From an uncultured Candidatus Saccharibacteria bacterium (lineage in GTDB: Bacteria; Patescibacteriota; Minisyncoccia; Phycocordibacterales; UBA12088), in contig CAZMLK010000002.1 of assembly GCA_964567265.1 (NCBI GenBank), positions 66,996 to 130,995 on the forward strand: a stretch of 64,000 nt of DNA. Reading direction: 5' to 3'. A program made the translations under genes and the position numbers. A model generated the notes under the pieces. It was not told where the DNA came from. It saw only the letters and a program-made list of their open reading frames with translations, and did not search any database. Positions 1 to 64,000 of this stretch are shown piece by piece. Position 1 is the first letter of the stretch; the number at the start of each line of letters is the position of its first letter.

Positions 1-20
1 ACCTGCGCAACTCCCCTATT

Positions 21-617
21 CTACTTAACTTCCTCTTTTTCGCCAGCCTCGGCTGCAACTTCTTCAAGTGGCATTTCCTCGGCAGCAGCTGCAGTCGCTT
101 CCTCTGCCTTCGAAGCAGCTTCAGCGGCAACCTTTTCCTCAGCCTCCTTCTGTGCCTGCATTTCAGCTGCAATGCGCGCTTCCTCGGCAGCAGTGGCTTC
201 TGCTTCCTTCTTCACGCGGTCCTTGTCTTCCATATCGCTGCCGGTAGACGTAGCGGCACCGAGCTCGCGGGTCGAGCGCATCTGCTTGCGGATCTCCTTC
301 GCTGCCTTTTCGCGGATGTAGTAGAGCTTGGCGCGGCGCACACGAGAGCGCTTCACGACCTCAACCTTGTCCATCATAGGAGAGTAGAGCGGGAAGGTCT
401 TCTCGACGCCGATTCCGTCGATGACGCGGCGGACCGTGAAGGTCGCGCCTGCCTGATTGCCGCCCTTCCGTGCCAACACAAGGCCTTCGAAGAGCTGGAG
501 GCGGGTCTTGCCCTTTTCCTGGATCTTCTGGTACACGCGAACAGTATCCCCGGCCCGAAGGTCGATGGATTGGCGCTTTTCTGTATTGACCGGTGAGTGA
601 ACCGCAGTCGTTTTCAT
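21..617 (-). CDS. rplS: 50S ribosomal protein L19 with long Ala/Glu/Lys-rich C-terminal extension
   Basis: ORF 21..656; core KTTAVHSPVNTEKRQSIDLRAGDTVRVYQKIQEKGKTRLQLFEGLV...VRRAKLYYIREK is a canonical L19 sequence; start moved to internal MKTT (ATG at 615-617 on minus strand); last ~85 aa low-complexity A/E/K. Confidence 0.85.
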   Translation of the reverse strand: MKTTAVHSPVNTEKRQSIDLRAGDTVRVYQKIQEKGKTRLQLFEGLVLARKGGNQAGATFTVRRVIDGIGVEKTFPLYSPMMDKVEVVKRSRVRRAKLYYIREKAAKEIRKQMRSTRELGAATSTGSDMEDKDRVKKEAEATAAEEARIAAEMQAQKEAEEKVAAEAASKAEEATAAAAEEMPLEEVAAEAGEKEEVK

Positions 618-1064
618 AAGTTCGCACACTGTAACACGCAAGCCTAAAACCTGCAATTCCCGAGGGTTTCTATGGGATTTCGAGGTTTTTGAGAGCCAAG
701 AATGAGTGAACCCGGGCTACCGCCCGGGTTCGAAAGTGATCGCTATAAGGTTGTGAGCGGTAAGGGAGCAGTGAAGCCCCCTTCGACGAGGATTATTGGG
801 TACTGCTTGCCCTGGAAGGGGCAGTGCACCGGGTAGCTTGAAGGCAGCTTCTCCACCCGAGCTCGGACCCAAATGCGCCCATCCGTCTCCGCGACCCCGA
901 GAGACAGGGTTCCTGGATCGTGATCTCCAAAAATGTGCTGGTGCGCCGCCGGGGTTTGAAGATACCTACCGAGCCGTTCAACTTCTGCAGAATCCACAAC
1001 AGACATGACGACCTCCTGAACATGCTTCAAGGCTCAGGATAGCAGAACGTCGGAAATACGGAAG

Positions 1065-1787
<723 letters not shown>

Positions 1788-1790
1788 ATA

Positions 1791-2852
1791 TTATTGCGGC
1801 GTCATGCGCGGCGGCAAAGGCGGGATGAGCGCGGTCGTGAGCGCCATCAGGCGCTGCTTCGCTTCATCGGAGAGCGAGAGCTTCATGGCGGCGGTGAGCG
1901 CTTCGCTCTTGAAGTGCTCGACATGCTTCAAGCTTTCCTCGAATGCATCCGTCTTCTCGATGAGCATGAAGAGCGTCTCGATTTCAGCCTCGGAGAGATC
2001 GTTCGGGGACGCGTACATAACCGCGAATCGCTGCTTGTCCGACTCAGGAAGGACATTGAACGCCCTGAGAACCGGGAAGGTCTTCTTGCCTTCGCGGAGG
2101 TCCCCGCGGAGCGGCTTCCCTGTCTCGGCTTCGACGCCCCAGATCGAGACGATGTCATCGGCGATCTGGTATGCGACGCCGAGCGCGAATCCATACTGAT
2201 AGAGGAGTTCCTGCTCGCTTTCCGGAGCGCCCGCCATCATGCCGGCACTCTTGGTCGCCGCGCCGATCAAAGCGGCCGTCTTCTTGCCGATCATCTCGAA
2301 ATACTCGCCGACCGTGAGCGAGGGATCGACGAGGCCCTTCGTGCTCATGACGAAATCAAGATATTGCCCTTCCGTCACTTCGAGATACCGCTCTATGAGG
2401 AATGCGGACACTCCCTCGGGAACGGACACCTGGCCCTCGTTCGGCTTCACGAGCGCGAGGAATGCGAGCAAGGACTGCGCGTCGCCGGTATTGAGCGCGT
2501 GATCCGCGCCCCACAATTTCCAGACCGTCGGGCGGCCGCGCCTCGTTTCGTCTCCATCGACGATGTCGTCATGGATGAGCGTGAAATTGTGGAAGATCTC
2601 GATTGAGACCGCGAGCGGGAGCGCCGCCGCGAGCGCGCCATACTGCTCGGCGATGAAGAGCGTGAGCGCGGCACGGAACCGCTTCCCTGCGGATGTCTGC
2701 TTGGGATGCAGCTTCTCATCGGCATAGCCCATGAAGTAGCGCATCATGCCGTACATCGGGTGCGCCCCGCGCGCCAGGAGCTTCTCGCACTCACGATCGA
2801 TTGCCGGGCGATATGCGCCGAGGAGCGCGAGCGTGTCGGTATCGGGATTCAT
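1791..2852 (-). CDS. polyprenyl diphosphate synthase (trans-isoprenyl diphosphate synthase family)
   Basis: 353 aa; first DDxxD motif LIHDDIVDGDETRRGRP and second motif IADDIVS; immediately upstream of uppS. Confidence 0.8.
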   Translation of the reverse strand: MNPDTDTLALLGAYRPAIDRECEKLLARGAHPMYGMMRYFMGYADEKLHPKQTSAGKRFRAALTLFIAEQYGALAAALPLAVSIEIFHNFTLIHDDIVDGDETRRGRPTVWKLWGADHALNTGDAQSLLAFLALVKPNEGQVSVPEGVSAFLIERYLEVTEGQYLDFVMSTKGLVDPSLTVGEYFEMIGKKTAALIGAATKSAGMMAGAPESEQELLYQYGFALGVAYQIADDIVSIWGVEAETGKPLRGDLREGKKTFPVLRAFNVLPESDKQRFAVMYASPNDLSEAEIETLFMLIEKTDAFEESLKHVEHFKSEALTAAMKLSLSDEAKQRLMALTTALIPPLPPRMTPQ

Positions 2853-3547
2853 TTTCCGAAGTTCCGCTTACGATCCACGAATTCGGTGAGGATACCCTGG
2901 TATTCTTCCTTCGTGAATGCGGGCCAGAAGGAGTCAATGAAGAAGAACTCGCTGTACACCGACTGCCATGGGAGGAAGTTCGAGAGCCGGCGGGCGCCTC
3001 CGGTCCGGATGATGATGTCAGGGTCGGGAATGCCGGCAGTCCAAAGCGCATCATCGAAGGATTTTTCATCGACCGATTTCGTGCCCGACGCGAGGAGCGC
3101 ATTGACCGCATTCAGGATCTCGGAACGGCCGCCGTACGAGAGCGCGATCAAGACCGTACCAGCCGTACCGGCGGCCGTTTCCGCCTCCGCCTTCTCCATG
3201 AGTTCCTGTATATCCTTCGGGAAGCGTTCCCGCTCGCCGATCATGCGGAGACGTATTTTCTCCTCCTTCACTTCCGTGAGGTCGGAGAGGTAATCCCTGA
3301 GGAGCGCGAGGAGCGCGTTCACCTCCAAGGGGTCGCGTTTCCAGTTCTCAGTCGAGAGCGCGTAGAAGACGAGATTGTCGGCTGCGGCGAGCTCTTTCGT
3401 CCAGCGGATCACTTCCTTCAACTTCTCGCCTCCCTTCTTATGGCCATCGGGCGCGGACAGACCTTCCGCCTTTGCCCAGCGGCGGTTTCCGTCCATGATG
3501 ATGCCGATCGTCTTGCAGGTCTTTTCCATTCCGATTGGTATGTTCAC
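2849..3547 (-). CDS. uppS: undecaprenyl diphosphate synthase
   Basis: 232 aa; GIIMDGNRRWA, ALSTENWKR, RTGGARRLSNFLPWQS motifs typical of cis-prenyltransferase UppS. Confidence 0.85.
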   Translation of the reverse strand: MNIPIGMEKTCKTIGIIMDGNRRWAKAEGLSAPDGHKKGGEKLKEVIRWTKELAAADNLVFYALSTENWKRDPLEVNALLALLRDYLSDLTEVKEEKIRLRMIGERERFPKDIQELMEKAEAETAAGTAGTVLIALSYGGRSEILNAVNALLASGTKSVDEKSFDDALWTAGIPDPDIIIRTGGARRLSNFLPWQSVYSEFFFIDSFWPAFTKEEYQGILTEFVDRKRNFGK

Positions 3548-3624
3548 TACAGTATCTGAAAACTAGGAAAAATGCCCGCGGGTTCCTTTTGGGAGTCGGG
3601 GATAGTAAGAAATGCTTGAGGGAT

Positions 3625-3768
3625 GGAGGGAATCTCGAACCTTACAGGTTCGGTACGCCTTTTTAGTGGACCGGAGGGCTCGGTCCTTACAGGACCAGTA
3701 CACCTTGCGGACATTTTGTTTCGCAAGCTCACAAAATGATCTCGCAAGGTCTTCGAGCCCTCCACCGC
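3625..3768 (-). repeat. tRNA-3'-linked structured element, copy 1 (downstream of tRNA-Val; carries an extra tandem P3/P1 module)
   Basis: P1 5' strand GCGCGGTGGAGGGCTCGAA = reverse complement of tRNA-Val 3' end; P2 hairpin ACCTTGCG..CATTTTGT-loop-ACAAAATG..CGCAAGGT; GTGTACT; P3 GGTCC-TGTAA-GGACC; P1 3' strand GAGCCCTCC; see findings. Confidence 0.6.
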
Positions 3769-3792
3769 GCCACTCGTCGCTTCGCTCCTCCT

Positions 3793-3865
3793 GTGCGCGG
3801 TGGAGGGCTCGAACCCCCGACCTTCTCAGTGTAAATGAGTTGCTCTACCAACTGAGCTAACCGCG
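3793..3865 (-). tRNA. tRNA-Val (anticodon TAC), no encoded CCA
   Basis: cloverleaf read from minus strand: GCGCGGT-TA-GCTC-AGTTGGTA-GAGC-A-ACTCA-TTTACAC-TGAGA-AGGTC-GGGGG-TTCGAGC-CCTCC-ACCGCGC-A. Confidence 0.85.
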
Positions 3866-3906
3866 CATATCCTCCTTCTCAAATTTTCGCGGTCATTGGG
3901 TAATGG

Positions 3907-3938
3907 CGTGACCGCCTCTCCCAACTCAGCTAACCGCG
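3907..3938 (-). other. partial duplicate of the tRNA-Val 5' region (acceptor + D-arm fragment)
   Basis: caactcagctaaccgcgca here vs caactgagctaaccgcgca in the tRNA 42 nt away; tRNA remnant / pseudo-fragment. Confidence 0.45.
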
Positions 3939-4039
3939 CATTGAACTGACTATGCCAGAGAAGTGGCTTTTACTCAATGAGGCCAAAAAACAAAGAGGCC
4001 CCACTCAGGACCCCTTTTCACGAAACGTTTTGAACTTGC

Positions 4040-4603
4040 CTAGACAATCTCATCGATGAGGCCGAAATTAAGTGCTTCTTCGGCGGTCATGTACTTATCT
4101 CTGCCGCAAGCTTTTCGAATACGTTTCACCCCTTTACCAGCCCTCGCGCAAAGAATAGTGTATAAATGCGCCTGCTTCCGCTCGCCTGATTCTAAGAGTA
4201 GTTTCAGCTTCTTAGGATCCCGAAGAATGTCGATGCTTACTTTTTCTGTCGCGACATGATGGATGAGTATCGCCGAATGTATGGAACACTTTCGCACGTT
4301 ACACGCCTGCAGAACAATTGCTCCCATTGATGCTGCTTGCCCCAGCACCACGCCAGTAGTTTTCCCAGGATACAAGCGGAGCGCATCGTAAATGCTCAAA
4401 CCCGCATCAACATTGCCGCCGATAGACGAAATTTGGATAGTTATGTCGGGTGATCCTTTCGCACGGAGTCGGAGCAGGGCCTCACGGACATGATCCCACA
4501 TATCATCATCGACCTCGCCTGCGAGGTCGATGATGTTCTGTTCAATCAGACTCAGCGCCACATCATCAAGATGCTCACATTTCCACATTTGGAACGCCCC
4601 CAT
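4040..4603 (-). CDS. clpP: ClpP-family serine protease subunit (stand-alone, flanked by tRNA genes)
   Basis: 187 aa; ISSIGGNVDAGLSIYDAL, GQAASMGAIVL (catalytic Ser), HH...D typical ClpP triad context; no clpX adjacent. Confidence 0.75.
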   Translation of the reverse strand: MGAFQMWKCEHLDDVALSLIEQNIIDLAGEVDDDMWDHVREALLRLRAKGSPDITIQISSIGGNVDAGLSIYDALRLYPGKTTGVVLGQAASMGAIVLQACNVRKCSIHSAILIHHVATEKVSIDILRDPKKLKLLLESGERKQAHLYTILCARAGKGVKRIRKACGRDKYMTAEEALNFGLIDEIV

Positions 4604-4668
4604 GGAGTCTGAAGTTAGCCAATGGCTAGGCTAGTCGATTTAAAGGTGCGAGTCAAGGAAAGTACCCT

Positions 4669-4811
4669 GGCAGGAACTCGAAGCTTACAGCTTCAGTACA
4701 CCTTGCGGACATTTTGTTTCGCAAGCTCACAAAATGATCTCGCAAGGTCTTCGACTCCTCGCCGCAGTGTCCCCCGGACACTGCTCAGGGGCAAAAACGC
4801 TCCGCGTTTTG
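4669..4811 (-). repeat. tRNA-3'-linked structured element, copy 2 (downstream of tRNA-Arg-TCT)
   Basis: hairpin A CAGTGTCC-GGG-GGACACTG; P1 5' GCGAGGAGTCGAA = reverse complement of tRNA-Arg T-loop/stem; P2 identical to copy 1 over 55 nt; P3 GAAGC-TGTAA-GCTTC; P1 3' GAGTTCCT. Confidence 0.6.
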
Positions 4812-4883
4812 TGCCCCTGCGAGGAGTCGAACCTCGATCAACGCCTTAGAAGAGCGCTGCTCTATCCATTGAGCTACGGGGGC
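4812..4883 (-). tRNA. tRNA-Arg (anticodon TCT), no encoded CCA
   Basis: GCCCCCG-TA-GCTC-AATGGATA-GAGC-A-GCGCT-CTTCTAA-GGCGT-TGATC-CGAGG-TTCGACT-CCTCG-CAGGGGC-A; one C:A mismatch in acceptor stem. Confidence 0.8.
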
Positions 4884-4976
4884 AATGAAGCTCCGGGGGA
4901 GCTTCATTGCGAAGCGCCCTGGGGACTTGCAAGCAATGTATCACGGCGAAAGTCCCGGTCAATCCAAGTGGAGAAG

Positions 4977-5309
4977 TTAGCGCGCCGGCTCAGGCACGGA
5001 CGGAGGCGAGACTTTCAGCGTCTCGAAGCGGGCCCGCTTGGCCTCGAGCGCCGAGAGCGTCGCCTGCATCACGCCCGCATTCACCGCAGGCGTGATGGTA
5101 CCAGCATCCACGGCGGCGGATCCGTCTTCAGCGTTGGTACCGAGGAACAAGTAGACATGGTACGCGAGCGAGCCGGTGATGCAGAGGAGGAGGATCCCGA
5201 TCAGGATCGCGAAGTCACGGCTCGGATGACCGACCGCGCGGTCGGTGCTTCCGGCTTTTTTCTTGCCAAGCAGTTTGCCGAGCGATTTGATGTCGAATTG
5301 CATGTTCAT
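4977..5309 (-). CDS. hypothetical small membrane protein
   Basis: 110 aa ORF with one hydrophobic segment (FAILIGILLLCITGSLAYHVYLFL); sits upstream of pilMNO-like genes on same strand. Confidence 0.4.
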   Translation of the reverse strand: MNMQFDIKSLGKLLGKKKAGSTDRAVGHPSRDFAILIGILLLCITGSLAYHVYLFLGTNAEDGSAAVDAGTITPAVNAGVMQATLSALEAKRARFETLKVSPPSVPEPAR

Positions 5310-5324
5310 GGAAAATTGATTCGC

Positions 5325-5855
5325 TTAGTCCCTTCGCGCGACGCTGAAATCGAAGATGCCCTGCCAGTGCGCGCTCTCGCCGCCGACCTGCTCGAAGCGT
5401 GCGTGGCCGACCGTGACCACGAACGGCATCGTCTCGAGGAGCGAGAAGAGCTGGTACACGCCCTGCCAACCCCCTTCGGCGGATACCGAGAAGCGGAACG
5501 CGTCCTTCGCGTCCGGTCGCCCTGCCCCGTTATCAACCGATACCACCTTCACCGTCGTATTCGTCGGCACGCCCAAGCCTTCGATCTGCTCGAGGAATGC
5601 CACAAGGCCGTCGTCACTCAGGAACGCTTTCTCGAGCACGGCCCTCTGCGGTGCAAGCGTACGGAGAAGCGCGTCTGAGGCGGCTGCATTCTGGTCTGCC
5701 GCTGCTGCCGCGCGAAGCTCGACCGCGAGTGCCCTCGATTCCTCCCCGATCGAGATCACGCGATAGAAGAGATAGCCGTATGCAAGCGCGGCGATCAGGA
5801 ACACCCCGAACATGATGAGGACTGCGCGCAGGGTTTTTGGCATGCTCCGTTTCAT
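5325..5855 (-). CDS. type IV pilus assembly protein PilO-like
   Basis: 176 aa; N-terminal TM anchor then coiled-coil region; position directly after pilN-like gene with 4-nt overlap. Confidence 0.5.
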   Translation of the reverse strand: MKRSMPKTLRAVLIMFGVFLIAALAYGYLFYRVISIGEESRALAVELRAAAAADQNAAASDALLRTLAPQRAVLEKAFLSDDGLVAFLEQIEGLGVPTNTTVKVVSVDNGAGRPDAKDAFRFSVSAEGGWQGVYQLFSLLETMPFVVTVGHARFEQVGGESAHWQGIFDFSVARRD

Positions 5856-6403
5856 GGCTTTTTTGGTACCAACACCGTGAGTGTCAGGTTGTATGGAATA
5901 TTGTCGCTGTCTGCGAGATCAGACACCGGGAGGTCGACCTTCGAGAACAGGCCGGTGTCCTTGAGCGCGTTCGAGAACGCGACGAGGTTGGCGCGCCTGA
6001 GCGCGAGGCCTTGCACGTATACCGACGGCGCGCCGTCCGCCGCCGTCTGGTAGTCGAGCGTATTCACGACGATGCCCGATGTTTTCTTCGAGAGCACGAC
6101 GCCGAGGATATCTGAGGGATGGATGCTCGTATCCGCTGCCGATGCGCGCGCAAGCAGGCTCTTGATCGCCGCGAGATCAGCGGAGGCTTTCTTCCGCGCA
6201 TCGTGTTCCGGAGATGATTCGGCTGCTTGTTTGTCGTTAAGGAGCGCGGCATGTTTTGCTGATACCGATACGTACGTCGGGAATATGAGGAGTGCGCTCA
6301 CGCCCGCAAGAACGGCGAGCGCGCTTGCGGCAAGCACCGAGAGCCTGAGGAGATATTCCTGGCGCACCCGCTTCTTCGCGCTATCGGGGAGGAGGTTCAG
6401 CAT
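5852..6403 (-). CDS. type IV pilus assembly protein PilN-like
   Basis: 183 aa; N-terminal MLNLLPDSAKKR (INLLP-type PilN signature) followed by TM segment. Confidence 0.6.
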   Translation of the reverse strand: MLNLLPDSAKKRVRQEYLLRLSVLAASALAVLAGVSALLIFPTYVSVSAKHAALLNDKQAAESSPEHDARKKASADLAAIKSLLARASAADTSIHPSDILGVVLSKKTSGIVVNTLDYQTAADGAPSVYVQGLALRRANLVAFSNALKDTGLFSKVDLPVSDLADSDNIPYNLTLTVLVPKKP

Positions 6404-7446
6404 AGTGAATTTGCGTCAACGCTCCGGAGGGCGAGACCGAGCGCAGTCACGTACTGCACCGACTCGCGCGCAGGAACTACCGGCACGTACGCGCCCGGGA
6501 AGCGCACGTTCGTCCACACGTCTCCGCGGCCGACCGGAATATGGAGGGATGCCGAAAGATATTCCGGAATCCCGGCGACGTTCGCGTTGCCGCCGCAAAG
6601 GATGACGCGCTCCACTGTACTTCCCTTGTAGCCGTCGTGCATGGAGTGCTCCTTCCAGTAGCGTGAGTGCCGGAGGATCTCGTCGCGGAGGACCGACATG
6701 GTCGAGAGGAGCGCGTCGAAGACGACGCCGTTCCCCTTGATGAATCCTTTCTCCTGCTTCAATGCTTCCGCTTCCTCGAAGGTGATGTTGCCGACTTGGC
6801 GCTGGATCGCGCTCGTGAAGTCGTCGCCGCCGACATCCAAGGTGGCCGTGAACACGAGCTTGCCGGCGGCGACGATCGAGATCCCCGCCTTCGTCTTCCC
6901 CATGTCGACGATGAGCACCGTGCCGGCCTCACCGTACGGGACGAGCGCACGCGCGCTCGCCTCCCCTTCCATCTCCAAGGAAAGCGGCGTGAGGCCCGCG
7001 CTCCGAAATACTTCGAGATAGTCAGCGATAATCTTGCTCGGATACACGGCGATATTTATCTTCCGCGTTCCCGTTGGCGACGGCTCGCTCGGGAGGAATT
7101 CATAATCGAAAACCGACTCTGCAGGACTAAGTGGCACGTTCTCCTTCATCTGGAACTCGATCACGGTCCGGATCTGCTCCGGGGTCGCATCTTCCGGCAC
7201 GTCGGTCTGGAAAAGGTACGCATGCTCTTCAGGGAGTGACACATGCGCGAACTCGAAGCCTTCGGAGCGGCGCAGCTTTTTGAGGAACGCGCTGAACTGC
7301 GCCTTGTCGAGGATGGCGCTCGCGGACACGATGCCGGAAGGCAAAGAGGCCTTGCCGTACTTCTTGATGACGGTGCCGCTCGCGTCGGTCTCGAGGCTCA
7401 GGTATTTCACCATGTCTTCGGAAATATCGATGCCGACCGCAGGCAT
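6397..7446 (-). CDS. pilM: type IV pilus assembly protein PilM (actin-like ATPase fold)
   Basis: ORF 6397..7557; start set at internal MPAVGIDISEDMVKY (typical PilM N-terminus); actin-like motifs LIVDMGKTKAGISIV, DVGGDDFT. Confidence 0.7.
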   Translation of the reverse strand: MPAVGIDISEDMVKYLSLETDASGTVIKKYGKASLPSGIVSASAILDKAQFSAFLKKLRRSEGFEFAHVSLPEEHAYLFQTDVPEDATPEQIRTVIEFQMKENVPLSPAESVFDYEFLPSEPSPTGTRKINIAVYPSKIIADYLEVFRSAGLTPLSLEMEGEASARALVPYGEAGTVLIVDMGKTKAGISIVAAGKLVFTATLDVGGDDFTSAIQRQVGNITFEEAEALKQEKGFIKGNGVVFDALLSTMSVLRDEILRHSRYWKEHSMHDGYKGSTVERVILCGGNANVAGIPEYLSASLHIPVGRGDVWTNVRFPGAYVPVVPARESVQYVTALGLALRSVDANSLC

Positions 7447-7595
7447 ACGCAGAAAACGAGGAGGCGGAAAGAGCGCGAGTCCTTTTTCAAAACGCGAGCG
7501 CTGTTGCAGAGCTTTCGATTCCATAGAACAAGATATTCGTGCTTCAAAGTATAGCATGCAGGGTTCTCCGCTTTTTTATGCACAGCCGGAAGAAA

Positions 7596-7637
7596 AACAA
7601 AGCCGCCGCAGTCTTCGACTGCGGCGGCTTTGTTTTA
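7596..7637. terminator. bidirectional rho-independent terminator
   Basis: AGCCGCCGCAGTC-TTCG-ACTGCGGCGGCT flanked by A-run upstream and T-run downstream. Confidence 0.6.
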
Positions 7638-7642
7638 AATTC

Positions 7643-7978
7643 CTATCTAATGCGCGCGCCCGGCGTCATCGATGACGACGCCTCGAGGAGCGAGAACAAA
7701 TCCTCGCTCGACGCCGCCAGTATCATCCCGTTCGATTCAAGTCCTCGGATGACGCGCGGCTCCAAGTTCACGAGGAACGGGCACTTCTTCCCGACAAGCG
7801 TCTGGATGTCCTCGAAGAAGAGCCGGATGCCTGAGACGATCTGCCGATGTTCCGCCTCACCGAAATCAACCGTGAGCCGGAGGAGCTTGTCAGCGCCCTC
7901 GACGATCTCCACTGTTTTGATCTCCCCGATCGCGATATCGAGGAGCGCGAATGTATCAATTGAAACCCGTTCTTTCAT
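7643..7978 (-). CDS. tRNA-binding domain protein (CsaA/Trbp111-like)
   Basis: 111 aa; LLDIAIGEIKTVE...ADKLLRLTVDFGE...RQIVSGI pattern of the MetRS C-terminal / EMAP tRNA-binding fold. Confidence 0.7.
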   Translation of the reverse strand: MKERVSIDTFALLDIAIGEIKTVEIVEGADKLLRLTVDFGEAEHRQIVSGIRLFFEDIQTLVGKKCPFLVNLEPRVIRGLESNGMILAASSEDLFSLLEASSSMTPGARIR

Positions 7979-8369
7979 GTTGTTTCCTATCTAGATATCC
8001 CTGGAGTATAAGCGCGGCGGCCGATGCGTCAACGGGTCCCTTCGCGGCATCCTCCTCGCCGTGCTGGCGGCGCGCCTGCGCGCTCGTGAGGACTTCATTC
8101 TCGAAATGCACAAGGAGCTCGGTCGCCGCTTCAAGCTTCTCCTTGAATGCATGGATCGCGTCCATGATCTCGTTCTCCTTCCCTTTGAGGTCGAGTGATT
8201 CGCCGATGACGATTTCCCCAACCTCCTTCTCGCGGATGACGTCATTGATCTGAGAAAGCGCGTCCGACGCGTTGTCGATCACCTTTTCCGGAAAGGCGAA
8301 GGCGGCGTTCTCGTCGGAAACCGCGAGCCCGATCCGCTTGGTGCCATAGTCGATGCCGAGATACCGCAT
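7956..8369 (-). CDS. ruvX: Holliday junction resolvase-like protein YqgF/RuvX
   Basis: 137 aa; MRYLGIDYGTKRIGLAVSD N-terminus is the RuvX signature. Confidence 0.8.
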   Translation of the reverse strand: MRYLGIDYGTKRIGLAVSDENAAFAFPEKVIDNASDALSQINDVIREKEVGEIVIGESLDLKGKENEIMDAIHAFKEKLEAATELLVHFENEVLTSAQARRQHGEEDAAKGPVDASAAALILQGYLDRKQHERTGFN

Positions 8370-8539
8370 AGGTTACTTCAGGATCATGCTCGTGAGGTAC
8401 GGGATGCCGAGCGCGAGGACGCCGAGGAAGAAGGCGACGCTGAGGAGAAGGGCTGTTTTAAGGGTTTCTTTCATATTTTCGAGTACAGGAGTGGTATTGG
8501 ACAGGATACCACAGGGAACGCTCATGGGCGGAGTGGCTG

Positions 8540-8589
8540 TTGAAAAGCAGCAAAAAAGCGCATGCATGCGCTTTTTTGCTGCTTTTCAA
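8540..8589. terminator. perfect 25-bp-arm palindrome (bidirectional terminator)
   Basis: TTGAAAAGCAGCAAAAAAGCGCATG/CATGCGCTTTTTTGCTGCTTTTCAA exact inverted repeat with A/T runs on both sides. Confidence 0.6.
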
Positions 8590-8597
8590 AGCGCGGA

Positions 8598-9152
8598 TTA
8601 GCGCTTCTTCACCTCAAACGTGAACCGATACGAGCTTTCAGGAATCTCCTCCCCTGCTTTTGGTCCCGGAGTGACACTGATGAGGGTAACGGTGAAATCA
8701 CCGAAGACCTGCGGCTCGCCGAGCTTGAGCACATGCTCGCCATGCGCGACCGTGGTCGAGATTGCGGTCCTGACCTCGACCGTCCCCGCCCAGATGCACT
8801 GGACGCCTTCCGCGCAGCGGCTGTCAGAAACGAGCTTCCGCGGATTCACTGATACCGAAAGCCCGGTCGCGGTACCACCGAGATAGGTGGTGATGATTGA
8901 GGAAGTCGCATTCGCCGGCGGGCATGCAGCGAATTCGCAGGATGGGCCGGTGCGTCCCACCGACGAGCCGTCGGGGCAGATCTTGGCGTCCATGTTGCAG
9001 GCCTGGGGCTCGGTAGAGGTCGCCTCCGCGACCGGCACGGGATCGGGCGTATCCGCCTTGGTCGTGTCTATCTTCCCCGAAAAACTGAACCAAAACGCCG
9101 CTCCCACGAGGAGCACGGCTACCCACAGCATCAGGATCTTTTGGATGTTCAT
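8598..9152 (-). CDS. hypothetical secreted / membrane-anchored protein
   Basis: ORF 8598..9197; likely start MNIQKILMLWVAVLLVGAAFWF (signal anchor); Cys-rich extracellular region. Confidence 0.5.
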   Translation of the reverse strand: MNIQKILMLWVAVLLVGAAFWFSFSGKIDTTKADTPDPVPVAEATSTEPQACNMDAKICPDGSSVGRTGPSCEFAACPPANATSSIITTYLGGTATGLSVSVNPRKLVSDSRCAEGVQCIWAGTVEVRTAISTTVAHGEHVLKLGEPQVFGDFTVTLISVTPGPKAGEEIPESSYRFTFEVKKR

Positions 9153-9205
9153 TCTTATGTGGACGGATGGGAGGGGGTGGTCTTTCGGGGGGGGCAAAAA
9201 TGCAT

Positions 9206-9841
9206 CTACCGTGTAAGGAGTTTGTAATACTTCTGTGCTGAGTCTATGAATTCTCTCTCCGCGCTTTCATCGTTGGTGTATTTCTCTTCACCCCAGTATG
9301 TGTGGGATACGAGCTTGCCCTTTTGAAACGTGAAGGCGCCAGAGTAAACGGGTTTAGTCTGGGTGTAATCGGGAGAACCGTCATTCGAAGTGAAATAGTT
9401 CTCGACACCTGCATGAACAAAAATAATTTCTGATTTATTAAAATAATAAACTTCTGTAATGATCTCATATGACAGACCTACCTTAACTACAATCCTTCTA
9501 AGCTCATTGTCAACAAAATATCCTGTTAGATCCCCTCCACCATCGGTGGGGTATCCCAAAAATTCGTCCTGCGATAATGTTTTGGAAGTGTAGTTTTTTC
9601 TCGAATCTATTTCCCAATCAATCTGACGAACGTCGTTCGCAACCTCCTGATCAACGATGGGGTTCGGCGACTGGTATGTAGACACCTCAACAACTTTCGA
9701 ATAGTCGGAAAAAAACGCAACGTAAATACCGAGAGCGGCCACGAGGGCAAAAATCACTGCCAATCCTTTGTTGGGCATTAACGCCCAAAAATGGTTCCGA
9801 CGAGTGGTATCACCCCAAACTTTTTTAGAATTTCTAAACAT
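9206..9841 (-). CDS. hypothetical membrane-anchored protein
   Basis: 211 aa, N-terminal hydrophobic segment GLAVIFALVAALGIYVAFF; region visibly lower GC than surroundings. Confidence 0.5.
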   Translation of the reverse strand: MFRNSKKVWGDTTRRNHFWALMPNKGLAVIFALVAALGIYVAFFSDYSKVVEVSTYQSPNPIVDQEVANDVRQIDWEIDSRKNYTSKTLSQDEFLGYPTDGGGDLTGYFVDNELRRIVVKVGLSYEIITEVYYFNKSEIIFVHAGVENYFTSNDGSPDYTQTKPVYSGAFTFQKGKLVSHTYWGEEKYTNDESAEREFIDSAQKYYKLLTR

Positions 9842-9983
9842 GTGGCGTTTGAAAATGATTTCTTACTTTTTTGTAGATATCATGACTGTATGAACGACTG
9901 CGTGCAAGGATTCGGTCACCAGTCACTAACCATTTTGCTCCAAGTATTCGCAAAATGCTAAGTGCTCGCAACCTCGCCTCAAG

Positions 9984-10126
9984 CGGGCTTCGAAGCTTAC
10001 AGCTTCAGTACACCTTGGGGATTTTTTAGGCGAACGAGTTCGCAAAAAAAATCTCCCAAGGTCTTCGAATCCCTCACGCATTGTCCCCCGGACAATGCTC
10101 CCTTCCTTCGTTCACTACGTTCACTG
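9984..10126 (-). repeat. tRNA-3'-linked structured element, copy 3 (downstream of tRNA-Ser)
   Basis: hairpin A GCATTGTCC-GGG-GGACAATGC; P1 5' GAGGGATTCGAA = reverse complement of tRNA-Ser T-loop/stem; P2 ACCTTGGG..ATTTTTTTT-GCGAACTCGTTCGC-..AAAAAAT..CCCAAGGT; P3 GAAGC-TGTAA-GCTTC. Confidence 0.6.
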
Positions 10127-10211
10127 CGGAGGGGGAGGGATTCGAACCCTCGGAACCTTGCGGCTCTCCTGTTTTCAAGACAGGTGCACTCGACCACTAT
10201 GCGACCCCTCC
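10127..10211 (-). tRNA. tRNA-Ser (anticodon TGA), type II long variable arm, G73 discriminator, no CCA
   Basis: GGAGGGG-TC-GCA..TGC-ACCTGT-CTTGAAA-ACAGG-long variable arm-GAGGG-TTCGAAT-CCCTC-CCCCTCC-G. Confidence 0.8.
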
Positions 10212-10310
10212 GTGGGGACTGCTGTGAAGACAGACTAACGGACGGAGGCCAAGTGCGCAACCGCTTCCAGCATTCTTGCACTCGCGGAGCCGATGCTATA
10301 GTAGGAGCAC

Positions 10311-10805
10311 ATGACCTTCTTCGAGCGGATCCAGCAGCGCGTGTGGCGATTCCTCTATCCCGTCTTCCCCTTCCTCGAGCATCATCTCCTCTTCCTCCAT
10401 TCGAAGAAGCGGCAGCAGTACCACATCGGTTGGCTCGCGAAGGGTCAGACTTTGGCCGGCCTCAAGGTCCATCTCTCCAAGGAGTGGGGCTTCGGCAACC
10501 ACTTCGTCGCCTGGGAGGATCCGGATCAGGTCTTGTCCTGGCGGAAACTCGAGAGCTTCGAGGAGCAGTACCATCTCCGCGTGTTCAATGACGGCGAGAT
10601 CCGCGGCCACTATGAGCGCACGCCCGAAGCCTCTCCGCTCGACCACCTCACCGAGACCGGCATGGAGCCGCGCGTCGACATGTTCTATAAATATCTTGGC
10701 CCCTTCCTCACGACCACCACCTATATCTCCAAGGTCGAGCCGGATACTTCCGTCCCAACACCGGACGCCGAAGTGACGTTCGACGGAACGAAGGCGGACG
10801 CATAG
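10311..10805 (+). CDS. hypothetical protein
   Basis: 164 aa ORF, no recognisable motifs. Confidence 0.4.
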   Translation: MTFFERIQQRVWRFLYPVFPFLEHHLLFLHSKKRQQYHIGWLAKGQTLAGLKVHLSKEWGFGNHFVAWEDPDQVLSWRKLESFEEQYHLRVFNDGEIRGHYERTPEASPLDHLTETGMEPRVDMFYKYLGPFLTTTTYISKVEPDTSVPTPDAEVTFDGTKADA

Positions 10806-10864
10806 GCACGCTTCGGTGTGGATGAAAAGCGCGCGTGGCGGCAGCGCACGCGTGGTAGACTATT

Positions 10865-11368
10865 TTGCATATGGCCGAGGTCCCGAATACCACGAAGCTT
10901 CCTGCATTCATGTGGCAAGCGCACGAGCATGAGTTCCACGAGCGGAGCCATGACTGGTATTGGGCGGTCGGTATCGTCGCGGTCTCGAGCGCGCTCGCGG
11001 CAGCCATCCTCGGGAACATCCTCTTCGGCCTCCTCATCATCATGGCGGCATTCATCCTCGCCCTCCGCGCGTCGAAGCAGCCGGACATGGTCTCGGTCGA
11101 GCTCAGCGAGCGCGGCATCCGGATCGACAAGACCCTGTATCCGTACCGCACGCTCGAGTCATTCTATGTGACGCACCCGGAGCCGGGCACCCGCATGGAG
11201 CCGAAACTCCTGGTGCAATCGAAGAAGCCCTTGGTTCCCCTCCTCATCGTCCCCTTCGCGTCCGACATCCATCCGGACATGATCCACGACTACCTCATCA
11301 AATACATCCCCGAAGAGGAGCACCGTGAGCCCTTGTCGCACCACCTCCTCGAGATGGTGGGCCTATAG
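10865..11368 (+). CDS. hypothetical membrane protein
   Basis: 167 aa ORF with two hydrophobic helices (WAVGIVAVSSALAAAILGNILFGLLIIMAAFILAL). Confidence 0.45.
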   Translation: MHMAEVPNTTKLPAFMWQAHEHEFHERSHDWYWAVGIVAVSSALAAAILGNILFGLLIIMAAFILALRASKQPDMVSVELSERGIRIDKTLYPYRTLESFYVTHPEPGTRMEPKLLVQSKKPLVPLLIVPFASDIHPDMIHDYLIKYIPEEEHREPLSHHLLEMVGL

Positions 11369-11483
11369 CAGGGAGTAGATTTTTGGCCAAAATCATTGCA
11401 CAGCTGGAAAAAGCTGCCCTTTCCTGCTACAGTGCGCTCTATAGATTTGTCACTTCGGGTATCCCATTTGGCTTTTTCTATAT

Positions 11484-11555
11484 GCTCTCGTAGTTCAATG
11501 GATAGAACGCGAGCTTGCGGAGCTCGTAATGTAGGTTCGATTCCTACCGGGAGCA
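11484..11555 (+). tRNA. tRNA-Arg (anticodon GCG as read), no CCA
   Basis: GCTCTCG-TA-GTTC-AATGGATA-GAAC-G-CGAGC-TTGCGGA-GCTCG-TAAT-GTAGG-TTCGATT-CCTAC-CGGGAGC-A. Confidence 0.75.
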
Positions 11556-11703
11556 CAAGTGAACGTAGTGAACGCCGGCCTCCCGGAGAAAGCGCCAGTG
11601 GCGCTTTCGGTAGGAATCGAAGACCTTTTCGAGGCTTGTGAGGAGCTCTGCTCCGAACAAACCGAAAAGGTGTACTGGTCCTGTAAGGACCGCGTTTCCT
11701 GAC
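11556..11703 (+). repeat. tRNA-3'-linked structured element, copy 5 (downstream of tRNA-Arg-GCG)
   Basis: shares GTGAACGTAGTGAACG direct repeat with copy 3; hairpin GAAAGCGCC-AGT-GGCGCTTTC; P1 5' GGTAGGAATCGAA = reverse complement of this tRNA's T-arm; P2 CCTTTTCG...CGAAAAGG; GTGTACT; P3 GGTCC-TGTAA-GGACC. Confidence 0.6.
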
Positions 11704-11709
11704 GTGAAG

Positions 11710-11750
11710 AAACGAAAACCCCCGGACTAACAGTCCGGGGGTTTTCGTTT
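11710..11750. terminator. perfect palindromic bidirectional terminator
   Basis: AAACGAAAACCCCCGGACT-AAC-AGTCCGGGGGTTTTCGTTT. Confidence 0.6.
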
Positions 11751-11831
11751 GGGGCTCCCCCTTGCCCCCCTCCCCAAGAACCTGTATGGTACAACCCAGG
11801 TTATTCATTCTGTCAACAGGAGTCAAAACGC

Positions 11832-12551
11832 ATGCAAGCAATCATCTTGGCAGCCGGCAAAGGGACACGGATGCGCCCCCTCACAAACGACATGCCGAAG
11901 CCTCTTATCGAGGTCAGTGGCACTCCCCTCTTGTCGCATATCCTCGACCAGCTCCCGCCCGCGATCACCGAGATCATTCTCGTCATCGATTACCTGGGCG
12001 AGATGATCGGCCACGAATACGGCTTCGAGTTCAAAGGGAAGCCCATCACGTATGTGTGGCAAATACCAAGCGGCAGCGGTACCTTTGGTGCCCTCAAAGC
12101 AGTAAAGGAACAGCTCGGCACAAAGCTCGACAGGAGGGTCCTCATCCTGAATGCGGACGATCTCCCCTGCGAACCGGATCTGAAGGCGCTGCTCAAGCAT
12201 CGTCTCGGCGTACTCGCGACGCCGCACAAGAACCCCGGCCAGTTTGGCGTCATCTCGCACGATGATCAGATGCGACTGATCGCAATCGATGAGCAGCCTG
12301 CCGAGCCGAAGAGCAATCTCGTGAACACGGGCATCTACGTCCTCATGACCGATGTGCTCGATCTCGAACAGTATGCGACCAGGCGAGGTGATGAACTCCT
12401 GCTCACGCCGGCCGTCACCGAACTTGCACAGCGGCACATCATCCACGTCGTTCCTGCAACGTTCTGGATTCCTGTCGGAACCCCGGAGGCCATTCTGGTT
12501 GCGGAAGCGGCTCTCAGAGAACATCCCGACTACGCGTACAGTCCAGAGTAG
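11832..12551 (+). CDS. sugar-1-phosphate nucleotidylyltransferase (NTP_transferase family)
   Basis: 239 aa; AIILAAGKGTRMRPLT canonical N-terminal motif of sugar nucleotidyltransferases. Confidence 0.8.
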   Translation: MQAIILAAGKGTRMRPLTNDMPKPLIEVSGTPLLSHILDQLPPAITEIILVIDYLGEMIGHEYGFEFKGKPITYVWQIPSGSGTFGALKAVKEQLGTKLDRRVLILNADDLPCEPDLKALLKHRLGVLATPHKNPGQFGVISHDDQMRLIAIDEQPAEPKSNLVNTGIYVLMTDVLDLEQYATRRGDELLLTPAVTELAQRHIIHVVPATFWIPVGTPEAILVAEAALREHPDYAYSPE

Positions 12552-12576
12552 GGACAGATTGAATCGAAACGAAAAA

Positions 12577-12615
12577 CCCCCGCGGCCACTTGTGGCCGCG
12601 GGGGATCTTCTTTTC
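12577..12615 (+). terminator. rho-independent terminator
   Basis: CCCCCGCGGCCAC-TT-GTGGCCGCGGGGG followed by ATCTTCTTTTC. Confidence 0.6.
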
Positions 12616-12630
12616 TAAACGCTATTCAAA

Positions 12631-12888
12631 TTACTTCTTGAGCATTGCGGCGAGGCGGGCCTTCTTGCGGGAAGCGGTGTTTGCTTTGATCAAACCTCCC
12701 TTCTTCGCCTTGTCGATGGCCTTGTAGGCCGCTCCGAGGACGGCAGCTGCCTCATCCTTCTTGCCTGCGAGTGCAAGCTTCTTGAACCCCTTGGTTGCGT
12801 CCTCAAGAGTGCTCTTGCGGCGCAAATTCACCACACGCTTCCTTGCGGAAACGCGGAGCGCTTTCTTTGCTGATGACGTGATTGGCAT
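12631..12888 (-). CDS. rpsT: 30S ribosomal protein S20
   Basis: 85-aa product from MPITSSAKKALRVSARKRVVNLRRKS...; basic, S20-like; longer 141-aa ORF rejected. Confidence 0.8.
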   Translation of the reverse strand: MPITSSAKKALRVSARKRVVNLRRKSTLEDATKGFKKLALAGKKDEAAAVLGAAYKAIDKAKKGGLIKANTASRKKARLAAMLKK

Positions 12889-13003
12889 GGCGAGCATAGT
12901 ACCACAGCATTCCAGAGAATGCCAATTCCGGGCCGTATTTCCATAAAAGTACCTGGCCGGCACCCGGCTCGCCGAAGCATCGGCTTCCGCGTATGATGAA
13001 GGC

Positions 13004-13570
13004 ATGATTGCAGAACTCAGGGGCACGGTCTCATCCATCCAGAAAGGCTCCCTCATCCTCGATGTGGCCGGTGTGGGCTACAAAGTGTACATGACGGAAG
13101 GGTCGCTCCTCACGCTCGCCGAGGGCGCGCCCGCAAAACTCGCCATCTATACGGTTGTGCGCGAGACCGCACTCGAACTCTTCGGCTTCGAGTCGCGTGC
13201 GGCGCAAAATCTCTTCGAGCTCCTGCTCGAAGTCCCCGGCATCGGACCGCGCTCTGCGCTCGGCATTCTCTCCTTGGCCGATGTACGCACCCTCGAAGGT
13301 GCGATTGCATCCGGCAACGCCGCCTACCTCACCCGCGTCTCAGGAATCGGCAAGAAGAGTGCCGAGAAGATCGTGATCACACTCCAGGACAAAATCCAGA
13401 AGCAGGACGGCATGGACGGCGCGTCCGAAGAGGGTGATGCGCTCGAAGCCCTTCATGCGCTCGGATACTCTCCGAAGGAGGCGCGCGAGGCCCTCCAGAA
13501 TGTGCCCCGCGATGTCACCGACGCGGGCGCGCGCATCCGCGAAGCGCTCAAGATACTCGGCCGTACCTAA
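13004..13570 (+). CDS. ruvA: Holliday junction DNA helicase subunit RuvA
   Basis: 188 aa; MIAELRGTV...LDVAGVGYKV... and helix-hairpin-helix region LLEVPGIGPRSALGIL. Confidence 0.85.
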   Translation: MIAELRGTVSSIQKGSLILDVAGVGYKVYMTEGSLLTLAEGAPAKLAIYTVVRETALELFGFESRAAQNLFELLLEVPGIGPRSALGILSLADVRTLEGAIASGNAAYLTRVSGIGKKSAEKIVITLQDKIQKQDGMDGASEEGDALEALHALGYSPKEAREALQNVPRDVTDAGARIREALKILGRT

Positions 13571-13582
13571 GTTCCACGAACC

Positions 13583-14860
13583 ATGGACACCATCCTCAGA
13601 AAAATCAAACACCTCATCCCGAAGAGCATCTTCCGCTCGGTCCAGCCCTTTTATCACCAGTCGCTCGCGCTCATAAGCGCGGTTTGGTACGCGTTCCCCT
13701 CGAACAAGATCAAGGTCATCGGGGTCACCGGCACCAAGGGCAAGTCGACAACCGTGGAGCTCATCCGTTCCATCCTCGACGAGGCCGGCTTCATGACCGC
13801 ATCCTCCGGCACCATCCGCTTCACGATCGGGGACACCGAACGCAGGAATCTCTACAAGATGTCGATGCCGGGGCGCTTCTTCATGCAGAAATTCCTCTCG
13901 GAGGCGTATGATGCCGGCTGCCAGTACGCGGTCATCGAGATGACCTCTGAGGGCGCGAAGCTCTCCCGCCACAAGCACATCACGCTTGATGCGCTCATCT
14001 TCACCAACATCTCGCCCGAGCACATCGAGTCCCATGGCTCGTTCGAGAAGTATCTCGCCGCGAAGCTCCTCCTCCGCGATTCGCTTGAGGAGTCGGAGAA
14101 ATCACCGAAGTGGATCGTCGCGAATCGGGATGATGCGCATGGCGCCGAATTCCTCGACGTCAAAAGCGCAACCAAGGTCCCCTATTCCCTGAAGGATGCC
14201 GAGCCGTACGCTCTCAATGACCGGGGCATCCTCTTCACCTTCGAAGGCGTCAGCATCCACTCGCCACTGCTTGGTCTTTTCAATCTCTACAATCTGCTCG
14301 CGGCAGCGAGCTTCGCGCGGACGCAAGGCATCTCCGTCGAGGTCATCAAGCGCGCGCTTGAGAAGACATCACTTATCCGCGGCCGCGTCGAGAAGATCGA
14401 GGCCGGGCAGAAATTCACGGCGGTCGTCGACTACGCGCATACGCCTGACTCTTTGGAAAAACTGTACCAGGCATTCCCGGGCAAGAATCTGATCTGCGTG
14501 CTCGGCAACACCGGCGGCGGCCGTGACACCTGGAAGCGTCCTGAGATGGCGAGAATCGCAGAGAAGTACTGCGAGACCGTCATCCTCACGAATGAAGACC
14601 CGTATGACGAGGATCCGGAATCTATCCTTCTTGAAATGTCGCGAGGCATGGAAACGAAGCAGCCACGCATCATCCTCGACCGCCGCGAGGCGATCCGGAC
14701 CGCGCTTTCGCTCGCGGACGACCGGGACGTGGTCCTCATCTCAGGCAAAGGCACCGACCCTTTCATCATGGGACCCGAGGGATCGAAGACGCCGTGGAGC
14801 GATGCAACGGTCGTCCGCGAAGAGTTGGAGGCGCTAGGGAGCGCACAGGCCGAACGGTAG
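13583..14860 (+). CDS. Mur ligase family protein (MurE/MurF-like peptidoglycan precursor ligase)
   Basis: 425 aa; ATP-binding loop IGVTGTKGKSTT, central and C-terminal Mur ligase domains. Confidence 0.75.
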   Translation: MDTILRKIKHLIPKSIFRSVQPFYHQSLALISAVWYAFPSNKIKVIGVTGTKGKSTTVELIRSILDEAGFMTASSGTIRFTIGDTERRNLYKMSMPGRFFMQKFLSEAYDAGCQYAVIEMTSEGAKLSRHKHITLDALIFTNISPEHIESHGSFEKYLAAKLLLRDSLEESEKSPKWIVANRDDAHGAEFLDVKSATKVPYSLKDAEPYALNDRGILFTFEGVSIHSPLLGLFNLYNLLAAASFARTQGISVEVIKRALEKTSLIRGRVEKIEAGQKFTAVVDYAHTPDSLEKLYQAFPGKNLICVLGNTGGGRDTWKRPEMARIAEKYCETVILTNEDPYDEDPESILLEMSRGMETKQPRIILDRREAIRTALSLADDRDVVLISGKGTDPFIMGPEGSKTPWSDATVVREELEALGSAQAER

Positions 14861-14895
14861 AGACGCGTACGGTATAAAATAATCGCGCGTCCGTA

Positions 14896-15384
14896 CTACC
14901 GTCCCAGCATGCGGAAGAGCGCGATGCCGCCCGCAACCGAGACATTGAGTGATTCCTTCTTGCCGCTCATCGGGATCGAAGCGACGTGATCCGAGAGCGC
15001 AAGGAGCGCCTCCGGCACGCCGATGACCTCGTTCCCGAGCACGAACGCGACTGCACCCTCCGGAGCAAGGGTTTTATAGTCAACGGCGCTTGGCGATTGC
15101 TCGATCGCGATGATCTCGACACCGCGCGATTTCAAATCAATGAGAAGGACGGCGACACCTTCTACCGCTTCCCACGGAACCATATCTTCCGCACCAAGGG
15201 CCGCCTTCGCGACGTCTTTCCGTTTCCGGCCGAAGCGATCCAGAGGCTGCGGCGAATACCCCGTGAGATAGAGCTTCGTGATTCCTGCCGCGTCCGCCGT
15301 ACGGAACAAGGCGCCGACGTTCTCGGCGCTCCGGATATCGTGGAGGATGAGGATGGCTTCGCGGCTGCCGGTCTCTTTTTTCAC
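14896..15384 (-). CDS. SpoU/TrmH-family RNA 2'-O-methyltransferase
   Basis: 162 aa; LHDIRSAENVGALFRTADAAG and ...ESLNVSVAGGIALF SPOUT motifs. Confidence 0.8.
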   Translation of the reverse strand: MKKETGSREAILILHDIRSAENVGALFRTADAAGITKLYLTGYSPQPLDRFGRKRKDVAKAALGAEDMVPWEAVEGVAVLLIDLKSRGVEIIAIEQSPSAVDYKTLAPEGAVAFVLGNEVIGVPEALLALSDHVASIPMSGKKESLNVSVAGGIALFRMLGR

Positions 15385-15450
15385 TTCGCCATGCTATCAC
15401 AAGCCTGTCCCTATTGGTTCAGGGACAGAGCCGCTGATATACTGAGCGCC

Positions 15451-15843
15451 ATGTTCAACCCATTCCCGTCCTTGCTCGCGCTCGGTCTCTTCGGTCCATT
15501 CATGCTCCGGATCGCAGCAGGAGCGGTCATACTCCTCTTCGCATTCCGCGTCTGGAAAAGCATGCGCCGGCATCCCAAAGCAGGCGAGGCCTCGCGTACC
15601 AGCGTCTTTCACTGGTACCTCCTCGCCGTCGAGGCATGCATCGGCATCTCTCTCATCTTCGGGTTCCTGACCCAGATCGGCGCGCTCATCGGCATCTACC
15701 TTATCGGACACCTTCTCTACCTCAAGCGGAAGCAGAATCGCGCCGCATCCGAATCGCGCCTTGTATACGGACTTCTACTCATCATCATGCTTTCGCTGCT
15801 CGTCTCCGGCGCGGGCGCGTTCGCCTTCGATCTGCCGCTCTAG
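15451..15843 (+). CDS. hypothetical polytopic membrane protein
   Basis: start chosen at MFNPFPSLLALGLF (ATG 15451) to avoid overlap with convergent SpoU gene; about four hydrophobic helices. Confidence 0.5.
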   Translation: MFNPFPSLLALGLFGPFMLRIAAGAVILLFAFRVWKSMRRHPKAGEASRTSVFHWYLLAVEACIGISLIFGFLTQIGALIGIYLIGHLLYLKRKQNRAASESRLVYGLLLIIMLSLLVSGAGAFAFDLPL

Positions 15844-15931
15844 CCACGACCCTCTCCATCTCCGAAATGTTGTGTTATATTGGCCCCACGTGGCCGTTTC
15901 TTTCGTGGCCAGAAGCATCAAAAAAACATAT

Positions 15932-16004
15932 CCGCCCATAGCTCAGTCGGTAGAGCGGCTCCCTTTTAAGGAGATGGTCGCAGGTTCGAGTCCTGCTGGG
16001 CGGA
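15932..16004 (+). tRNA. tRNA-Lys (anticodon TTT), C1-G72 first pair, no CCA
   Basis: CCGCCCA-TA-GCTC-AGTCGGTA-GAGC-G-GCTCC-CTTTTAA-GGAGA-TGGTC-GCAGG-TTCGAGT-CCTGC-TGGGCGG-A. Confidence 0.8.
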
Positions 16005-16152
16005 CAAAAATTGCGAAGCATTTTTGGCCGCCCAGAGCATTGTCCGGGGGACAATGCGTCAGGACTCGAAAACCTTGTGAGATTTTTTAGCGAATGTGTT
16101 CGCATAAAAAATCCGCAAGGTGTACTGAAGCCGTAAGCTTCGAGACCTTGGG
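16005..16152 (+). repeat. tRNA-3'-linked structured element, copy 4 (downstream of tRNA-Lys)
   Basis: hairpin A GCATTGTCC-GGG-GGACAATGC; P1 5' CAGGACTCGAA = reverse complement of tRNA-Lys T-arm; P2 ACCTTGTG..ATTTTTTA-GCGAATGTGTTCGC-ATAAAAAAT..CGCAAGGT; GTGTACT; P3 GAAGC-CGTAA-GCTTC; P1 3' GAGACCT. Confidence 0.6.
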
Positions 16153-16174
16153 TCAAAGGACTTGTGCCCGACCC

Positions 16175-16213
16175 CATATAAAAAACATCGGGGCGGTTCA
16201 AACGAACCGCCCC
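16175..16213 (-). terminator. rho-independent terminator for the minus-strand gene ending at 16222
   Basis: GGGGCGGTTC-AAAC-GAACCGCCCC with T-run on minus strand (rc of CATATAAAAAACATC). Confidence 0.55.
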
Positions 16214-16221
16214 GTCCTGCT

Positions 16222-16584
16222 TCAGCTTCCCGCCTTCCTCCAAATAACGTCATCCTCCTTCACGACATGCGGGACGTCGTGTGTTCCCCGGCTGCCGGCA
16301 TTTTTCTGATGGATGATGACATCGACCAGCCCATCGGCAGGTTTATACGTCGGTTCTGCAGGACCTAAATTGTCCTTGGGGTGCCGCGCGATAGTGTGGT
16401 CGGCCTGTCGTTCGGTCACGCCTGTGCCCTGAGGAAATATCCTTCCCACACCCCGAATCTCTTTTCCCAGGACTCCGGTCCGCGGGTCGGGCACCCTCGG
16501 CTTGTCATCGTCCCCAGCCATGCTGCCACCAGCGCTTTTCGTTGCCGGCTTGGCGCCATTGCCGCTCATCGAGTGATATGTCAT
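16222..16584 (-). CDS. hypothetical Gly-rich hydrophilic protein
   Basis: ORF 16222..16689; start trimmed to MTYHSMSGNG to avoid overlap with holA-like gene; no recognised motif. Confidence 0.35.
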   Translation of the reverse strand: MTYHSMSGNGAKPATKSAGGSMAGDDDKPRVPDPRTGVLGKEIRGVGRIFPQGTGVTERQADHTIARHPKDNLGPAEPTYKPADGLVDVIIHQKNAGSRGTHDVPHVVKEDDVIWRKAGS

Positions 16585-16651
16585 CGATACATCCTCCGTA
16601 CACGTTGTTACTGCCACAATCAAACCATGACCGGCGTAAAACGCAACGGGG

Positions 16652-17359
16652 TCACACCCCGAGCACGAAGCGCTCCAGCTCTGTTTCAAAATCAGCCTGA
16701 CCGCGCCGCGCGCGGTGGTAGAGCGTGAGGAGATCGGTCAGAAGGCCCTTGATCTCCTTTTCGGAATATTTCCGGACAAAGCTCTGAGACTTCGAATACA
16801 CGAACGGCTTCAATCCCGCCTCATTGGCATTCTTGGAATGCGCAGCCAGCCACATCGTCTTTACCTGCCAAAAAAGCGTCCCGTGGAGCTCCTCAGGAGC
16901 TGACCCCTTCATGAGCGCTTTCTGATAGAGGACCCACAACGTCTTCCGATCACGCGCACCGAGCGCGTCCGAGAGCGCGAAGCTGGGCATCTCTCTTCCT
17001 TTCTTCTCAAGCGAGCATTCCCACACCTTGGCAGCCTTTTTCAAGATCGGCGCAGCCTCTGCGCCAAGTACTGATTCCTTCAGCAGGAACACATTTTCAG
17101 ATTCCGCGACATCGGAGAGCCGATCGAGGAAGGCCGCAAGCACAGCCTCGTCTGACAGTACTTCTTCGAGCACGATGATGAGCTTCCGCTCGAAGAGCCC
17201 CTGCCCAGCAGTGCATTCATCCAGAAACTCGGGGGAAATCTCGTCCTTTTGCGGACGGATCACGGACGCGTCTGGCTTTTTCTCGCGGAGTCCATCCAGC
17301 AAGGATCCGAGCTTTGGACCGGTCTTCGATGCGTCATTCCCATGGACCACATAGAGCAT
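16652..17359 (-). CDS. DNA polymerase III delta subunit-like (HolA family)
   Basis: 235 aa; overall HolA-like arrangement, LLTDLLTLYHRARRG resembles delta C-terminal region. Confidence 0.55.
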   Translation of the reverse strand: MLYVVHGNDASKTGPKLGSLLDGLREKKPDASVIRPQKDEISPEFLDECTAGQGLFERKLIIVLEEVLSDEAVLAAFLDRLSDVAESENVFLLKESVLGAEAAPILKKAAKVWECSLEKKGREMPSFALSDALGARDRKTLWVLYQKALMKGSAPEELHGTLFWQVKTMWLAAHSKNANEAGLKPFVYSKSQSFVRKYSEKEIKGLLTDLLTLYHRARRGQADFETELERFVLGV

Positions 17360-17586
17360 GGGGACATTCTAACAGAAGCGCGGGCGGTCGTGAGACCGCC
17401 CGCGTGGCGCTACCCTGTTTACCCGGGGATATCAGGCGGGATGCTGCCAGATATCTTTCGAAGAAGCACCTTACGGAAGCAGATCACCAACGCAATGACC
17501 AGAATGATGCCGAGACCAATGTACAGCATTTCGTATCTCCACGAGCACGAGGCCGATACAGTAATGCCACCGATCCGATTTCCCGT

Positions 17587-19995
17587 CTACCCCCGATCCA
17601 TCTCTCCCCAATTCGGACCGGTCTTCGACTCCGCCTTGATCGGCACCCCTTTCGTTTCTTCGGGCGAGAGCACCGACTCCATGATGGATTTGATCTCTGC
17701 GATTATTTCCTCGGCGCGGTCTTCCTGGATCTCGAACACGAGCTCGTCATGCACCTGCATCAAGAGGTACGCGTCGCGTGAAAGTCCTTTGTCCGCAAGA
17801 TAGCTATCGACGCGTGCCATGGCAATCTTGATGATATCCGCCTGCGTCCCTTGGATCGGCGCATTGATGGCCATACGCTCTGCCTGCGCGCGCAGATACG
17901 GGAGCGAGGAGCGGAGTCCCTCGAAGTGCCGCTTGCGGCCGAAGAAGGTCGTCGTGTAGCCCTTCCGGGTCGCCTCAGCCTTCGTGCGCTCCAGGTATGA
18001 CGCAAGACCGGAGAAGTTCTTGAAGTATTCGTTATAAAATTCCTGAGCTTCTTCGCGCGGAGTCCCGAGATTCTCGCGGAGCGCGTTCACGCCCATGCCA
18101 TAGAGGATGCCGAAGTTGATGATCTTCGCACGACGACGCATCTCTGCGTCCACCATCTCGGGCGGCACGCCGAAGACTTCGGCCGCGACCGCGCGGTGCA
18201 CGTCGCCGCCCTGCTTGAAGATGTCGATCAGCTTCTCGTCGCCCGAAAGGAACGCCGCGATGCGAAGCTCGATCTGCGAGTAGTCGAGAGACGCCATCAC
18301 GAATCCAGGCGGCGCGATGAACGCGTTCCGGATCCTTTTCCCGAGCTCGGTACGGATCGGGATATTCTGGAGATTGGGATTCTGCGACGACATGCGGCCC
18401 GTCGTCGTCCCCGCAGGAAGAAACTCGGCATGGAGTCGGTTCTCCGCATCCACCTGCCGCGGGATGGTGTCGATGTAGGTGCCAAGCAATTTCCCGAGCT
18501 CGCGATACATGAAGATGTCCTCGATGATCGGATGCACGCCCCGGAGCTTCTCGAGCTCTGATTCTTTCGTCGATTTCTGCCCCGTGCCCGTCTTCTTCTG
18601 ATTCTTCACGACGAGGCCGAGCTTGTCGAAGAGGATGTCGCCAAGCTGTTTCGGCGAATTCACGTTGAACTCCTCGCCTGCAGCCTTGAAGATCCGCTTC
18701 TCGATCTTGGAAAGTTCCGTGTGGTATTCCTTCCCCAGCGCTTCGAGATACGGAACATCGATGAGAACGCCGCGGTCGTGCATCTTCTGTATGATCGGGA
18801 TCAGCGGCAATTCGATGTTATTGTAGACGCTCACGAGGTCCTCATCGACGATCCGCTTCTCGAGTTTCTTCTTCGCGTCGGCAAAGTCTTCGGTCTTGGT
18901 GCGCTCCAAAATATCATTCAGCGTCGGGTTCGTGATATCCGATTCGAGGAGCCAGAGCGCGATTGCGGCCTTTTTCAACTCAAGCGGGTCAACGACCTGC
19001 GCGGCCGGCTCTTCCTTAGCTGTGAAGTCCATCATCTGCCCGACACCGCCGAAGAGTTCCTTCACGCGGCCGCCGAGCGTACGGAAGCCGAGCTCGGTAA
19101 AGAGCGTGAGAATATTCTGGATGTCGAGTGCGTCCTCCCAGCGTTTCTCCGGAAGCGAGAACTGCATCGGCGCGTCCCTCCGGATCGTGCCGAGCGCCTT
19201 CGAGAACAGCGCTTCTTCTTCGTGCTCACGGAGCAGCTCGATGATGCGCGGCTTTATTCCCTTCTCGATGAAAGGCTTATCTGACTTCTTGAGCGTCTTG
19301 TAGATCGCCTCAATGGGACCGAAGTTGATGATGAGGTCTGTCGCAGTCTTCTCGCCGATTCCGGGGATGCCGATGATGTTGTCGGATGGATCACCGCGAA
19401 GGCCCTTGTAGTCCGGAAGAAGTTTGGGGCCGAAGCCGTAGCGTCCGAGCACGCCTTCCTCGTCATATATGATCGTGTCCTTGATTCCTTTCTTCAGGGT
19501 ATAGACGCGCACACGCGAGCCAGAAACAAGCTGGAGCGTATCCATATCACCAGAGGCGACGACGACATCGAGGTCCTTCATTCCCTTCGTTTCCTCGACG
19601 AGGGTACCGAGGAGATCATCCGCCTCGAATCCTTCGAGCTCGTAGAGCGGGATGCCGAAGGCCTTGAACACGTCCCTGGAGCGCGTGATCTGCACCGAGA
19701 GCGCATCGTCGGTCTTCGCGCGGCCCGCCTTGTAGTCCTTGTACACGTCATGGCGATAGGTGGGCTTCGGGAGATCGAAGCATGCGATCAGGTAGTCCGG
19801 CTTCAAGTCCGCGATGATCTTGAGGAGCATGGTCGAGAGTCCGTACAGGGCGCCCGTCGGCTCGCCGGTCGGCGATGAAAAATCAGGGAGCGCATGATAC
19901 GCGCGGTGGAGGATGGCGTGCGAATCCAACAGCACCAGCCGTTTCTTCTTCTCAGCCTTCTTCTTCGGCTTTTTTTCAGGAGTGGTGGTTGCCAT
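17587..19995 (-). CDS. polA: DNA polymerase I (5'-3' exonuclease + polymerase domains)
   Basis: start at MATTTPEKKPKKK; FEN domain LLDSHAILHRAYHAL; motif A DYSQIELRIAAFLSGD, motif B RRRAKIINFGILYGMG, motif C QVHDELVFE. Confidence 0.9.
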   Translation of the reverse strand: MATTTPEKKPKKKAEKKKRLVLLDSHAILHRAYHALPDFSSPTGEPTGALYGLSTMLLKIIADLKPDYLIACFDLPKPTYRHDVYKDYKAGRAKTDDALSVQITRSRDVFKAFGIPLYELEGFEADDLLGTLVEETKGMKDLDVVVASGDMDTLQLVSGSRVRVYTLKKGIKDTIIYDEEGVLGRYGFGPKLLPDYKGLRGDPSDNIIGIPGIGEKTATDLIINFGPIEAIYKTLKKSDKPFIEKGIKPRIIELLREHEEEALFSKALGTIRRDAPMQFSLPEKRWEDALDIQNILTLFTELGFRTLGGRVKELFGGVGQMMDFTAKEEPAAQVVDPLELKKAAIALWLLESDITNPTLNDILERTKTEDFADAKKKLEKRIVDEDLVSVYNNIELPLIPIIQKMHDRGVLIDVPYLEALGKEYHTELSKIEKRIFKAAGEEFNVNSPKQLGDILFDKLGLVVKNQKKTGTGQKSTKESELEKLRGVHPIIEDIFMYRELGKLLGTYIDTIPRQVDAENRLHAEFLPAGTTTGRMSSQNPNLQNIPIRTELGKRIRNAFIAPPGFVMASLDYSQIELRIAAFLSGDEKLIDIFKQGGDVHRAVAAEVFGVPPEMVDAEMRRRAKIINFGILYGMGVNALRENLGTPREEAQEFYNEYFKNFSGLASYLERTKAEATRKGYTTTFFGRKRHFEGLRSSLPYLRAQAERMAINAPIQGTQADIIKIAMARVDSYLADKGLSRDAYLLMQVHDELVFEIQEDRAEEIIAEIKSIMESVLSPEETKGVPIKAESKTGPNWGEMDRG

Positions 19996-20002
19996 ATAAA
20001 AA

Positions 20003-20455
20003 CTACGCGTCGATACCTTCGATCTTGATGCCGCGCGCCTCCGGCCCTTCATGCGAGAAGACGACGTGGATGGTGTCGTCCGGCAAGATGTCGGCGATCA
20101 GATTCGCCCATTCGATGAGGATGAGATTCGCCGAATCTTCGAGGTCGTCCTTGAACCGGAGCGCGTCGAGCTCGCGGATGTCCTCGATGCGGTAGGCATC
20201 AACGTGGAGCAATGTCTCGAACGGGTGGTCCTGGAGCGGGTAGCGCCGCTCGATGATGAAGGTCGGGCTCTGCATCAACTCATCAATCCCGAGAATCTCG
20301 CCCACCTGCTGGGTAAAGGTGGTCTTCCCGGCACCGAGATTCCCTGTGAGCGCGACCACGGTCGCCTTATCGCCCTGCCCTTTTTCGAGGAGCGCCTTCA
20401 CCAAATGCTTCGCGGCCTTCCGCGTGTCCTTGAGGCTGTGTGAAATCATGTCCAT
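20003..20455 (-). CDS. tsaE: tRNA threonylcarbamoyladenosine biosynthesis protein TsaE
   Basis: ALTGNLGAGKTTF Walker A and LLHVDAYR motif; start at internal MDMISHSL. Confidence 0.8.
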   Translation of the reverse strand: MDMISHSLKDTRKAAKHLVKALLEKGQGDKATVVALTGNLGAGKTTFTQQVGEILGIDELMQSPTFIIERRYPLQDHPFETLLHVDAYRIEDIRELDALRFKDDLEDSANLILIEWANLIADILPDDTIHVVFSHEGPEARGIKIEGIDA

Positions 20456-20550
20456 ACCCCTATTGTATCCCAAAAAGAAAAAGCCGCCCTCGGACCGACA
20501 TTTGCACAAAGTGCAGATGATCGGCCGCGAGAGCGGCTAGGGGAAGGTAC

Positions 20551-20967
20551 TCAGTACTCTCCGAAATGCGGGAGTGTTACGTTCGATGACGTGGTGACCT
20601 TGAAGCTGCCGCCGCAGAAAAGTCCGAGCAGGCACCGGTCGGTGCGTCCCTGGATTGAATCACGGCGTGAGACGCGCGTCGTTGCAGGACGTCGATAGGT
20701 GCTTGCGGAGTTCGTCACATTGAGGTCATGGCTTCCGCGGAGTGCGTAAGCGTCCTTGCGGTTGCCGCACTCCGCTTTCGTCTGCTCTTGGTACTGGTCG
20801 CGCCTCGCGGATTCGCGGCCACGTGCGCGTGCCTTGACCTTGAGGTCATTGGGCGGCGTGCAGTTCGCAGCAATGATCTGCTCGACTGGGACGGGAAACC
20901 CGCCAGTGCAGCCCCCGAGGCAAAGCATGAGGGCAACGAGAGGAAGGAAGCAGAGCTTCGTGAACAT
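20551..20967 (-). CDS. hypothetical lipoprotein
   Basis: 138 aa; signal peptide with lipobox LCLGGC. Confidence 0.5.
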   Translation of the reverse strand: MFTKLCFLPLVALMLCLGGCTGGFPVPVEQIIAANCTPPNDLKVKARARGRESARRDQYQEQTKAECGNRKDAYALRGSHDLNVTNSASTYRRPATTRVSRRDSIQGRTDRCLLGLFCGGSFKVTTSSNVTLPHFGEY

Positions 20968-21006
20968 CGGTGTTCTCCTTGGTACTGCTTCCTTCAGGAA
21001 GCGGGT

Positions 21007-21324
21007 TTAGACGCCCGGCTCGCCGGACTTCGGAGCTTTGGCACCGCCTCGGATCTGTACGCCCGGGCAGGTTTGCCCGGCAGAAGCGGTGAAGGTCTTT
21101 TCCTGTTCCGTCGCGGTCGCATGCATCTTGAATTCCTCCGAAAAGCAATTCGGATAGGCAGCATTCGCTAGAGCAGGATCTGCAGCTTGATTGACGTGCT
21201 GAGCGCCGGCGCCGATCGAGAGGGTTTGGGTCTCGCCTTCACCGGGCGGGTACGCGACGACTGGGACGCAGGCCGTAACGCTTGCGAGGAGTGCCAGCAG
21301 GCACAGACTCTTCTGGATAGACAT
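21007..21324 (-). CDS. hypothetical lipoprotein
   Basis: start set at MSIQKSLCLLALLASVTAC (lipobox); Cys-containing small secreted protein. Confidence 0.45.
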   Translation of the reverse strand: MSIQKSLCLLALLASVTACVPVVAYPPGEGETQTLSIGAGAQHVNQAADPALANAAYPNCFSEEFKMHATATEQEKTFTASAGQTCPGVQIRGGAKAPKSGEPGV

Positions 21325-21485
21325 GATGTCAACGTTCTCCACTGCGGGTTTCATTTCTTTACTCGCAACATGATAACACGATAATTGCAGTTTTGTCAAT
21401 AGAGCGCCGCGTCGGCTTCCCTCTCTCAAACCGCCTGTTTTAGCCATATTTTGCGCCATTTACGATGTGCGGTACCATTAGAGGC

Positions 21486-23153
21486 ATGTCAGGCATCCAG
21501 GAAGATAAGCAGAGTGCTCGCCTCGATGAGATCCGCGCTCGCGAAGAGGAGGAGCTCGCGAAAATCCTCGCTGTCAAATACGGCCTTGAGTATGCCGATC
21601 TCTCCCAGCAGGTCATTGAAACTGATGCCCTCCGCCTCCTCCCAGAGGACGAGGCCCGCAAGGCAGAGCTCGCGACCTTCTTCCGCGCAGGCAAGAAGGT
21701 CTCGGTTGCGCTCAGGAGTCCCAACAACCCAGCCGTCACCGAGATCCTCAACAAGCTCAAGGATCTCGACTACAAGCTTACACTCTACATGACCTCGCGC
21801 GCGGGCCTCGAGCGCGCCTGGATCCGCTACAAGGACCTTTCATTCGCAATGGAGACCAAGGCTGGCATGCTCGACATCTCGGCCGACGAGATCCGTGACC
21901 TCATCAAGAACATCAGCACATTCGAGAGCGCGCAGAAGAAGATCAGCGAGGTACTGACCCTGAAGAAATCCCATCGCCTCTCGCGCATCCTCGAGACCTT
22001 GCTGGGCACCTCGCTCGCACTCGATGCATCCGATATCCACATCGAGCCCGAGGAGACCTATGTGCGCATCCGCGTACGCCTCGATGGCGTTCTCACCGAT
22101 CTCATCCAGTTCGACCGGGAGACCTTCGCGCTCCTCGACTCCCGCATCAAGCTCCTCTCAGGCCTCAAGCTGAACGTGAAGGATGAAGGTCAGGACGGAC
22201 GCTTCAGCGTGCGCATCGACAACACCGACATCGAAATCCGAACATCGGTCATCCCGGGCGCGTATGGCGAAGCACTCGTCATGCGTATCTTGAACCCAAC
22301 GACGATCGCCGTCCCGATGGAGGAACTCGGCATGGAGAAGAACCTGCTCACGCTCCTCGAGCATGAGATCTCGAAGCCGAACGGCATGATCCTCAATACC
22401 GGCCCAACGGGTTCCGGAAAGACGACCACCCTCTACGCCTTCCTCCGCAAGATCCACAAGCCGGACATCAAGATCATCACGATCGAGGACCCGATCGAAT
22501 ACCACATGCAGGGTGTCGTGCAGACGCAGACTGAGGAAGGATACACATTCGACTCCGGACTTCGCTCCGCGCTCCGCCAGGACCCGGACGTGATCATGAT
22601 CGGTGAGATCCGCGACAAGGAGGTGGCGCAGACCGCGCTTCATGCCGCGCTGACCGGCCACCTAGTGTTCTCGACGCTCCACACCAACACGGCAGCCGGC
22701 GCATTCCCCCGCTTGATCGACCTCGGGATTAATCCGAAGGTCATTAGCTCAGGTGTCAATATTGTGATGGCACAGCGTCTCGTGCGAAAATTGACTCTTG
22801 AGACGGCCCGCAAGGTGCCGATTCAGGGGGAAGACAAAGTGTTCATCGACAAAGTGCTCGCGACCATCGAGAACAAAGCCCTGATTCCTGCGAATACGAC
22901 TGAGATGTGGGAGCCGGACACCTCAAAGCCGGAGAATGGCTCCGGATTCCATGGCCGCATCGGCATCTTCGAGGCCATCAAGGTAGATGACGAGGTTGAT
23001 GCGCTCGTCAAAGTCGACTCGAGCGAGCAAGAGATCGCTGCGAAGGTCCGCTCCCAAGGCCTCATGACCATGGTGCAGGACGGCGTGGTGAAGGTGCTCC
23101 AAGGAGTGACGACGATCTCGGAGCTCGGTCGCGTGATCGACCTCTCGAAATAG
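21486..23153 (+). CDS. pilB: type IV pilus / type II secretion assembly ATPase (PilB/GspE family)
   Basis: Walker A GPTGSGKTTTLYAFL, Asp box IITIEDPIEY, His box MIGEIRD, TLHTN; N-terminal GSPII-type domain. Confidence 0.85.
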   Translation: MSGIQEDKQSARLDEIRAREEEELAKILAVKYGLEYADLSQQVIETDALRLLPEDEARKAELATFFRAGKKVSVALRSPNNPAVTEILNKLKDLDYKLTLYMTSRAGLERAWIRYKDLSFAMETKAGMLDISADEIRDLIKNISTFESAQKKISEVLTLKKSHRLSRILETLLGTSLALDASDIHIEPEETYVRIRVRLDGVLTDLIQFDRETFALLDSRIKLLSGLKLNVKDEGQDGRFSVRIDNTDIEIRTSVIPGAYGEALVMRILNPTTIAVPMEELGMEKNLLTLLEHEISKPNGMILNTGPTGSGKTTTLYAFLRKIHKPDIKIITIEDPIEYHMQGVVQTQTEEGYTFDSGLRSALRQDPDVIMIGEIRDKEVAQTALHAALTGHLVFSTLHTNTAAGAFPRLIDLGINPKVISSGVNIVMAQRLVRKLTLETARKVPIQGEDKVFIDKVLATIENKALIPANTTEMWEPDTSKPENGSGFHGRIGIFEAIKVDDEVDALVKVDSSEQEIAAKVRSQGLMTMVQDGVVKVLQGVTTISELGRVIDLSK

Positions 23154-23175
23154 AGTTTCTGTTCTTCGTAATATA

Positions 23176-23345
23176 GAAAAATCCGGCAGATAACCCTCTA
23201 AGCAACACTTTCAATACGTTGGTATTCAAAGCCGGAAGGTCATTCTGAGGAGATCCCCAGCGGTGCTTCTGTGAGGAAGGGACCAGGGAATCCTCGAAAG
23301 ACCCCCGCAGCCTGTTAAAGGGCCTCGTTGCTTAGAGGGTTATAC
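23176..23345 (+). ncRNA. candidate structured noncoding element closed by a perfect 22-24-bp terminal inverted repeat
   Basis: CCGGCAGATAACCCTCTAAGCAAC ... GTTGCTTAGAGGGTTATACGCCGG enclosing ~121 nt containing GGAA/GAAA hairpins; in a 320-nt noncoding gap between pilB and ruvB; strand and identity uncertain. Confidence 0.35.
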
Positions 23346-23481
23346 GCCGGATTGAGGCGCCACATTGGGACGGACAGAGAGAAGCGACGACGTTTCGTCG
23401 CTGAGAGATGTGTGGGCAATAAAAAATGCCCCGAGGAGAGGTCCATGTGGGCTAGGAGAAATCTAGCATACAAACAAAATC

Positions 23482-24513
23482 ATGTCAATACCTACGCCCC
23501 CGCTCCATGCACTCGAAGAACAGTCACTCGACCGGACTCTCCGGCCGTCGAGCTGGGAGGAATACATCGGCCAGAGCGCGGTGAAGGAGAATCTGCGCAT
23601 CCTTCTTCGTGCCGCGAAAGAGCGCGGGCACGCGCCTGAGCACCTTTTGTTCTATGGCCCGCCCGGACTCGGGAAGACCACGCTCGCGCACTTGATCGCG
23701 CGGGAGCTGGGCGCCCAAATGAAGATCACCTCCGGCCCTGCGATCGAGCGCGTCGGCGATTTGGCCGCTCTTCTCACCAATCTTTCCTCCGGCGACATCC
23801 TGTTTGTCGACGAGATCCACCGCCTCAACAAATCGATTGAGGAAATCCTCTACCCCGCCCTCGAGAGCGGTGTCCTCGACATCATCATCGGCAAAGGGCC
23901 CTCCGCACGCACCATCCAGCTCGAGCTTCCGCCGTTCACACTCGTCGCAGCGACGACGAAGATCGCGCAGCTCTCCGCCCCGCTCCGCTCCCGCTTCTCG
24001 GGCGGCGTCTTCCGCCTTGATTTCTATACTGACGATGAGCTCACGAGCATCCTCCGCCGCTCTGCCGGAGTCTTGCAGACCGACGCGAGCGAGACCGCGC
24101 TTCGCGCCATCGCGGCCAGGAGCCGCTATACGCCACGCACTGCTAACTATTTATTGAAGCGCTGCCGCGACTACGCGCAAGTAATGAAGACACCATTCTC
24201 GGAAGAGGCAGTTGGGAACGCACTCACCCTGCTTGCGATCGATGATCTCGGCCTCACCGCCGCAGACCGCGCCGTCCTCGACATTCTTATCCAGAAATTC
24301 AACGGCGGGCCAGTGGGCTTGGGGACCCTCGCGGCCGCGACCTCGGAAGAAGACGAGACCATCGAGGATGTGTACGAGCCCTACCTCATCCGCTCAGGAC
24401 TCCTCGAGCGCACGCCCAGGGGGCGCATCGCCACCCGTCGCGCCTATGAACATCTCAATCTCATGAACCGCTACCGCGGCGAGCAGGATTCATTCCCGCT
24501 CGGGGACGCATAA
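23482..24513 (+). CDS. ruvB: Holliday junction DNA helicase RuvB
   Basis: LFYGPPGLGKTTLAHLIA Walker A; AAA+ and winged-helix C-terminus. Confidence 0.9.
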   Translation: MSIPTPPLHALEEQSLDRTLRPSSWEEYIGQSAVKENLRILLRAAKERGHAPEHLLFYGPPGLGKTTLAHLIARELGAQMKITSGPAIERVGDLAALLTNLSSGDILFVDEIHRLNKSIEEILYPALESGVLDIIIGKGPSARTIQLELPPFTLVAATTKIAQLSAPLRSRFSGGVFRLDFYTDDELTSILRRSAGVLQTDASETALRAIAARSRYTPRTANYLLKRCRDYAQVMKTPFSEEAVGNALTLLAIDDLGLTAADRAVLDILIQKFNGGPVGLGTLAAATSEEDETIEDVYEPYLIRSGLLERTPRGRIATRRAYEHLNLMNRYRGEQDSFPLGDA

Positions 24514-24535
24514 TTTATCCGTTTCAGTTTCTCCC

Positions 24536-25066
24536 ATGTCTGGACATAACAAGTGGAGCAAGATCAAGCACAAGAAGGCGGCGTCGGATGCGAAGAAGAG
24601 CAAGGAGTTCTCGAAAACTGCGAGCCTCATCGCGGCTGAGTCGAAGCGGGTGAAGGGCGATGCAACAGCGCCCACCCTCCGCGTACTCATCGAGAAGGCG
24701 CGCGGCCTCAACATGCCAAAGGAGAACATCGATCGCGCGATCGAGAAAGGAAAGAGCGACCCGAATGCAATCTACGATCATGTCCTCTACGAGGCCTATG
24801 GCCCGGGCGGCGTCGCGCTTCTGATCGAAGGCTTCACCGACAAGAAGAATCACGTCGCGGCAGAGATCAAGCGCGTGTTCTCGAAGCACAACGTCGCACT
24901 CGCGGCTCCGGGGAGCGCAGCGTGGGCGTTCACCAAGACCGAGGATGAGTGGGTCGCGAATGTCACCGTACCACTCGAAGATATGGATCTCGATCAACTG
25001 GAAAAGATCGTGGATGAGCTTGAGGAAATCCCGGACATCAACGACATCTATACGAACGCGGAGTAG
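24536..25066 (+). CDS. YebC/PmpR-family protein (short, 176 aa)
   Basis: MSGHNKWSKIKHKKAASDAKKSKEFSK N-terminus is the YebC signature; located between ruvB and ruvC as in many bacteria. Confidence 0.7.
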   Translation: MSGHNKWSKIKHKKAASDAKKSKEFSKTASLIAAESKRVKGDATAPTLRVLIEKARGLNMPKENIDRAIEKGKSDPNAIYDHVLYEAYGPGGVALLIEGFTDKKNHVAAEIKRVFSKHNVALAAPGSAAWAFTKTEDEWVANVTVPLEDMDLDQLEKIVDELEEIPDINDIYTNAE

Positions 25067-25095
25067 CGGCTTCCCTTTCTTGATATACTGCCCCC

Positions 25096-25617
25096 ATGAA
25101 AATCCTTGCGCTCGACCCAGGATACGGACGCTTAGGAATCGCCGTCGTTGAGAAATCGGCCGGAAAGGAAATCGTTCTGTATTCAGATTGCATCGAGACG
25201 ACAGCTGCAACCCCCTTTCCGGAGCGACTTCGTGCACTTGGGGCTGCGATTGAAGCTGCAATCAGTGCATATGCGCCCGATGCGTGCGCACTTGAGCATC
25301 TCTTCTTCACGAACAATCAGAAAACGGCGATGCACGTCGCCGAGGCGCGCGGCATGATTCTATACATCGCGAGCACGCACGAACTTCCCGTCTTTGAATA
25401 CACGCCAAACCAGGTGAAGGTTGCGGTCGCCGGCGACGGCCGCGCCGACAAAGGGCGGCTGATGGCGATGGTAACGCGATTGGTGGCAACACGAGCCGAT
25501 ATCAAGCATGATGACGAATACGATGCGATCGCAGTCGGCCTCACCTGCCTCGCGATCGAACGGCCGCTCAAAATTTCACAACAGACTTTATCCACACGGA
25601 AGGGTCTAGGGGCTTGA
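25096..25617 (+). CDS. ruvC: crossover junction endodeoxyribonuclease RuvC
   Basis: MKILALDPGYGRLGIAVVE N-terminus with catalytic Asp; RNase H-like fold motifs. Confidence 0.85.
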   Translation: MKILALDPGYGRLGIAVVEKSAGKEIVLYSDCIETTAATPFPERLRALGAAIEAAISAYAPDACALEHLFFTNNQKTAMHVAEARGMILYIASTHELPVFEYTPNQVKVAVAGDGRADKGRLMAMVTRLVATRADIKHDDEYDAIAVGLTCLAIERPLKISQQTLSTRKGLGA

Positions 25618-25695
25618 AAAAGGATTTGAATCTGATACAACTATGGGCATCTTTGCGGCTTGCGAGGATATTATCAGATTTAGACTGCGGAGTTC

Positions 25696-25917
25696 ATGGT
25701 TTCTGATACAGAATATCGCCCATTTCGCCTTGATGATGACGATGGCGGCGTCGCACTCGACCCTTCCATTTTTGATGAGGAGGAAGTCGCGGTTGATGAC
25801 GAGGATGAGGACGGTCTCCCGATAAAGAAAGGCGTTGCGGATGATGATGACGATGATGAGGTGGTTACCACCAAGAAGTCAGATGATGATGACCCGATCG
25901 CTGATCGCTGGCTCTAA
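25696..25917 (+). CDS. possible small highly acidic protein
   Basis: 73-aa ORF, >40% Asp/Glu; followed by terminator hairpin; could be non-coding. Confidence 0.25.
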   Translation: MVSDTEYRPFRLDDDDGGVALDPSIFDEEEVAVDDEDEDGLPIKKGVADDDDDDEVVTTKKSDDDDPIADRWL

Positions 25918-25946
25918 CAAAAAGACCCCTCTCGGGGTCTTTTTGT
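25917..25946. terminator. bidirectional rho-independent terminator
   Basis: AAAAGACCCC-TCTC-GGGGTCTTTT. Confidence 0.6.
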
Positions 25947-25951
25947 TTCAC

Positions 25952-27142
25952 TTATTTATTTAGAGTGATTCGGAGAAAGCGCTGCTTTCCGATGCGGAGG
26001 GTCATCATACGCTCTACAGGCAGGAGGGGGTCTTCGAGTTTGACACCCTCTTCCTCAGGAAGCGAGACGGCGCCCTGCTCGAAAAGGCGGCGGCCTTCTG
26101 ATTTTGATGCAACGAGCCCGCTTTCAACGAGCACATCGAGAAGCACGGTTCCGCTTGCAACTGTAATTTCTTGGATGTCCTCAGGTACTTCCCCTTTCGA
26201 GAAGGTTTCGATGAAGAAATGTTCTGCGTCTGCGGCCGCATCTGTACTGTGGTACATGGTCACGATTTCGCGCGCCAGGCGCATCTTCGCCTCCTTCGGA
26301 TGGAGCGCTGTGATGCCGCTGATTTCAGCGACCGGCACGCGTGTGCAAAGCATCAAATACTCAGGTACCAGCTCGTCCGTGAGGCTCATCACTTTGCCGT
26401 ACATGTCACGTGGTTCGTCGAGAAGATTGATGACGTTGCCCCAGCTCGAACTCATCTTCCGCCCATCGAGTCCACTGATGAGAGGATTTATAAGCACGTC
26501 CTGCGGCTCTTGGCCGAAGCGAGCCTGGAGCACTCGGCCTGCGAGGAGGTTGAAGCGCTGGTCCGTGCCGCCGATCTCGACGTCAGCCTCGACCGCGACG
26601 CTGTCGTAGCCCTGCATGAGCGGATACAGGAGCTCTCGCAAGGAGACCCGCTTGCCGCCATCAAGGCGTTTCTTGATATTCTCCCGCGCGATGAAATCGG
26701 ACACCGAGAACTGGTCTGCGTGCTCGCCGATCTCGCGGTACGTCAGCTTTTCGAGCCATTCGGTGTTGTAGCGAAGCTCAACCAACGAAAGGTCGAGGAG
26801 CTTCCCTGCCTGCGCGAAATAGCTTTCCTTGTTCGCCTCGATCACCTCACGAGCAAGCATCGGCCGTTCGCTCTCTTTGTCAGAGGTGTCGCCGATCACC
26901 GCCGTGAAGTCGCCGACGATGAAGACGATCTGGTGGCCGAGTTCCTGGAAATCACGGAGCTTGAGGAGCGGGATGGCGCGTCCGATATGGAGATTCGGGC
27001 TGGTCGGATCGATGCCGAGCTTGATACGGAGCCGTTTCCCGGAGAGGAGCTTTTTCCGCAGGTTTTCCTTGGTGATGACCTCGGATACACCGCGCTCCAG
27101 TAACGCATCGACCTTTGATTCGTCTGTAATCACATCCTTCAT
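25952..27142 (-). CDS. tyrS: tyrosyl-tRNA synthetase with C-terminal S4 domain
   Basis: HIGH motif PNLHIGRAIP, KMSKS variant KMSSS, class I Rossmann fold order. Confidence 0.9.
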   Translation of the reverse strand: MKDVITDESKVDALLERGVSEVITKENLRKKLLSGKRLRIKLGIDPTSPNLHIGRAIPLLKLRDFQELGHQIVFIVGDFTAVIGDTSDKESERPMLAREVIEANKESYFAQAGKLLDLSLVELRYNTEWLEKLTYREIGEHADQFSVSDFIARENIKKRLDGGKRVSLRELLYPLMQGYDSVAVEADVEIGGTDQRFNLLAGRVLQARFGQEPQDVLINPLISGLDGRKMSSSWGNVINLLDEPRDMYGKVMSLTDELVPEYLMLCTRVPVAEISGITALHPKEAKMRLAREIVTMYHSTDAAADAEHFFIETFSKGEVPEDIQEITVASGTVLLDVLVESGLVASKSEGRRLFEQGAVSLPEEEGVKLEDPLLPVERMMTLRIGKQRFLRITLNK

Positions 27143-27264
27143 AATTGGTACTCTAGCATACCCCTATCCCGCGTGGTACATTCGACTCTATGCCTCACCT
27201 CATACACAGCTTCTTGAAAACGGCCCGTCGTTCGCTCTCGGTCGTGGTAAAATATGCGCACGCT

Positions 27265-29763
27265 ATGCGGAAAAAAATCCGCAAAATCCCGCTCCAGACA
27301 CTCGCCGTCCTTGGCATCGCCGCATGTTTCTTCATCGGCGGTCTTGTCCTTATATTTGCCACCACCATCAAGACTCCGGACCTCGGTGCATTCGAAGGCC
27401 GCCGTGTCGCACAGTCCACGAAGATCTACGACCGTACCGGAAAGATCCTCCTCTACGATCTCCATCAGGATAAGCAGCGGACGGAGATCCCCTTCGACAC
27501 CATCTCCCCATACATCAAGCATGCGACCATCGCGATCGAAGACGCCGAGTTTTATCAGCACGGCGGCATCCAGCCGACCGCCATCATCCGGGCGGTCCTT
27601 GCGAACCTGATACCGGGCGGATACACCCAAGGCGGCTCGACCATCACCCAGCAGGTGGTGAAGAATTCGATCCTGGTCAAAGACAAGACTATCTCGCGCA
27701 AGATCAAGGAATGGTTCCTTGCGATCAAGCTCGAGAAGAAGTACTCGAAGGACGAGATCCTCGGATTCTATCTGAATGAATCTCCGTATGGCGGCAGCCT
27801 CTATGGCGTCGAGGAGGCGGCGCAGACCTTCTTCGGCAAGTCTGCGCACGATGTCACCGCGGCTGAAGCCGCCTACATCGCCGCTCTTCCGCAGGCGCCG
27901 ACGCGCTATTCCCCGTATGGCAATCACCGGAACGAGCTCGATGCACGCCAGAAGATCGTGCTCGACCGCATGCATAAGTTCAATTATCTCACTGACGAAG
28001 AGTACACGGCCGCGAAAGCGGAAAACGTCACCTTCCTCCCGCAGCGAAACACAGGCATCAATGCCCCTCACTTCGTGTTCTATGTCCGTGACTACCTCGA
28101 GAAGAAATACGGCGATGAAGCGCTCGAGGAACAAGGACTCCGCGTGACGACGACGCTCGACTTCCCGCTCCAGCAGAAGGGCGAGGAGATCGTGAAGAAG
28201 TTCGCGCTCGAGAACGAGAAGAACTTCAACGCGTCGAATGCGGCACTGACCGCCATCGATCCGAAGACCGGACAGATTCTCGTGATGGTAGGCTCCCGCG
28301 ACTACTTCGACGAGAAGATCGACGGCAACTTCAATGTCGCCGTGACCGGCAACCGCCAACCGGGCTCCTCCTTCAAGCCATTCGTCTATGCGACGGCATT
28401 CTCAAAGGGATATACGCCCGAGACCGTACTCTTTGACGTCCCGACGCAGTTCTCAACCTCCTGTGCTCCTGATGATTTCTCGAGCGGCGGTGACTGCTAC
28501 TCCCCAGTCAACTATGACGGCATTTTCCGAGGACCTATGTCCCTCCGGAACGCGCTCGCGCAGTCCATCAACATACCGGCAGTGAAGCTCTTCTACCTCG
28601 CCGGCCAGAAGGACGCACTTAAGCTGGCCCAGAACATGGGTATTACGACACTCGGAAAGAGCGGCCAATACGGGCTCACCCTCGTACTCGGAGGCGGCGA
28701 AGTCTCTCTGCTTGATATGACCAGCGCGTACGGCGTTTTTGCGAATGAGGGCGTGAAGAATCCGCCCGTCGGCATCCTCCGCGTCGAGGACGCTAATGGC
28801 AAGGTACTTGAAGAATACAAGCCAAATGCAAGCCAAGTGCTCGAGAGCCGGGTCGCCGAAACTATTTCTGATGTCCTCTCGGACAATGTCGCGCGCGCGC
28901 CAGCATACGGCGAGAATTCTGTGCTCCGCTTCTCCGGATATGATGTCGCCGCGAAGACCGGTACTACCAACGAATACCGCGATGCCTGGATCATGGGCTA
29001 CACCCCGATGATTTCCGTGGGCGCGTGGGCAGGAAACAATGACAACAGCCCGATGCAGAAGAAGGTCGCCGGATTCATCGTCGCACCTCTCTGGAACGCG
29101 TTCATGCAGGAGGCGCTGAAGAACTATGGCGCGGAGCACTTCCAGAAACCGCTCCCGGTTGATAACTACGCGAGCCTGAAGCCGGTACTCCGCGGATTCT
29201 GGCAGGGTGGCGAATCTGTGTACGTAGACAAAACGACCGGTGCGGCTGCGACGGAATTCACGCCGCCCGAGCTCAGAGAAGAACGGATCCAGCCGAACGT
29301 GCACAGCATCCTCTTCTGGGTGAATCGAAACGATCCGCTCGGACCGGCTCCCTCGAACCCCGGAAGCGATCCTCAGTTCTCGAGGTGGGAATACGGCGTC
29401 CAGGCATGGAAAATGCAGCACGGAGTCACTGACACGCCAATAAACGTCCCTCAGAGTACCGACGACATACATAAACCCGAGAATGCCCCCGTGCTCTCGC
29501 TCCAAAGCCCGACTCCAGGACAAGCATTCAAGAAGGATGATGTGATAACGATCTCAGTCTCTTCGAGCGGGAAGTTCCCCCTCTCGAAGGTCGACTTCGC
29601 CGCGAATGGAGCCACACTCGGCTCTGCGACAAAGGCACCCTTCCTCTTCACCTTCACTCCGGAGGATTTCTCTCTCGTTGGTACCGTGAATATTTCCGCA
29701 ACGGGATACGACACACAACTCAACAAGAGCACGATCAATGTGACGGTGAGTGTCCAGAATTAG
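27265..29763 (+). CDS. class A penicillin-binding protein (transglycosylase + transpeptidase) with extra C-terminal domain
   Basis: start at MRKKIRKIPLQTLAVLGIAACFFIGG; GT51 motifs IEDAEFYQHGGI, TITQQ; transpeptidase SSFKPFVY, SxN, KTGT. Confidence 0.85.
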   Translation: MRKKIRKIPLQTLAVLGIAACFFIGGLVLIFATTIKTPDLGAFEGRRVAQSTKIYDRTGKILLYDLHQDKQRTEIPFDTISPYIKHATIAIEDAEFYQHGGIQPTAIIRAVLANLIPGGYTQGGSTITQQVVKNSILVKDKTISRKIKEWFLAIKLEKKYSKDEILGFYLNESPYGGSLYGVEEAAQTFFGKSAHDVTAAEAAYIAALPQAPTRYSPYGNHRNELDARQKIVLDRMHKFNYLTDEEYTAAKAENVTFLPQRNTGINAPHFVFYVRDYLEKKYGDEALEEQGLRVTTTLDFPLQQKGEEIVKKFALENEKNFNASNAALTAIDPKTGQILVMVGSRDYFDEKIDGNFNVAVTGNRQPGSSFKPFVYATAFSKGYTPETVLFDVPTQFSTSCAPDDFSSGGDCYSPVNYDGIFRGPMSLRNALAQSINIPAVKLFYLAGQKDALKLAQNMGITTLGKSGQYGLTLVLGGGEVSLLDMTSAYGVFANEGVKNPPVGILRVEDANGKVLEEYKPNASQVLESRVAETISDVLSDNVARAPAYGENSVLRFSGYDVAAKTGTTNEYRDAWIMGYTPMISVGAWAGNNDNSPMQKKVAGFIVAPLWNAFMQEALKNYGAEHFQKPLPVDNYASLKPVLRGFWQGGESVYVDKTTGAAATEFTPPELREERIQPNVHSILFWVNRNDPLGPAPSNPGSDPQFSRWEYGVQAWKMQHGVTDTPINVPQSTDDIHKPENAPVLSLQSPTPGQAFKKDDVITISVSSSGKFPLSKVDFAANGATLGSATKAPFLFTFTPEDFSLVGTVNISATGYDTQLNKSTINVTVSVQN

Positions 29764-29767
29764 ATTC

Positions 29768-30037
29768 CTACCGGATTTCCGTGACTGGAGCTGCCTGACC
29801 GCTCAGCAACTGCTCCCGGATACGCCGGAGTATCTCCCCTTTCCGGAGCATGAGCTCGTTCCGAAGGACTGAGTTCGCTTGGATATAGGCCACGGTGCCC
29901 TGGATGCGCACCTGCTTTTCGGTGAGCGCGATCCCGCACACGCGTTCCACCTGCTCGACGACCATGCGCTTCGCGACTCCCTCGGGCGGAGTGAGTACCT
30001 GAAAACGCTTCAGAAAGTGTTGTATCCCCTGCAACAT
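29768..30037 (-). CDS. DUF721-like small protein downstream of dnaN
   Basis: 89 aa; conserved position after dnaA-dnaN; weak similarity in layout only. Confidence 0.45.
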   Translation of the reverse strand: MLQGIQHFLKRFQVLTPPEGVAKRMVVEQVERVCGIALTEKQVRIQGTVAYIQANSVLRNELMLRKGEILRRIREQLLSGQAAPVTEIR

Positions 30038-30062
30038 AACGCGCGTATTACTGAAAAAGAGC

Positions 30063-31163
30063 TTAGCGGTTCATTGGCATCACCAAGTAGAGGAAGGAGG
30101 AGTCCGAGATGCCGCGGATAACGAGCGGCTTCCCGAATCCTGAGAATGACAAGGAAACGCTATCCGAATTGATAGATTGGAAGCAATCAGTGAGATAGCG
30201 AGTATTGAAACTGATCTCGAGATCATCCCCTGAGAGGCTCGCTTCGAGATTTTCTGTTATCTCACCCACTTCGTCATTTTTCGCGAAGAGAATGCATTTT
30301 TTCTTTTTCGGCTGGATCGTGAAGCGTATCTGGTTGAATTTATCCGAGAAGATATTCGTCCGTCGGAGCGCCTGCACCAGATCTTCCCGAAGGAGTATGA
30401 CTTCAGTCGTCTGACCCTTCGGAATGATCTGCCGGTAGTCCGGGAAGGAGCCTTGAACAAGCCTCGAGGTGAGATACACCTGCTCGAAGACGAACGAGAT
30501 CTGGTGCTCGGTCGAACGCACTTCGATTTCTCCCGAAGCCTGTTCGAGGACGCGGATGATTTCGGGGATATTCCGCGAGGGGATGAGGAATGAAGTGATA
30601 TCCGTCTTCCCCTTCAAGGGAACCATTTTTTCTCCGAGACGGAATGAGTCAGTCGCAACAAACACGAGGGCGTTCTGCTCTTGGTACAGATAGACGCTGG
30701 CGAGCTCAGGCTTGATGAGCGATGTCGAGGCAGCGTACCAGACCGCACGGAGTCCTTTCAAGAAATCTTCTGCCTGGATTCTTGCCGCGCCCCTCTCATC
30801 GAGAGTTGGAATCGTGGGGAATTCTTCTTCCGGGTAGGTCTTCAAACGGACCTCGCCGGTTCCCGAACGGACGTACAAGGATCCATCTTTTGTCTCAAGG
30901 CCGATGATTCCAGTCTTGCCTTCGGAACGGAGCATTTGGAAAAAAGTTGAGGCGGATACCACCGCAATCCCTTCGGAGGCCACCTTCGCTGGAATGGTCA
31001 CCTCGATGCCGATCTCGAGATTGGTCGCACGGAGAGTGATGTAGTTCTTGCGAGCCTCTATCCGAATCGTTGAGAGGATCGGGAACGCCGCATTCTTTCC
31101 TGAAATCTTTTCAGTCAGCCCCCCGTACTTTTCCAGATCCTGTTTTCCGAGTTCAACCTTCAT
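30063..31163 (-). CDS. dnaN: DNA polymerase III beta sliding clamp
   Basis: 366 aa, three-domain clamp; N-terminus MKVELGKQDLEKYGGLTEKISGKNAAFPILS typical. Confidence 0.9.
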   Translation of the reverse strand: MKVELGKQDLEKYGGLTEKISGKNAAFPILSTIRIEARKNYITLRATNLEIGIEVTIPAKVASEGIAVVSASTFFQMLRSEGKTGIIGLETKDGSLYVRSGTGEVRLKTYPEEEFPTIPTLDERGAARIQAEDFLKGLRAVWYAASTSLIKPELASVYLYQEQNALVFVATDSFRLGEKMVPLKGKTDITSFLIPSRNIPEIIRVLEQASGEIEVRSTEHQISFVFEQVYLTSRLVQGSFPDYRQIIPKGQTTEVILLREDLVQALRRTNIFSDKFNQIRFTIQPKKKKCILFAKNDEVGEITENLEASLSGDDLEISFNTRYLTDCFQSINSDSVSLSFSGFGKPLVIRGISDSSFLYLVMPMNR

Positions 31164-31413
31164 GGTATTTTTGTTTCTAATTTTTTAAATTAAATTCAAA
31201 TTTTCTCTATTATGGGTGTGGATAGGGGGACAACTCGATTATACGTTCCAAGCATTCACTCTTTGGGTGTTCCATTTTGGGATAACCTCTGGGAACAATC
31301 ACTTTTCCAAACCTCCTTTTTAAAAAACTTTTTTCATCCCCGTTTCATCACCATCTTCTCCCACCCGTTCTCCCTGCACTTGTCCCTACCCCTATTCCCA
31401 TGATATCCACAAC
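31164..31413. promoter_or_regulatory. putative oriC (dnaA-dnaN intergenic): AT-rich unwinding stretch plus DnaA-box-like 9-mers
   Basis: TTGTTTCTAATTTTTTAAATTAAATTCAAATTTTCTCTATTA; TGTGGATAG at 31217-31225 and ATATCCACA at 31403-31411 (8/9 to TTATCCACA). Confidence 0.5.
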
Positions 31414-32766
31414 TCACTTCAACATCATGCGGATGTGATTCACTTCTTGGAGAAGGAGCGAGTCCGTGAGGACGTCCTGCTTTATCTTTTCGCAGGAGTG
31501 AATCACTGTCGTGTGGTCACGTCCGCCGAGCTTCTGACCGATCGTCGGGTACGAGACGCTGAAATCCTCGCGGAGGATATACATGATGAGTTGTCGCGGC
31601 TTCACGACCTCCTTTTTGCGCGTCTTCTCGTAAATCGAATTCTCTTCGATGTTATAGAATTCCGCGACCTTCTTCACGACTTCCCTGATCGAAATGGTCT
31701 TTTTCGGCTTCGGCCCGTTCTTGATGAGCTGTCGCACGTCGCCGAGAGAGAGAGTTGTCCCCTTGAGATGTGTCTGGCAGATGATGGAATTGAGTGATCC
31801 CTCGAGATCGCGAATGTTTCCCTGTACGGTATCGGCGACATGCTCCAGAATCTCATCACTCAGGATGAAATTGTTGTGCCCGGCCTTGGTGCGAAGGATG
31901 ACGATGCGGGATTCACGATCCGGCTCGGAGATATCGACAATCATTCCCTGAGAAAAGCGTGATTTCAAGCGCTCCTCAAGGTTCTGGATGTAGTTCGGGT
32001 GCTTGTCCGAGGAGAATACGATCTGCTTGTTGTTCTCATAGAGCGCGTTGAAGAGATGGAAGAGCTCTTCCTGGGTGCGCTCTTTCTGCGAGAAGAACTG
32101 GATGTCGTCCATGATGAGGACGTCATACTGGCGGTATTTCTCCTTGAAGGCGTTCATGGTTCCTGCTTGGAGTGCTGCAAGGTAATCGATGGCGTATTTC
32201 TCCGAGGTCACGTAAAAGACCTTCTTCGAAGGGCTCATCTTCTTCACCTGGTTTCCGATGGCCTGGATCAGGTGCGTCTTCCCATACCCGGTCGATCCAT
32301 AGATGAAGAGCGGATTATACATGATTCCCGGGCGCTGGATGACCGCCTGCGAAGCCGCGTGGGCGAGTTCATTGAATGGCCCGACGACGAAGGTGTCGAA
32401 GGTGTAGCGTGGGTTGAGGTTGTCATTTCGGTTGATGTAGTGCTCATCGAGCGGGAGCTCGTTCCCCATGTAGGGCGTGCGGATCTCCTCAGGCCGATCT
32501 CGATGCTTCTCGCTCTTTGAAACCACGAATTCCGTGCTCCGCACCGCCGGGAAGGAGTCCCTGAGCGCCTTGAGTATCATTTTGTGGTATTTTTGCGACA
32601 GCCAGTCCTTCACGAACTCGCTTGGAACGCCGACCACCACGACCCCATCTTCCCTCCTCACGATATGCGTATCTCGAAACCACATCTTGAAGTTGGATTT
32701 CGAGATCGCGAGCTCTACTTCAACGAGCACGTTTTCCCAGAGCTGCTTGTTCGTAATGGTTTCCAT
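31414..32766 (-). CDS. dnaA: chromosomal replication initiator DnaA
   Basis: Walker A GSTGYGKTHLIQAIGN, AAA+ sensor motifs, C-terminal DNA-binding domain ...HTTVIHSCEKI. Confidence 0.9.
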   Translation of the reverse strand: METITNKQLWENVLVEVELAISKSNFKMWFRDTHIVRREDGVVVVGVPSEFVKDWLSQKYHKMILKALRDSFPAVRSTEFVVSKSEKHRDRPEEIRTPYMGNELPLDEHYINRNDNLNPRYTFDTFVVGPFNELAHAASQAVIQRPGIMYNPLFIYGSTGYGKTHLIQAIGNQVKKMSPSKKVFYVTSEKYAIDYLAALQAGTMNAFKEKYRQYDVLIMDDIQFFSQKERTQEELFHLFNALYENNKQIVFSSDKHPNYIQNLEERLKSRFSQGMIVDISEPDRESRIVILRTKAGHNNFILSDEILEHVADTVQGNIRDLEGSLNSIICQTHLKGTTLSLGDVRQLIKNGPKPKKTISIREVVKKVAEFYNIEENSIYEKTRKKEVVKPRQLIMYILREDFSVSYPTIGQKLGGRDHTTVIHSCEKIKQDVLTDSLLLQEVNHIRMMLK

Positions 32767-32896
32767 AGTAGGATAGGGGTTCAGGTCACTATTATATACG
32801 CTCGTTCAAAGCAGCGCGCTTGCGGAATGCCCTGAACTATGTTAATAAAATGTGTATAACCTGTAGAGAGCGCAGGGCCGCACAGTCTTAAACACC

Positions 32897-33031
32897 ATGT
32901 CAACAACCTACCAGCCAAAAAAGAAGAAGCGGAAGACAACGCATGGGTTCCTCGTGCGCCAGAAATCGAGCACCGGACGCGCCATCATCCAGAAGCGACG
33001 CCGCAAGGGGCGCGCGAAGCTCGCAGTCTAG
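32897..33031 (+). CDS. rpmH: 50S ribosomal protein L34
   Basis: 44-aa product MSTTYQPKKKKRKTTHGFLVRQKSSTGRAIIQKRRRKGRAKLAV; not in ORF track (<60 aa); precedes rnpA. Confidence 0.85.
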   Translation: MSTTYQPKKKKRKTTHGFLVRQKSSTGRAIIQKRRRKGRAKLAV

Positions 33032-33036
33032 GTCGT

Positions 33037-33384
33037 ATGCTCCCTCGCTCCTCGAGGATTAGCCGCACAGCCTTCCCTGAAGCCGCAAAACGGGGCCGCC
33101 GGTACACTGCCCCCCACATATCGCTCACATTCTCCCCTGCCCCCCTGGAACCGGGTGTTTCGTTCGTGACATCTAAGGCGGTCGCCAAAAAGGCTACCGA
33201 GCGGAACATCCTCAAGAGACGTGGGTATGCCTCCATCGAGGGATTGGGCTTTCGCAAGGCACCTTTCCCGGGAAAAGCGATATTTTACTTTAAAAAAGGT
33301 GCCCCTAGTCTCTCATTCAAGCTTCTCTCCTTGGAAATCGAGGGTCTTTTGCGAGAAGCGGGCGTATTTACGGGAGTACGATAG
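33037..33384 (+). CDS. rnpA: RNase P protein component
   Basis: basic 115-aa protein in conserved rpmH-rnpA-yidC order. Confidence 0.75.
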   Translation: MLPRSSRISRTAFPEAAKRGRRYTAPHISLTFSPAPLEPGVSFVTSKAVAKKATERNILKRRGYASIEGLGFRKAPFPGKAIFYFKKGAPSLSFKLLSLEIEGLLREAGVFTGVR

Positions 33385-33432
33385 GGGTCACGGGGACGCG
33401 TTGCCCCTTCTAGACCACTCCTGTAGAATGGC

Positions 33433-34179
33433 GTGATGATAGGAAGCTTCTTCCGAGCCGTTTTTTACGATCCCCTCTACAACATCCTCATCCTCTTTAT
33501 CGGCTTCGTGCCAGGGGGTGATGTTGGTGTCGCGGTCATCGCGCTCACCTTGGTCGTCAAATTCGCCCTCCTACCGGTGCTCTTCAAGGGTGCCCGAACG
33601 CAGGCGATTCTTCGGAGCCTCGAGCCGAAGCTCGCCGCCATCCGCGAGAAGATGAAGGATACGCCTGAAGAAATGGCAAAAGCGACATTCGCGCTCTATA
33701 AGGAATATAAGGTAAACCCCTTCTCTGCGCTCATTCCGGTACTCGTCCAGACCCCCTTCCTCCTCGCCCTCTTCTTCATCTTCTCGCGAGGCGGCCTCCC
33801 CGACCTCAAGCTCGATATCCTCTATCCCTTTGTCACGCACCCTGAGCAGATTTCCATGCACCTTTTCGGACTCTTCGAGGTGACCCGGAAAAGCATCGTC
33901 CTTGCATTCATCGCGGCAGGAAGCCAGTTCGTGTACAGCCTCTTCTCCTTGCCGCCGCTTGAAACGAGGAAGGCTGATGCCTCCTTCAAGGATGACTTCG
34001 CCCGAAGCTTCCAGCTCAATATCCGATACATACTCCCGGCGATCATTGGTGTCTTCGCCTACACCCTCCCTTCTGCGGTCGCGATTTCGTGGATTACGGG
34101 CAATATATTCGGAACAATCCAAGAACTCTATGTCCGCAGGCGTCTGACAAAAGAGGGTATCTTGCCGCAAAAGGTATGA
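33433..34179 (+). CDS. yidC: membrane protein insertase YidC (short form)
   Basis: multi-TM 60 kDa-IMP core; conserved gene order. Confidence 0.85.
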   Translation: MMIGSFFRAVFYDPLYNILILFIGFVPGGDVGVAVIALTLVVKFALLPVLFKGARTQAILRSLEPKLAAIREKMKDTPEEMAKATFALYKEYKVNPFSALIPVLVQTPFLLALFFIFSRGGLPDLKLDILYPFVTHPEQISMHLFGLFEVTRKSIVLAFIAAGSQFVYSLFSLPPLETRKADASFKDDFARSFQLNIRYILPAIIGVFAYTLPSAVAISWITGNIFGTIQELYVRRRLTKEGILPQKV

Positions 34180-34688
34180 ACGAAAACCACTCGGCCACAG
34201 CACAGGAACCTACGGAAATGCTGGATCACGAGCGGGTACTTTCTATAATCAAAGAATGTCTCTCGCATCTGGACGTACCCTATACGTCAGTTTTTTTTGA
34301 GGAAAAAGGAGCGCATCCGCTTTTCCAGATACGGACAGATGATTCAAAGACGCTCATCGGCGCGGAGGGAGCGGTCCTCGACGCGCTCAATCATGTTGTG
34401 CGGCGGATCATAGAGCGGATCCTCGGTGAGAAAGCTGCCCACACGATCTCCATCGATGTGAACGGATATCGCTCACGGAAGATCGAGGAGCTTGCGAATA
34501 AAGCACGCATGGTTGCGGAGCGTGTCCGCCTGTTCAAGTCCGATGTGGAGCTCTCCCCTATGACTTCATATGAGCGCATGATCATCCATGCGCTGTTCGC
34601 GGAAGATCCTGACATAACGACAGAATCCGCAGGGGAAGGAAAGTTCCGCCGCGTGATCATGAAGGCGCGCTCGCGCTCGCTAACCTAG
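34176..34688 (+). CDS. Jag/KhpB-like RNA-binding protein (KH + R3H)
   Basis: start at MNENHSATAQ (ATGA overlap with yidC stop); C-terminal R3H-like segment MIIHALFAEDPDITTESAGEG. Confidence 0.7.
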   Translation: MNENHSATAQEPTEMLDHERVLSIIKECLSHLDVPYTSVFFEEKGAHPLFQIRTDDSKTLIGAEGAVLDALNHVVRRIIERILGEKAAHTISIDVNGYRSRKIEELANKARMVAERVRLFKSDVELSPMTSYERMIIHALFAEDPDITTESAGEGKFRRVIMKARSRSLT

Positions 34689-36022
34689 AGGGAGGTCGAG
34701 GTCGCGCTCTCCTCAAGCACGGGAGCGATAGGTTCTGGGTCAGATACGTATGCCTGTGGAGTGATCAGACGGTATGCATAGAGCATGCTGTCTGTTTTGT
34801 TTCTGAAAAGCAGGTAGGATTCGTCTGCCGTGAGTTCGGGATCAATAGCATCGAGCTCGGTCCGATTCGTGATGAGTGGTATGTTGAGGAGTGTCGCGTT
34901 TCCGGTATCGGCGTCAATCTTCCAGAGGTTGTCCGAGAAGGAGCGCTTCCCCTGATACCAGAGCATGATGTCCTTCACTGTTGGGATTTCGCGCGGAGCG
35001 AAGCAGAAGACGATATTTGCCTGCGCACGGCTCCATGCGCACGTTTCAGGGAGTACCTGTACTGAGATCGGTACTGTCGTATTCTGCTGCCGATTGAGCA
35101 CACTCGTTGTAATGGCATTGCTGGTCAAGTCTTTCGATGTGAAGAGTATGCGTGAAAGATCAGGACTGGTTCTTGTTTGGAGCCCTTGATACCCTCCGAG
35201 AACGCGGGTGAGGGATCCGGTCATGGTGTCGAGGAAGAAGAGAATCCCCACCGCATCCTGGTTTGACTTGGTGTTCAAAGTGACGGTATTCCCTCCCGGC
35301 CACTCGGCAATCCATTCCGTGAGCGGAGACTGGAAGATTTCCTTCGTCGCGTGCGATTTCCGGTCAACGACTGTGCCGATGGCCCCGTTGCTGTTCCGGG
35401 TCAAGGTGAATGCACGCTCTCCGTCAGGTGAAAGCGTGGCCCCGATGCTCTGGTCATCAAGGAAAAATCCGTTCAATGTCTTCAAGAGAGATTCAGGCGT
35501 CGGATTCTGTGCGAGTGTGGCGAAGAAGGAACGGACCGTGTTGTTGTCTTCCCCCATATATTGGAGCACCATGCTGTCCTTTCTCCAGGTCGCCTCGGCG
35601 ATTCGCGGGATGGTCACGTTCGCGATTTTTTGTGGAGAGACGGACGTAAGTCCTGTCTCATAGACGTGGCCCGTCTGCGCTTCCATGAAGCGGACAAATG
35701 GCACGCCGGCGCTTCCGAACGACGCAAAGCCAATGACGGGTATGGTTGATACCTGGAGCAGTGTTGCCGTTTCGGGTGCGTCGGAATTGGTAGGAGTCGT
35801 TGTTCCCGTACCCCGGTCCCCGCCTGGAGTCGTGCCGTTATTGCCACCGGTAATCGGGCGCGTATCGTCTCCATTACTGCCGAAAGGGTTGGCGCCATTT
35901 CCTGTGCCGTCTGAAGTGGTTCCACCCATCGTGAAGAGAAGTCCAATGAGAATAATAAGCGCGGCGCCCACGCCGACTCCTCCGAAGACCAGTATTTTTT
36001 TGTTTTTTGGAGTAAGTTTCAT
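34685..36022 (-). CDS. hypothetical secreted protein (N-terminal TM anchor, Gly/Thr-rich linker, beta-rich body)
   Basis: 445 aa; last gene of the long minus-strand T4SS-like operon. Confidence 0.5.
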   Translation of the reverse strand: MKLTPKNKKILVFGGVGVGAALIILIGLLFTMGGTTSDGTGNGANPFGSNGDDTRPITGGNNGTTPGGDRGTGTTTPTNSDAPETATLLQVSTIPVIGFASFGSAGVPFVRFMEAQTGHVYETGLTSVSPQKIANVTIPRIAEATWRKDSMVLQYMGEDNNTVRSFFATLAQNPTPESLLKTLNGFFLDDQSIGATLSPDGERAFTLTRNSNGAIGTVVDRKSHATKEIFQSPLTEWIAEWPGGNTVTLNTKSNQDAVGILFFLDTMTGSLTRVLGGYQGLQTRTSPDLSRILFTSKDLTSNAITTSVLNRQQNTTVPISVQVLPETCAWSRAQANIVFCFAPREIPTVKDIMLWYQGKRSFSDNLWKIDADTGNATLLNIPLITNRTELDAIDPELTADESYLLFRNKTDSMLYAYRLITPQAYVSDPEPIAPVLEESATSTSL

Positions 36023-36535
36023 TTAAGGAACGGTACAGAAGAGGTGGCCGAGCGCGCCGTCGTGGATGCTTCCCATTGCTGCAGTGCAGATTTTCTCAAG
36101 CACAGCCCGTTGCGCCGCATCTCTCGGTATGACGTCGAATATGGTGATCGGCGCGGTAGCCGCCGGCGGCCCGTACGCCGGGACAGACGGCAAGTTGAGG
36201 ACATCCAGGCTGACCAGGTCCGGGTTGATGGTATAGAGGAAGAGATAGGAGATGAGGACGATGAACAATCCTTGGAGCGCGGAGGCGATCTTCTCCTTCC
36301 CATTCCCTTTTGCCATTGGGGTGTCGCTGGCCATGTACTCAAGGCCGCCGATCGTGATCATGATGACCCCGAGAACGGCAGCAAAGCCGATCGTGACCAG
36401 GAAGAGATTACTGATGAGCTCAGGGAACGTGTCGTCGGCGGTCAGCTTTGTGAGTCCGGTGATATTCGTAAGCGAGACGAATACCGGATCTGCTGCGTAC
36501 GCATGTTTCGTTATGAGAAAGAGAAGTGTTTCCAT
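36023..36535 (-). CDS. candidate VirB2/TrbC-like pilin (signal peptide + two hydrophobic helices)
   Basis: 170 aa; putative signal peptide then two long hydrophobic segments separated by a short Lys/Gly loop, as in T4SS pilins; assignment by topology only. Confidence 0.4.
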   Translation of the reverse strand: METLLFLITKHAYAADPVFVSLTNITGLTKLTADDTFPELISNLFLVTIGFAAVLGVIMITIGGLEYMASDTPMAKGNGKEKIASALQGLFIVLISYLFLYTINPDLVSLDVLNLPSVPAYGPPAATAPITIFDVIPRDAAQRAVLEKICTAAMGSIHDGALGHLFCTVP

Positions 36536-36539
36536 GCCT

Positions 36540-37664
36540 TTATTCGGTGCCGCCCGATGTTACGGAAAGCGTCTGCCGCGCGGATTGCATAAAGAGCGTC
36601 TTATGGCGGACGCGGAGGTCAATGCGGGCAAGCGATTTTCCCCCATCGGCGCTACCCTTCAGCACGACGGCACTACTCGAATCTGCACCGAGCCCGGTAT
36701 TGGCAACACCGTTGACAAGCCAACTGTACTTGAGGACGTCACTTCCCTTCTGGTAACCAGAAAAATAATACGGCTCTGCGACGACGCTTTCTTCCGTGCC
36801 TGCGAGTACGGCTTCTTTCCCAAGTGCGTGGTCGTATCGGACGCCGAGGAGTGGATGGTCCTCGTAGAATATGACTTCCGGCTGCGCTACGGGAATTTTT
36901 GCTTTGCCGATGCCGACGAATGATCCATCTGGCGAGGTGACGCGGACGGTAATATCGAGTGCGCCGAGGACCTCGGTGTTCGTGATAGTCACGGTACGCT
37001 GGCCCTTGCCTGAGATTTTCGGCATCGTACGCGTTCCCTGTATCCAGGTGTACACCAATTGTCCCGGATCGAGTGTGTACCCACTCGAATCTACGAAGAC
37101 CGGAAAGGCGGTAAGGCGAATGAGCGAATTTGCTGACTGGAGCGCCTTTCCTTTGAAGAACGGCGGCGTGTATGTATTTGTCTCCCACACAAGATCCACA
37201 GTCGTGGGCCTAAGCGTGCGTTCAGCGATAAAGACTCGGCCCGTTTCATTCAGGATATAGGCTTTTACGGAAATTGAAGTGCCGGTGCCGCCCATGGTGA
37301 GCGGAATGGAGCGGATGTTCGGCCCATCTGCAACCGTCCGGCCTTCGACCACCCACGTGATATTCGCGCGGCCGAGATTGGTGGCAAATCCTTCAACGGT
37401 TGCCCGCAGCTCCTGTCCCGGCTGCGGCGCCTCCGGAAAGATCTTTATGGTAAAGCGGTCAAGGTCGGCGGGGTTCAGTCCTTTACCTGAAGATTGTGGC
37501 TGCGTAGAGCCGACGTAGTATCCGGATGCAGAATTGCTTTGATCCGAATACGAGTCAGGATTGCCAATATCAGCCGCATTCAGTATGAGCGGCGCCCCGC
37601 TTGCAAGCAGGATGATCGGAACAAGGAGGAGCGCGAGCGCAGTTCGGCTATGCATGTGAACCAT
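36540..37664 (-). CDS. hypothetical secreted protein
   Basis: 374 aa with clear N-terminal signal peptide; beta-rich; immediately downstream of VirB4 gene. Confidence 0.5.
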   Translation of the reverse strand: MVHMHSRTALALLLVPIILLASGAPLILNAADIGNPDSYSDQSNSASGYYVGSTQPQSSGKGLNPADLDRFTIKIFPEAPQPGQELRATVEGFATNLGRANITWVVEGRTVADGPNIRSIPLTMGGTGTSISVKAYILNETGRVFIAERTLRPTTVDLVWETNTYTPPFFKGKALQSANSLIRLTAFPVFVDSSGYTLDPGQLVYTWIQGTRTMPKISGKGQRTVTITNTEVLGALDITVRVTSPDGSFVGIGKAKIPVAQPEVIFYEDHPLLGVRYDHALGKEAVLAGTEESVVAEPYYFSGYQKGSDVLKYSWLVNGVANTGLGADSSSAVVLKGSADGGKSLARIDLRVRHKTLFMQSARQTLSVTSGGTE

Positions 37665-37705
37665 AATACCCTGAAAAATGCGCCCCTCGAAGCACGAACT
37701 GTGGA

Positions 37706-39988
37706 CTAGTATCGGCGAGGCGGCGCAAGAGGTGGCGGGGTCGCGACCACTGCTGCCGGAATTGGGGGTGCCGTTTTTTCCGCTTGAGGTGGCGGTTGCT
37801 GCATCCTGCCTGGCGCGAGTGGTGGCGGAGGTGTTGAAACCGGCGTTGTCGATTCCGTCGAGCTGGCAGCTGGGATCACTGCTTCGGTCTGGGCCGCTGG
37901 CAATGGCGCCCCCGTTTCAGGGACAGGTGTTTGAATTTGCTCGGGCTTTTCTTCGGCGATGACGTTCCCGACAGTCGGCATTGGCGTTTCAGCAACAATC
38001 GCGGTCTCTGGAATCGGCGATGTCTCCGCCGTTTCGACAGTAGCAGTCCCCGACCCTGCTTCAGGAACAGGGTTTTCAACTTCTTTTGGCTCCGAAGCCT
38101 CTACTGGAACGGGCTCGTCTGCGATTTCCGGGAGCGCGGCGGCGATTTCCGCGGCATCCTCCTCAGCAACCTTCCCCTTCTCAGCAGCGAGGTCATCCTT
38201 CGCCTTCTTAATGGAAAGCAGTTGGGACGGGTCCGACGTAATAATCTGGTCCTCAGTGTACGAGGCGATAATCTTCATGGCTACATGCTTCACGCCTGCG
38301 AAGAAGATTCCCTCTCCGACCGTGGATTCAAGAAGAAGGTACTTCTCTTCATCAGTGAGGTTGAAGGTCTTTTGGAGCGTATCAATAGAGGTCGGTGATT
38401 GTTTGAGAAGGAGCTGGATTGATGAGTTGGTGATCATCGGCGCGCCGTATGGCGACTTGAGGAAGTCGTCCACATCCTGGGTGATGGTCGCAAGTCCGAG
38501 ATAGTACTTGCGTCCGCGCTTGGCGATGCCGTAGAGGAAGGACGCAGTGTCCTCGCTCTTCATCATCCACCACGCCTCGTCGACGACGAGAATGCGACGC
38601 TTCAACTGCTTGCGGACGGTCGTCCAGATGAAGTTCGTGATGATGTACATGGCGACCGGCTTCAGCTCATCTTCCATGTCGCGCACGGAGAACACGACGA
38701 ATTTCTTGTTGATGTCGATGTTGGTCGGCTTGTTGATGAAGTTGGACCAGGAACCCTTGGTGAACTTCGTGAGGCGCTGCACGATGGAGTCGCTGCCTTC
38801 CATGCCGGCGAGGACGAGCTCGAAGTCGGAAAGGAGGGGTGGGGTCACGGCGGTAAAATCAGAATTCGGCGTGATGTCCTTGAGGGCATACGTTTCAGTG
38901 ATCGCGCGGTCAACGACCGCGTCTTCCTCAGGCGAAAGGCCGCCGAGCATGATGCGAAAGAGTCCGACGAGGGCAATGATGTTCGAGCGGAGGATGTTCG
39001 CAGGCGTCTCGTCTTCGCGCGCAGGGGGAAGATCGAACGGGTTGATGTGATAGCCGGAAGAGAGCGAAATATTGAAATACCGCCCACCGGTCGCTTCGGC
39101 CATGTACTCGTACTCGCGCTCCGGGTCGATGACGATCACGTCCGTATCGAACATGAGCGAACGAAGGACTTCCAGCTTCACCGCGTAGGACTTGCCGGCG
39201 CCGGACTTGGCGAAGACCACGGAATTGTAGTTTTCCATCGAGAAGCGGTCGAAAAGGACGAGTGAGGAGTTGTGCCGGTTGATGCCGTAAAGAATGCCTT
39301 TGTCTGCCGTGAGGTCAAATGAGACAAACGGGAAAAAGCTCGAAAGAGGGCCCGAATTGAGCTTCGAATGGACATTGAGTTCGTCGGTGGCGATCGGGAT
39401 CACGCTACGATACCCTTGTTCCTGCTGGAACAAAGCCGGCTTCAGGTACACGAGCTGCGCCTCAAGGAGCGACTTGATCTCGTTCTCGACACGGTCGAGC
39501 TCGTCGCGAGTGTCCGCATATATAGAGAGGTACAATCCGACATCGAAGAGGCGCTCCTGTGCCTGCTGGAGGCGGTCGCGGAGCTCTTCCAGGTTCTGGT
39601 AGGCCGTATCGAGCATCGGATCGCGGACCATACCCTTCTCCTCACGCACCTGGATCTGGCTTTCGACCTCGGCGACCTTCTTCTGGAATTTCTTCAGCAC
39701 CGATCCCGTATCGATCGGATGCACGAAGATAGAGACATCGAACACCTTGTCGAGGTTGATGATCGGGTAGAACCAGTTGTTCGAGAGGAAGCGTGGGTAG
39801 GAAATGACGAAGAACGAGCGCATGACTTTCTCGCCGAGATTGAGCTCCTTCGGAGTGATCTGGAGCGCGGACGGTGCGATGACATCCTTGAGCTCGAGGA
39901 CCCCAGTCTCGTAGATATTCTCAGGAAGCACCGGTTCAAGTGATGTCTTTGCCCCTGTTCCTTTTTTTGCGAAGTCGAAAAGCCCCAT
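37706..39988 (-). CDS. VirB4/TrbE/CagE-family conjugation-type ATPase with ~200-aa Pro/Glu/Thr-rich C-terminal tail
   Basis: Walker A FAKSGAGKSYAV, Walker B RILVVDEAWWMM, N-terminal VirB4 domain (ISYPRFL); low-complexity C-terminus. Confidence 0.85.
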   Translation of the reverse strand: MGLFDFAKKGTGAKTSLEPVLPENIYETGVLELKDVIAPSALQITPKELNLGEKVMRSFFVISYPRFLSNNWFYPIINLDKVFDVSIFVHPIDTGSVLKKFQKKVAEVESQIQVREEKGMVRDPMLDTAYQNLEELRDRLQQAQERLFDVGLYLSIYADTRDELDRVENEIKSLLEAQLVYLKPALFQQEQGYRSVIPIATDELNVHSKLNSGPLSSFFPFVSFDLTADKGILYGINRHNSSLVLFDRFSMENYNSVVFAKSGAGKSYAVKLEVLRSLMFDTDVIVIDPEREYEYMAEATGGRYFNISLSSGYHINPFDLPPAREDETPANILRSNIIALVGLFRIMLGGLSPEEDAVVDRAITETYALKDITPNSDFTAVTPPLLSDFELVLAGMEGSDSIVQRLTKFTKGSWSNFINKPTNIDINKKFVVFSVRDMEDELKPVAMYIITNFIWTTVRKQLKRRILVVDEAWWMMKSEDTASFLYGIAKRGRKYYLGLATITQDVDDFLKSPYGAPMITNSSIQLLLKQSPTSIDTLQKTFNLTDEEKYLLLESTVGEGIFFAGVKHVAMKIIASYTEDQIITSDPSQLLSIKKAKDDLAAEKGKVAEEDAAEIAAALPEIADEPVPVEASEPKEVENPVPEAGSGTATVETAETSPIPETAIVAETPMPTVGNVIAEEKPEQIQTPVPETGAPLPAAQTEAVIPAASSTESTTPVSTPPPPLAPGRMQQPPPQAEKTAPPIPAAVVATPPPLAPPRRY

Positions 39989-39996
39989 GATGAAAA

Positions 39997-40665
39997 TTAG
40001 CGGTTCGTCTGAAGCGGGATCGGCCGCTCGAGTTCGCCGATATTGAAGATCTTGTAGAAGAGTTCGATGACTTCCTCTGTCGAAAGTTGTGCCACGCGGA
40101 CGCCAGTGCGGGAAAGCCCGCCCTCCACGATGGACATGCGTTGCTCGAGCTGCGAGCGGTTTTCCTCGAACGAGACGTTCTTCTGCTCCGTTGATTGCTT
40201 TGCTTTCGCCCCGAACATGCTTGAAATGCCGGAAAGCGCACCCCCACCCTTCGCCTCGAGGAACGGTGGCGCGTACGGGACGATGATGAAGAAGCTTTTC
40301 GTCATGATGTTGGTGCCCTCCGTGAGGCTTTTGACGAATTCTATATATTCGCGCACCTGGATCTTCATCAGATCATTTGTCTGCTCCGCAAGGCGCCCTT
40401 CAAGCAAGGTCACGTATGGCCTGATATCGAGTTCACGCGACTGGACGAAGATCTGGACCGTGAAATCAAGCGAATTCAGGAAATTTTGGAATTGATAGAG
40501 GATCGCTTCCTGCTCAGGTTCGGATTTGAGCGCGATGTTGAGGGATGAAGCCATGAAAATGCCGCGCATGGAGCCGTCTTTGAGGACGACAATGCCGTCC
40601 CGCACCTCCTCGATCGGGACGAATTCCTGCGTTGCGCTTGCTTTTGTTCCGGTATTTGCTGCCAT
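39997..40665 (-). CDS. hypothetical cytoplasmic protein of the T4SS-like operon
   Basis: 222 aa; segment DGIVVLKDGSMRGIF...LNIALKSEPEQEAILYQFQNFLNSL resembles the N-terminal region of VirB4/CagE proteins, no ATPase motifs. Confidence 0.5.
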   Translation of the reverse strand: MAANTGTKASATQEFVPIEEVRDGIVVLKDGSMRGIFMASSLNIALKSEPEQEAILYQFQNFLNSLDFTVQIFVQSRELDIRPYVTLLEGRLAEQTNDLMKIQVREYIEFVKSLTEGTNIMTKSFFIIVPYAPPFLEAKGGGALSGISSMFGAKAKQSTEQKNVSFEENRSQLEQRMSIVEGGLSRTGVRVAQLSTEEVIELFYKIFNIGELERPIPLQTNR

Positions 40666-40671
40666 TTCTCG

Positions 40672-41097
40672 TTATTGTGAGTCCCCTGCTCCCTCGGCGA
40701 CCTTTTCCTTGATGTCGAGGCTCCAGGCCAGGTCTTTGAGCTTATTTTCGGCGATCTTTGGGACCGTCAGGAGATTTTCATCCTGGCGTGTATTCATCAC
40801 CTGTTCAGCCGCCTTCGGCTCTTTTTTCCAAAGATAGAGCCGGTTCTTGATGACGTAAAAGTAGAATGCTGCTTCGAGAATCCTGATGAACGGCTGATCG
40901 TTGAGCCGGTAGAACGCGAGCATGAGCCCGAGGATGATGAATGGCACGCCGAGGAGGATCGCAAAGACGAGCGGGAAGAATGCACGGAAGAAGAGAATGG
41001 ATGCAACACCGCCCGCCACATAGACGAACTGCTTGATCGTGAGAGGCCCGAGTATCTTATCCTCGACCTCGATGAATTGAGGAACTTTGAACGTCAT
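40672..41097 (-). CDS. VirB3/PrgI-like small membrane protein
   Basis: 141 aa; N-terminal VPQFIEVEDKILGPLTIKQFVYVAGG followed by two TM helices, the pattern of Gram-positive-type PrgI/VirB3-like proteins. Confidence 0.55.
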   Translation of the reverse strand: MTFKVPQFIEVEDKILGPLTIKQFVYVAGGVASILFFRAFFPLVFAILLGVPFIILGLMLAFYRLNDQPFIRILEAAFYFYVIKNRLYLWKKEPKAAEQVMNTRQDENLLTVPKIAENKLKDLAWSLDIKEKVAEGAGDSQ

Positions 41098-41217
41098 GCT
41101 CCGCTCTAGTATACCCCGTTAGAAATTGCGGCGCATCAAGTACAGCTACGAATAGACGCATTACGCTGCTCGAAAATCACTGCCGTCGACATTCCACCGT
41201 GTCCGAATACGGTTCCC

Positions 41218-42054
41218 TTAGGAAAATGATTCTCGATATGGATCGAGTGCCGCGTTTTTTGCCGCATCCGACAATTCGCTCGGCGATTTCGCCTCAGGTA
41301 CACCGGGTTTTGCGGGCGACACCCCATCCATCGTTGCGGATTCATGCTTTGGTTGAGGAGCGGGAGTGGACACGGGTGCCGCAGGAGACACGTTCGCTGC
41401 ATTCCCTGTCCCGAGAATGCTCCGAAGCGAAAGCGAGGCGCCGAGCTTGTCGCCGACGATATTCTTCGGCAGCTCCACAGCAGGCTCTATTTTTTTCGGA
41501 GGAATGCCCGCCAGTGATGATTCTGCAAGTACGGGCGCCGCGCTCGGGGTGCTTGCACGCACTCCGCTCGGCATAGTGACGCTCTTTGCGAAACTCGCGT
41601 CAGCTGGCTTTCGGAGCGCAGTGGTTCCGTCCGTCGCCTCACGATAGGGGTCCACATGATCGTCAGGACGAAGGTTTTCTTGAATGGTTACTGCCAGCTT
41701 CGCTGCCGACTCCTTTTCCAAATCAGCCTCCTGTTTCGAAAGGAAATTGATCAATTGCTCGTGGATTGGATGGAAGATCTGCTCGTTGACGTCCTTCGCG
41801 AGCGCATTTGCATTCTCAGGCGAGAGCTCGAGTTCCCGCTGGATATTTCCGACGAAGAGCGATGGGAGTTCCATTCCCATGAGGACGAGCACCACTTCGT
41901 TTTCAAGCGTGCCCGCTTTGTCTATATGGAGATGGTACTTCTGCGTGAGCGTAAAGAGTTTCGCGCGAAGGTCGGTTGCGGTCACGGCATCACGAAGTTC
42001 CTTCGGGAGCCGCTCGAACTGTGACTTGAATGTGTTTTTTACGTTTACGTCCAT
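41218..42054 (-). CDS. hypothetical protein (structured N-terminus, disordered Ala/Pro/Ser-rich C-terminus)
   Basis: 278-aa ORF in operon. Confidence 0.45.
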   Translation of the reverse strand: MDVNVKNTFKSQFERLPKELRDAVTATDLRAKLFTLTQKYHLHIDKAGTLENEVVLVLMGMELPSLFVGNIQRELELSPENANALAKDVNEQIFHPIHEQLINFLSKQEADLEKESAAKLAVTIQENLRPDDHVDPYREATDGTTALRKPADASFAKSVTMPSGVRASTPSAAPVLAESSLAGIPPKKIEPAVELPKNIVGDKLGASLSLRSILGTGNAANVSPAAPVSTPAPQPKHESATMDGVSPAKPGVPEAKSPSELSDAAKNAALDPYRESFS

Positions 42055-42079
42055 ACCAGTATTCGATTACTGCAAATCC

Positions 42080-44428
42080 CTAGTCGTCCTTGAGTTCACC
42101 CTTCAACTCATCCAGGATGCGGGTACGCTTGTCCTTGCCCTGTGTGCGGATGTAGTCATTAGCGACATCGTAGCTCGGAGGTGCCCACCCAAGCACGTGC
42201 TGGACATCGCGGCCGCCGCCTGCGACCTTCATAAGATCCTGATTATTCATGCGCTCATACGAAGTGTGCATTCGCTTTGCCGCATCCACCCTCCGCTGCG
42301 CATCGAGGACATTGATCGAGTCCGGGGCGAATGTCCTCTTGTTTTGTTCAAGAATGGCCTCAGCTGACCCGATTTTCGCCCTCGATTGGTCAAGGAATGC
42401 TTTCCGTTCTGTATCCGAAAGAAGGGTGCCACCTGGGGCATTCTGACGGAGCATGGCCTGCGCAAAATCATTGCCGCGCTGCTTCCCTCTCTGGAGGGCC
42501 ATGTCCTGTGCAAGCTTGTGCGCATCCATCTCGTTCACTGTCTTCACACGCTCACGCTGTTGCTTCAGTGCTGTATAAACATTCTTCGCTTCCGCGCTCT
42601 TGGGTGCAGCCTCAAGTTGGGTATCGTAATGTGCTTCCGCTGCCACTTTCTCTGTCTTTACCCTCGAGATTTCATTGGTAAGTCGCGTAGCTTCAGCACT
42701 ACCTGTTGGAGCCGCTGCGTATTGTGTTTCAAGGTCGCGGAGCTCATTCGAACGTGCAGTGACGACACTCTTCGCTGTTCGAACACCTGCGTTGTCGCGC
42801 TCCATGAGGTCCTTGTATCGCGTATCAAGGGTGTGTTCCTTGTTCTGCTCCTCAGCTACATGCCGATCCTGATTCATTGTGTCATGGTCGCTGGCCTGCA
42901 CGCGAGATTTCGAAACATGGTCAAGATTCTCCTTGTAGTACTTGGCATTGTCCTTACGGGTCTGGTTGTAGCCACCCTTCTGCTTGTTGATGTCACCGAG
43001 CCCAAGTTTCTTCGCGCCCGGCGCATCACGGAAGTCCATGCTCGATTTTGCCGTCCTCTCAGATCCGCGCCAGACCTTTGTTGCAACCCAGCCGCGTGCA
43101 CCGCCCTTCGACATCGCATCCTTAACACTGTCGGAGTTCGAGACAGCGAGCGCGGCGCGTCCAATTGATTGTCGTGCGGCAAATCCGATACCGCCCGCGA
43201 CGGCGAGCCCAGCGACCGTATTCCCTATGGTAAGCGCGGACTTCCCGACATCGCCGGAAAGCTTTTTTGTGATGCGAAGTGCGAAGATGAACATCAGTCC
43301 GGAGAGGACGTAAATGAAAATCACCGGTGAAGCAAGATCCACCACTGCTTTGTTCGCGAAATTGGCAGACGCGTCTGTGTTGAAATTCGTCTTTAAGACA
43401 GTCGTGATTATTAGAACCAAAAAGAGGAACACTGGTGCCACTAATGCCTGGTCGACGAGGTGCTGCTTCCACTGCGAGTAATACTTTGAGGTGCCTGGAA
43501 GGATGGAGCAGAGAAATGCCGCCGGGGAGAATACGATGAGGAAAACAAACACCACTAGGCGGACGGCGATAAGTATGAGTGCTTGGAAGAATACCCAGAA
43601 TGCAATCATGTTGACAGCAAAACGCGCCAGATACACAAGCGCCCCCTTCCACGGGGTAAGGTTCTCGGCAGGGTCAATTCCTTGGTAATTGTATTCGACG
43701 CGCATGGCCCCGGTCATGGACATTGAGATGTATTGGTCCGGAGGAGCAATCGTGCTCCGTATCTGGAACGCGACCACGTTCGAGAGATCGATGATGAAGC
43801 TGGTTATGAAGAAGCTGAAGTTGATGAGGAGCGCGACCACGATGACTTTCGCAAGCAGCGACCGCGTGTTGAACCCCGCCTGCCCGACCATGGTCATGAT
43901 GCCGATATAGACCATGATGAATATGAAGAAGAGGTTTGAGAAGTCGCGGACGATGGTCCAAGAGACCACAACACCCGCGTACATCTGCGATATCGGGTTT
44001 TGGAACACGGTGTACCTGAGGGCAAAGTCCATCGCCATTCCCATCCATCCGACAAGCACGGCGGAGAGCCAGGCCAGTAACCAGGCGAGTGACTTGAACA
44101 TGCAAGGAACCTGGAGGGCGTTAAAAGGTTCCAGAAGCGTGCTGGTACAGTTAATGGCGACCTGCGTGGGTTCCTGAATGCCATTAATGGCTCCCGAGAT
44201 GTCGTTACCCGGCTCTCCGATTCGAGGGAATACGTTCTGTGCGTGTGCAGGAAATACCGGCGCAACAAGGAGGAATCCAGCGAAAAGGATGATGATCGCT
44301 GAAGAGGCGAATCGGAGCCTGCTTCCCCGTATACGATCCCTAGATTCCTGCCCCTCTGCAGCACTTCCGAAGCCGCCCGTGGAAAGGCGGCTTCGGATCA
44401 CGGAAAATAGTTGTTTCAGAAACTCCAT
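42080..44428 (-). CDS. VirB6/TrbL-like polytopic membrane protein with long coiled-coil C-terminal domain
   Basis: 782 aa; >=7 hydrophobic helices in first 430 aa, then hydrophilic K/E/Q/R-rich region. Confidence 0.55.
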   Translation of the reverse strand: MEFLKQLFSVIRSRLSTGGFGSAAEGQESRDRIRGSRLRFASSAIIILFAGFLLVAPVFPAHAQNVFPRIGEPGNDISGAINGIQEPTQVAINCTSTLLEPFNALQVPCMFKSLAWLLAWLSAVLVGWMGMAMDFALRYTVFQNPISQMYAGVVVSWTIVRDFSNLFFIFIMVYIGIMTMVGQAGFNTRSLLAKVIVVALLINFSFFITSFIIDLSNVVAFQIRSTIAPPDQYISMSMTGAMRVEYNYQGIDPAENLTPWKGALVYLARFAVNMIAFWVFFQALILIAVRLVVFVFLIVFSPAAFLCSILPGTSKYYSQWKQHLVDQALVAPVFLFLVLIITTVLKTNFNTDASANFANKAVVDLASPVIFIYVLSGLMFIFALRITKKLSGDVGKSALTIGNTVAGLAVAGGIGFAARQSIGRAALAVSNSDSVKDAMSKGGARGWVATKVWRGSERTAKSSMDFRDAPGAKKLGLGDINKQKGGYNQTRKDNAKYYKENLDHVSKSRVQASDHDTMNQDRHVAEEQNKEHTLDTRYKDLMERDNAGVRTAKSVVTARSNELRDLETQYAAAPTGSAEATRLTNEISRVKTEKVAAEAHYDTQLEAAPKSAEAKNVYTALKQQRERVKTVNEMDAHKLAQDMALQRGKQRGNDFAQAMLRQNAPGGTLLSDTERKAFLDQSRAKIGSAEAILEQNKRTFAPDSINVLDAQRRVDAAKRMHTSYERMNNQDLMKVAGGGRDVQHVLGWAPPSYDVANDYIRTQGKDKRTRILDELKGELKDD

Positions 44429-44442
44429 GGTGTGCGGAATCG

Positions 44443-45774
44443 TTATGGTCCTGCGGGTGGTCCATCATCAGGTGGCGGCGGTACGTCAGTTGGGGATCCA
44501 GTCGGACACACATAGGTGATCGGTGCGGGTGGGTTGTAGAACTCGTCTTGGAGCGTGCGGATCTCAGCGACGGTCGTCGCAGCCTGGACACGAGTAAGGA
44601 GGTCTCGAAGGTATGCGATCGCAGCACGAAGCTGGGCGATGATGGTCGGGTCCGTCTGGGTGTCAAGGCAGGCTGCGAGCGTATTGATCATGTTCGCGAT
44701 GACCGTGATGAGTTGCTGCTTGAGAGCGGTCAGGTTCTTACCCTGGTCATCATGGATGAGATCGAAGTATGACTTGCCGCCATTCCGGTCGCTCGGATCG
44801 CTGAGGCCGAGGAGGCCGTTGTCGCCGTAGAGGATCTCATTCGCGAGATATGCGAGAAGCGCGCTGATGATCTCATCGATTTCGTCGGCGATTTCAAGCT
44901 GTGCGAGACCGGTTCCCGTCACTTTGTCGAGCGTGTCCTGGACGAGATGCCCTGGCGTCTTCGTCTCATACTTGAGACAGATGGTCTCAGCCGGGTTGGC
45001 CGGGTTCGGCACTTCCTGGACGCAGACCGTAAGTCCGATTTGTCCAGAACCAAAATTCAATTGCTGTTGCCAGCTACCACTCGCTCCCGAGATGCGGATT
45101 CCCATGAAGCCGGTACCGATGTCGAATGCGCCCATCGGATCGTTCATCGGATTTGTCGTAACCGAGAACCACTGGTCCCAATTCTGCATGCCGGCGAGGC
45201 CGTCCTGGAAATCCTGGATATTCGCCATGACGTCGGTGAGCGTACATTCGAATTCCTGACGCCTATTTTGGAAATACTTAAGCGTGAGTGCTATCTGGAT
45301 ATCGATACGGAACGGCTCGCAAAGGAGACCGAGCCCGAGCTCTTGAATGAACGCGCCCGCTGATTTGTCTGCCACGTCAGTAAAGAAGTCCTCGGGGTTC
45401 GTGATGAAGGAGGGTCCGCCCTCGAAGCCAGAGTTGATCCAGTTGATGATGCTCTCCGTAAGCTCAGCGATCAATGCTTCCTTGATGATGATGACGAGCG
45501 CGTCGAGAACGCATTCCTTGATGGTCGTTCCTGAGGTTGCGGTACTCGTGACAGCTGTGTTTCCTTGGATCGGAAGGTTGGCAATCGGAACTGAGAGCAC
45601 GCTAACGGCTGTACCAATGAGGTTGCCGATCCCGATGAACGACGCGATGGCGCCGATGCACTGCAAGATGCCTGCAGCAGCTTCCGTCTTTTGCGGTACG
45701 AGGAATAGCGGCGCAGCAACAAACTGGAAAACCAGTATCGAGGTAATGAGGAATTTTGAAAGGAGACCGAACAT
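44443..45774 (-). CDS. hypothetical secreted protein
   Basis: start set at MFGLLSKFLITSILVFQFVAAPLFLV (signal peptide); Pro-rich C-terminus. Confidence 0.45.
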   Translation of the reverse strand: MFGLLSKFLITSILVFQFVAAPLFLVPQKTEAAAGILQCIGAIASFIGIGNLIGTAVSVLSVPIANLPIQGNTAVTSTATSGTTIKECVLDALVIIIKEALIAELTESIINWINSGFEGGPSFITNPEDFFTDVADKSAGAFIQELGLGLLCEPFRIDIQIALTLKYFQNRRQEFECTLTDVMANIQDFQDGLAGMQNWDQWFSVTTNPMNDPMGAFDIGTGFMGIRISGASGSWQQQLNFGSGQIGLTVCVQEVPNPANPAETICLKYETKTPGHLVQDTLDKVTGTGLAQLEIADEIDEIISALLAYLANEILYGDNGLLGLSDPSDRNGGKSYFDLIHDDQGKNLTALKQQLITVIANMINTLAACLDTQTDPTIIAQLRAAIAYLRDLLTRVQAATTVAEIRTLQDEFYNPPAPITYVCPTGSPTDVPPPPDDGPPAGP

Positions 45775-45775
45775 A

Positions 45776-46708
45776 CTATATAAGCCTGTTTGTCTTGAAA
45801 TATGCGCCAAAGTCGTTCGTTGCCGCGATGAATTGCTTTTCAACTACTTTGTAGTTCGCAACGACGACCGTCGCAAGGAGCGGATCTGCACGGAGAGTGC
45901 GGAGGCCATCGAGGGTGGTCGCGAATGAATAGCTGACATTGAGGAAGTTGAGATGGACCTGGACAGCGCTCGCGGGGACTTTTACGGCGGCGAGATCGGT
46001 GCTCAGTTTCTTGTACATCGTGACCATGCGTTCTACCTTCCGCATGTCCTCCGGCTTTCCGCTATCGATCGCGCGTCCGATGGTGACGAGCTCAGGTTCC
46101 GAATTATCATTCGATTCATACGCATCTTTGAGTATGTTTTGAATCTTGCCATAGTACGTTCGCCGATCTGCGTCGGTATCATCTTTTACGATCGAGAGAT
46201 CGGTCGGTCCGTACTTCACGGTGAACACCTCTTTCTTGGCACTATCAACCAACGTTGCCACCAATTGTGCCTGGTGCTCCTTGTCCATAGTTCCCGACTG
46301 CTTGTACGCCATATAGGTGCCGAAAAGATCCTTCGCGGCCTGGTCGGTCAAGGTCCCTTTCGTTTCAGATTGGACCCCGGCATTTTTTGCGAACGCCTCG
46401 ACGCTCGCATCCGAGACCTGGTCCGATGGACCGGGGATGAGCGGATTCCGCTTCGCAGCCACTTCGTCACCGTCTGAGGTGCCATCAGTGTCCGTGTCTG
46501 CCTTCTTCGGGTCGGTACCGATGAGCGTCTCTTCCCAATCGAGGAGGCCGTCATGATCGGTGTCCACACGCGCAACTTCCCGTGCATCTGCAAGTGATGG
46601 ATCAGGGGCATCAACAGGAACTTCTTTTTTTGATGACAGCACCAAGTACGCTGCAATGCCAAGAATGGCGACGGCGAGACAGATTGCGCCAATCAATTTC
46701 ATTGGCAT
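45776..46708 (-). CDS. hypothetical secreted protein with Asp-rich calcium-binding-like repeats
   Basis: signal anchor MPMKLIGAICLAVAILGIAAYLVL; DTDHDGLLDWEETLIGTDPKKADTDTDGTSDGDE resembles thrombospondin-type-3 / EF-hand-like Ca-binding loops. Confidence 0.45.
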   Translation of the reverse strand: MPMKLIGAICLAVAILGIAAYLVLSSKKEVPVDAPDPSLADAREVARVDTDHDGLLDWEETLIGTDPKKADTDTDGTSDGDEVAAKRNPLIPGPSDQVSDASVEAFAKNAGVQSETKGTLTDQAAKDLFGTYMAYKQSGTMDKEHQAQLVATLVDSAKKEVFTVKYGPTDLSIVKDDTDADRRTYYGKIQNILKDAYESNDNSEPELVTIGRAIDSGKPEDMRKVERMVTMYKKLSTDLAAVKVPASAVQVHLNFLNVSYSFATTLDGLRTLRADPLLATVVVANYKVVEKQFIAATNDFGAYFKTNRLI

Positions 46709-46918
46709 TTTTGTCGGCGGTGTGCGACCGAGCATTTCGTCATTCAGTATAGCAACGATTCCCTATCGGACATGTCCTATAGGGAAAGATATATGTGGAT
46801 ACTGGATGAAGGCCTGAAATAAAAAAAGCCGCTTCATGAAGCGGAGAAAATGATGAATCCGGTTTTTCGAAATAGAAAAAGGGGTCGGCGCGAGCCGACC
46901 CCTCCTCATACTTCGCTG

Positions 46919-47452
46919 CTACTGAGTCAAGCAGTTTGCAGCCATCCATTGTGTTGACATCATCCCCTCTCGGCAGGCGGTTGCGATTTGGCCGGCCGAT
47001 GGGCCTGCGGTGCTCATTGCACCGGCATTTTGGAAGGTTCCCGAAGGTTTGCCCTCACGCCGATTGCGTTCCTGCTGGCAAAGGTAGGCATTTTGGGGAC
47101 CTTTCTGCTGGGCGATGTCCATCGCAATAAGTCCAGCAAAGGGGGCAGCCAGAATTGCTGCGGGTGCTGCAGCCGCAGCGCCGAGCACCATTCCAGCTGT
47201 CGCAATGCCGGCACCCGCACCAACGGTTTTCTTGTCGCTCTCATCCTGCTTAGCAATCTCGGCTTGATACTTCGCCTTTTCTGCCTCGGTGCCGCAGATA
47301 TCATAGAAGGTGGCGTCGTCCCACGCCTCACCATGGGTGACAGGGGCGAGCCCCGTTGCGGTACGGATTTGATTCGTCATTGCGCCGCAGTTTGCAAGCA
47401 ACAAGGTGAAGGCGATCACGGAGATCGCCCGCGCAATCGATAGGAATCGCAT
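46919..47452 (-). CDS. hypothetical lipoprotein with Gly/Ala-rich hydrophobic segment
   Basis: start at MRFLSIARAISVIAFTLLLANCG (lipobox). Confidence 0.45.
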   Translation of the reverse strand: MRFLSIARAISVIAFTLLLANCGAMTNQIRTATGLAPVTHGEAWDDATFYDICGTEAEKAKYQAEIAKQDESDKKTVGAGAGIATAGMVLGAAAAAPAAILAAPFAGLIAMDIAQQKGPQNAYLCQQERNRREGKPSGTFQNAGAMSTAGPSAGQIATACREGMMSTQWMAANCLTQ

Positions 47453-47631
47453 GGTAGCGATCTCCAGTGCTTGTTTCGGGACCATTCCCGAAACTGGTAA
47501 CCTAATTCAAGCATGCCACGGAATTTTGAGAGCCGCAAGTGGTGAATTGGATCGGGCAAATCTCTTAATAAAATATGGCTCCATAGAGCCATTTTTATAT
47601 GAAAAAAAAAGCCTCATGCTATACTTTTTGA

Positions 47632-48675
47632 ATGTTTCGACGCACCTTTGGCATCTTCTTTCTCCTGATCAGTATGCTGGCCTTCCCGGCAGGACTCGGG
47701 GCAGCGCCTATCCCAAATATCTCTAGGAACCTCGGCCAGGGTATGGAAGGTGATGATGTCCTTGGGCTTCAGCAATTCTTGAACCGTGACCCCCGGACAC
47801 GCATTGCAGAGATTGGAATTGGTGCTCCGGGTAAGGAAACGCGCTATTTTGGGGCAAAAACAAAGGAGGCGGTCCGGAAATTCCAAGAGTTGTACGCCTC
47901 GGACGTGCTCTATCCTGCAGGGCTGTATGCGGGCACCGGCTTCGTGGGAACGGGAACGAGAGCGAAAATCCAGGCTATCTCGAAGCTGGTGATCTTCGGT
48001 GAAGAAAATCCCGCGGTCCCTGCTTCTCTCGGGGAACAGCCTGCAGCACCTTCTTTGGGAGGGGCGATGCTCTCGTCTGGAGGCTATGAGAAAGGGTTGG
48101 CAACATGGAAAGTGCCTATTCTTATCTTTCCTTCAAAATACGTGATAACGCCCGGAGAAATGCTCACGATCTCGGGAGGAGGGTATCTTAAGGACAACGT
48201 CGTCAAATTTGGCGAAAAATATAGCCTTCCAGGCCCTTCGACGAATGGAGTTACTATAAAAGTGCGGATTCCTGACAACGCACCGCTTGGGAAATACAAA
48301 TTGTCAGTAAAGAATGATCACGGAGAAACTGAATTTGATGTTCCCCTAGTCATCAAGGATGCGAGTACGCCCTCGCCGACAATTACGCGCATCACTCCGT
48401 CTTCAGGAAAATACGGGACCGAGATTATACTGGAAGGAACCGGATTTATGCCGACGGGGAACGACATTCGCGCTGCAGGATGGGCGATTCTCAAGGATCT
48501 CCCCTCCCCCGATGGGAAAACGCTCCGGTTGACTGTGCTTCCGTTCCCGGACGCGCTCGGCCCTGACAACCATGCACCTACCACGACGGTACCGTTCAAT
48601 TGGAACATGCGATTCTTTGTAGTGAATGCAAACGGTATCACCGAAACCCCGGGCACGTTCCTCTTTTCTCGATGA
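47632..48675 (+). CDS. secreted protein with peptidoglycan-binding (PG_binding_1-like) domain and Ig-like repeats
   Basis: signal peptide; GDDVLGLQQFLNRDP...KTKEAVRKFQELY matches PG-binding helical domain. Confidence 0.55.
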   Translation: MFRRTFGIFFLLISMLAFPAGLGAAPIPNISRNLGQGMEGDDVLGLQQFLNRDPRTRIAEIGIGAPGKETRYFGAKTKEAVRKFQELYASDVLYPAGLYAGTGFVGTGTRAKIQAISKLVIFGEENPAVPASLGEQPAAPSLGGAMLSSGGYEKGLATWKVPILIFPSKYVITPGEMLTISGGGYLKDNVVKFGEKYSLPGPSTNGVTIKVRIPDNAPLGKYKLSVKNDHGETEFDVPLVIKDASTPSPTITRITPSSGKYGTEIILEGTGFMPTGNDIRAAGWAILKDLPSPDGKTLRLTVLPFPDALGPDNHAPTTTVPFNWNMRFFVVNANGITETPGTFLFSR

Positions 48676-49082
48676 ACATCTTCACAAAAATCAAAACAGC
48701 AGTCGGCGTAACACTTTTCGTGTTCTTCTGCATGTTCTCAGCCGCACTCTTCAAGCAAGGGACTCATACGGTATTCGCCCAGTTGGTCGGGCTTCCATAC
48801 GGCGGATTCGCGGTCTGGACCTTCGTGTGCCCCTGCTCGCCGGAAATCACCCTTATCACCTTCGCACCTGGGTTTATCGGCGAGATTCCTGATGTGTTCC
48901 AGGTGACCTATTACACAGGCTCGCAGATTTTTGCATACTGGACGACCGGATTTCCTGGGGTATGGTCGCTTGGAGGCGCCGAGTTTCCGCAGCAATGCTG
49001 GGTTGAGTCTCCGGTGAGTGGCTGCAATACGGTCGGCTTTCCGATCATCCACATCCTTCCGTATAGTGGAAGTTCACTCTAG
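48672..49082 (+). CDS. hypothetical small secreted/membrane protein
   Basis: start MNIFTKIKTAVGVTLFVFFCMF overlapping previous stop (ATGA); Cys-rich. Confidence 0.4.
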   Translation: MNIFTKIKTAVGVTLFVFFCMFSAALFKQGTHTVFAQLVGLPYGGFAVWTFVCPCSPEITLITFAPGFIGEIPDVFQVTYYTGSQIFAYWTTGFPGVWSLGGAEFPQQCWVESPVSGCNTVGFPIIHILPYSGSSL

Positions 49083-49922
49083 GTTCACCTCCCCTCGAAG
49101 GTTCCTAAGAAGTACAAACCACGTCTCAAGCGAAACGTCTTCCGCACGAACGTTCGGCAATAGCCCTGCCTCAGCAAAAGCTGCTTCGACATTTTCCTTT
49201 CCAAATCTCTCAAGATTGCGGAGCAGGACCTTACGTTTCTGCGCGAATCCCGCTTTCAAAACCTCAAAGAAACGCCGCTCGCTCTCCGTATCGAGAAAAC
49301 GACTCCTCGAAATGTTCTCTATAGCAAGAATTGCGGAATCAACGCTGGGCGGCGGCGAAAAACTCCCAGCTTTCACTGTCGAGACATACCGTGGCGTTCC
49401 ATAGGCCTTCACTGAGAGGGACAGCAGACTCTCCTTTCTTGAGCGAGTGATGCGTTCTGCGACTTCCTTCTGTATGAGAAAAACGATGCAGCTTGGCTGC
49501 ACTTCTCCTGACAGCATCAGGCGGAAGAGAAGTCCGGTCAGGTAGTACGGGATATTAGCGACAACTTTGAATCCCCTCGTTTGGAGTCCAAGTGTCGCAG
49601 GCAAATGTTCTTGGATATCCCCTGCAATCAGGCGAAGCTGGCCCGCATCAAGCTCCAAGCGGAACATTTCTTCAAGCACGGGAATCAGATCACGGTCCAT
49701 TTCAACCGCTATGACACGGCAACCTTTTGCGAGGAGCGCTTTCGTGAGAACGCCCCTTCCGGGGCCAATCTCGAGCACGGTGTCCCCGGGGCCGAGGGCA
49801 GCGGCGGTGACAATATGTTCAATTGCGGGAGCAGAGGTCAGGAAATGCTGACCAAGGCTTTTTTTTGCTGAGAGCGGATATCCCACTGCGGTGGAAAGGT
49901 TCCGTGTGGCCCGTCTTTTCAT
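49074..49922 (-). CDS. rsmA: 16S rRNA (adenine1518/1519-N6)-dimethyltransferase
   Basis: LGQHFL motif, SAM-binding LEIGPGRGVLT. Confidence 0.85.
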   Translation of the reverse strand: MKRRATRNLSTAVGYPLSAKKSLGQHFLTSAPAIEHIVTAAALGPGDTVLEIGPGRGVLTKALLAKGCRVIAVEMDRDLIPVLEEMFRLELDAGQLRLIAGDIQEHLPATLGLQTRGFKVVANIPYYLTGLLFRLMLSGEVQPSCIVFLIQKEVAERITRSRKESLLSLSVKAYGTPRYVSTVKAGSFSPPPSVDSAILAIENISRSRFLDTESERRFFEVLKAGFAQKRKVLLRNLERFGKENVEAAFAEAGLLPNVRAEDVSLETWFVLLRNLRGEVNLE

Positions 49923-49929
49923 ACCTTTC

Positions 49930-51876
49930 TTAATCCAAGTAGATTACGCGGCCAGTCCCCTCTCTTCGAGGCTCGTCTTCGGTGAATGCTTCATCAATAT
50001 CAGTTATGAATTCCGACGGCACATTCACTTGGCGGGATCCGAAAATGGTTCGGACAGAGGCATAGGTGAGGTACAGCTTCGTTTTTGCACGAGTGATTGC
50101 AACGTAGAAGAGGCGCCGCTCTTCCTCGTCATCCACATCCTCGCCCAGGCGCTCGTGCGGGAAGAGCCCATCCTCAAGGCCGGTCACGAACACATGGGAG
50201 AATTCGAGACCTTTCGCTGCATGGACGGTCATGAGTGCGACCGCATTCCCCTCATCTCGGAGCTCATCCTGCGCGGCAGAGAGCGCGGCGTCCTCGAGGA
50301 ATTGCTCAACTGCTTCACCCGGAGGGAGCATGTCGTAGCGCGTCGCCAACGTCACGAGTTCCTTCGCGTTTTCGAGGCGCTCTTTCTCCTCCTCAGTTCC
50401 TTTTCGGTATGCCTGCTCCATGCCGCTTTCGCGAAGGACGAAGCGTATGATCTCCGACGGGATGAAATGATCAACAGCGTCTCGAATACGCTCCAAGAGG
50501 GCCTTGAACTCAGCAATCTTCTTCCGGCCGCCGGCAGCCACGGTATCTTCCTTTCCTTCGATCATCGCAAGGAGAGTGACCTTTCCGATGCCTCGTGGCG
50601 GCACGTTGGCAACCCGGCTAATATCGCCCGCATTCCCGAGTGTGGCAGCGCGGATGAACGAAAGAATGTCTTTCACCTCCTTTCGTTCGAAGAATCGGGT
50701 ACCGATGACGCGGTACGGGACATTTTCGGCAAGGAATGCCTCTTCGAGAGCGCGGGATTGGAAGTTCGCGCGATAGAGTACTGCCATGTCGCGTGGCGCA
50801 GTCCCGTCCGCGATCAGCTCTCGCGCCTTCTTTGCGACGAACTGGGCCTCGTCGCTCTCATCGTAGGCTGAAAAGATTGAGATTTTGTCTCCCTCCGCGT
50901 TCTCGGTAAAGACATTCTTGTCCTTCCGGCGGATATTCTTCTTGATGATATCGTTCGATGCTGCAACGATGGTCTGTGTCGAGCGGTAATTCTGCTCGAG
51001 GAATATGACGGCAGCGTCCGGATACTCCTGCTCGAAAGCGAGGATATTGCCGATATCGGCTCCGCGCCAGCTGTAAATCGATTGATCCGCATCGCCGACC
51101 ACACACAGGTTCCGGTGCTTCTCGACCAGAAGCCGCGCGAAATCATACTGGACCTTGTTGGTGTCCTGGTATTCATCCACGTGAACATACCGATACCGAT
51201 CTTGATAGCGCTTCCGCACCTCTTCGTTCCGGGTCAGAAGCGTGACAGCAGAGAGGAGAAGATCGTCAAAGTCGAGCGCACCTTCCTTTTTCAGGGTCGC
51301 ATCATAGCGTTCCCAGATATCTCTGAGGACCCGTGTAAAGAAATCGTTTGGAGCGGTCTCTTTGTAGGCGGCAAGGGTAAGTCCGTTTCCCTTCTGCTTT
51401 GAGATAGAGCCCAGAATCTTGCGCGGCTCGAACCGCTTCGGATCATAGCCGCCTGCGATGAGAGCCTCCTTTATGGCGCGTACGGAATCATTCCGGTCGT
51501 AGATGGCGAACCGGCGCGTCAGCCCGAGCAATTCGGCATTCTCCTTGATGATGCGGACCCCGAGGCTATGGAAGGTCGTTAGCATCGGGACGGCGTCGTG
51601 TCGGAGTCCCAGGTCACTTTCTATGAGCTTCCGGACGCGCTCACGCATCTCGCCCGCAGCCTTGTTGGTGAAGGTAACCCCAAGTATATTTTCCGGAGCG
51701 ATACCTTTTCGGATCAGGTGGAATACGCGGTGCGTGACCGTCTTTGTCTTGCCTGCCCCTGCCCCCGCGATAATAAGAAGCGGTCCGTCCGTTTTCTCCA
51801 CGGCGGCACGCTGGGACGGATTCAGTTCCTCAAGATAGTTCATGTCAGAGAGACTATAGCACGTCCGGATTTTCAC
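49930..51876 (-). CDS. ATP-dependent DNA helicase UvrD/PcrA family
   Basis: LNPSQRAAVE..., Walker A AGAGAGKTKTV, helicase motifs through VTRAKTKLYLTY. Confidence 0.9.
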   Translation of the reverse strand: MKIRTCYSLSDMNYLEELNPSQRAAVEKTDGPLLIIAGAGAGKTKTVTHRVFHLIRKGIAPENILGVTFTNKAAGEMRERVRKLIESDLGLRHDAVPMLTTFHSLGVRIIKENAELLGLTRRFAIYDRNDSVRAIKEALIAGGYDPKRFEPRKILGSISKQKGNGLTLAAYKETAPNDFFTRVLRDIWERYDATLKKEGALDFDDLLLSAVTLLTRNEEVRKRYQDRYRYVHVDEYQDTNKVQYDFARLLVEKHRNLCVVGDADQSIYSWRGADIGNILAFEQEYPDAAVIFLEQNYRSTQTIVAASNDIIKKNIRRKDKNVFTENAEGDKISIFSAYDESDEAQFVAKKARELIADGTAPRDMAVLYRANFQSRALEEAFLAENVPYRVIGTRFFERKEVKDILSFIRAATLGNAGDISRVANVPPRGIGKVTLLAMIEGKEDTVAAGGRKKIAEFKALLERIRDAVDHFIPSEIIRFVLRESGMEQAYRKGTEEEKERLENAKELVTLATRYDMLPPGEAVEQFLEDAALSAAQDELRDEGNAVALMTVHAAKGLEFSHVFVTGLEDGLFPHERLGEDVDDEEERRLFYVAITRAKTKLYLTYASVRTIFGSRQVNVPSEFITDIDEAFTEDEPRREGTGRVIYLD

Positions 51877-52230
51877 TCATCGTGGCGTTTTGATGGACGG
51901 AAATTTTTTAACCGAACCCCGGGGTGGCCACGAGAGTGAGCTCCAGAATCAGAGAACTTTTTACACCACTTACTTGACACCTTAGCAAGTTTTTTCGGCT
52001 ATCCCCATGCCCCACTTGTGGCGATTGACTTCCCTCCCGCCTTCGGTATAGTGGATAGTATCCCTGCATGACAGAATGATTTTATGGCTATATGAAGCCA
52101 TATTTTTCCCGGAACGACCGAGCAACTGCATAACATTCGGCTTATAAAATCTCTCCACGAGGACCCGAGCCCCACAAGCTTCAGACGGTGGGCGTCGGCG
52201 ATAGAAAAGCGTGCAATTCTCTCTTTCGGA

Positions 52231-53229
52231 GTGCTCTTCACGCTTTCTCCATTCATGGTGCAAGCAAGCCCGCTAACCGCGATAACTAGCGGTTTTTTTA
52301 GTTTTTTCAGCTCTGATCACGCCCTTGCGAGCACCCCTTTGTCCATGGCGTACAACTCCCAGAACGTCCCCCTTCTCCGTGCAGCATCCCACTTTGATCC
52401 GAACCCTTCAAAGGGCGGCGGGGAGATCATGATCGAGGATGATTCAGCCTTGGTCCCAGAATCAGGACCTTCGGGTACGCTCGCAGACATCCAGGAAGCA
52501 CCCCGCTCTGGCGAAATCAGCCTTTATATCGTCCGCGACGGAGATTCTCTCTCTGGAATCGCCAAAATGTTTGACGTCTCGGTCAATACCGTCCTTTGGG
52601 CAAATAATTTAAAGAAAGGCGCTTTTATAAAGGAGGGTGACCAGTTGGTCATCCTTCCAGTCACGGGAGTTCGCTATACCGTCCAAAAGGGCGATACGCT
52701 TGCAAGCCTTGCGACTAAGTATCACGGAGACGCTGATGAGATTGCGCAGTATAACGGCCTGACGGCGGGCGCGAGCCTGACGACAGGCGATACGCTTCTT
52801 ATCCCGGGCGGAGAATTGCCCGCACCGAAGATTACATCTATCCAGGTGAAGACGCGCGTTGTTGGTGCGGCAGGTCCTGAATACTCAGGATATTACGTAA
52901 ATCCGCTCCCAGGTGGCATAAAGACGCAGAGTCTCCATGGCTATAACGCGGTTGATATCGGGGCACCACGTGGTACACCGATTCGCGCTGCGGCAGGCGG
53001 GCCGGTCATCGTGAGTCGCGAAGGCGGTTGGAACGGCGGCTATGGAAATTACGTCGTCATCAAGCATGAGAACGGCACGCAAACGCTCTACGCGCACATG
53101 ACCAGCACTATCGTAGGCGTCGGGCAGTCGGTGGTACAGGGCCAGATTATTGGCTACGTCGGCACGACTGGCCGCGCAACGGGGCCACATCTCCACTTTG
53201 AGGTCCGCGGCGCGAAGAATCCTTTCTAA
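52231..53229 (+). CDS. LysM-domain M23 metallopeptidase (peptidoglycan hydrolase)
   Basis: two LysM repeats (YIVRDGDSLSGIAKMF..., YTVQKGDTLASLATKY...) and M23 motifs HGYNAVDI, GPHLHFEV; true start possibly downstream of 52231. Confidence 0.8.
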   Translation: MLFTLSPFMVQASPLTAITSGFFSFFSSDHALASTPLSMAYNSQNVPLLRAASHFDPNPSKGGGEIMIEDDSALVPESGPSGTLADIQEAPRSGEISLYIVRDGDSLSGIAKMFDVSVNTVLWANNLKKGAFIKEGDQLVILPVTGVRYTVQKGDTLASLATKYHGDADEIAQYNGLTAGASLTTGDTLLIPGGELPAPKITSIQVKTRVVGAAGPEYSGYYVNPLPGGIKTQSLHGYNAVDIGAPRGTPIRAAAGGPVIVSREGGWNGGYGNYVVIKHENGTQTLYAHMTSTIVGVGQSVVQGQIIGYVGTTGRATGPHLHFEVRGAKNPF

Positions 53230-53234
53230 CGAAC

Positions 53235-54755
53235 CTAGTCGAATAGCTGTTTTGGCCGATATTGGAGTGCCTCGAGGACATGACCTTCCTCTAGGCACTC
53301 ATTTTGTTCAAGATCGGCAATGGTCCTGGCGAGTTTAAGTATGCGGTGATAGGAGCGAGGTGAGAGCGAGAGACGCTTGGCGGAATCCCTGAGGAGCTGC
53401 CCGGCGCTGTCCGGAATTGTGATCATTGTTTCGATGTCCTTCACTGTCATGTCGCTGTTTGTTTTTGATGCTGAGCCGAATCGGTCAATTTGGAGTCGAC
53501 GGGCCGCCTGGACCCGCTCTCGCATGCGCGCTGATTCTCCCGGAAGGCTGGCCCCTGTTAACTGCTCGTGTGCAACGCGGGGTACCTCGATCCACATATC
53601 GATGCGGTCAACGATCGGTCCCGAAATCTTCTTTCGAAATCGCTCGCGTTCCCTGAGCGCCTCCGCACCGCTTTCGCCATGCCCCCTCGTTGGGTTCATT
53701 GCGGCGATTAATATGAAGTTTGCCGGGAACGAAACCGTTCCTTTTGCACGAGACACCGACACAACGCCCTCCTCAAGCGGTTCCCGGAGGGCATCAATGG
53801 CACGCCGATCAAATTCTGGAAACTCATCGCAAAAGAGGACCCCTCGGTGGGCGAGGGTCGCTTCCCCAGGGCGCGGCGTCGCGCCACCTCCAACGAGCGA
53901 AACGTAGGACGCCGTGTGGTGGGGAGATCGAAACGGCGGGTGAGTAATGAGGGTATGTTCAAGCGCTCCCGCAATCGAGTGGATGGCCGTCACCTCGAGG
54001 GCCTCATCTATGGAAAGCGGCGGCAGGATGTGCGTGAATGCGCGAGCAAGCATCGTTTTTCCTGTTCCAGGCGGTCCGTAAAGTGCGATATTGTGCCGTC
54101 CGGCTGCAGCAATCTCAAGCCCACGCTTCGCGCTTTCTTGTCCGCGAATGTCGGCAAAATCGGATCCATCGGCTATCGGCGTTGCAAGAAATGGCGTTTC
54201 TGGCTCTGAAACAAGACGACTCCGCTTCTCTGGGGGCAATTTTTCATCAATGTGTGCGAGTACTTGGCGGAGCGACTCTACCCCATACACCTCGATTCCT
54301 GGGATCAATGCTGCTTCTGCCGCATTTTTCCGAGGGACGAACAGCGATCGGAAGCCGGCATTTTTTGCCGCTTTCGCGATAGCAAGCGCTCCCCGGACGG
54401 GACGAACCTCGCCGTCGAGCGAGAGTTCTCCGATGAAGAGCTTCCGTTCCGGGTCAAACGCGATATCGCCGCTTGCGATCAGGTATGCGAGCGCGATCGG
54501 AAGGTCAAATGCGGGCCCCTCCTTCCTGATGTCGGCGGGCGCGAGCGATATCACAACCTTCCGATTCTGGCTTTTCGGCGAAGGAAAATCAGAATTCTTG
54601 ATGGCTGCGGAGACTCGGTCGCGAGACTCCTCGACCGCTTTATCCGGTAGGCCGACTACCGTAAACGAATGCAGACCCCGAGAGAGGTCTGCTTCCACGG
54701 TTATAAGTTCGGCTGAAAGGTACACCGGCTGCGCGCTGTATACTTTCGCGAACAT
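53235..54755 (-). CDS. comM: Mg-chelatase-like AAA+ protein ComM/YifB
   Basis: Lon-like N-domain, Walker A LYGPPGTGKTMLA, C-terminal ChlI domain. Confidence 0.85.
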   Translation of the reverse strand: MFAKVYSAQPVYLSAELITVEADLSRGLHSFTVVGLPDKAVEESRDRVSAAIKNSDFPSPKSQNRKVVISLAPADIRKEGPAFDLPIALAYLIASGDIAFDPERKLFIGELSLDGEVRPVRGALAIAKAAKNAGFRSLFVPRKNAAEAALIPGIEVYGVESLRQVLAHIDEKLPPEKRSRLVSEPETPFLATPIADGSDFADIRGQESAKRGLEIAAAGRHNIALYGPPGTGKTMLARAFTHILPPLSIDEALEVTAIHSIAGALEHTLITHPPFRSPHHTASYVSLVGGGATPRPGEATLAHRGVLFCDEFPEFDRRAIDALREPLEEGVVSVSRAKGTVSFPANFILIAAMNPTRGHGESGAEALRERERFRKKISGPIVDRIDMWIEVPRVAHEQLTGASLPGESARMRERVQAARRLQIDRFGSASKTNSDMTVKDIETMITIPDSAGQLLRDSAKRLSLSPRSYHRILKLARTIADLEQNECLEEGHVLEALQYRPKQLFD

Positions 54756-54764
54756 TGGGATGTC

Positions 54765-55142
54765 TTATCGAGGAAGGGTGTCCTCCTCAGCGATGTGTTC
54801 CATGCAGGTGCGCGCAGTCGGGTCTGCATGGAGGCGTTCTGGCTCGATCGCCTCGCCTCCAACTTCACAGACCCCATACGTGCCCGCTTCAATTTTCCCG
54901 AGCGCACGCCGTACATCGAGCAACCTGGCCTCGAGTTCATGCAGTATCGCGGTATTACCTCCATATTCCTCGAGCGCATCCGCGGCCACATTGGGGTCCG
55001 CGTCATTGCCTGCGAAATCCCCAACAGGCGACGCTTCCCAGTCTGCAGGATTCTGAGGATTTGGCTGTCCGAGTGACCGGAGCTGCTCTTCAAGGGTTTT
55101 CAATTCCTGATCCAATCGTGTCTTGTATTCTTGCGTGTGCAT
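54765..55142 (-). CDS. DksA/TraR-family C4 zinc-finger protein
   Basis: coiled-coil N-half and C-terminal CxxG...C finger GVCEVGGEAIEPERLHADPTARTC. Confidence 0.7.
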   Translation of the reverse strand: MHTQEYKTRLDQELKTLEEQLRSLGQPNPQNPADWEASPVGDFAGNDADPNVAADALEEYGGNTAILHELEARLLDVRRALGKIEAGTYGVCEVGGEAIEPERLHADPTARTCMEHIAEEDTLPR

Positions 55143-55184
55143 ACCGATATGATACCGAGAAGGAAATGCTCCCGCAAGCCGCTG

Positions 55185-56687
55185 TTAGATGCGGATCGAC
55201 TGCATCCGGGTCACGATCTCAGTAAACGTGTACTCGTTTGTAGTGATGATTATGGTGTTCTTGTCCGGGAATCCGTAGATGAGAGCGATTGATCCGTCGT
55301 CTCGGAGAAGTGCTCGCGCCTCCTTGTTCTTGATGACGACATCGACGAATGGACGCGCCTTAAAATCTTCTGTGGTGGCACCGGTAACCTCGATAATGGT
55401 CGTGGTCGGCGTACTCGTCGGAGTTGCCTGGGTGGTAGTTGCGATAAGGGCGGGCGGGGCGGGAGCAGGTTTCAGTTCGCGGACACCAAGGGGTACGAAG
55501 ACATCCGCCGCGAGCGTTCGCTCCCACTCGAGCATGCCCGCAAAACCACGCTCGTAATCTGCCGTCTTGAAGATAAGGAAATACTGGTTGCCATTGAATG
55601 CATGGAGGCCAAGCATCATCTCCGGATCCAGGACTCGTGAGATGAGGGGAGGCGGCACGATATCAAGTGCCTTCAAGAAATCCTGCGATGTTGCATAGAC
55701 CGTCTTGAAATTTCCATCTGCACCCACGCTCTGTTTTGTCGGGTAGAGCTGGAGGATCGAACCCAATCTCAGATTCTCAGTCAAGCGCTTCTGGTCCAGG
55801 GATACCACCAGTGAGCGTGGGGTCGTCTTCGTGATATTTATTGCTTCTTGTGATTCAGAAAATACGAGCTTCGGCACTTCCTGTATTTGGACGGTACCAA
55901 TTTCCTGCTGCCGGAACAGGAATGCGTACGCAAGAATGCCAATACCAAGGATTGCAATCAGCGCCGCGCCGCCGATTGCCACATAGCGCCCCCAGGAAAC
56001 TGTGGGAAGCGGCTGCTTCTGCGTTGTTGCCTCTATTTTCTTTGCACGCCGATCTGCCTCCGCTGCGACCACACTCACAAATGAGGTCTTCCGCTTTTCA
56101 ATGACGCTCGATATGTCATCTTTGAACGTGCGAAGCGGACGCACCAAGGAACTCTTATCAGAGCTCTGTTTCCGCAACTCCTCCATGAGTTCGGGGTTCT
56201 TGCCTGACTTTGCCTCATTGACGCCAAGCACCTTAGGGGCCGACGGTTTTGGCACGACTTTTTCTTCGCTCAGAATGCTCTTTCCTCCGCCGCTCTGGAG
56301 TGACCCCGAGAGTGAGTCGAGGGCAGTCTTCTGCGCCGGAGGCTTTGCCGTTGGAGGTACCGAACTCGCTGGCTTGGCGGGTGCCTCGCTGGCGCTCACG
56401 GCATCCTCCAAGGCCTTTGCTGCAGCGGATGTTGCTTGTTCTTCGTCGGTCGGCGCTTCCGCGGCAGCGATCGCTTTGGGTGAAAATGTTTTAGGCAATG
56501 CTTCCAGTTCCTTTTCGAGTCCGACCAGTGGATTGTTTCCCGGCTGCGGAGGCTGAACAGGAATGGCGCTTGTTGCTGGTTTCTGAGGCGTCGCCGTGTC
56601 TGGCAGTCCTGCATCCGGGTGCAGCGGAGAATTGCCGCCGAGGGAGGAGGAATCAGGCGTGGCTCCGGTTGTTTGGTCGTTCACCAT
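55185..56687 (-). CDS. hypothetical bitopic membrane protein with Pro/Ala-rich disordered N-terminus
   Basis: 500 aa; single TM at ~aa 240; overlaps pnp 3' end by 35 nt. Confidence 0.45.
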   Translation of the reverse strand: MVNDQTTGATPDSSSLGGNSPLHPDAGLPDTATPQKPATSAIPVQPPQPGNNPLVGLEKELEALPKTFSPKAIAAAEAPTDEEQATSAAAKALEDAVSASEAPAKPASSVPPTAKPPAQKTALDSLSGSLQSGGGKSILSEEKVVPKPSAPKVLGVNEAKSGKNPELMEELRKQSSDKSSLVRPLRTFKDDISSVIEKRKTSFVSVVAAEADRRAKKIEATTQKQPLPTVSWGRYVAIGGAALIAILGIGILAYAFLFRQQEIGTVQIQEVPKLVFSESQEAINITKTTPRSLVVSLDQKRLTENLRLGSILQLYPTKQSVGADGNFKTVYATSQDFLKALDIVPPPLISRVLDPEMMLGLHAFNGNQYFLIFKTADYERGFAGMLEWERTLAADVFVPLGVRELKPAPAPPALIATTTQATPTSTPTTTIIEVTGATTEDFKARPFVDVVIKNKEARALLRDDGSIALIYGFPDKNTIIITTNEYTFTEIVTRMQSIRI

Positions 56688-58827
56688 GAGTGCTCAGGGG
56701 ATGGTCGGCGCTTGCAGTCAGGCCCTTTCGCTCCGCAAAGGTAGGGTCTACCGCCTTGATGGAAAGGTTGATGCGTTGCTTGTCGTCAATCTCTTTGATT
56801 ATAACCGATACTCGCTCTCCTTCACGAAGCGCTTCAGACACTTTATTGACCCGGAAGGGTGCAATCTCAGAAACATGCACCAACCCCTCGGTATTTTTAC
56901 CGATACGAACAAACGCGCCGAAGTCCATGAGGCGCGTAACTTCGCCCTCAAAGGTCTCTCCCGCCTTGTATTCATGCGTCAATTCCTCGAGCGCCTTCTT
57001 TGCGAGCTCTGCGCTCCCGTCCTTTCCTGTAATGAATATGGTGCCGTCCTCTTCGATCGTAATATCAACGACGCCCGTTTCCTCGCGAATCTTATTTATG
57101 GTCTTTCCCCCCGGACCGATGACGAGGCCGATCTGTTCCTTCTTCACGGAGATGACGAGGATTTTAGGTGCGCGGGGTGAAATATCAGCACGCGGTGCAG
57201 GAATAGCGTCCGCAATTGTCTCAAGGATGTGAAGTCGCGCAATACGTGCTGCTTCAAGGGCTTCGCGAAGGATGGTTACGGGGACGCCATCAACCTTCAC
57301 GTCGAGCTGGATCGCGGAGACCCCTTCGCTCGTCCCAGCGACTTTGAAGTCCATGTCTCCATGGTGATCCTCGGGGCCCTGGATGTCAGTAAGTACCTTG
57401 TATTGCCCCTCATGCATCATGAGTCCCATGGCGATGCCTGCGACCGGCCTCGTGATTGGAACTCCGCCATCCATAAGAGCGATGGTAGACGCGCAGACTG
57501 AGCCCATCGAGGTTGAGCCGTTTGAGGCGAAGCATTCTGAAACCAGGCGAATTGTATAAGGAAAGGCATCTTTTGAAGGAATCACCGCTTCAAGTGCTTT
57601 TTCTGCGAGGGCGCCGTGGCCGACCGCACGGCGATTGAAACCACCCACTCGTCCTGTTTCTCCCGGCGCGAAAGGAGGAAAGTTGTAATGGTGCATGAAA
57701 CGCTTCTTTTCTTCGCGGTCCTCAATGGAGTCGATGATCTGCGAGTCACCAGGGCCACCAAGCGTAAGTGCGGTAAATACGTGCGTGCCGCCGCGATAAA
57801 AGACGCCCGTCCCGTGTGCCATCGGCGAGATACCGCCCGCCTCGGCATAGAGCGGGCGCACCTCGTCGAAGCGCCTGCCGTCGGCACGCTGGTTGTTCTC
57901 GACCGCCTGGACATGGAGCGTGTGATCAACCTGATCCTCGAAGAGCTTGTCCGCGAAGATCACTGCCTCAGGAAGTTCAACTTTTACACGTTCAATGAAC
58001 TCCTTTTTAAGCGCGCCAATCTCCTTCTTGCCCGGGTTGCCTGAAATAACGGTGGTAGCCATGCGCCCTTCAAACCCCTCGACGTACAGCGCGCGAAGCG
58101 CGTCCGGCACATCTGGCGCTTGGATGGAACGCTTCTGCTTCCCGATCTCCGCAATAATTGCTTCCTGGAATTTCTGAATTTTTCCCAATTCTGCTGTCGC
58201 AAATTCAAGCGCATCTCCGAGTTCCGATTCGGCGACTTCCCGAGCCCCGACCTCGATCATATTGATGGTGTTGTCCCGGCCGCATGCTAAAAGGTCGAAA
58301 AGACTGTCATCACCACGCTCAGCATAGGTCGGATTGATCAGGTACGAATCTCCACTGGTTTTTTTCCCGATCCGAATCGCGGAGACGGGCCCGCCCCAGG
58401 GGATATCAGAGGTTGCAAGTGCTAGAGATGCGCCAAGGACGCCAAGCACGTCAGGATCATCGACATCTATAGAAAGCACGGTAATGATGATCTGGACCTC
58501 GTTGCGCATCCTGTGATCGAAGAGGGGGCGGATTGTTCGGTCAACAATCCGCCCAGAAAGAATCGCCTCATCGGAAGGTCTCCCCTCTCTTCGCATGAAG
58601 CGGCTGCCGAGAATCTGGCCGGCCGCATAGAATTTTTCTTCGTATTCGACGGAGAGGGGGAAGTAATCGATGTCATTCCGCTGGCGCTCCGACATGACGG
58701 CTGTTGCCAGGATGACCGTATTCCCATAGGTAATGAGGACGGATCCATGAGCCTGGTCGGCCAAATCAGTGAATTCAGCGGTCAATTTCTTGCCGCCAAT
58801 TTCCGTTACGTAGGTTTTCTTCTGCAT
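56653..58827 (-). CDS. pnp: polyribonucleotide nucleotidyltransferase
   Basis: two RNase PH domains, KH and S1 domains at the C-terminus; 724 aa. Confidence 0.9.
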   Translation of the reverse strand: MQKKTYVTEIGGKKLTAEFTDLADQAHGSVLITYGNTVILATAVMSERQRNDIDYFPLSVEYEEKFYAAGQILGSRFMRREGRPSDEAILSGRIVDRTIRPLFDHRMRNEVQIIITVLSIDVDDPDVLGVLGASLALATSDIPWGGPVSAIRIGKKTSGDSYLINPTYAERGDDSLFDLLACGRDNTINMIEVGAREVAESELGDALEFATAELGKIQKFQEAIIAEIGKQKRSIQAPDVPDALRALYVEGFEGRMATTVISGNPGKKEIGALKKEFIERVKVELPEAVIFADKLFEDQVDHTLHVQAVENNQRADGRRFDEVRPLYAEAGGISPMAHGTGVFYRGGTHVFTALTLGGPGDSQIIDSIEDREEKKRFMHHYNFPPFAPGETGRVGGFNRRAVGHGALAEKALEAVIPSKDAFPYTIRLVSECFASNGSTSMGSVCASTIALMDGGVPITRPVAGIAMGLMMHEGQYKVLTDIQGPEDHHGDMDFKVAGTSEGVSAIQLDVKVDGVPVTILREALEAARIARLHILETIADAIPAPRADISPRAPKILVISVKKEQIGLVIGPGGKTINKIREETGVVDITIEEDGTIFITGKDGSAELAKKALEELTHEYKAGETFEGEVTRLMDFGAFVRIGKNTEGLVHVSEIAPFRVNKVSEALREGERVSVIIKEIDDKQRINLSIKAVDPTFAERKGLTASADHPLSTHGERPNNRSHA

Positions 58828-59052
58828 AGCGTCTGACGGCGCCTGGAATCGAAATGTGAAGCCGCCGAAACCATCAATCCAGGCTTCAAATCTCTCACCA
58901 GGAACCGTGGAGATTATGGGTAATTATGGGCACTATATCAGCAATCGATTCTCCCCGGTAGAGAAATCCTTGCTGGCGTGCCGGAAAATTAACATGCAAA
59001 CAGCCTCGCAGCCGTGGCGCGGCGAGACTGTTTGCGAATTATGGAATCGGGG

Positions 59053-59577
59053 CTAGAATCGCGCTCCTTTGTACGAAATAAGGTATTTCTTGGGATTTTC
59101 GTCGAGGTCGGTGAAGTGATCGCATGCCTCGCGAAGGCGTCCAGAAGTCGATTTTCCGAAGGAAACCACTTCCACCTGGCATCCTTCCTTGATTTTCAAA
59201 TATTCGACGAGAGGGATAAAGTCGCCATCGCCACTTGCGATGATGATTGTGTCGAGTTTCGGTGACATGGTGACCGCGTCAATCGCAAGACCGACGTCCC
59301 AATCTGCTTTTTTAGCACCGCCAAAGAAAATCTGGAGATCCTTTGTCTTTGCCTCGATGCCGACCTTGGCGAGAGCCTCAAAGAATCCTTGTTCTTCGCC
59401 GCTTTCCGTCGTGACAACATATGCAAGTGCGCGGACCAAGATACGATCCTCAACAACTTCCTTGAGCACTGCTCCAAAATTCACCTTTGCTTTGTAGAGG
59501 TTTTTGGCGCTGTGGTACAGGTTTTGCGTGTCTATAAAGACGCCGACACGCTGTGCTTTGTGCTTGATGACTGACAT
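59053..59577 (-). CDS. NYN-domain (LabA-like PIN) protein
   Basis: VGVFIDTQNLYHSAK N-terminal motif and IIIASGDGDFIPLV typical of NYN/LabA family. Confidence 0.75.
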   Translation of the reverse strand: MSVIKHKAQRVGVFIDTQNLYHSAKNLYKAKVNFGAVLKEVVEDRILVRALAYVVTTESGEEQGFFEALAKVGIEAKTKDLQIFFGGAKKADWDVGLAIDAVTMSPKLDTIIIASGDGDFIPLVEYLKIKEGCQVEVVSFGKSTSGRLREACDHFTDLDENPKKYLISYKGARF

Positions 59578-59649
59578 AAAAAAATATAAGCGTCCTGTAT
59601 AAAACGTATAGCCTCCTTTAAGTATACACCCAGTCGGTGGCTATTATTT

Positions 59650-59677
59650 CAGAAACTCGCCGGGAGGCGAGTTTCTG
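59650..59677 (-). terminator. stem-loop downstream of rpsO (no clear U-tract)
   Basis: CAGAAACTCGCC-GGGA-GGCGAGTTTCTG. Confidence 0.4.
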
Positions 59678-59694
59678 AGGAAAAGTCAGAGAAT

Positions 59695-59961
59695 TTATTT
59701 CTTGAGGTCGAGCTTCTTGAGAACGGCGTTGTAGCGGCGCTTGTCCTTCTTTTCAAGGTAAGTCAAATGTTTGCGGCGGTCTGCAACCATGCCGAGAAGT
59801 CCGCGGCGTGAATGGTTATCCTTCGCATTCTTCTTCAGATGTACCGAAAGTTCCTCAATTTTCTTGCTGAGGAGGGCAATCTGAACCTCCGGAGAGCCGG
59901 TATCGATGTCGTGACGACGGACGTCCTTGGTCGCGTTGGTTTTCTGTTTCTTCGAAAGCAT
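59695..59961 (-). CDS. rpsO: 30S ribosomal protein S15
   Basis: start at MLSKKQK; ...[29 protein letters not shown] is a canonical S15 sequence. Confidence 0.85.
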
Positions 59962-60061
59962 GGGGGCACGATACCACATAAGGGGTTTTTAGGCAACCCG
60001 TCTCATGAAGATCGTAGTTTCATCACGAAACCGAGATTCTTGGTATACTATTTTGCGACAC

Positions 60062-60991
60062 ATGGCAGTTTCAGAGCTCGACAGCCTAAAACGTGAATTT
60101 TTGGAGCACCTTGAAATCGAAAAAGGGCGGAGCTTGAAGACCATTGAGAATTACGACCATTATCTGAGCCGTTTTCTGGAATTTTCGAAGAATACCTCCC
60201 CGAAAGACATAACCGACACGAGTGTCCGCGAATACCGCCTTTGGCTGAACCGACAGGATGCCGGTAAGAAGCCAGGGGGTGTTCGTGAGACGTTGAAGCG
60301 GAAAACTCAAAATTACTATCTGATCGCCCTCCGAGCCTTCCTCAAATATCTCCGAAAACGCGGCATTGAATCCATGTCGCCGGAACGTATTGAACTTGCG
60401 AAGGTAGGAGACCGGTCCCTCGACCTCATTTCCATCGATGAGTTGGACCGGCTTCTGAAGGCTCCTTCGGGCGGCAATCTAAAGGATCTTCGGGATTCGG
60501 CCATCATTGAACTCCTTTTCTCAACAGGGCTCCGTGTCTCTGAGCTCTGTTCCCTCCATCGTGACCTTGATCTGAATCGCGACGAGCTCTCGGTCCGTGG
60601 CAAGGGAGATAAGGTTCGGGTCGTATTCCTATCGGACCCTGCGAAGGAAAAGATCAAGAAATACCTTGCAAAACGGGACGATATCGATGACGCACTCTTC
60701 GTCCAGCTCGGAAAAGGCGCTAAAACGGCCTCAACGCAACGCCTTACTCCACGTTCGGTCGAGCGGATCATCAAGGCATATGCAATCAGGGCGGGTATTA
60801 CGCGTAAGGTGACGCCACATGTTATTCGTCACTCTTTTGCTACGGATCTCCTCCAGAATGGCGCAGATTTGCGCTCTGTCCAGGCGCTGCTCGGACATGC
60901 GAACATTGCAACGACCCAGATTTACACTCACGTCACCGACGCTCACCTCAAGGATATCCACAAGACATTCCACGGGAAAGGGAGAAAATAG
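60062..60991 (+). CDS. tyrosine recombinase XerC/XerD-like
   Basis: start MAVSELDSLK; catalytic R..H..R..Y context HVIRHSFATDLLQNGADLRSVQALLGHANIATTQIYTHV. Confidence 0.8.
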   Translation: MAVSELDSLKREFLEHLEIEKGRSLKTIENYDHYLSRFLEFSKNTSPKDITDTSVREYRLWLNRQDAGKKPGGVRETLKRKTQNYYLIALRAFLKYLRKRGIESMSPERIELAKVGDRSLDLISIDELDRLLKAPSGGNLKDLRDSAIIELLFSTGLRVSELCSLHRDLDLNRDELSVRGKGDKVRVVFLSDPAKEKIKKYLAKRDDIDDALFVQLGKGAKTASTQRLTPRSVERIIKAYAIRAGITRKVTPHVIRHSFATDLLQNGADLRSVQALLGHANIATTQIYTHVTDAHLKDIHKTFHGKGRK

Positions 60992-61066
60992 GGGTCATTG
61001 GGATTTGTTTTCGGTCGAGCCCGTTGGGATATACTGATTGATATAAAAGATGTAACCTTATAAAAT

Positions 61067-61399
61067 ATGGGTTTTTTCGGAGATGCAAAAGGAATTCATG
61101 GCTCGAGCGAGCTCAAGCAGCTTGATCGAGCCATTCGGGAATCGTTCGGCTCAACCGGTATATTCGGAGATAGCTATGCTGCTGATCGCCTCGCATTCGT
61201 AAAAGCAACCTTCGATACGTTTTTGAATAGCAAGAATTATTCCCATGGAGAAGCTACCTCGTGGGGAGAGAAGACTATCGAGCCCCATGAGGTAGAAGAA
61301 GTGCTTGCCATTCTTTCTGCAGGGGGAGCGCGGTACCACATCACCCAAGAACAGATTGACTCGTTCCGGAAGCGTATAACGAATGCGACGAACTCCTAG
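61067..61399 (+). CDS. hypothetical protein
   Basis: 110-aa ORF in lower-GC stretch. Confidence 0.4.
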   Translation: MGFFGDAKGIHGSSELKQLDRAIRESFGSTGIFGDSYAADRLAFVKATFDTFLNSKNYSHGEATSWGEKTIEPHEVEEVLAILSAGGARYHITQEQIDSFRKRITNATNS

Positions 61400-61428
61400 A
61401 GGAGGCAAATTCTGTTATCATAGGCCGC

Positions 61429-62229
61429 ATGAGGCTTATCTCTTGGAATGTGAATGGAATTCGGGCAGTTCATCGCAAAGGACTCCTTCTCCCCTTCCTG
61501 GCAGAATATAAGCCAGATATTTTTTGTATACAGGAGACCAAGGCGGAACGGTCCCAAACGGAAATTGACGTATCAGGGTATGAAGAGTACTGGAATTCCG
61601 CCGAAAAAAAGGGATACAGTGGAACCGCTATTTTTACCAAAGAAAAACCGCTCAGCGTCCGCCTTGGCATACCAGAAAAACTGGCTCAAAAGTTCAAGCT
61701 AACTGATGATTCGTATGGGAACCCAAACCTCGAAGGCCGGGTCACTGCACTTGAATTCAAGGATTTCTTCGTGGTAACTGTATATACCCCAAATGCAAAA
61801 GATGACCTCAGTCGCTTACCTCTCCGGCACAAGCAATGGGACCCTGCGTTCCTCGCATACATGCAGCTGCTCGAAAAGGAAAAACCGGTTATTTTTTGCG
61901 GAGATTTGAATGTGGCACACACTCCTGATGACCTTGCTCGTCCGAAGGAAAATGTAGGGGTAAAAGGATTCACAAACGAGGAACGAGAAGGCGTACAATC
62001 ATTGATCAATGCCGGCTTTGTTGATACCTTCCGCATGTTTACTAAAGGAAACGGCTACTACACGTGGTGGAGCCATTTTCGAAATGCTCGGGAGCGGAAT
62101 GTCGGTTGGCGTATAGATTACTTCTTTGTCAGCCAGAGTCTCGCAGTGAGAGTCGTGAAAGCTGCCATACTGCCAGACGTCCTCGGTTCGGACCACTGTC
62201 CAACTCTTCTAGATATAAAGGACAAATAA
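61429..62229 (+). CDS. xth: exodeoxyribonuclease III (AP endonuclease)
   Basis: MRLISWNVNGIRA..., ...CIQETK..., C-terminal SDHCP motif. Confidence 0.85.
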   Translation: MRLISWNVNGIRAVHRKGLLLPFLAEYKPDIFCIQETKAERSQTEIDVSGYEEYWNSAEKKGYSGTAIFTKEKPLSVRLGIPEKLAQKFKLTDDSYGNPNLEGRVTALEFKDFFVVTVYTPNAKDDLSRLPLRHKQWDPAFLAYMQLLEKEKPVIFCGDLNVAHTPDDLARPKENVGVKGFTNEEREGVQSLINAGFVDTFRMFTKGNGYYTWWSHFRNARERNVGWRIDYFFVSQSLAVRVVKAAILPDVLGSDHCPTLLDIKDK

Positions 62230-62595
62230 AGGACAGTTATCCACAGCTATGTCCTTTACACGTATTTTATGTCCTTTATACTTCATATCAGAGCCGTATT
62301 GCAGTGGTGTGCATAGTTCTTTCAAATTAAATATTGGAGACCAAATGGTCTTAGCTAATGCATGTGCCCACGCATATACTTAATTTATGTAAATAAATTG
62401 GCATCCATGCTCGCGACGACGATTTCGTACCCCAATAATTCAGTTCTTTGGCTTCGGCCATACAAAAACCGCCAATAAGGCGATTCGACAAGTTCTCCAC
62501 CTTAACGAATCACCAGACAGGCGGTTTTGTTATTTTAGACGTTCCGTGTGAAACGCTCCTATATATTTCATCCCATTGTTCCGTGTGAAACTCAC

Positions 62596-64000
62596 CTAGG
62601 TAACGAAATGTTTACCCCGAATCTCTTCAATTTGTTTACGATCCTCCTCTTCTCGCTTTCGTTTACCGCCTTCCCCGAGCGCCCTCAGCTTCGCATCATC
62701 AAGTTTAGAGAGCTCCCCAACCCTTTTCTCTAAGTACCCGCCTTCATTTCTCGAGGGATCGTCGAGCACCTCTTCAAGGAGTGCGTGAAGCAGGAATCCG
62801 ATCCTCGGCCCTCCCTTCTCGCCTAATATGTCCATAATGGTAATGCCATCAATGGCAAGCATACCAACTGAAACGGGGTCACGTCGTGCTTCATCCACCA
62901 TGGCTTTATATTTCCGAAAACGGAACGGCTGTTCCTTCGGCCTACCGGTCCCTACTCGGTCGCAAATACGAATATTAAGCAAATCCTCAATATTCTCTTC
63001 CCCCACGTTCCGGATCATCCTCCGAACAGCTGAAAGCGTTATTTGATCCGGGTCAGAGAAGAACATGTGCCACCGGACCAAAGTCACAACCTTTTCAATG
63101 GTCTTGGAAGGAAATTTGAGCGACTCAAGTGCCTTTTTCGTGACTTTTGCCCCCACAACCTCGTGCCCATAGAATGTCCACTCTCCCGAATCCCCTTTTC
63201 GACGTGTCTCTGGCTTTGCTATATCGTGAAATAGCGCCGCAAGGCGTATTTCAAGCGGCCACCCTTTGTCTGCCGCATGCTGCATGGAACGGAGCAAATG
63301 TTCAAAAACGGTATATTTGTGAGCCTGATTCTGCTCTACGTCAATTGAACGCTCGAGGTCAGGAACAACATACTTTAAAATCCCCACTTGTTTCATGAGT
63401 AACAGGGCGTCCATGGGGCGATCTGACATCAGAACCCTCACCAACTCGTCTCGGACGCGTTCCTTCGCGATCTTCTCCAGGGCAGGGCCGCTTTCCATAA
63501 GTCCAGCAAGGGTCCCTGCTTCGATAATAAAGCCGTGTTCGGCCGCTAGCCGGACCGCTCGAAGAATACGGAGCGCATCCTCACTAAAACGCTCCCTTGG
63601 CTCCCCCACTGCTCGAATCACCCCCTCAGCAAGATCCTTGATCCCTTCGAAATAATCCACAATGGACTCGTCGCGTGGTCGGAGCGCGATCGCATTGAAG
63701 GTGAAGTCTCTCCGCTTCAGGTCATCTGCGATATTACGACTAAACATAACGGCATCAGGATGCCTGGCATTCGAATAAGTCGATTCGGTGCGGTACGGCG
63801 TGACTTCAATGACCCGGAGAGATTCGTCAGAGGGGTTTTCGCTAACAATACCAACTGTTCCGTACTCATTGTCGCAAAATGAATGTTTGAACAGTGATTG
63901 TATTTCCTCAGGATCGGCATTCGTTGTAATATCCCAGTCCTTTGGTTTTTTCCCAAGAAACAAGTCTCTGACACACCCACCCACTAAATAGGCTTCAAAA
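62596..64000 (-). CDS. cca: CCA-adding tRNA nucleotidyltransferase with HD domain (5' end beyond window)
   Basis: GGCVRDLFLGKKPKDWDITT head-domain motif, RRDFTFNA, HD motif FHDIAKP; ORF continues past position 64000. Confidence 0.8.
   Translation of the reverse strand, partial: FEAYLVGGCVRDLFLGKKPKDWDITTNADPEEIQSLFKHSFCDNEYGTVGIVSENPSDESLRVIEVTPYRTESTYSNARHPDAVMFSRNIADDLKRRDFTFNAIALRPRDESIVDYFEGIKDLAEGVIRAVGEPRERFSEDALRILRAVRLAAEHGFIIEAGTLAGLMESGPALEKIAKERVRDELVRVLMSDRPMDALLLMKQVGILKYVVPDLERSIDVEQNQAHKYTVFEHLLRSMQHAADKGWPLEIRLAALFHDIAKPETRRKGDSGEWTFYGHEVVGAKVTKKALESLKFPSKTIEKVVTLVRWHMFFSDPDQITLSAVRRMIRNVGEENIEDLLNIRICDRVGTGRPKEQPFRFRKYKAMVDEARRDPVSVGMLAIDGITIMDILGEKGGPRIGFLLHALLEEVLDDPSRNEGGYLEKRVGELSKLDDAKLRALGEGGKRKREEEDRKQIEEIRGKHFVT

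Follow-up and report, generated by a model that had tools for sequence, protein, structure and literature searches.

Integrative elements that target tRNA genes, and the integrase-less CIMEs, insert at the 3' end of the tRNA, leave the tRNA intact and are flanked by direct repeats of its 3' part. Bacterial MITEs and the REP/REPIN/BIME, Correia, RPE and bcr1-type repeats are small, protein-less, intergenic, strongly folding and multi-copy, often lie behind genes and form within-genome families. SINE/LINE-type target-primed reverse transcription yields variable target duplications, truncated copies that keep their 3' end and copies with an inverted 5' part, and its elements have a conserved stem-loop at the 3' end and are linked to tRNA genes. 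IS200/IS605 elements and their miniature derivatives carry strand-specific hairpins and an internal segment that pairs with the flanking target. Group I introns of Patescibacterial tRNA genes are structured RNAs with internal guide pairing to the flank (PMC13011429). CRISPR arrays and casposons grow by polar repeated insertion beside a fixed 'leader', with duplication of a 25-45-nt unit, and casposons use gene 3' ends.

The genomes of Patescibacteria are tiny and streamlined, and repeats and mobile DNA are thought to be scarce in them. Here we describe a previously undescribed family of small, highly structured repeats that is common in Patescibacteria behind tRNA and other genes, each copy carrying one inverted and one direct copy of the 3' end of its host gene. 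It shares with each of the above systems the features just named, and differs from all of them in others.

Integrative elements and CIMEs span kilobases, whereas the element measures 100-190 nt, has no integrase, carries an extra inverted copy of the target and a conserved folded core, and belongs to a family found on many isotypes and at protein-gene ends. An integrative element with its own integrase and one target per integrase was rejected because no integrase recurs within 2.5 kb of 118 loci and the targets comprise 19 isotypes, rplK and ftsZ. MITE- and REP-type repeats have the same terminal repeats in every copy and short, fixed target duplications; in this family each locus has arms copied from its own target, and the duplication varies from 15 to 46 nt. 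A MITE was rejected on these grounds and for want of terminal inverted repeats common to the copies, since the arms change from locus to locus and correspond to the end of the local gene; the original prediction had also set the element apart from a fixed-sequence MITE. In contrast to SINE/LINE-type elements, the host is bacterial, 3'-truncated copies also occur, no partner reverse transcriptase was identified within 2.5 kb of the loci and an inverted target copy, which is not a SINE feature, is present at the 5' end; no A-rich tail was seen in the element sequences. IS200/IS605 guides have about 4 nt and insertion occurs beside a target of 4-5 nt without duplication, whereas the pairing here extends over 12-25 nt; a single-stranded DNA element of this type was rejected because of the long duplications and because TnpA is not linked within 2.5 kb of 118 loci. 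Unlike the group I introns, the element is located beyond the mature tRNA, is much too short, lacks a group I core (no Rfam match) and requires no splicing. Unlike in CRISPR arrays and casposons, the inserts represent one conserved folded family and not captured spacers, and no Cas1 is linked.

Results

Elements behind the tRNA genes of the window

The window, i.e. the whole 64-kb stretch of DNA that was analysed, contains exactly five tRNA genes according to ARAGORN and Rfam, at the positions originally predicted, and each of them is indeed followed on its own strand by one element. The motif AAGGTGTACTG occurs five times in the 64 kb (0.29 expected; 0/100 shuffles reach five), always 40-90 nt downstream of a tRNA gene and on the tRNA strand. 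The core has the order J12-P2-GUGUACU-P3 with a YGUAA loop, GUGUACU being J23, and is confined in the window to the five tRNA sites and one truncated remnant. A covariance model of the core, which had been proposed as a check, retrieved from the window only the five copies (62-80 bits) and a partial second module at 3635-3663 (23 bits). The features are listed below; X' is the 5' arm, X_down the 3' strand of P1, and H0 a hairpin.

3793-3866, minus strand: tRNA-Val(TAC), target of copy 1, with X_up as the final 20 nt
3752-3770, minus strand: X' of copy 1 (GCGCGGTGGAGGGCTCGAA), an uninterrupted, exact reverse complement of the T-loop and of the 3' strands of T-stem and acceptor
3680-3755, minus strand: core of copy 1, with J12 GAAGA, P2, J23 GUGUACU, P3 GGUCC/GGACC and loop UGUAA; 80.1 bits
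3665-3681, minus strand: X_down of copy 1, a decayed direct copy of the tRNA-Val 3' part
3621-3664, minus strand: older, 5'-truncated copy behind copy 1; covariance-model score 23.1 bits
4811-4883, minus strand: tRNA-Arg(TCT), target of copy 2
4750-4810, minus strand: 5' part of copy 2, with terminator-like hairpin (4793-4810), acceptor complement (4786-4793), H0 hairpin (4764-4784) and X' (4750-4762)
4665-4753, minus strand: core and X_down of copy 2, P3 GAAGC/GCUUC; 78.8 bits
10126-10211, minus strand: tRNA-Ser(TGA), target of copy 3
9983-10124, minus strand: copy 3, with GTGAACGTAGTGAACG (10109-10124), H0 and X' (10064-10098), core (9990-10067), P3 and X_down (9983-10006); 77.9 bits
11484-11556, plus strand: tRNA-Arg(GCG), target of copy 4
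11559-11703, plus strand: copy 4, with GTGAACGTAGTGAACG (11559-11574), acceptor complement (11580-11586), H0 (11589-11607), X' (11609-11621), core (11618-11693) and X_down (to 11703); 61.7 bits
15932-16005, plus strand: tRNA-Lys(TTT), target of copy 5
16006-16154, plus strand: copy 5, with terminator-like hairpin (16006-16025), acceptor complement (16026-16035), H0 (16037-16057), X' (16059-16070), core (16067-16143) and X_down (to 16154); 74.4 bits

Copy 1 has no H0 hairpin and carries the motif GAGCGAAGCGA in its spacer (3771-3792), and an intrinsic terminator (11715-11750) lies 3' of copy 4. Two details of the original prediction had to be reassigned: the GCAnTGTCC hairpin, ascribed to copies 2, 3 and 4, is located in the Arg-TCT, Ser and Lys copies, and the direct repeat ascribed to copies 3 and 5 is GTGAACGTAGTGAACG in the Ser and Arg-GCG copies. 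The second tandem P3/P1 module noted at copy 1 turned out to be the older copy at 3621-3664, which retains the 3' end of P2, CGUACC and P3 (GAACC/GGUUC), together with another decayed copy of the 3' part of tRNA-Val.

Fold and covariation of the core

A three-way junction was obtained for all five window copies in both minimum free energy and centroid folds (z = -3.9 to -5.7), and P2 and P3 are present in them as first drawn, with compensatory variants. Covariation was confirmed on 113 homologues: pairing holds in 91% of the cells (73% in shuffles; 28-50% in slid controls), and 260 cells carry double changes, compared with 83 in shuffles. P3 shows four pair types at three positions, and J12, J23 and the loop contain invariant bases. 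The tRNA-sense strand is favoured, with a ratio of G-U to A-C of 22:4 in P3, and this (top) strand folds more stably in 93 of 121 copies. P2 and P3 thus exhibit compensatory changes beyond relatedness on one strand, as is characteristic of a structured cis-regulatory or functional RNA. The claim that covariation across the copies reflects a selected structure holds for P2 and P3; for P1 it is not independent evidence of selection because each arm is copied from the local target.

Arms derived from the target gene

In the window, X' is an exact reverse complement, 11-19 nt long, of the T-loop, T-stem and acceptor 3' strand of the cognate tRNA. For the 5' strands of P1, the predicted exact complementarity was found at 12/12 positions for Val, Arg-TCT, Ser and Arg-GCG, and at 11/12 for Lys. 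Four of the window copies have a second segment, 5' of H0, that is complementary to the acceptor 3' strand, so that the complement covers the tRNA from the T-loop to the discriminator. X' remains Watson-Crick-complementary to the 3' strand also at positions that form G-U pairs in the tRNA helix, and was thus templated from the 3' strand. It takes in bases of the trailer, and a CCA complement is absent; tRNAs lacking any X' are followed by an ordinary terminator only.

The 3' strands of P1 are, as proposed, diverged direct copies of the tRNA 3' part (4-6 mismatches in 14), and in all five window copies X_up and X_down form direct repeats of this part that flank the insert. X_down is an exact 14-mer in 16/70 copies. 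The mismatches in X' and X_down show no clear G-U bias (17 vs 15; 25 vs 17). In some copies (L038, L110) the arms match each other and X' is imperfect, and in others the reverse is true.

Distribution beyond the window

The core was found in at least 118 further loci, examined as 8-kb stretches and almost all from Patescibacteria (by record title, 93/118 belong to Patescibacteria lineages and 25/118 are 'bacterium' MAGs). Nineteen tRNA isotypes have a core behind them, and its orientation agrees with that of the tRNA in a ratio of 56:1. The idea of a tRNA-specific device is not supported: only 61 of 143 copies lie behind a tRNA gene and 82 (57%) do not, and at the related loci roughly one tRNA in two has no family-1 core. 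The other sites are behind rplK or ftsZ, stand-alone or inside larger composites; the rplK and ftsZ copies have the same layout, with arms made from the 3' ends of these genes. A second core family and the composites share the target-tailored layout.

With Rfam 15, whose families include ribozymes, T-box, riboswitches, tmRNA, Y RNA, group I/II introns and sRNAs, only tRNA passes the gathering threshold in the window and 12 related loci, and even at E<=5 the core is overlapped only by weak chance matches (positions 3400-16400); an sX4 match (33.8 bits, threshold 70) covers tRNA-Ser. No paper describing the core was found in the literature.

Flanking repeats, nesting and truncation

Exact direct repeats flank the elements of L059 (46 nt), L038 (35 nt) and L094 (26 nt), and the length of the flanking repeats varies across copies from 15 to 46 nt. 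Nested tandem arrays occur, with four units in L033; in L020 the proximal unit has an X_down that is matched by the X' of the distal one. Truncated remnants lie directly behind a tRNA 3' end in the window (3621-3664), L119 and L076. Four or five copies are 5'-truncated, a weak signature because 3'-truncated copies are also present (L034), and one copy (L111) has an inverted 5' part. An intrinsic terminator is often situated between the gene and the element.

The P2 interiors are homogenised within genomes, with a similarity of 0.635 within and 0.558 between genomes (0/2000 permutations) and of just 0.574 when copies behind one isotype are compared across genomes. Among the genes within 2.5 kb of the 118 loci, none for a transposase, reverse transcriptase, integrase or HUH protein recurs, and the recurrent neighbouring protein families at the related loci are housekeeping genes only. 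With just 57% identity in ClpP, the closest relative of the window offers no orthologous pair of filled and empty sites.

Discussion

The explanation that fits best, and to which we would give about an even chance, is that a non-autonomous element, spreading by copy-and-paste or in some other duplicative way, has given rise to the five copies; in Patescibacteria it would colonise the 3' flank of tRNA genes and of some other genes and duplicate the 3' end of its target. Among the roles first considered, a tRNA-targeting miniature mobile element comes closest to the evidence. The constant part is a folded, gene-sense module composed of an optional H0, J12 (GA/AAGA), P2, GUGUACU and P3 with its YGUAA loop, and the variable arms would be products of insertion and not designs for tRNA. 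The last 15-45 nt of the target would be duplicated directly behind the element as X_down, like a target-site duplication, and an inverted copy, X', would be placed ahead of the core, starting right behind the terminator hairpin of the gene, and X' and X_down would then close the junction as P1. New copies would enter beside the functional gene end and push older copies downstream, and modules would be exchanged among the copies of one genome. We infer from these patterns that the element moves, that its intermediate is RNA or single-stranded DNA, and that an enzyme is involved. A mechanism might be target-primed, template-switching synthesis on single-stranded target DNA, with fold-back copying generating X' and the conserved J23/P3 module serving as a cis signal for a putative unlinked enzyme. 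It should be noted that in most copies H0 lies between two target-derived segments, a placement that simple fold-back copying does not explain. Further points that weigh against this reading are that none of the enzyme genes sought recurs within 2.5 kb of the 118 loci, that X' is imperfect in some copies whose arms match each other, that 3'-truncated copies occur, and that the mismatches in the arms have no clear G-U bias.

More tentatively, the family could represent a novel type of mobile element in prokaryotes, in which a folded module without protein genes is inserted along with a direct and an inverted copy of its target, with each copy base-paired to its own site, and is mobilised in trans by a putative Patescibacteria enzyme, possibly a reverse transcriptase or an enzyme acting on single-stranded DNA, which would read GUGUACU/YGUAA. 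The arms might even act as programmable guides that choose the next target.

If the element is mobile, a new insertion chemistry would be implied, in which the target is duplicated in both orientations with no linked gene needed, and this might point the way to a new targeting enzyme. As a host RNA, it would be a 3'-end module that is widespread yet unannotated among the tRNAs and core mRNAs of a major lineage of bacteria. Together with at least one sister, the family may follow a substantial fraction of Patescibacteria tRNA genes and some core genes. Either way it provides a ready marker for genome annotation, and its tRNA-like fragments can mislead predictors of tRNAs and genomic islands.

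Such a host-serving role is somewhat unlikely. Placed where highly expressed transcripts end, a cis-acting RNA module would act in termination, 3'-end protection or processing, with X' pairing either with the upstream RNA end or with X_down as a switch or read-through fail-safe, and selection would keep the arms matched. The strong covariation, the invariant junction bases and the preference for the sense strand described above would be expected, and several copies have terminators behind them. The same rplK-rplA site is occupied in five genomes, with arms that follow each genome's own sequence, and in L078 (Trp) the acceptor complement departs from perfection only by C-to-U changes, which retain G-U pairing. 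In the syntenic pair L028/L102 the element is 98% identical and the flanking genes 80-86%, a pattern compatible both with purifying selection on a functional RNA and with recent copying. However, a terminator often separates gene and element, 19 of the 47 copies next to a CDS run antisense to the gene upstream of them, roughly half the tRNAs of carrier loci have no family-1 core, and similarity groups by genome and not by target; tandem arrays, truncated remnants and exact repeats of 26-46 nt that include a terminator are unexpected for a selected switch. The proposed role in 3' maturation of the tRNA is argued against by the terminator that often intervenes and by a complement that lacks CCA and reaches into the genomic trailer. 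A processing signal of the tRNA 3' trailer was rejected because of this terminator and the missing CCA complement and because 57% of the copies are not tRNA-linked.

Duplicative copying also has to be weighed against a miniature integrative element, in our view an improbable alternative, whose unit would consist of tRNA 3' part, terminator, X' and core. Recombination in the 3' end of the tRNA, driven by a tyrosine recombinase acting in trans or, following uptake of DNA, by RecA, would integrate it and supply a replacement 3' end as genomic islands do. This would account for the direct repeats of the tRNA 3' end around the insert, for the units of L033, L030 and L078, which each have their own, different terminator, and for an X' that is usually perfect to the proximal functional copy while X_down may differ like a foreign allele (L068, L020). 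On the other hand, no integrase is linked, the units have only 140-190 bp, both repeats of L110 and L038 are of the resident type although X' is not, and the inverted copy has no role in such a model. Moreover, a single core family occupies 19 isotypes and protein genes, a range that is not known for any site-specific integrase.

A ribozyme or guide RNA acting on tRNA is very improbable. Its X' and the 5' strand of P3 would bind the T-arm to the two sides of C56/G57, and cutting, ligation or splinting of the tRNA 3' part would take place at the junction, for which X_down would be a built-in substrate or a spare part. Two binding arms around a conserved hairpin and junction do recall trans-acting small ribozymes and guide RNAs, and J12, J23 and the loop contain invariant bases, but the P3 5' strand has drifted with compensation so that the GGUUC match is lost in most copies, the same core serves non-tRNA targets, Rfam ribozyme models are unmatched even at E<=5, and the putative reaction site has no unpaired nucleotide.

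Within the window, J12, P2 and J23 are identical between copies 1 and 2, which differ in their arms and P3, and the H0 of copy 5 is identical to that of copy 3.

Elements behind the tRNA genes of the window

ARAGORN and Rfam agreed on five tRNA genes, each of which is followed by one copy of the element (copies 1 to 5):

3793-3866, (-) strand, tRNA-Val-TAC
4811-4883, (-) strand, tRNA-Arg-TCT
10126-10211, (-) strand, tRNA-Ser-TGA
11484-11556, (+) strand, tRNA-Arg-GCG
15932-16005, (+) strand, tRNA-Lys-TTT

Five occurrences of the 11-mer AAGGTGTACTG were counted in the 64-kb window, compared with 0.29 expected, and all five sites lie on the strand of the tRNA, 40-90 nt downstream of one of these genes. 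A covariance model (R1) was built on the family-1 core, which consists of J12, the P2 hairpin, J23 (GUGUACU) and P3 with its YGUAA loop. It scored the five tRNA-linked copies at 62-80 bits and, apart from a partial copy at 3635-3663, matched nothing else in the whole window. Both lines of evidence thus bear out the original prediction that a common layout is present behind all tRNAs of the window (5/5). The 5' strands quoted there are indeed the exact reverse complement of the tRNA from T54 on (12/12 in four copies, 11/12 in the Lys copy), and the strand following P3 is, as claimed, a direct though decayed copy of this tRNA segment. ViennaRNA predicted the proposed three-way junction for all five copies (z-scores -3.9 to -5.7).

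In the following, X_up is the target gene's own 3' end, X' the inverted copy in front of the core and X_down the direct copy behind it; pairing of X' with X_down forms P1, the helix that closes the junction. In the Val copy the tRNA complement is unbroken over 19 nt. In four copies the acceptor 3' strand has a complement of its own, a further 7-10 nt that had been overlooked, located 5' of the optional GC-rich hairpin H0, so that the tRNA complement spans the T-loop to the discriminator with H0 interrupting it. Between the tRNA and the acceptor complement of the Arg-TCT and Lys copies, a terminator-like hairpin forms the apex.

The protein genes of the window have housekeeping functions (UPP synthase, ClpP, PilM, sugar nucleotidyltransferase, Mur ligase, DNA polymerase III delta). 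A 24-nt near-copy of the tRNA-Val 5' end (GCGCGGTTAGCTGAGTTGGGAGAG; 3916-3939(-), 22/24 identical) precedes the genuine gene by about 50 nt and is followed by a GCGGTCA...TGACCGC hairpin. A perfect 14-bp palindrome (CATCATCGACCTCGCCTGCGAGGTCGATGATG) at 4504-4535, within the ClpP coding region, was flagged as terminator-like. Strong intrinsic terminators are located just past copy 4 on the strand of the element (11715-11750(+)) and just past copy 5 on the opposite strand (16189-16214(-)), where it serves a convergent gene. The spacer motif GTGAACGTAGTGAACG is found at 10109-10124(-) and 11559-11574(+); together with its variants GAGCGAAGCGA and GAACGAAGTGAA it directly follows tRNAs in many genomes and also occupies the P2 apex in many loci. 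It holds C-GNA-G mini-hairpins, for example GCGAAGC, which are unusually stable both as DNA and as RNA.

Distribution and targets

The element is a genuine feature that is statistically well secured and widely distributed. When one genome of each species was scanned with the pattern CCTT-N25-55-AAGGTGTACTGNNNNYGTAAG, at least 119 loci were obtained (handles of the type L001 denote these loci outside the window). Among the matches listed, 93 loci carry Patescibacterial names (Parcubacteria/Paceibacteria, Kaiser-, Zambryski-, Taylor- and Nomurabacteria, Minisyncoccia, and MAGs labelled Saccharibacteria), and 25 stem from MAGs labelled 'bacterium'. The match in a Desulfovibrionaceae genome (L009) was rejected as a chance match, as were four viral-contig matches to the J23-P3 pattern, which have neither a P2 nor a P3 stem. 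Rfam 15 contained no family for the element of the window at gathering scores or at E<=5, in agreement with the earlier statement that it could not be matched to any known RNA family.

In the window and the loci among the matches listed, 143 R1 copies were found, 61 of which lie 20-100 nt behind a same-strand tRNA, representing 19 isotypes, with a ratio of co-oriented to oppositely oriented copies of 56:1. In the same set, 71 tRNAs with enough downstream sequence had no R1 match. Other copies directly follow rplK (in five genomes) or ftsZ, and their arms consist of the final codons of these genes with the stop codon; others occupy intergenic sites, where 19/47 run antisense to the gene upstream. 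Long closing helices of local sequence are found in stand-alone copies, for example 31 bp in L027, and 17-19 bp in L026, L077, L084 and L109. The layout is the same in every class: the gene end X, a loop or terminator, X', the core, and X again. The tRNA-centred reading of the original prediction was therefore only partly right: the arms are tailored to the tRNA, but many copies lie behind rplK, behind ftsZ or in intergenic sites, and the element is not specific to tRNA genes.

Selection on the core structure and strand of folding

Covariation of the core exceeds that of column shuffles, which confirms that the structure is under selection. In 113 distinct copies, 91% of the cells of the P2 base and P3 are in standard pairs, compared with 73% in the shuffles, and 260 double-sided changes were counted, compared with 83; none of 500 shuffles reached the observed value for either pairing or double changes. 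When the partner columns were slid by 1-3 positions as a control, pairing fell to 28-50%. P3 exhibits four pair types at each of three positions. It should be noted that the search pattern itself fixed CCUU/AAGG, GUGUACUG and GUAAG, and thus their invariance is partly due to ascertainment; copies matched by the model only include flipped P2 bases (GGUUG/CAACC, AGUCU/AGACU) and UGUACC.

Mismatches in P3 are G-T in 22 cases and A-C in 4, and P2 folds better on the tRNA-sense strand in 93/121 copies; together, these biases identify the sense strand as the folded molecule. Folding of the sense strand is equally true of RNA and of single-stranded DNA.

Origin of the arms

A perfect 12-nt complement of the tRNA's own T-loop and T-stem was found downstream of 43/129 tRNAs, and of 62/129 when one mismatch was allowed, whereas a control that paired tRNAs with other loci gave 5/129 matches. 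X' complements the 3' strand in Watson-Crick fashion, also at positions that are G-U pairs in the tRNA helix: the T-stem of tRNA-Val reads GGGGG in the tRNA and GGAGG in X', and the G2-U71 pair of the tRNA-Glu in L022 provides a second example. X' takes in trailer bases and never a CCA complement. These features indicate that X' was templated from the 3' strand of the gene and was neither copied from the tRNA 5' strands nor selected against the mature tRNA. Accordingly, a tandem duplication of the tRNA's own 5' strands was rejected as the source of the 5' part, and a primer-binding site for mature tRNA was rejected because the CCA complement is missing and the complementarity runs on into the genomic trailer. 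tRNAs without the element are followed by a conventional terminator only, and thus X' does not normally belong to these loci.

Among 70 tRNA-linked copies, X_down is an exact 14-mer in 16 and carries no more than two mismatches in 30. Its generation by snap-back copying of X' was discarded, because the duplicated terminator of L059 retains its loop orientation and is thus a direct repeat. In the Glu, His and rplK sets, the arms, H0, P2 and P3 differ between genomes and yet match internally, which could be due to coevolution in place or to repeated re-insertion.

A subfamily (L022, L036, L098, L070, L023, L018, L010, L046, L099, L103, L117) has an extra small hairpin (GCG-UAAU/UACU-CGC) between the post-P3 TCGAU and the copy of the T-stem 3' strand; in this subfamily X_down has a perfectly preserved acceptor and T-stem portion.

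Signs of copying

Repeats, arrays, truncations and module sharing are signs of copying rather than of static descent. Exact flanking repeats comprise 46 nt in L059, which extend from the T-stem across the acceptor up to the last base of the terminator T-run, and 35 nt of the ftsZ end in L038; in L094, a hairpin of 25-26 nt is present three times and separates a family-2 core (see below) from a family-1 core. L033 contains an array of four units, each with a tRNA 3' part, its own terminator, X' and the core. The tRNA in front of it (2660-2990(-)) has an insertion of about 200 nt in the anticodon loop and was missed by ARAGORN and the Rfam tRNA model. The insertion is probably a group I intron of the type reported for Patescibacterial tRNA-Asp/Asn, although no intron model passed gathering. 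In L020, the proximal X' matches the live tRNA and the distal X' matches the proximal X_down.

At the Val locus of the window, a full copy is followed by an older, 5'-truncated one. Truncated copies directly after the tRNA end (L119, L076) retain the P2 3' end, J23, P3 and X_down, while the 5' part is inverted in L111 and J23 and P3 are absent from one copy (L034). J12-P2-J23 (62 nt) is identical in window copies 1 and 2, which differ in their arms and P3, copies 3 and 5 have a common H0, and the P3 types cut across both groupings. The identity of the P2 interior is 0.635 within and 0.558 between genomes (0/2000 permutations), and only 0.574 for the same tRNA isotype across genomes; for 12/58 copies the nearest neighbour is from the same genome, compared with 1.6% expected.

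Mechanism and alternative explanations

We favour, at about an even chance, a non-autonomous duplicative element, the constant folded module of which would be the cis signal for an unlinked enzyme. Insertion would occur just past the 3' end of a gene and leave its terminal 15-45 nt on both sides, as X_up and X_down, and the inverted copy X' would be laid down from the terminator hairpin onward. Fold-back synthesis on a single-stranded target overhang, stopping where the duplex resumes, is a plausible route, which would explain why X' starts after the terminator, why it ends at the start of the direct repeat, and why it would at first be a perfect complement. P1 would then be an automatic by-product of insertion, later only loosely maintained. 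Simple fold-back synthesis does not account for the position of H0 between two target-derived segments. The variable duplications, 5' truncations, conserved 3' module and highly transcribed targets speak for an RNA intermediate; the sense-strand hairpins, the co-orientation with tRNAs and the C-GNA-G mini-hairpins at the P2 apex and in spacers speak for a single-stranded DNA intermediate.

Several observations argue against the favoured reading, among them the position of H0 and the Glu, His and rplK sets described above. Clustering of 1804 ORFs within 2.5 kb of the copies revealed no linked enzyme gene but only housekeeping families, recurrently NusG, L11, L1, FtsZ, EF-G and similar. A pair of filled and empty sites, sought via close relatives of the window, was not obtained: exact-protein look-ups gave no match, and the nearest ClpP is 57% identical. 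In the syntenic pair L028/L102 (element +/-600 nt), the element of about 110 nt has changes at two loop positions (98% identity), compared with 80-86% identity of the flanking genes and an unalignable adjacent spacer; conservation sets in at GAAGCGACGGGTGGGGGTGAAG, about 35 nt upstream of H0. Strong purifying selection and recent homogenisation fit this pattern equally well. Transition-bias tests for RNA-level selection on the mismatches of X' and X_down revealed no significant wobble bias.

The main alternative is a 3'-end RNA module that would serve the host through alternative pairing of X'; we regard this explanation as possible though unlikely. A mini integrative unit driven by a recombinase or RecA appears decidedly improbable. 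Both explanations are compatible with a duplicative element, as mobile elements can undergo domestication. That the element is a ribozyme or guide directed at tRNAs is very hard to credit.

Comparison with known systems

The element resembles tRNA-targeting islands in its repeats of the tRNA 3' end, MITEs and REPINs in size, fold and copy number, SINEs in its variable duplications, IS200/IS605 in the pairing of an internal segment with the flank, group I introns in occurring in the same phylum and in guide-like pairing, and CRISPR arrays and casposons in polar insertion and the duplication of a long unit. Nevertheless, for each compared system, tRNA-targeting islands included, at least one defining feature is missing from the element where one could be tested. 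Hammerhead, twister, hatchet, pistol, HDV and group I ribozymes were rejected as identities because the lengths and sequences of the junction strands do not fit and no model matches. The structure of the element is unlike any described bacterial repeat or RNA family. A full-text literature search revealed no description of it, and the one related paper deals with group I introns that lie within tRNA genes of Patescibacteria (PMC13011429).

A second family and composite elements

Many tRNAs without an R1 match are followed by a perfect X' and then a different core, designated family 2, with the layout X'-GAAAG-CCGGAGC...GCGAGGCGG-GGUCGCG-A/T hairpin-GUGACC-X. The plan of tailored X'...X is the same, and the core looks unrelated to that of family 1. 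Rfam has no family for family 2 or for composites of both. Family-2 loci downstream of tRNAs are:

L022, 2560-2780, (-) strand
L047, L053, L073, L078, L081
L086, L091, L062, L007, L038

Some GGUGAG-H0-CGCAAGA copies are family-1 cores nested in family-2 elements, in the 3' stem region of the latter:

L095, 6078-6290, (-) strand
L073, L055, L052, L072, L040

Follow-up and report, generated by a model that had tools for sequence, protein, structure and literature searches.

Several described systems resemble, in one respect or another, the element that lies between pilB and ruvB in the 64 kb stretch of DNA analysed here (the window). The 6S RNA (ssrS, RF00013) is alike in its length, in its long closing helix opposite a long apical arm, and in its strong housekeeping-type promoter. 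The raiA, ROOL, OLE and HEARO motifs, which are Rfam orphans, are also covarying multi-helix folds, each confined to one bacterial lineage and found by comparative analysis. The four-way-junction K-turn riboswitches such as SAM-I have four helices, and a K-turn-like loop in the present element (C-GA-GGA / UCC-UUA-GA-G) could fold one arm back. At the DNA level, the Correia MITEs of Neisseria are ~150–170 bp long and bounded by ~26-bp inverted repeats, and in cis-antisense or 'excludon'-like layouts two genes stand back to back, with a promoter overlapping the start region of the neighbour. The helix 8 of SRP RNA has as its hallmark a GNRA-capped helix with AGCA/GGA-type loops.

This study describes a structured RNA that was previously uncatalogued, being absent from Rfam 15 and from the literature searched. 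Comparison of both strands and both of its subtypes with the 4227 families of Rfam 15, at gathering thresholds and at E ≤ 10, returned only tRNAs elsewhere and noise, and no known riboswitch or leader family matched on either strand. The Rfam 6S models gave no match at E ≤ 10 on either strand of the window interval 23100–23520 or of positions 9450–9850 of the homologous locus L072, and a search of the window and of seven homologous loci, all small parts of their genomes, detected no canonical 6S RNA. ARAGORN found nothing over the gap. An SRP RNA, which the earlier note had discounted by eye, was also without an Rfam match, and the helix-8 hallmark was not seen on either strand. The same note had set aside 6S RNA, and the lack of an Rfam match agrees with this, but a 6S-like role is still carried as a rival explanation below. 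Resemblances to RNase P, tmRNA, a retron msr-msd and the hairpin ribozyme were considered and rejected, since the locus lacks their conserved motifs or the neighbour genes that they require, and Rfam gave no match. Full-text literature on ruvB-linked or CPR structured RNAs, with subscription journals mostly outside its scope, yielded no description of the element.

Inverted Repeat and Noncoding Interval

The interval from the pilB stop (23153) to the ruvB ATG (23482) measures 328 nt and has no ORF of note, which agrees with the unusually long noncoding gap of ~320 nt recognized previously. Within it, a repeat finder placed the arms of an inverted repeat at 23180–23206 and 23327–23353, each of 27 nt, 120 nt apart and complementary at 25 of 27 positions (93%). 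The repeat claimed in the earlier note is therefore present, and the 121-nt interior given for it was correct, but its coordinates were about 7 nt too low: CCGGCAGATAACCCTCTAAGCAAC was found at 23183–23206 rather than 23176–23199, and GTTGCTTAGAGGGTTATACGCCGG at 23328–23351 rather than 23322–23345. Its description as a perfect repeat of 22–24 bp was also overstated, since two adjacent mismatches, 23188/23345 (A.C) and 23189/23344 (G.A), split the repeat into a 17-bp perfect core (23190–23206 with 23327–23343) and an 8-bp outer part. Read on the minus strand, the first of these mismatches (23188/23345) is a G.U wobble. The GCAGCC motif mentioned previously was located at 23308–23313. When an 18-mer core was searched with up to three mismatches, the two arms were its sole occurrences in 64 kb (0.01 expected); the inverted repeat is far beyond chance. 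Against shuffled controls, the MFE of the 170-nt segment had z-scores of −6.6 (plus strand) and −9.4 (minus strand).

Distribution and Copy Number

Homologues came from two retrievals, one of 80 species-level loci via RuvB (L005–L084), and one of metagenome contigs via the RNA pattern alone. Its RuvB relatives assign the window to the Patescibacteria: the best match was 73% identical, and the nearest records bear the labels Paceibacteria, Parcubacteria, Kaiserbacteria or Nomurabacteria. Four Logan contigs represent the identical strain, without variation. A search by nhmmer with a 185-mer placed the element directly upstream of ruvB in about 25 of the 80 loci, while nhmmer and a covariance model (R1) found one copy just upstream of ruvB in 45/45 RuvB-fetched loci L005–L049 other than L047 (RuvB 61–73% identical), the R1 matches of L039 and L044 having low scores. 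No further significant copies were detected by R1 in the ~1.37 Mb covered by the RuvB-fetched loci. More distant loci (Moranbacteria-labelled and similar) gave weak matches to a minus-strand model (15–28 bits), all of them in the equivalent position and orientation. A model made from 17 distant-subtype sequences (R3) scored 150–197 bits in 30 of the 35 loci L050–L084, 57–66 bits in L057, where the copy is split in two, and only 23–31 bits in L071 and L084. Since R3 also detects members of the close subtype (24–38 bits), and since both subtypes share a UGGU/GCUG wobble helix and the GCAA/UUGC end of the closing helix P1, the two subtypes make up one family. Altogether, 78 of the 80 RuvB-fetched loci have a match upstream of ruvB, in four cases of low score only (L039, L044, L071 and L084). 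No match was found in L047, where the gap between pilB and ruvB is only ~80 nt, or in L083; L081 had a match in the R1 search only.

The second retrieval searched a metagenome collection with the pattern ATCTCTARRCRA-N{100,125}-TYGYYTRGAGAT, taken from P1 and making no use of ruvB. It returned at least 120 metagenome stretches, and all 80 of those listed were matches to model R2 at 78–139 bits, one per contig (0.58 Mb in total). A viral or mobile origin was considered on account of two pattern matches in IMG/VR, but both fall within ORFs, away from any ruvB, and the model gives them no score; they are chance matches and act as a negative control. The earlier note had proposed a search for extra copies and an examination of relatives. 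The first gave a single copy in the 64 kb of the window and one per locus in both the 1.37 Mb and the 0.58 Mb sets, and the second showed conservation both in the RuvB-fetched loci (78/80) and in the listed pattern-fetched contigs (80/80).

Covariation and Coding Strand

The secondary structure is maintained by compensatory changes. In the final alignment of 43 distinct homologues, which was fitted to the model and hence leans toward the structure, 93.6% of cells were paired and 33 of 41 pairs had compensatory changes; MAFFT alignments made earlier agree for helices P1 and P3. None of 500 shuffles matched the alignment in any of five measures, and when pairing partners were slid by 1–3 columns as a control, pairing fell to 36–52%. 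Helix 1 (P1) was 95.9% paired across the 43 homologues, with compensatory changes in 21 of its 24 pairs, and the first alignment had given similar values (96.8% paired, both-side changes in 17 of 23 pairs). Helix 4 (P4) showed such changes in four of five pairs in the close subtype and in six of eight in the distant one. Independently of the close subtype, the 17 distant-subtype sequences give a clean four-way junction in which each of the four arms covaries.

The RNA is encoded on the minus strand, opposite ruvB, as shown by an excess of G.U pairs, by fold energies, by UNCG loops and by a near-consensus promoter. Over 35 consensus pairs in 43 sequences, the minus strand has 178 GU and UG combinations versus 28 AC and CA, and the plus strand has the reverse. 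Folding energies favoured the minus strand in 40 of 45 homologues, by a mean of 10.4 kcal/mol (p = 5e-8), and an enlarged set gave 114 of 121 (mean 12 kcal/mol). This argument is weak on its own because the strands differ in composition; the wobble counts at covarying positions are immune to this weakness. Loops of the form C(UNCG)G numbered 35 on the minus strand versus four on the plus strand, and in minimal forms of the RNA the upper part of P3 pairs on the minus strand only. The GGAA and GAAA loops reported in the earlier note were a wrong-strand reading, as on the functional strand the relatives have loops of UNCG or GNRA type. A plus-strand model (alignment A2, model R1), in which P1 was supported and upper P3 fitted poorly, chiefly in minimal forms, was dropped after these strand tests.

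Architecture of the RNA

The core of the RNA is ~175 nt long and forms a four-way junction, the closing helix of which, P1, is the inverted repeat. The features of the locus, from ruvB leftwards and thus 5' to 3' along the RNA, are as follows.

23482–24513, plus strand: ruvB, the divergent adjacent neighbour
23483–23488, minus strand: −35 hexamer TTGACA, overlapping the ruvB start (ATGTCAA on the plus strand; ATG at 23482–23484)
23460–23468, minus strand: extended −10 element TGC-TAGATT (TGCTAGATT); with the −35 hexamer a 10/12 match to sigma70, 17-nt spacer
23354–23453, minus strand: P0, predicted 5' domain, the 5' end of which, GCCCACAUGGAC, pairs with GUCC..CAAUGUGGCGC just ahead of P1
23327–23353, minus strand: 5' strand of the closing helix P1, AAUCCGGCGUAUAACCCUCUAAGCAAC (repeat arm and covariation)
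23308–23326, minus strand: P2, small 5' hairpin GAGGCCCUUUAACAGGCUG (fold and subtype comparison)
23233–23307, minus strand: P3, long conserved arm (covariation in both subtypes)
23208–23231, minus strand: P4, 3' hairpin CUUUGAAUAC-CAAC-GUAUUGAAAG (fold and covariation)
23180–23206, minus strand: 3' strand of the closing helix P1, GUUGCUUAGAGGGUUAUCUGCCGGAUU (repeat arm and covariation)
23170–23179, minus strand: U-rich tail UUUCUAUAUU (sequence and T content)

In the predicted fold, P0 encloses two hairpins, GGGCA/UGCCC and GCGACGA-aacg-UCGUCGC, the latter followed by UUCUCUCU, and the interval from 23454 to 23168 has an MFE of −127.4 kcal/mol (z = −9.2). In the distant subtype, a comparable 5' helix with covariation could be recognized by eye (GUCAUCU/AGAUGAU vs GUCAUAU/AUAUGGC). 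The closing helix P1, of 24–27 bp, is interrupted by a small internal loop. The inner half of P1, AUCUCUAAGCAA/UUGCUUAGAGAU, is near-invariant, the pairs C-G, U-A, C-G, U-A and A-U occurring in 37–43 of the 43 homologues, and its outer half covaries freely. The sequence of P1 is conserved beyond the pairing needs of a plain structural stem. P2 is variable or absent in the close subtype, and forms without it have a partly single-stranded 5' strand linking P1 to P3; the distant subtype has here a conserved, covarying hairpin of 9 bp with a conserved loop, CUUCUAUCUUUUG, and the junction is almost fully paired, with linkers of 0–4 nt. P4 is a CUUU...AAAG hairpin that abuts P1, and the U-rich tail, together with the last two U residues of P1, reads AUUUUUCUAUAUU.

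The P3 arm begins with a basal helix that differs among subgroups, followed by a K-turn-like internal loop formed by UUUCGAGGA (5' side) and UCCUCAGAA (3' side), and then by a helix of 4–5 bp with strong covariation. It also carries a near-invariant UGGU/GCUG helix with tandem wobbles (plus-strand ACCAG at 23282–23286 and CCAGC at 23257–23261). In the close subtype this helix has U.G in 37/43, G.U in 38/43 and G-C in 43/43 sequences, then U-G or U-A, and the neighbouring pairs covary; among 17 distant homologues, the G.U and G-C pairs are present in all 17 and the flanking U.G pairs in 14–15. The tip of P3 is a variable apical hairpin, which in the shortest family members is capped with UUCG or UCCG. 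The K-turn-like loop is a lead only. Judged by eye against the K-turn consensus (a bulge of three nucleotides, then tandem sheared G.A/A.G pairs, beside a Watson-Crick stem), the form 5' UUUC-GA-GGA / 3' UCC-UUA-GA-G fits in the window and in an L028-like group, and roughly half of all sequences conform. In another group the second A.G pair is replaced by C-G, and ~12 of the 43 sequences do not fit (AUAGGA...UCCUAUAA).

Promoter and End Signals

The RNA strand appears to carry its own promoter and end signal, both recognized as sequence signals. The promoter is the only sigma70-like site within 22900–23700, and from the usual distance of 6–8 nt transcription is predicted to start near 23453. 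Of 117 homologous loci, 114 have an exact TTGACA-N16/17-TAnnnT ahead of the RNA and on its own strand, and in 113 of these 114 a TG stands two bases before the −10 hexamer (spacer ending NTGN). In 91 of the 114 loci the −35 element is extended to TTGACAT, corresponding to ATGTCAA on the strand of ruvB. In the window, ATGTCAA comprises the ruvB start codon and a TCA serine codon, and the fixation of TCA among six serine codons suggests a constraint at the DNA level. The distance from promoter to P1 ranges from 8 to 217 nt (median ~60; 114 loci), and in the distant subtype the promoter lies 20–200 nt from the ruvB start, with no overlap. Of 43 loci, 34 reached a promoter score of at least 10 on the minus strand, and 3 did so on the plus strand.

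Downstream, the 8 nt past P1 contain on average 3.2 T residues on the minus strand versus 1.7 on the plus strand (43 loci, p = 4e-4), and many relatives have a bidirectional terminator soon after P1, between the upstream gene and the RNA. A simple terminator scan of the window called none after P1, since here the 'loop' is a whole domain. The U-rich tail is the probable 3' end and termination point, giving for the window a predicted primary transcript from ~23453 to ~23172. The stable small RNA suggested in the earlier note was of the right kind, but it is on the opposite strand and is probably ~100 nt longer, reaching up to the promoter at the ruvB start. In many loci the promoter and P1 are separated by a small hairpin and a U-run, which could stop transcription before the junction.

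Linkage with ruvB

The position of the RNA relative to ruvB is nearly constant. The two are head-to-head in all but two of the ~150 Patescibacteria (CPR) genomes and metagenome contigs that could be checked, and ruvB was adjacent and divergent in 74 of 74 pattern-fetched contigs long enough to judge (tblastn, of 80 listed). The pilB gene is near in most loci, at varying distance and orientation. As gene order in the lineage is generally conserved, with pilB nearby, linkage alone is no proof of a functional tie; and because linkage persists in the distant subtype, where promoter and ruvB start do not overlap, the overlap of signals cannot be its sole reason. The absolute linkage could instead reflect a cis or antisense role.

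Transcription signals on the ruvB strand were less regular. A general scan for ruvB-strand promoters gave weak, inconsistently placed candidates, and no plus-strand promoter or terminator was found in the pilB–ruvB interval of the window. A plus-strand −10 element, TAGCAT, sharing bases with the extended −10 element of the RNA, occurs in just 65 of 114 loci and was rejected as a firm ruvB promoter. One subgroup has a plus-strand TGCTATAAT ~69 nt upstream of the ruvB ATG, which would give a 5' UTR overlapping the 5' end of the RNA. A further idea, that an RNA junction had replaced RuvA in this organism, was ruled out by a RuvA homologue encoded at 13004–13552, 10 kb away (E = 1.6e-23 with E. 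coli RuvA as the query).

Interpretation

The element very probably represents an independent, structured noncoding RNA gene, which is read from the minus strand in the direction away from ruvB. Transcription would begin near 23453 at the extended −10 sigma70 promoter. The transcript may first fold its ~100-nt 5' domain (P0) and next the compact four-way junction, closed by P1 and carrying P2, P3 and P4, and it would end in the U-rich tract near 23172. The consensus promoter, the long closing stem and the UNCG caps suggest that the RNA is abundant and stable. Its conservation is concentrated in helices and internal loops, namely the invariant stretch of P1, the wobble helix of P3 and the K-turn-like loop, and the best guess is that it acts as a folded scaffold or decoy for protein binding and not by base-pairing. 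Given a minus-strand RNA gene, a protein-binding role in trans has about an even chance of being correct. As the promoter occupies the start region of ruvB, transcription of the RNA and of ruvB is probably mutually exclusive or coupled.

In an explanation that is compatible with an RNA gene, but that we regard as unlikely, the locus would serve mainly to control ruvB by cis-antisense pairing or transcription interference. Any ruvB mRNA that starts upstream, or arises by read-through from pilB, would contain the complement of the RNA, and polymerase occupancy, collision, or cleavage of the duplex by RNase III could then set ruvB expression. The overlap of the −35 element with the ruvB ATG (91/114 loci) and the unbroken divergent linkage (74/74 contigs) favour such a role, as do the gap in the window, where the lack of a plus-strand promoter or terminator would allow read-through across the antisense RNA, and the subgroup with TGCTATAAT, whose ruvB 5' UTR would overlap the 5' end of the RNA. 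However, an antisense element needs no four-way junction, covariation, UNCG caps or invariant wobble motif, the linkage is kept in the distant subtype with the promoter 20–200 nt from the ruvB start, bidirectional terminators separate the upstream gene from the RNA in many loci, and the ruvB-strand promoters are weak and inconsistently placed. It is doubtful that the RNA is instead the 6S equivalent of this lineage, a ~180 nt mimic of an open promoter that sequesters the sigma70 holoenzyme, with P1 as the closing stem, P3 as the apical stem, and P2 and P4 as hairpins inside the 'central bubble'. The size (150–190 nt), the very long closing stem with a long opposing arm, the strong sigma70 promoter with a leader needing processing, the partly single-stranded 5' strand between P1 and P3 in forms without P2, and the absence of a canonical 6S RNA from the window and seven homologous loci (small genome parts) would all fit. 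Yet the Rfam models find nothing at E ≤ 10 on either strand of either subtype, the distant-subtype junction is nearly all paired (0–4 nt linkers) and its P2 is a covarying 9-bp hairpin, leaving no open bubble, and sequence-invariant helices are foreign to 6S RNA. We know of no 6S gene tied to ruvB. A long shot is that the four-way junction RNA, which would be produced in large amounts next to ruvB, is bound by RuvA, RuvB or RuvC as a mimic of the DNA recombination intermediate. Such a Holliday-junction mimic might titrate, load or regulate Ruv proteins as a Patescibacteria-specific recombination partner, by a logic comparable to that of 6S RNA imitating an open promoter.

The two remaining readings place the element on the plus strand or in the DNA itself, and the earlier note had raised a ruvB leader and a MITE-like insertion. 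That it is a 5' leader of ruvB, riboswitch or protein-binding, might be suggested by its constant position upstream of ruvB, at times just 24–45 nt from the start, and by the good fold of the plus strand, most pairs being Watson-Crick. It is nevertheless very improbable, because four lines of evidence (G.U pairs, fold energies, UNCG loops and the promoter) assign the RNA to the minus strand: read as a leader, 178 conserved pairings would turn into A-C mismatches, the fold would be weaker by a mean of 10–12 kcal/mol, and upper P3 could not form in minimal versions, and there is no consistent plus-strand promoter upstream where the minus strand has a consensus one. A DNA-level element, whether a MITE bounded by 27-bp terminal repeats or a site that forms a cruciform or a single-stranded-DNA hairpin, would account for the long inverted repeat and the conserved sequence of its arms, but is extremely improbable. 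The MITE-like insertion in particular is refuted by copy number and synteny, there being one copy in 64 kb and in every 10–20 kb locus, at an orthologous position in ~150 loci across deep divergence. There is also no target-site duplication (the flanks, GAAA|AAUCCGG...CCGGAUU|GAGG, contain no direct repeat), the terminal repeats covary as an RNA helix, and the interior has compensatory changes, RNA-specific tetraloops and an inward-pointing promoter.

A large part of bacterial diversity belongs to the Patescibacteria (CPR), whose noncoding RNAs are almost uncharted. The RNA gene favoured here looks widely conserved, has an elaborate fold and is predicted to be highly expressed, which makes it a clear candidate for structural work and for the search for partners. 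Its covariance model can annotate a blank gap of ~300 nt in hundreds of genomes, and corrects a likely mis-annotation, as the element is easily mistaken for a ruvB leader, a riboswitch or a MITE. It also raises the puzzle of why an RNA gene should stay locked head-to-head with ruvB.

Comparison with Known RNAs and Elements

Set against the systems introduced at the outset, the RNA differs from each in definable ways. The Correia MITEs share its size and its terminal repeats, but the present element is single-copy, lies at an orthologous position without a target duplication, and covaries in both arms and interior. In cis-antisense and 'excludon'-like layouts the arrangement of promoter and neighbour is comparable, whereas here the transcript has an elaborate conserved fold, beyond a mere complement of the messenger. 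Unlike SAM-I, it is not upstream of a gene on the same strand, has no expression platform and no Rfam match, and its P1 of 24–27 bp is far too stable for switching. It does not match raiA, ROOL, OLE or HEARO in sequence or structure, and is a Patescibacteria RNA of ~175–280 nt tied to one neighbour gene. From 6S RNA it differs in having no covariance match, in the paired four-way junction that replaces the open central bubble, in its sequence-invariant helices, and in its fixed head-to-head position with ruvB. P1 and P3 could be stacked into a rod, but both strands of the 'bubble' form covarying hairpins in the distant subtype; in forms without P2 the junction is partly open. With no evident open central bubble and no match to the covariance models, the RNA is not filed as 6S. 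It is, like 6S RNA, probably trimmed from a longer precursor, and by size, promoter type and overall shape 6S RNA appears to be its nearest functional analogue.

Features flanking the RNA gene

Between the consensus promoter and the closing helix P1, the RNA strand carries a small hairpin with a U-run after it, at a position within the predicted 5' helix P0 (window 23354-23453, minus strand). The same arrangement is present in other loci fetched through RuvB (L023, L024, L036, L016, L026, L034, L027 and L028), and in Moran-type loci, which carry a diverged form of the RNA (e.g., L072 and L067). The element resembles an intrinsic terminator placed in front of the RNA body, and could for this reason serve as an attenuator or belong to a leader that is processed. 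In Moran-type loci, the gap from the RNA promoter to the start of ruvB is occupied by AT-rich stretches of 100-200 nt, built of short, imperfectly repeated units such as AATTTTCAATTTACAATTTTCAATCAATTTTCAATGA. In many relatives, the upstream gene is separated from the RNA gene by bidirectional terminators, GC-rich hairpins that have an A-run on one side and a T-run on the other. The window has none.

Features of the RuvB-fetched loci (coordinates are those of each locus)
AT-rich repeat stretches, RNA promoter to ruvB: L067, L053, L073, L050, L055
Bidirectional terminators just past the RNA 3' end: L036, L023, L024, L025, L041, L042, L048, L014, L035, L021
Long or split distant-subtype RNAs: L057 6485-6793; L062 9485-9793; L051 715-1011; L076 9541-9838
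MAG records with apparently unreliable titles: L009, L012, L013, L018, L051, L060, L081-L083

Variation and distribution of the RNA

In the distant subtype, certain RNAs measure ~300 nt or give a match broken into two parts, which implies insertions of at least 100 nt within them. One of the two RuvB-fetched loci in which none of the three covariance models found a copy is L047 (9876-9959), and since its pilB and ruvB are only ~80 nt apart, loss or relocation of the RNA is suggested. The RNA is present in most of the MAG records that have a Paceibacteria-like RuvB under the titles 'uncultured Candidatus Saccharibacteria', 'Bdellovibrionales' or 'Gammaproteobacteria'; such titles are common, and the taxonomic labels of these records look unreliable.

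The four contigs of the identical strain differ solely in a run of five versus six C at the base of the long arm P3 (L002 ~728-733, window 23302-23306). The ruvC ORF in L002, the same contig as the C-run difference, is 242 aa rather than 173 aa. Three independent Logan assemblies of this strain (L002-L004) all begin at window ~22574, a contig end inside pilB that lies ~908 nt ahead of ruvB and leaves pilB represented by its final 192 codons alone. The shared end is suggestive of heterogeneity within the strain, or of a repeat somewhere in the N-terminal two thirds of the gene.

Genomic context

Rfam matches in the 64-kb window were limited to five tRNA genes, with no gene for rRNA, SRP, 6S, RNase P or tmRNA.

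tRNA genes in the window (Rfam)
3794-3866
4812-4883
10127-10211
11484-11555
15932-16004

A RuvA homologue is encoded at 13004-13552 (plus strand), ~10 kb from ruvB (tblastn with E. coli RuvA, E = 1.6e-23), and ruvB is followed by yebC and then ruvC (23482-25617). The usual pairing of ruvA with ruvB is therefore broken in the lineage of the window.

Follow-up and report, generated by a model that had tools for sequence, protein, structure and literature searches.

Most ultra-small Patescibacteria (CPR) carry a chromosomal type IV secretion system (T4SS) near the replication origin. In the Patescibacteria T4SS clade, TrsD, PrgI, VirB6 and VirB2 are encoded close to dnaA and without relaxases; the latter were found in just 103 of 3,035 genomes, and many homologues of the coupling protein (T4CP) are distant from virB4 (PMC12102498). 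In Southlakia, T4SS genes and a pilin array are essential, and neither a coupling protein nor a relaxase can be recognised (Wang et al. 2023; PMC10633639). Type IV pili (T4P) are essential in that organism too, separately from the T4SS (PMC10633639; PMC11665869; PMC12857230). Nucleotide acquisition has been proposed as the role of the T4SS because ComEC is dispensable and the T4SS is essential (PMC11665869). A 2026 preprint described tubular parasite-host connections (maybe T4SS pili), uptake of host RNA, and a link between the monophyly of VirB4 and that of PNPase across the phylum. Ptl and the Brucella VirB system are exporters that operate without a T4CP (PMC12102498; PMC12857230).

The locus under study was examined within a 64-kb stretch of DNA (the window). 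All ten minus-strand ORFs of the predicted single-strand operon of about 12 kb were found at 34685-46735; all features described below lie on the minus strand. The genes are tightly packed, with intergenic gaps of 0-41 bp except for 120 bp before prgI. Profile searches, synteny and the literature concur with the original prediction of a reduced, VirB4/VirB6-centred apparatus of the CPR type that lacks VirD4, relaxase, VirB11 and VirB9/10, and the profile searches did not reduce it to an isolated ATPase among unrelated membrane proteins. With a probability of roughly 0.85, the operon is a chromosomal, non-conjugative T4SS typical of Patescibacteria, having the Paceibacteria layout beside the replication origin. 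As such it is the system that Quiñonero-Coronel et al. (2025) have reported; the finding, though correct, is not new. Five further proteins (those of genes 1, 2, 4, 8 and 10) are invariably encoded beside the VirB4/TrsD/PrgI/VirB6-like/pilin set, and one of them, a conserved cytoplasmic protein with a DPYRE tail, is the one detail that may be new.

The VirB4, VirB3/PrgI and VirB2-like assignments all exceeded curated profile thresholds. Gene 7 (37706..39988) encodes the VirB4 ATPase (760 aa), which matched NCBIfam conju_CD1110 (9.5e-109, 364.7 bits, curated cutoff 325) and Pfam P-loop_TraG (8.3e-26). Its Walker A (G263-x-G-K-S267) and Walker B (D470-E471) motifs are intact, and both are invariant in 73 sequences. 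The C-terminal tail is unusual, comprising some 150-170 Pro/Ala/Glu-rich residues; the median length of the orthologues is 610 aa. The product of gene 6 (39997..40665), which had been predicted simply as a 222-aa protein, matched NCBIfam TrsD (3.3e-7), VirB4_plasma (3.9e-10, profile positions 99-233) and CD1110 (positions 2-118), and its relatives are annotated as PF26593 (TraC-like). In hhalign, aa 22-199 of Clostridium VirB4 were covered by the TrsD family profile (1.5e-5, probability 80%); the VirB4 ORF aligns with aa 207-759. Judged by these alignments, the 222-aa protein is TrsD, the equivalent of the detached N-terminal domain of VirB4.

Gene 5 (40672..41097) encodes a small membrane protein of the PrgI/VirB3 family (141 aa; Pfam PrgI, 7.8e-10, 39.6 bits, cutoff 27), and prgI was found in 76 of 80 related loci. 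Gene 9 (36023..36535) encodes a VirB2-like T4SS pilin of 170 aa (Pfam T4SS_pilin PF18895, 8.7e-7, 29.4 bits, cutoff 26.6). By hydropathy, a leader is followed by two hydrophobic helices; the C-terminal extension of 65 aa contains two cysteines. PF18895 was matched by 41 of 47 orthologues and TrbC/VirB2 by 4 of 47. The pilin gene is present as a single copy in the window.

The assignment of gene 3 (42080..44428; 782 aa) as an “extended” VirB6/TrbL-like polytopic membrane protein stood in part. Hydropathy indicated about eight hydrophobic segments at aa 40-383. The window protein itself reached only 0.046 against TrbL; this sub-threshold score weighs against the Patescibacteria T4SS reading, as does the failure to recognise any VirB8- or VirB1-like gene among the ten. 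TrbL was nevertheless the sole recurrent family among the orthologues (7 of 51, best 4.6e-5), and profile positions 26-213 of 215 were covered in homologues P0122, P0126 and P0132 (23-25.7 bits, cutoff 25.9). The gene is situated upstream of those for PrgI and VirB4, as is VirB6 in a Clostridium plasmid cluster; hhalign against a Clostridium VirB6 gave no match, and tblastn against plasmids found nothing. The sub-threshold but near full-length matches in relatives suggest that gene 3 encodes a divergent VirB6/TrbL. For the predicted coiled-coil nature of its C-terminal tail (ca. 350 aa, charged, Ala/Lys/Asp/Arg-rich), the evidence consists of this composition and of weak matches to coiled-coil proteins.

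Two proteins that had been predicted as secreted carry N-terminal membrane anchors, and free secretion is not indicated by their sequences. The first, encoded by gene 1 (45776..46735; 319 aa), has a single hydrophobic segment at aa 14-32, TSP3/EF-hand-like calcium-binding repeats at aa ~50-100, and a domain of unknown fold of about 200 aa. The predicted calcium-binding repeats were borne out by Pfam TSP3_bac (9.3e-8) and by the family profile, which retrieved only calcium-loop proteins from PDB sequences (2.4e-7); the gene occupies the equivalent position in 32 related loci. The second, encoded by gene 10 (34685..36022; 445 aa), has a Gly/Thr-rich linker between its anchor (one hydrophobic segment) and a beta-propeller of the TolB-like (PD40) type, in keeping with the beta-rich character foreseen for it. 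Its family profile matched 12 TolB entries among PDB sequences (best 7.2e-5), of 62 orthologues five matched PD40 and one matched DPPIV_N, two cysteines (C328 and C340) are invariant, and the gene was found in 67 of 80 loci.

Gene 2 (44443..45774) encodes a secreted helical protein. Its start is most likely Met24 (45774) rather than the TTG at 45843, as a recorded 443-aa protein (P0001) is 100% identical to the product; gene 2 would thus begin after the gene 1 stop codon without overlapping it. A signal peptide is followed by a conserved domain of ~320 aa that is mostly helical and contains Cys (alignments A2/A7). The AF2 model had a mean pLDDT of 67 and a pTM of 0.34; no homologue of the conserved domain was found, and Foldseek against the PDB gave nothing at E<1. 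The C-terminal domains of the orthologues are variable, including F5_F8_type_C (F5/8-type-C lectin) in 6 of 39 and Bact_surface_Ig-like in 2 of 39, which makes the protein a candidate surface or tip adhesin. Gene 8 (36540..37664; 374 aa) follows virB4, was found in 75 of 80 loci, and encodes a signal peptide and three tandem Ig-like beta-sandwich repeats of ~105 aa each; its product is predicted to be secreted or wall-associated. The repeats were evident from self-alignment of the family profile (2.6e-10, probability 97%, shift of ~105 aa), and the orthologues contain BiPBP_C (17 of 72) or Ig_3 (6 of 72); matches to Hoc and Ig domains in the PDB were weak.

Gene 4 (41218..42054; 278 aa) encodes the DPYRE-tailed cytoplasmic protein, which has no hydrophobic segment. 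It comprises a six-helix N-terminal domain of ~125 aa (pLDDT >90 across aa 30-120 in the AF2 model), a Pro-rich disordered linker and the C-terminal D-P-Y-R-E; no match was obtained in Pfam, NCBIfam or the PDB. DPYxE is unchanged in all 56 sequences compared, and in 54 related loci a terminal DPYRE directly precedes prgI. The family numbers 3,818 representative clusters, with the motif terminal in 118 of the 144 best, and repeats of the domain (2-3) are common. Among distant loci, the family is found directly upstream of prgI in five whose contig reaches further downstream, so that no locus inspected departs from this position.

The operon start region (46746..46902) was read from the sequence. 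Two terminator-like hairpins (~46902-46876 and 46844-46829, the second also listed by the hairpin scan) are located 3' of the upstream gene, and 46754-46746 reads as an extended -10-like element (TGnTATACT), ~10 nt upstream of the first ATG. All of these are putative elements with consensus-level matches.

At least 589 VirB4 relatives were detected in species-representative genomes, and the best 80 of these are all from Paceibacteria/Parcubacteria MAGs (72-80% identity). Gene order, judged where the contig extends far enough, was kept in these 80 loci as uvrD-ksgA-[10 genes]-jag-yidC-dnaA-dnaN; the layout beside dnaA/dnaN/ksgA has been published for Patescibacteria (PMC12102498). This recurrence places the ten-gene arrangement far beyond chance, and the identical flanks show that it belongs to the chromosomal core and is no mobile element. 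In all 53 genome pairs compared, VirB4 was better conserved than DnaA (76% versus 60%); the extracellular operon proteins are 27-31% identical between genomes. No T4CP was encoded within +/-10 kb of the operon in the 80 loci, and the 64-kb window contains no VirD4-like or relaxase-like ORF, so the operon is not a DNA-conjugation apparatus. Against this, genes for a coupling protein or a relaxase may lie outside the window, given the distant T4CP homologues (PMC12102498).

By analogy with VirB4, VirB3, VirB6 and VirB2 in other T4SSs, VirB6 and PrgI would form a membrane platform on which TrsD and VirB4 dock. ATP hydrolysis by VirB4 would push membrane-embedded pilin outward to form a pilus or a conduit across the thin monoderm wall, and the fast-evolving extracellular proteins may constitute the wall-spanning, host-contacting part. 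Most likely, the assembly would connect the epibiont with its host cell as a contact-dependent conduit, which these biosynthetically poor organisms require for growth. Pilus formation, substrate and transport direction are what we infer, and the sequence fits import and export alike. The original prediction had called such systems largely uncharacterised, which holds for their function; the system itself is well catalogued and is essential in one cultivated species.

That the machine draws in host DNA, RNA or other macromolecules to supply the epibiont with nucleotides, in the manner of ComB (Helicobacter pylori) and Ced (Sulfolobales), is a tentative possibility. It accords with the absence of T4CP and relaxase from the window, with the proposed nucleotide-acquisition route (PMC11665869), and with the host RNA uptake, tubular connections and VirB4-PNPase link of the 2026 preprint; a PNPase gene is located 10 kb from the operon in the window. 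However, exporters without a T4CP exist too (see above), and the preprint's authors regard the uptake mechanism as unresolved. VirB4 matched CedB (NCBIfam) at 6.2e-9, but the match was partial, being restricted to the P-loop region (35 bits against a cutoff of 700), and no CedA/CedA1/CedA2-like or ComB-specific partners were seen.

T4SS substrates are typically otherwise cytoplasmic proteins with C-terminal translocation signals. Export of effectors, possibly the DPYRE-tailed protein or wall hydrolases, to open or manipulate the host cell would suit the conserved C-terminal motif that follows a disordered linker in a cytoplasmic operon protein, the fusion of the pilin module to a peptidoglycan-remodelling domain (NlpC/P60, YkuD, Amidase_5 or 3D) in 9 of 47 orthologous loci, and the view of Wang et al., who consider export of proteins, or some alternative role, more likely than transport of DNA (PMC10633639). 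This role is about as tentative as import, if slightly less likely. There is no coupling protein for substrate recognition, the operon has no effector-like genes, and the fixed place of the DPYRE protein in the core block, together with its 2-3 domain repeats, suits a structural subunit or adaptor equally well.

It is improbable that VirB4 builds a VirB2-type pilus for host attachment alone, with no passage of substrate. The pilin, the adhesin-like extracellular proteins (the lectin/Ig orthologues of gene 2, the triple-Ig protein and the Ca-binding protein) and the lack of a substrate-recognition ATPase would fit; however, T4P, whose PilB and PilM are encoded in the window, already serve adhesion and motility, T4P and T4SS are separately essential in Southlakia, and the conserved cytoplasmic DPYRE component and large cytoplasmic VirB6 tail would be hard to account for. 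An integrated conjugative element or degraded plasmid, with present or past DNA transfer between bacteria, is close to refuted, for although VirB4 belongs to a family of Firmicute conjugative elements (CD1110), a tyrosine recombinase is encoded at 60005-60991 and GC content falls past 60 kb, that recombinase is 13 kb off beyond six housekeeping genes, the GC content of the operon equals that of its flanks, the locus sits among housekeeping genes by dnaA in the same order in 80 species-level genomes, VirB4 is under stronger constraint than DnaA, relaxase and T4CP are missing from the window, and relaxases are rare (PMC12102498).

Among known systems, the preferred reading, a Patescibacteria T4SS, has its closest counterparts in the Patescibacteria clade (PMC12102498) and in Southlakia epibionticum SEML1_0006-0019 (PMC10633639), with which the operon shares a VirB4 of MPF-FATA ancestry, TrsD, PrgI/VirB3 and VirB6-like proteins adjacent to VirB4, a PF18895 VirB2-like pilin, and a cluster without relaxase or coupling protein. 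Its chromosomal position adjoining dnaA/dnaN/ksgA is that of the Paceibacteria and Microgenomatia systems (PMC12102498). The single pilin gene contrasts with the arrays of 2-11 pilin genes that are common in Saccharimonadia and Microgenomatia, and the peptidase or lysozyme gene directly downstream of virB4 in Southlakia has no counterpart here. Neither PMC12102498 nor PMC10633639 names the five accessory proteins, the DPYRE-tailed one among them, in its main text.

Among plasmids, the nearest VirB4s come from Firmicutes and Actinobacteria (28-36% identity). With the conjugative MPF-FATA systems of Firmicutes (CTn2/CD1110-type; Clostridium botulinum pCDC3875), the operon has in common a VirB4 above the CD1110 cutoff and the VirB6-PrgI-x-VirB4 order, which one plasmid cluster shares; like pGO1 (TrsD/TrsE), it encodes a TrsD-like protein, and the shared design is monoderm without VirB7/9/10. 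Beyond that low identity, it differs from them in its split VirB4, in its core chromosomal site as opposed to a mobile element, in the lack of VirD4, relaxase, SLT-type hydrolase and VirB8-like genes, and in its VirB2-like pilin, which the Gram-positive systems do not have. H. pylori ComB and Sulfolobales Ced (DNA import) and Bordetella Ptl and Brucella VirB (protein export) likewise function without T4CP or relaxase, and VirB4-centred machines can therefore move cargo either way. Homology to these four does not extend past VirB4 (for CedB, past its P-loop region); ComB, Ptl and Brucella VirB have a diderm VirB7-10 core that is absent here, and Ced features CedA membrane proteins and archaeal pili, unlike this operon. 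In Agrobacterium VirB/VirD4 (MPF-T), VirB1, VirB5, VirB7, VirB8, VirB9, VirB10, VirB11 and VirD4 are additional components that are unrecognisable in this monoderm system; equivalents of VirB2, VirB3, VirB4 and VirB6 are shared, and so, presumably, is VirB4-driven pilus biogenesis.

The predicted 12-kb single-strand operon was borne out: ten co-directional ORFs (genes 1-10, in transcription order) were located on the minus strand at positions 34685-46735, with intergenic gaps of 0-41 bp, except for one of 120 bp upstream of prgI. Two terminator-like hairpins, trailing an unrelated gene, lie 5' of gene 1, and a TGnTATACT element occurs ca. 10 nt ahead of its ATG; at the other end, the 3' terminus of gene 10 converges on jag. 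Because of these features, the unit is well bounded and reads as a single operon. A second TATACT, with a GGAG, precedes prgI and may represent an internal promoter. These promoter assignments derive from reading the sequence alone, and a sigma-70 scan returned promoter-like sites no more commonly than in shuffled sequence. Rfam detected five tRNAs only in the window, none of them within the operon, and family HMMs revealed no extra pilin, VirB4 or PrgI paralogues there. A 188-aa ORF (46919-47485, minus strand) with a lipoprotein-like N-terminus (LLANC) immediately precedes the operon, with the two hairpins in between; no counterpart was present in any of the 80 related loci (L001-L080; picked by VirB4 match).

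The motor genes were the most readily identified. VirB4 (gene 7; 37706-39988, minus strand) matched the NCBIfam CD1110 family at 9.5e-109, above the cutoff, and Pfam P-loop_TraG at 8.3e-26; its Walker A and Walker B motifs are invariant in 73 aligned sequences, in agreement with the original call of a VirB4 ATPase. The C-terminal residues ca. 590-760 of this protein (37706-38215, minus strand) form a Pro/Ala/Glu-rich tail of 150-170 aa that contains PPPLAP twice. The median length of the orthologues is 610 aa, and just 1 of 78 is longer than the protein in the window. The gene 5 product (40672-41097, minus strand), which adjoins the virB4 region, was confirmed as VirB3/PrgI-like by a Pfam PrgI match of 7.8e-10, above the gathering score. 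Between the two lies the 222-aa ORF (gene 6; 39997-40665, minus strand), originally listed without an identity; it matched NCBIfam TrsD at 3.3e-7 and aligned with VirB4 models over their initial 120-230 positions, as a remote homologue of the VirB4 N-terminus. When a full-length Clostridium VirB4 was used as the reference, the TrsD family profile aligned with residues 22-199 (hhalign, 1.5e-5), and the VirB4 ORF of the window aligned with residues 207-759. These alignments indicate that the TrsD and VirB4 genes jointly constitute a split VirB4.

The assignment of gene 3 (42080-44428, minus strand) was less direct. Its 782-aa product, which had been proposed to be a polytopic VirB6/TrbL-like protein, has ca. 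8 hydrophobic segments and, after them, a charged tail of 350 aa; the TrbL match itself, at 0.046 in the window, is sub-threshold. TrbL was nevertheless the sole family to recur among the orthologues (7 of 51, with E-values up to 0.01), and three homologues covered the profile at near full length with 23-25.7 bits against a gathering score of 25.9. No match was found by hhalign between the family profile and a Clostridium CD1112 VirB6, and a tblastn search of 72,556 plasmids with the transmembrane region was likewise negative; against the PDB, the profile matched coiled-coil proteins in the tail only. A divergent “extended” VirB6 is thus supported as the identity of this protein but not proven. 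The pilin candidate (gene 9; 36023-36535, minus strand) held up as VirB2-like, with a match to T4SS_pilin (PF18895) of 8.7e-7, above the cutoff; PF18895 was found in 41 of 47 orthologues and TrbC in 4 of 47. Orthologues at the same position in other species (alignment A8 of pilin sequences, from L001-L080) range from 79 to 555 aa. Nine of the 47 are fusions of the pilin module with a domain for peptidoglycan remodelling (NlpC/P60 in four, YkuD in two, Amidase_5 in two, and 3D in one); the pilin of the window carries a 65-aa extension only. These fusions may be a source of the missing VirB1-like activity.

The remaining exported proteins were characterized as follows. Gene 1 (45776-46735, minus strand) encodes a 319-aa anchored protein with Ca-binding loops (TSP3 repeats, 9.3e-8) and a 200-aa domain of unknown fold. 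Gene 2 encodes 443 aa when counted from Met24, and an identical protein is on record; a signal peptide precedes a conserved, mostly helical, Cys-containing domain of ca. 320 aa. The AF2 model of this protein, computed from a 42-sequence alignment, was moderate (pLDDT 67, pTM 0.34), and neither Foldseek against the PDB (nothing at E<1) nor a profile search of PDB sequences returned a relative. A VirB5-like or hydrolase identity for gene 2 was considered and is unsupported by that model and those searches. Since its orthologues carry variable, added C-terminal domains of the discoidin-type lectin or Ig-like kind, the evidence points to surface ligand binding as its probable role. In the 374-aa product of gene 8, a signal peptide is combined with three Ig-like repeats, each ca. 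105 aa long (self-alignment, 2.6e-10); BiPBP_C was found in 17 of 72 orthologues and Ig_3 in 6 of 72. Gene 10 (445 aa) had been described as a beta-rich secreted protein. The beta-rich character stood, as its family profile matched 12 TolB structures (best, 7.2e-5), PD40 occurred in 5 of 62 orthologues, and two cysteines are invariant; the TolB-like beta-propeller is attached, by a Gly/Thr linker, to an N-terminal anchor. One in-frame stop codon each was noted in the gene 10 orthologues of L031, L041, L051 and L062 and in the VirB6 orthologue of L078; these may be pseudogenes, assembly errors or instances of recoding.

Gene 4 (41218-42054, minus strand; 278 aa), located between VirB6 and PrgI, had been called hypothetical. 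It indeed has no profile match (Pfam, NCBIfam and PDB-sequence profiles were negative, and Foldseek of its N-terminal domain against the PDB gave nothing at E<2), and it was found to belong to a large family with a characteristic tail. It lacks a hydrophobic segment. In the AF2 model, a six-helix N-terminal domain was confidently predicted (pLDDT above 90), followed by a disordered, Pro-rich linker of ca. 150 aa and the C-terminal residues D-P-Y-R-E-S-F-S. The D, P, Y and E never vary in a 56-sequence alignment, where they stand 2-4 residues from the end, save in a few longer tails. Of the 80 related loci, 54 have a single terminal DPYRE, located in the ORF that ends just ahead of prgI. A HMMER search with the N-terminal domain yielded 3,818 representative clusters, the domain being duplicated or triplicated in many members; among the best 144 of these clusters, 118 end in DPY[RLKHQ][EMV], and the rest are mostly near variants. 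Five of six distant members (L083, L084, L086-L088) lie between a large membrane protein and a PrgI - TraC-like - VirB4 series, and the contig of the sixth stops right after the gene. The family was found between VirB6 and PrgI wherever checked, given that the contig extends that far. A weaker motif, KL.G.F.LP.EE, is present in the family 10-25 aa ahead of the tail, and the protein of the window has an additional internal DPYRE at ca. aa 134. Comparison by hhalign with the small ORF that precedes VirB6 in a Clostridium cluster was negative, and a literature search found no relevant mention of DPYRE.

Terminal peptides on tethers usually dock on a partner, as do the tails of FtsZ and SSB, and in T4SS biology they can also serve as translocation signals. 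The DPYRE protein might be viewed as an unrecognized core subunit of the T4SS, being either an adaptor that replaces the missing coupling protein or a substrate in its own right; we regard this proposal as unlikely. As an adaptor, its tail would dock on VirB4/TrsD or on the VirB6 tail while the helical domains bind cargo. If the protein is a substrate, its tail would represent a novel kind of C-terminal signal for T4SS translocation. If true, either version would provide the first handle on the cargo of an essential machine.

One flank of the operon comprises dnaN, dnaA, yidC and jag, and the other ksgA, uvrD and a LysM-M23 peptidase; the remaining window is of a housekeeping nature (PNPase, PolA, PBP1a, RuvAB, TyrRS, PilB, PilM). 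A scan of one genome per species produced at least 589 VirB4 relatives. The best 80 of these (72-80% identity) are all from Paceibacteria/Parcubacteria MAGs, labeled as Kaiser-, Campbell-, Wolfe-, Taylor-, Nomura- and Adlerbacteria. Wherever the contig was long enough, the order was identical across these loci: uvrD-ksgA-(TIG protein)-gene 1-gene 2-VirB6-gene 4-PrgI-TrsD-VirB4-gene 8-pilin-gene 10, then jag-yidC, then dnaA-dnaN. This synteny beside the origin, taken with a GC content equal to that of the flanks, therefore identifies the operon as a core chromosomal locus and not a mobile element. An origin as a mobile element was considered and rejected, as the position beside oriC is kept across species, the GC content is unchanged, and no relaxase or T4CP (VirD4-type coupling protein) was detected in the window.

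Conservation was compared over 53 genome pairs. The median identity was 76% for VirB4, 60% for TrsD, 60% for DnaA, 53% for UvrD, 49% for KsgA, 45% for DnaN, 45% for PrgI, 39% for the N-terminal half of the pilin, and 27-31% for the four extracellular proteins and VirB6. VirB4 (37706-39988) exceeded DnaA (31414-32766) in 53 of 53 pairs, a comparison that is somewhat biased by the selection of the loci for VirB4 similarity. Despite this bias, the pattern is one of a very constrained motor and fast-evolving exposed parts, which is consistent with an essential machine that confronts a changing host with its outer surface.

Several other features of the window were noted. A protein with PG_binding_1 and TIG domains (47632-48675, plus strand) is divergent from the operon and has a counterpart in 14 related loci and in the more distant L086; a LysM-LysM-M23 peptidase (52231-53229, plus strand) lies 5.5 kb from the operon. 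Both are candidate wall-remodelling helpers of the T4SS, and M23/LysM domains occur in VirB1-like proteins (PMC12102498). Polynucleotide phosphorylase (PNPase; 56653-58827, minus strand) is encoded at a distance of 10 kb; a 2026 preprint connected VirB4 with PNPase, describing both as ancestral features of the RNA-feeding parasitic lifestyle within the phylum. Type IV pilus genes stand apart from the operon (a PilB-type ATPase with MshEN at 21465-23153, plus strand; PilM at 6397-7557, minus strand). In a 500-aa ORF without a Pfam family (55185-56687, minus strand), the N-terminal half is long, disordered and rich in Pro/Ala; a single transmembrane helix (ca. aa 235-257) and a C-terminal globular part follow. 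A tyrosine recombinase of the Phage_integrase family (60005-60991, plus strand), 13 kb from the operon with housekeeping genes between, could be XerC/D or an island edge; the GC content falls from ca. 0.55 to ca. 0.48 across 60000-64000.

By established VirB biology, VirB6 and PrgI would form a membrane platform; TrsD and VirB4 would dock there and drive the formation of a pilus or conduit from the VirB2-like pilin. A wall-crossing, host-binding part would be built by the propeller, triple-Ig, Ca-binding and lectin-bearing proteins, and the DPYRE protein would act on the cytoplasmic side. The gene content, the topology classes, the intact ATPase motifs, the conserved linkage and the lack of conjugation genes nearby were observed directly. 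We interpret the system as a conduit to the host that depends on contact and is required for growth. The literature supports this in three ways: the T4SS and pilins, and not ComEC, are essential in the cultivated Southlakia (PMC10633639, PMC11665869, PMC12857230), relaxases are rare in the phylum (PMC12102498), and a 2026 preprint described tubular parasite-to-host connections, possibly T4SS pili, plus uptake of host RNA. Import is a possible but tentative reading of the transport, and export is only slightly less likely. That the apparatus would serve adhesion only is improbable. The requirement for epibiotic growth is known for Southlakia only (PMC10633639); for the present locus, the one indirect hint is that VirB4 is better conserved than DnaA.

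In a very large bacterial radiation whose members are mostly uncultivated, few machines have been shown to be essential for epibiotic life, and the patescibacterial T4SS is one of them. Publications already cover the system as such, what it is composed of and its position near the origin; the finding is thus correct but known, and the locus, while not a new kind of system, illustrates the Paceibacteria layout cleanly and completely. What may be new came from the comparative work: a conserved Paceibacteria set of ten genes that extends beyond the five recognizable VirB-like parts, fold assignments for three accessory proteins of formerly unknown kind, the pilin-hydrolase fusions, and the widespread DPYRE-tailed family, which is directly testable as adaptor or substrate.

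Among known systems, the conjugative ones of the monoderm MPF-FATA class (Firmicute plasmids/ICEs) have a T4CP, a relaxase and a mobile context, whereas none of these was seen for this locus in the 64-kb window. As originally noted, neither a relaxase nor a coupling protein emerged when every large ORF of the window was scanned with Pfam, and the sole match to a Clostridium VirD4 query was the P-loop of VirB4 (E 0.037); a T4CP was likewise absent from the 10 kb on either side of the 80 related loci. The nearest plasmid VirB4s, from Firmicutes/Actinobacteria, are 28-36% identical. In a Clostridium botulinum plasmid the order VirB6 - PrgI - x - VirB4 recurs, there accompanied by VirD4 and an SLT hydrolase. 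A VirB8-like (NTF2-fold) subunit and a VirB1-like wall hydrolase would further be expected in an MPF-FATA cluster; none of the ten proteins matched a VirB8 or hydrolase profile, and neither of the two AF2 models (genes 2 and 4, the only ones computed) was VirB8-like. The diderm MPF-T class would require VirB7/9/10 and VirB11. The expected absence of VirB11 and VirB9/10 was upheld, in that Pfam and NCBIfam scans of the ten proteins contained no VirB7, VirB9, VirB10 or VirB11 families. The window encodes one T2SSE-family ATPase only; it lies at a distance of 13 kb and, as it carries an MshEN domain, is PilB-like. ComB/Ced systems resemble the locus only in their absence of a coupling protein: a partial CedB match to VirB4 aa 439-509 scored 35 bits against a cutoff of 700, and no operon component matched CedA/A1/A2 or ComB6-10. 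The Patescibacteria-clade T4SS, by comparison, is a cluster without relaxase or coupling protein, as in this window. Its VirB4 derives from the monoderm MPF-FATA class and has patescibacterial nearest relatives, as here by sequence identity and profile match (CD1110, 1e-108, above the cutoff); TrsD and PrgI/VirB3 stand beside virB4, with a VirB2-like pilin (PF18895 / PF04956) near, and all are present. In the Paceibacteria and Microgenomatia pattern, the cluster lies near dnaA/dnaN/ksgA, a position shared by the window and the related loci. A VirB6/TrbL-like polytopic membrane protein near virB4 also belongs to this type, and gene 3 is a sub-threshold candidate for it; with that one reservation, the locus, judged by sequence, has every testable feature of the Patescibacteria-clade T4SS.
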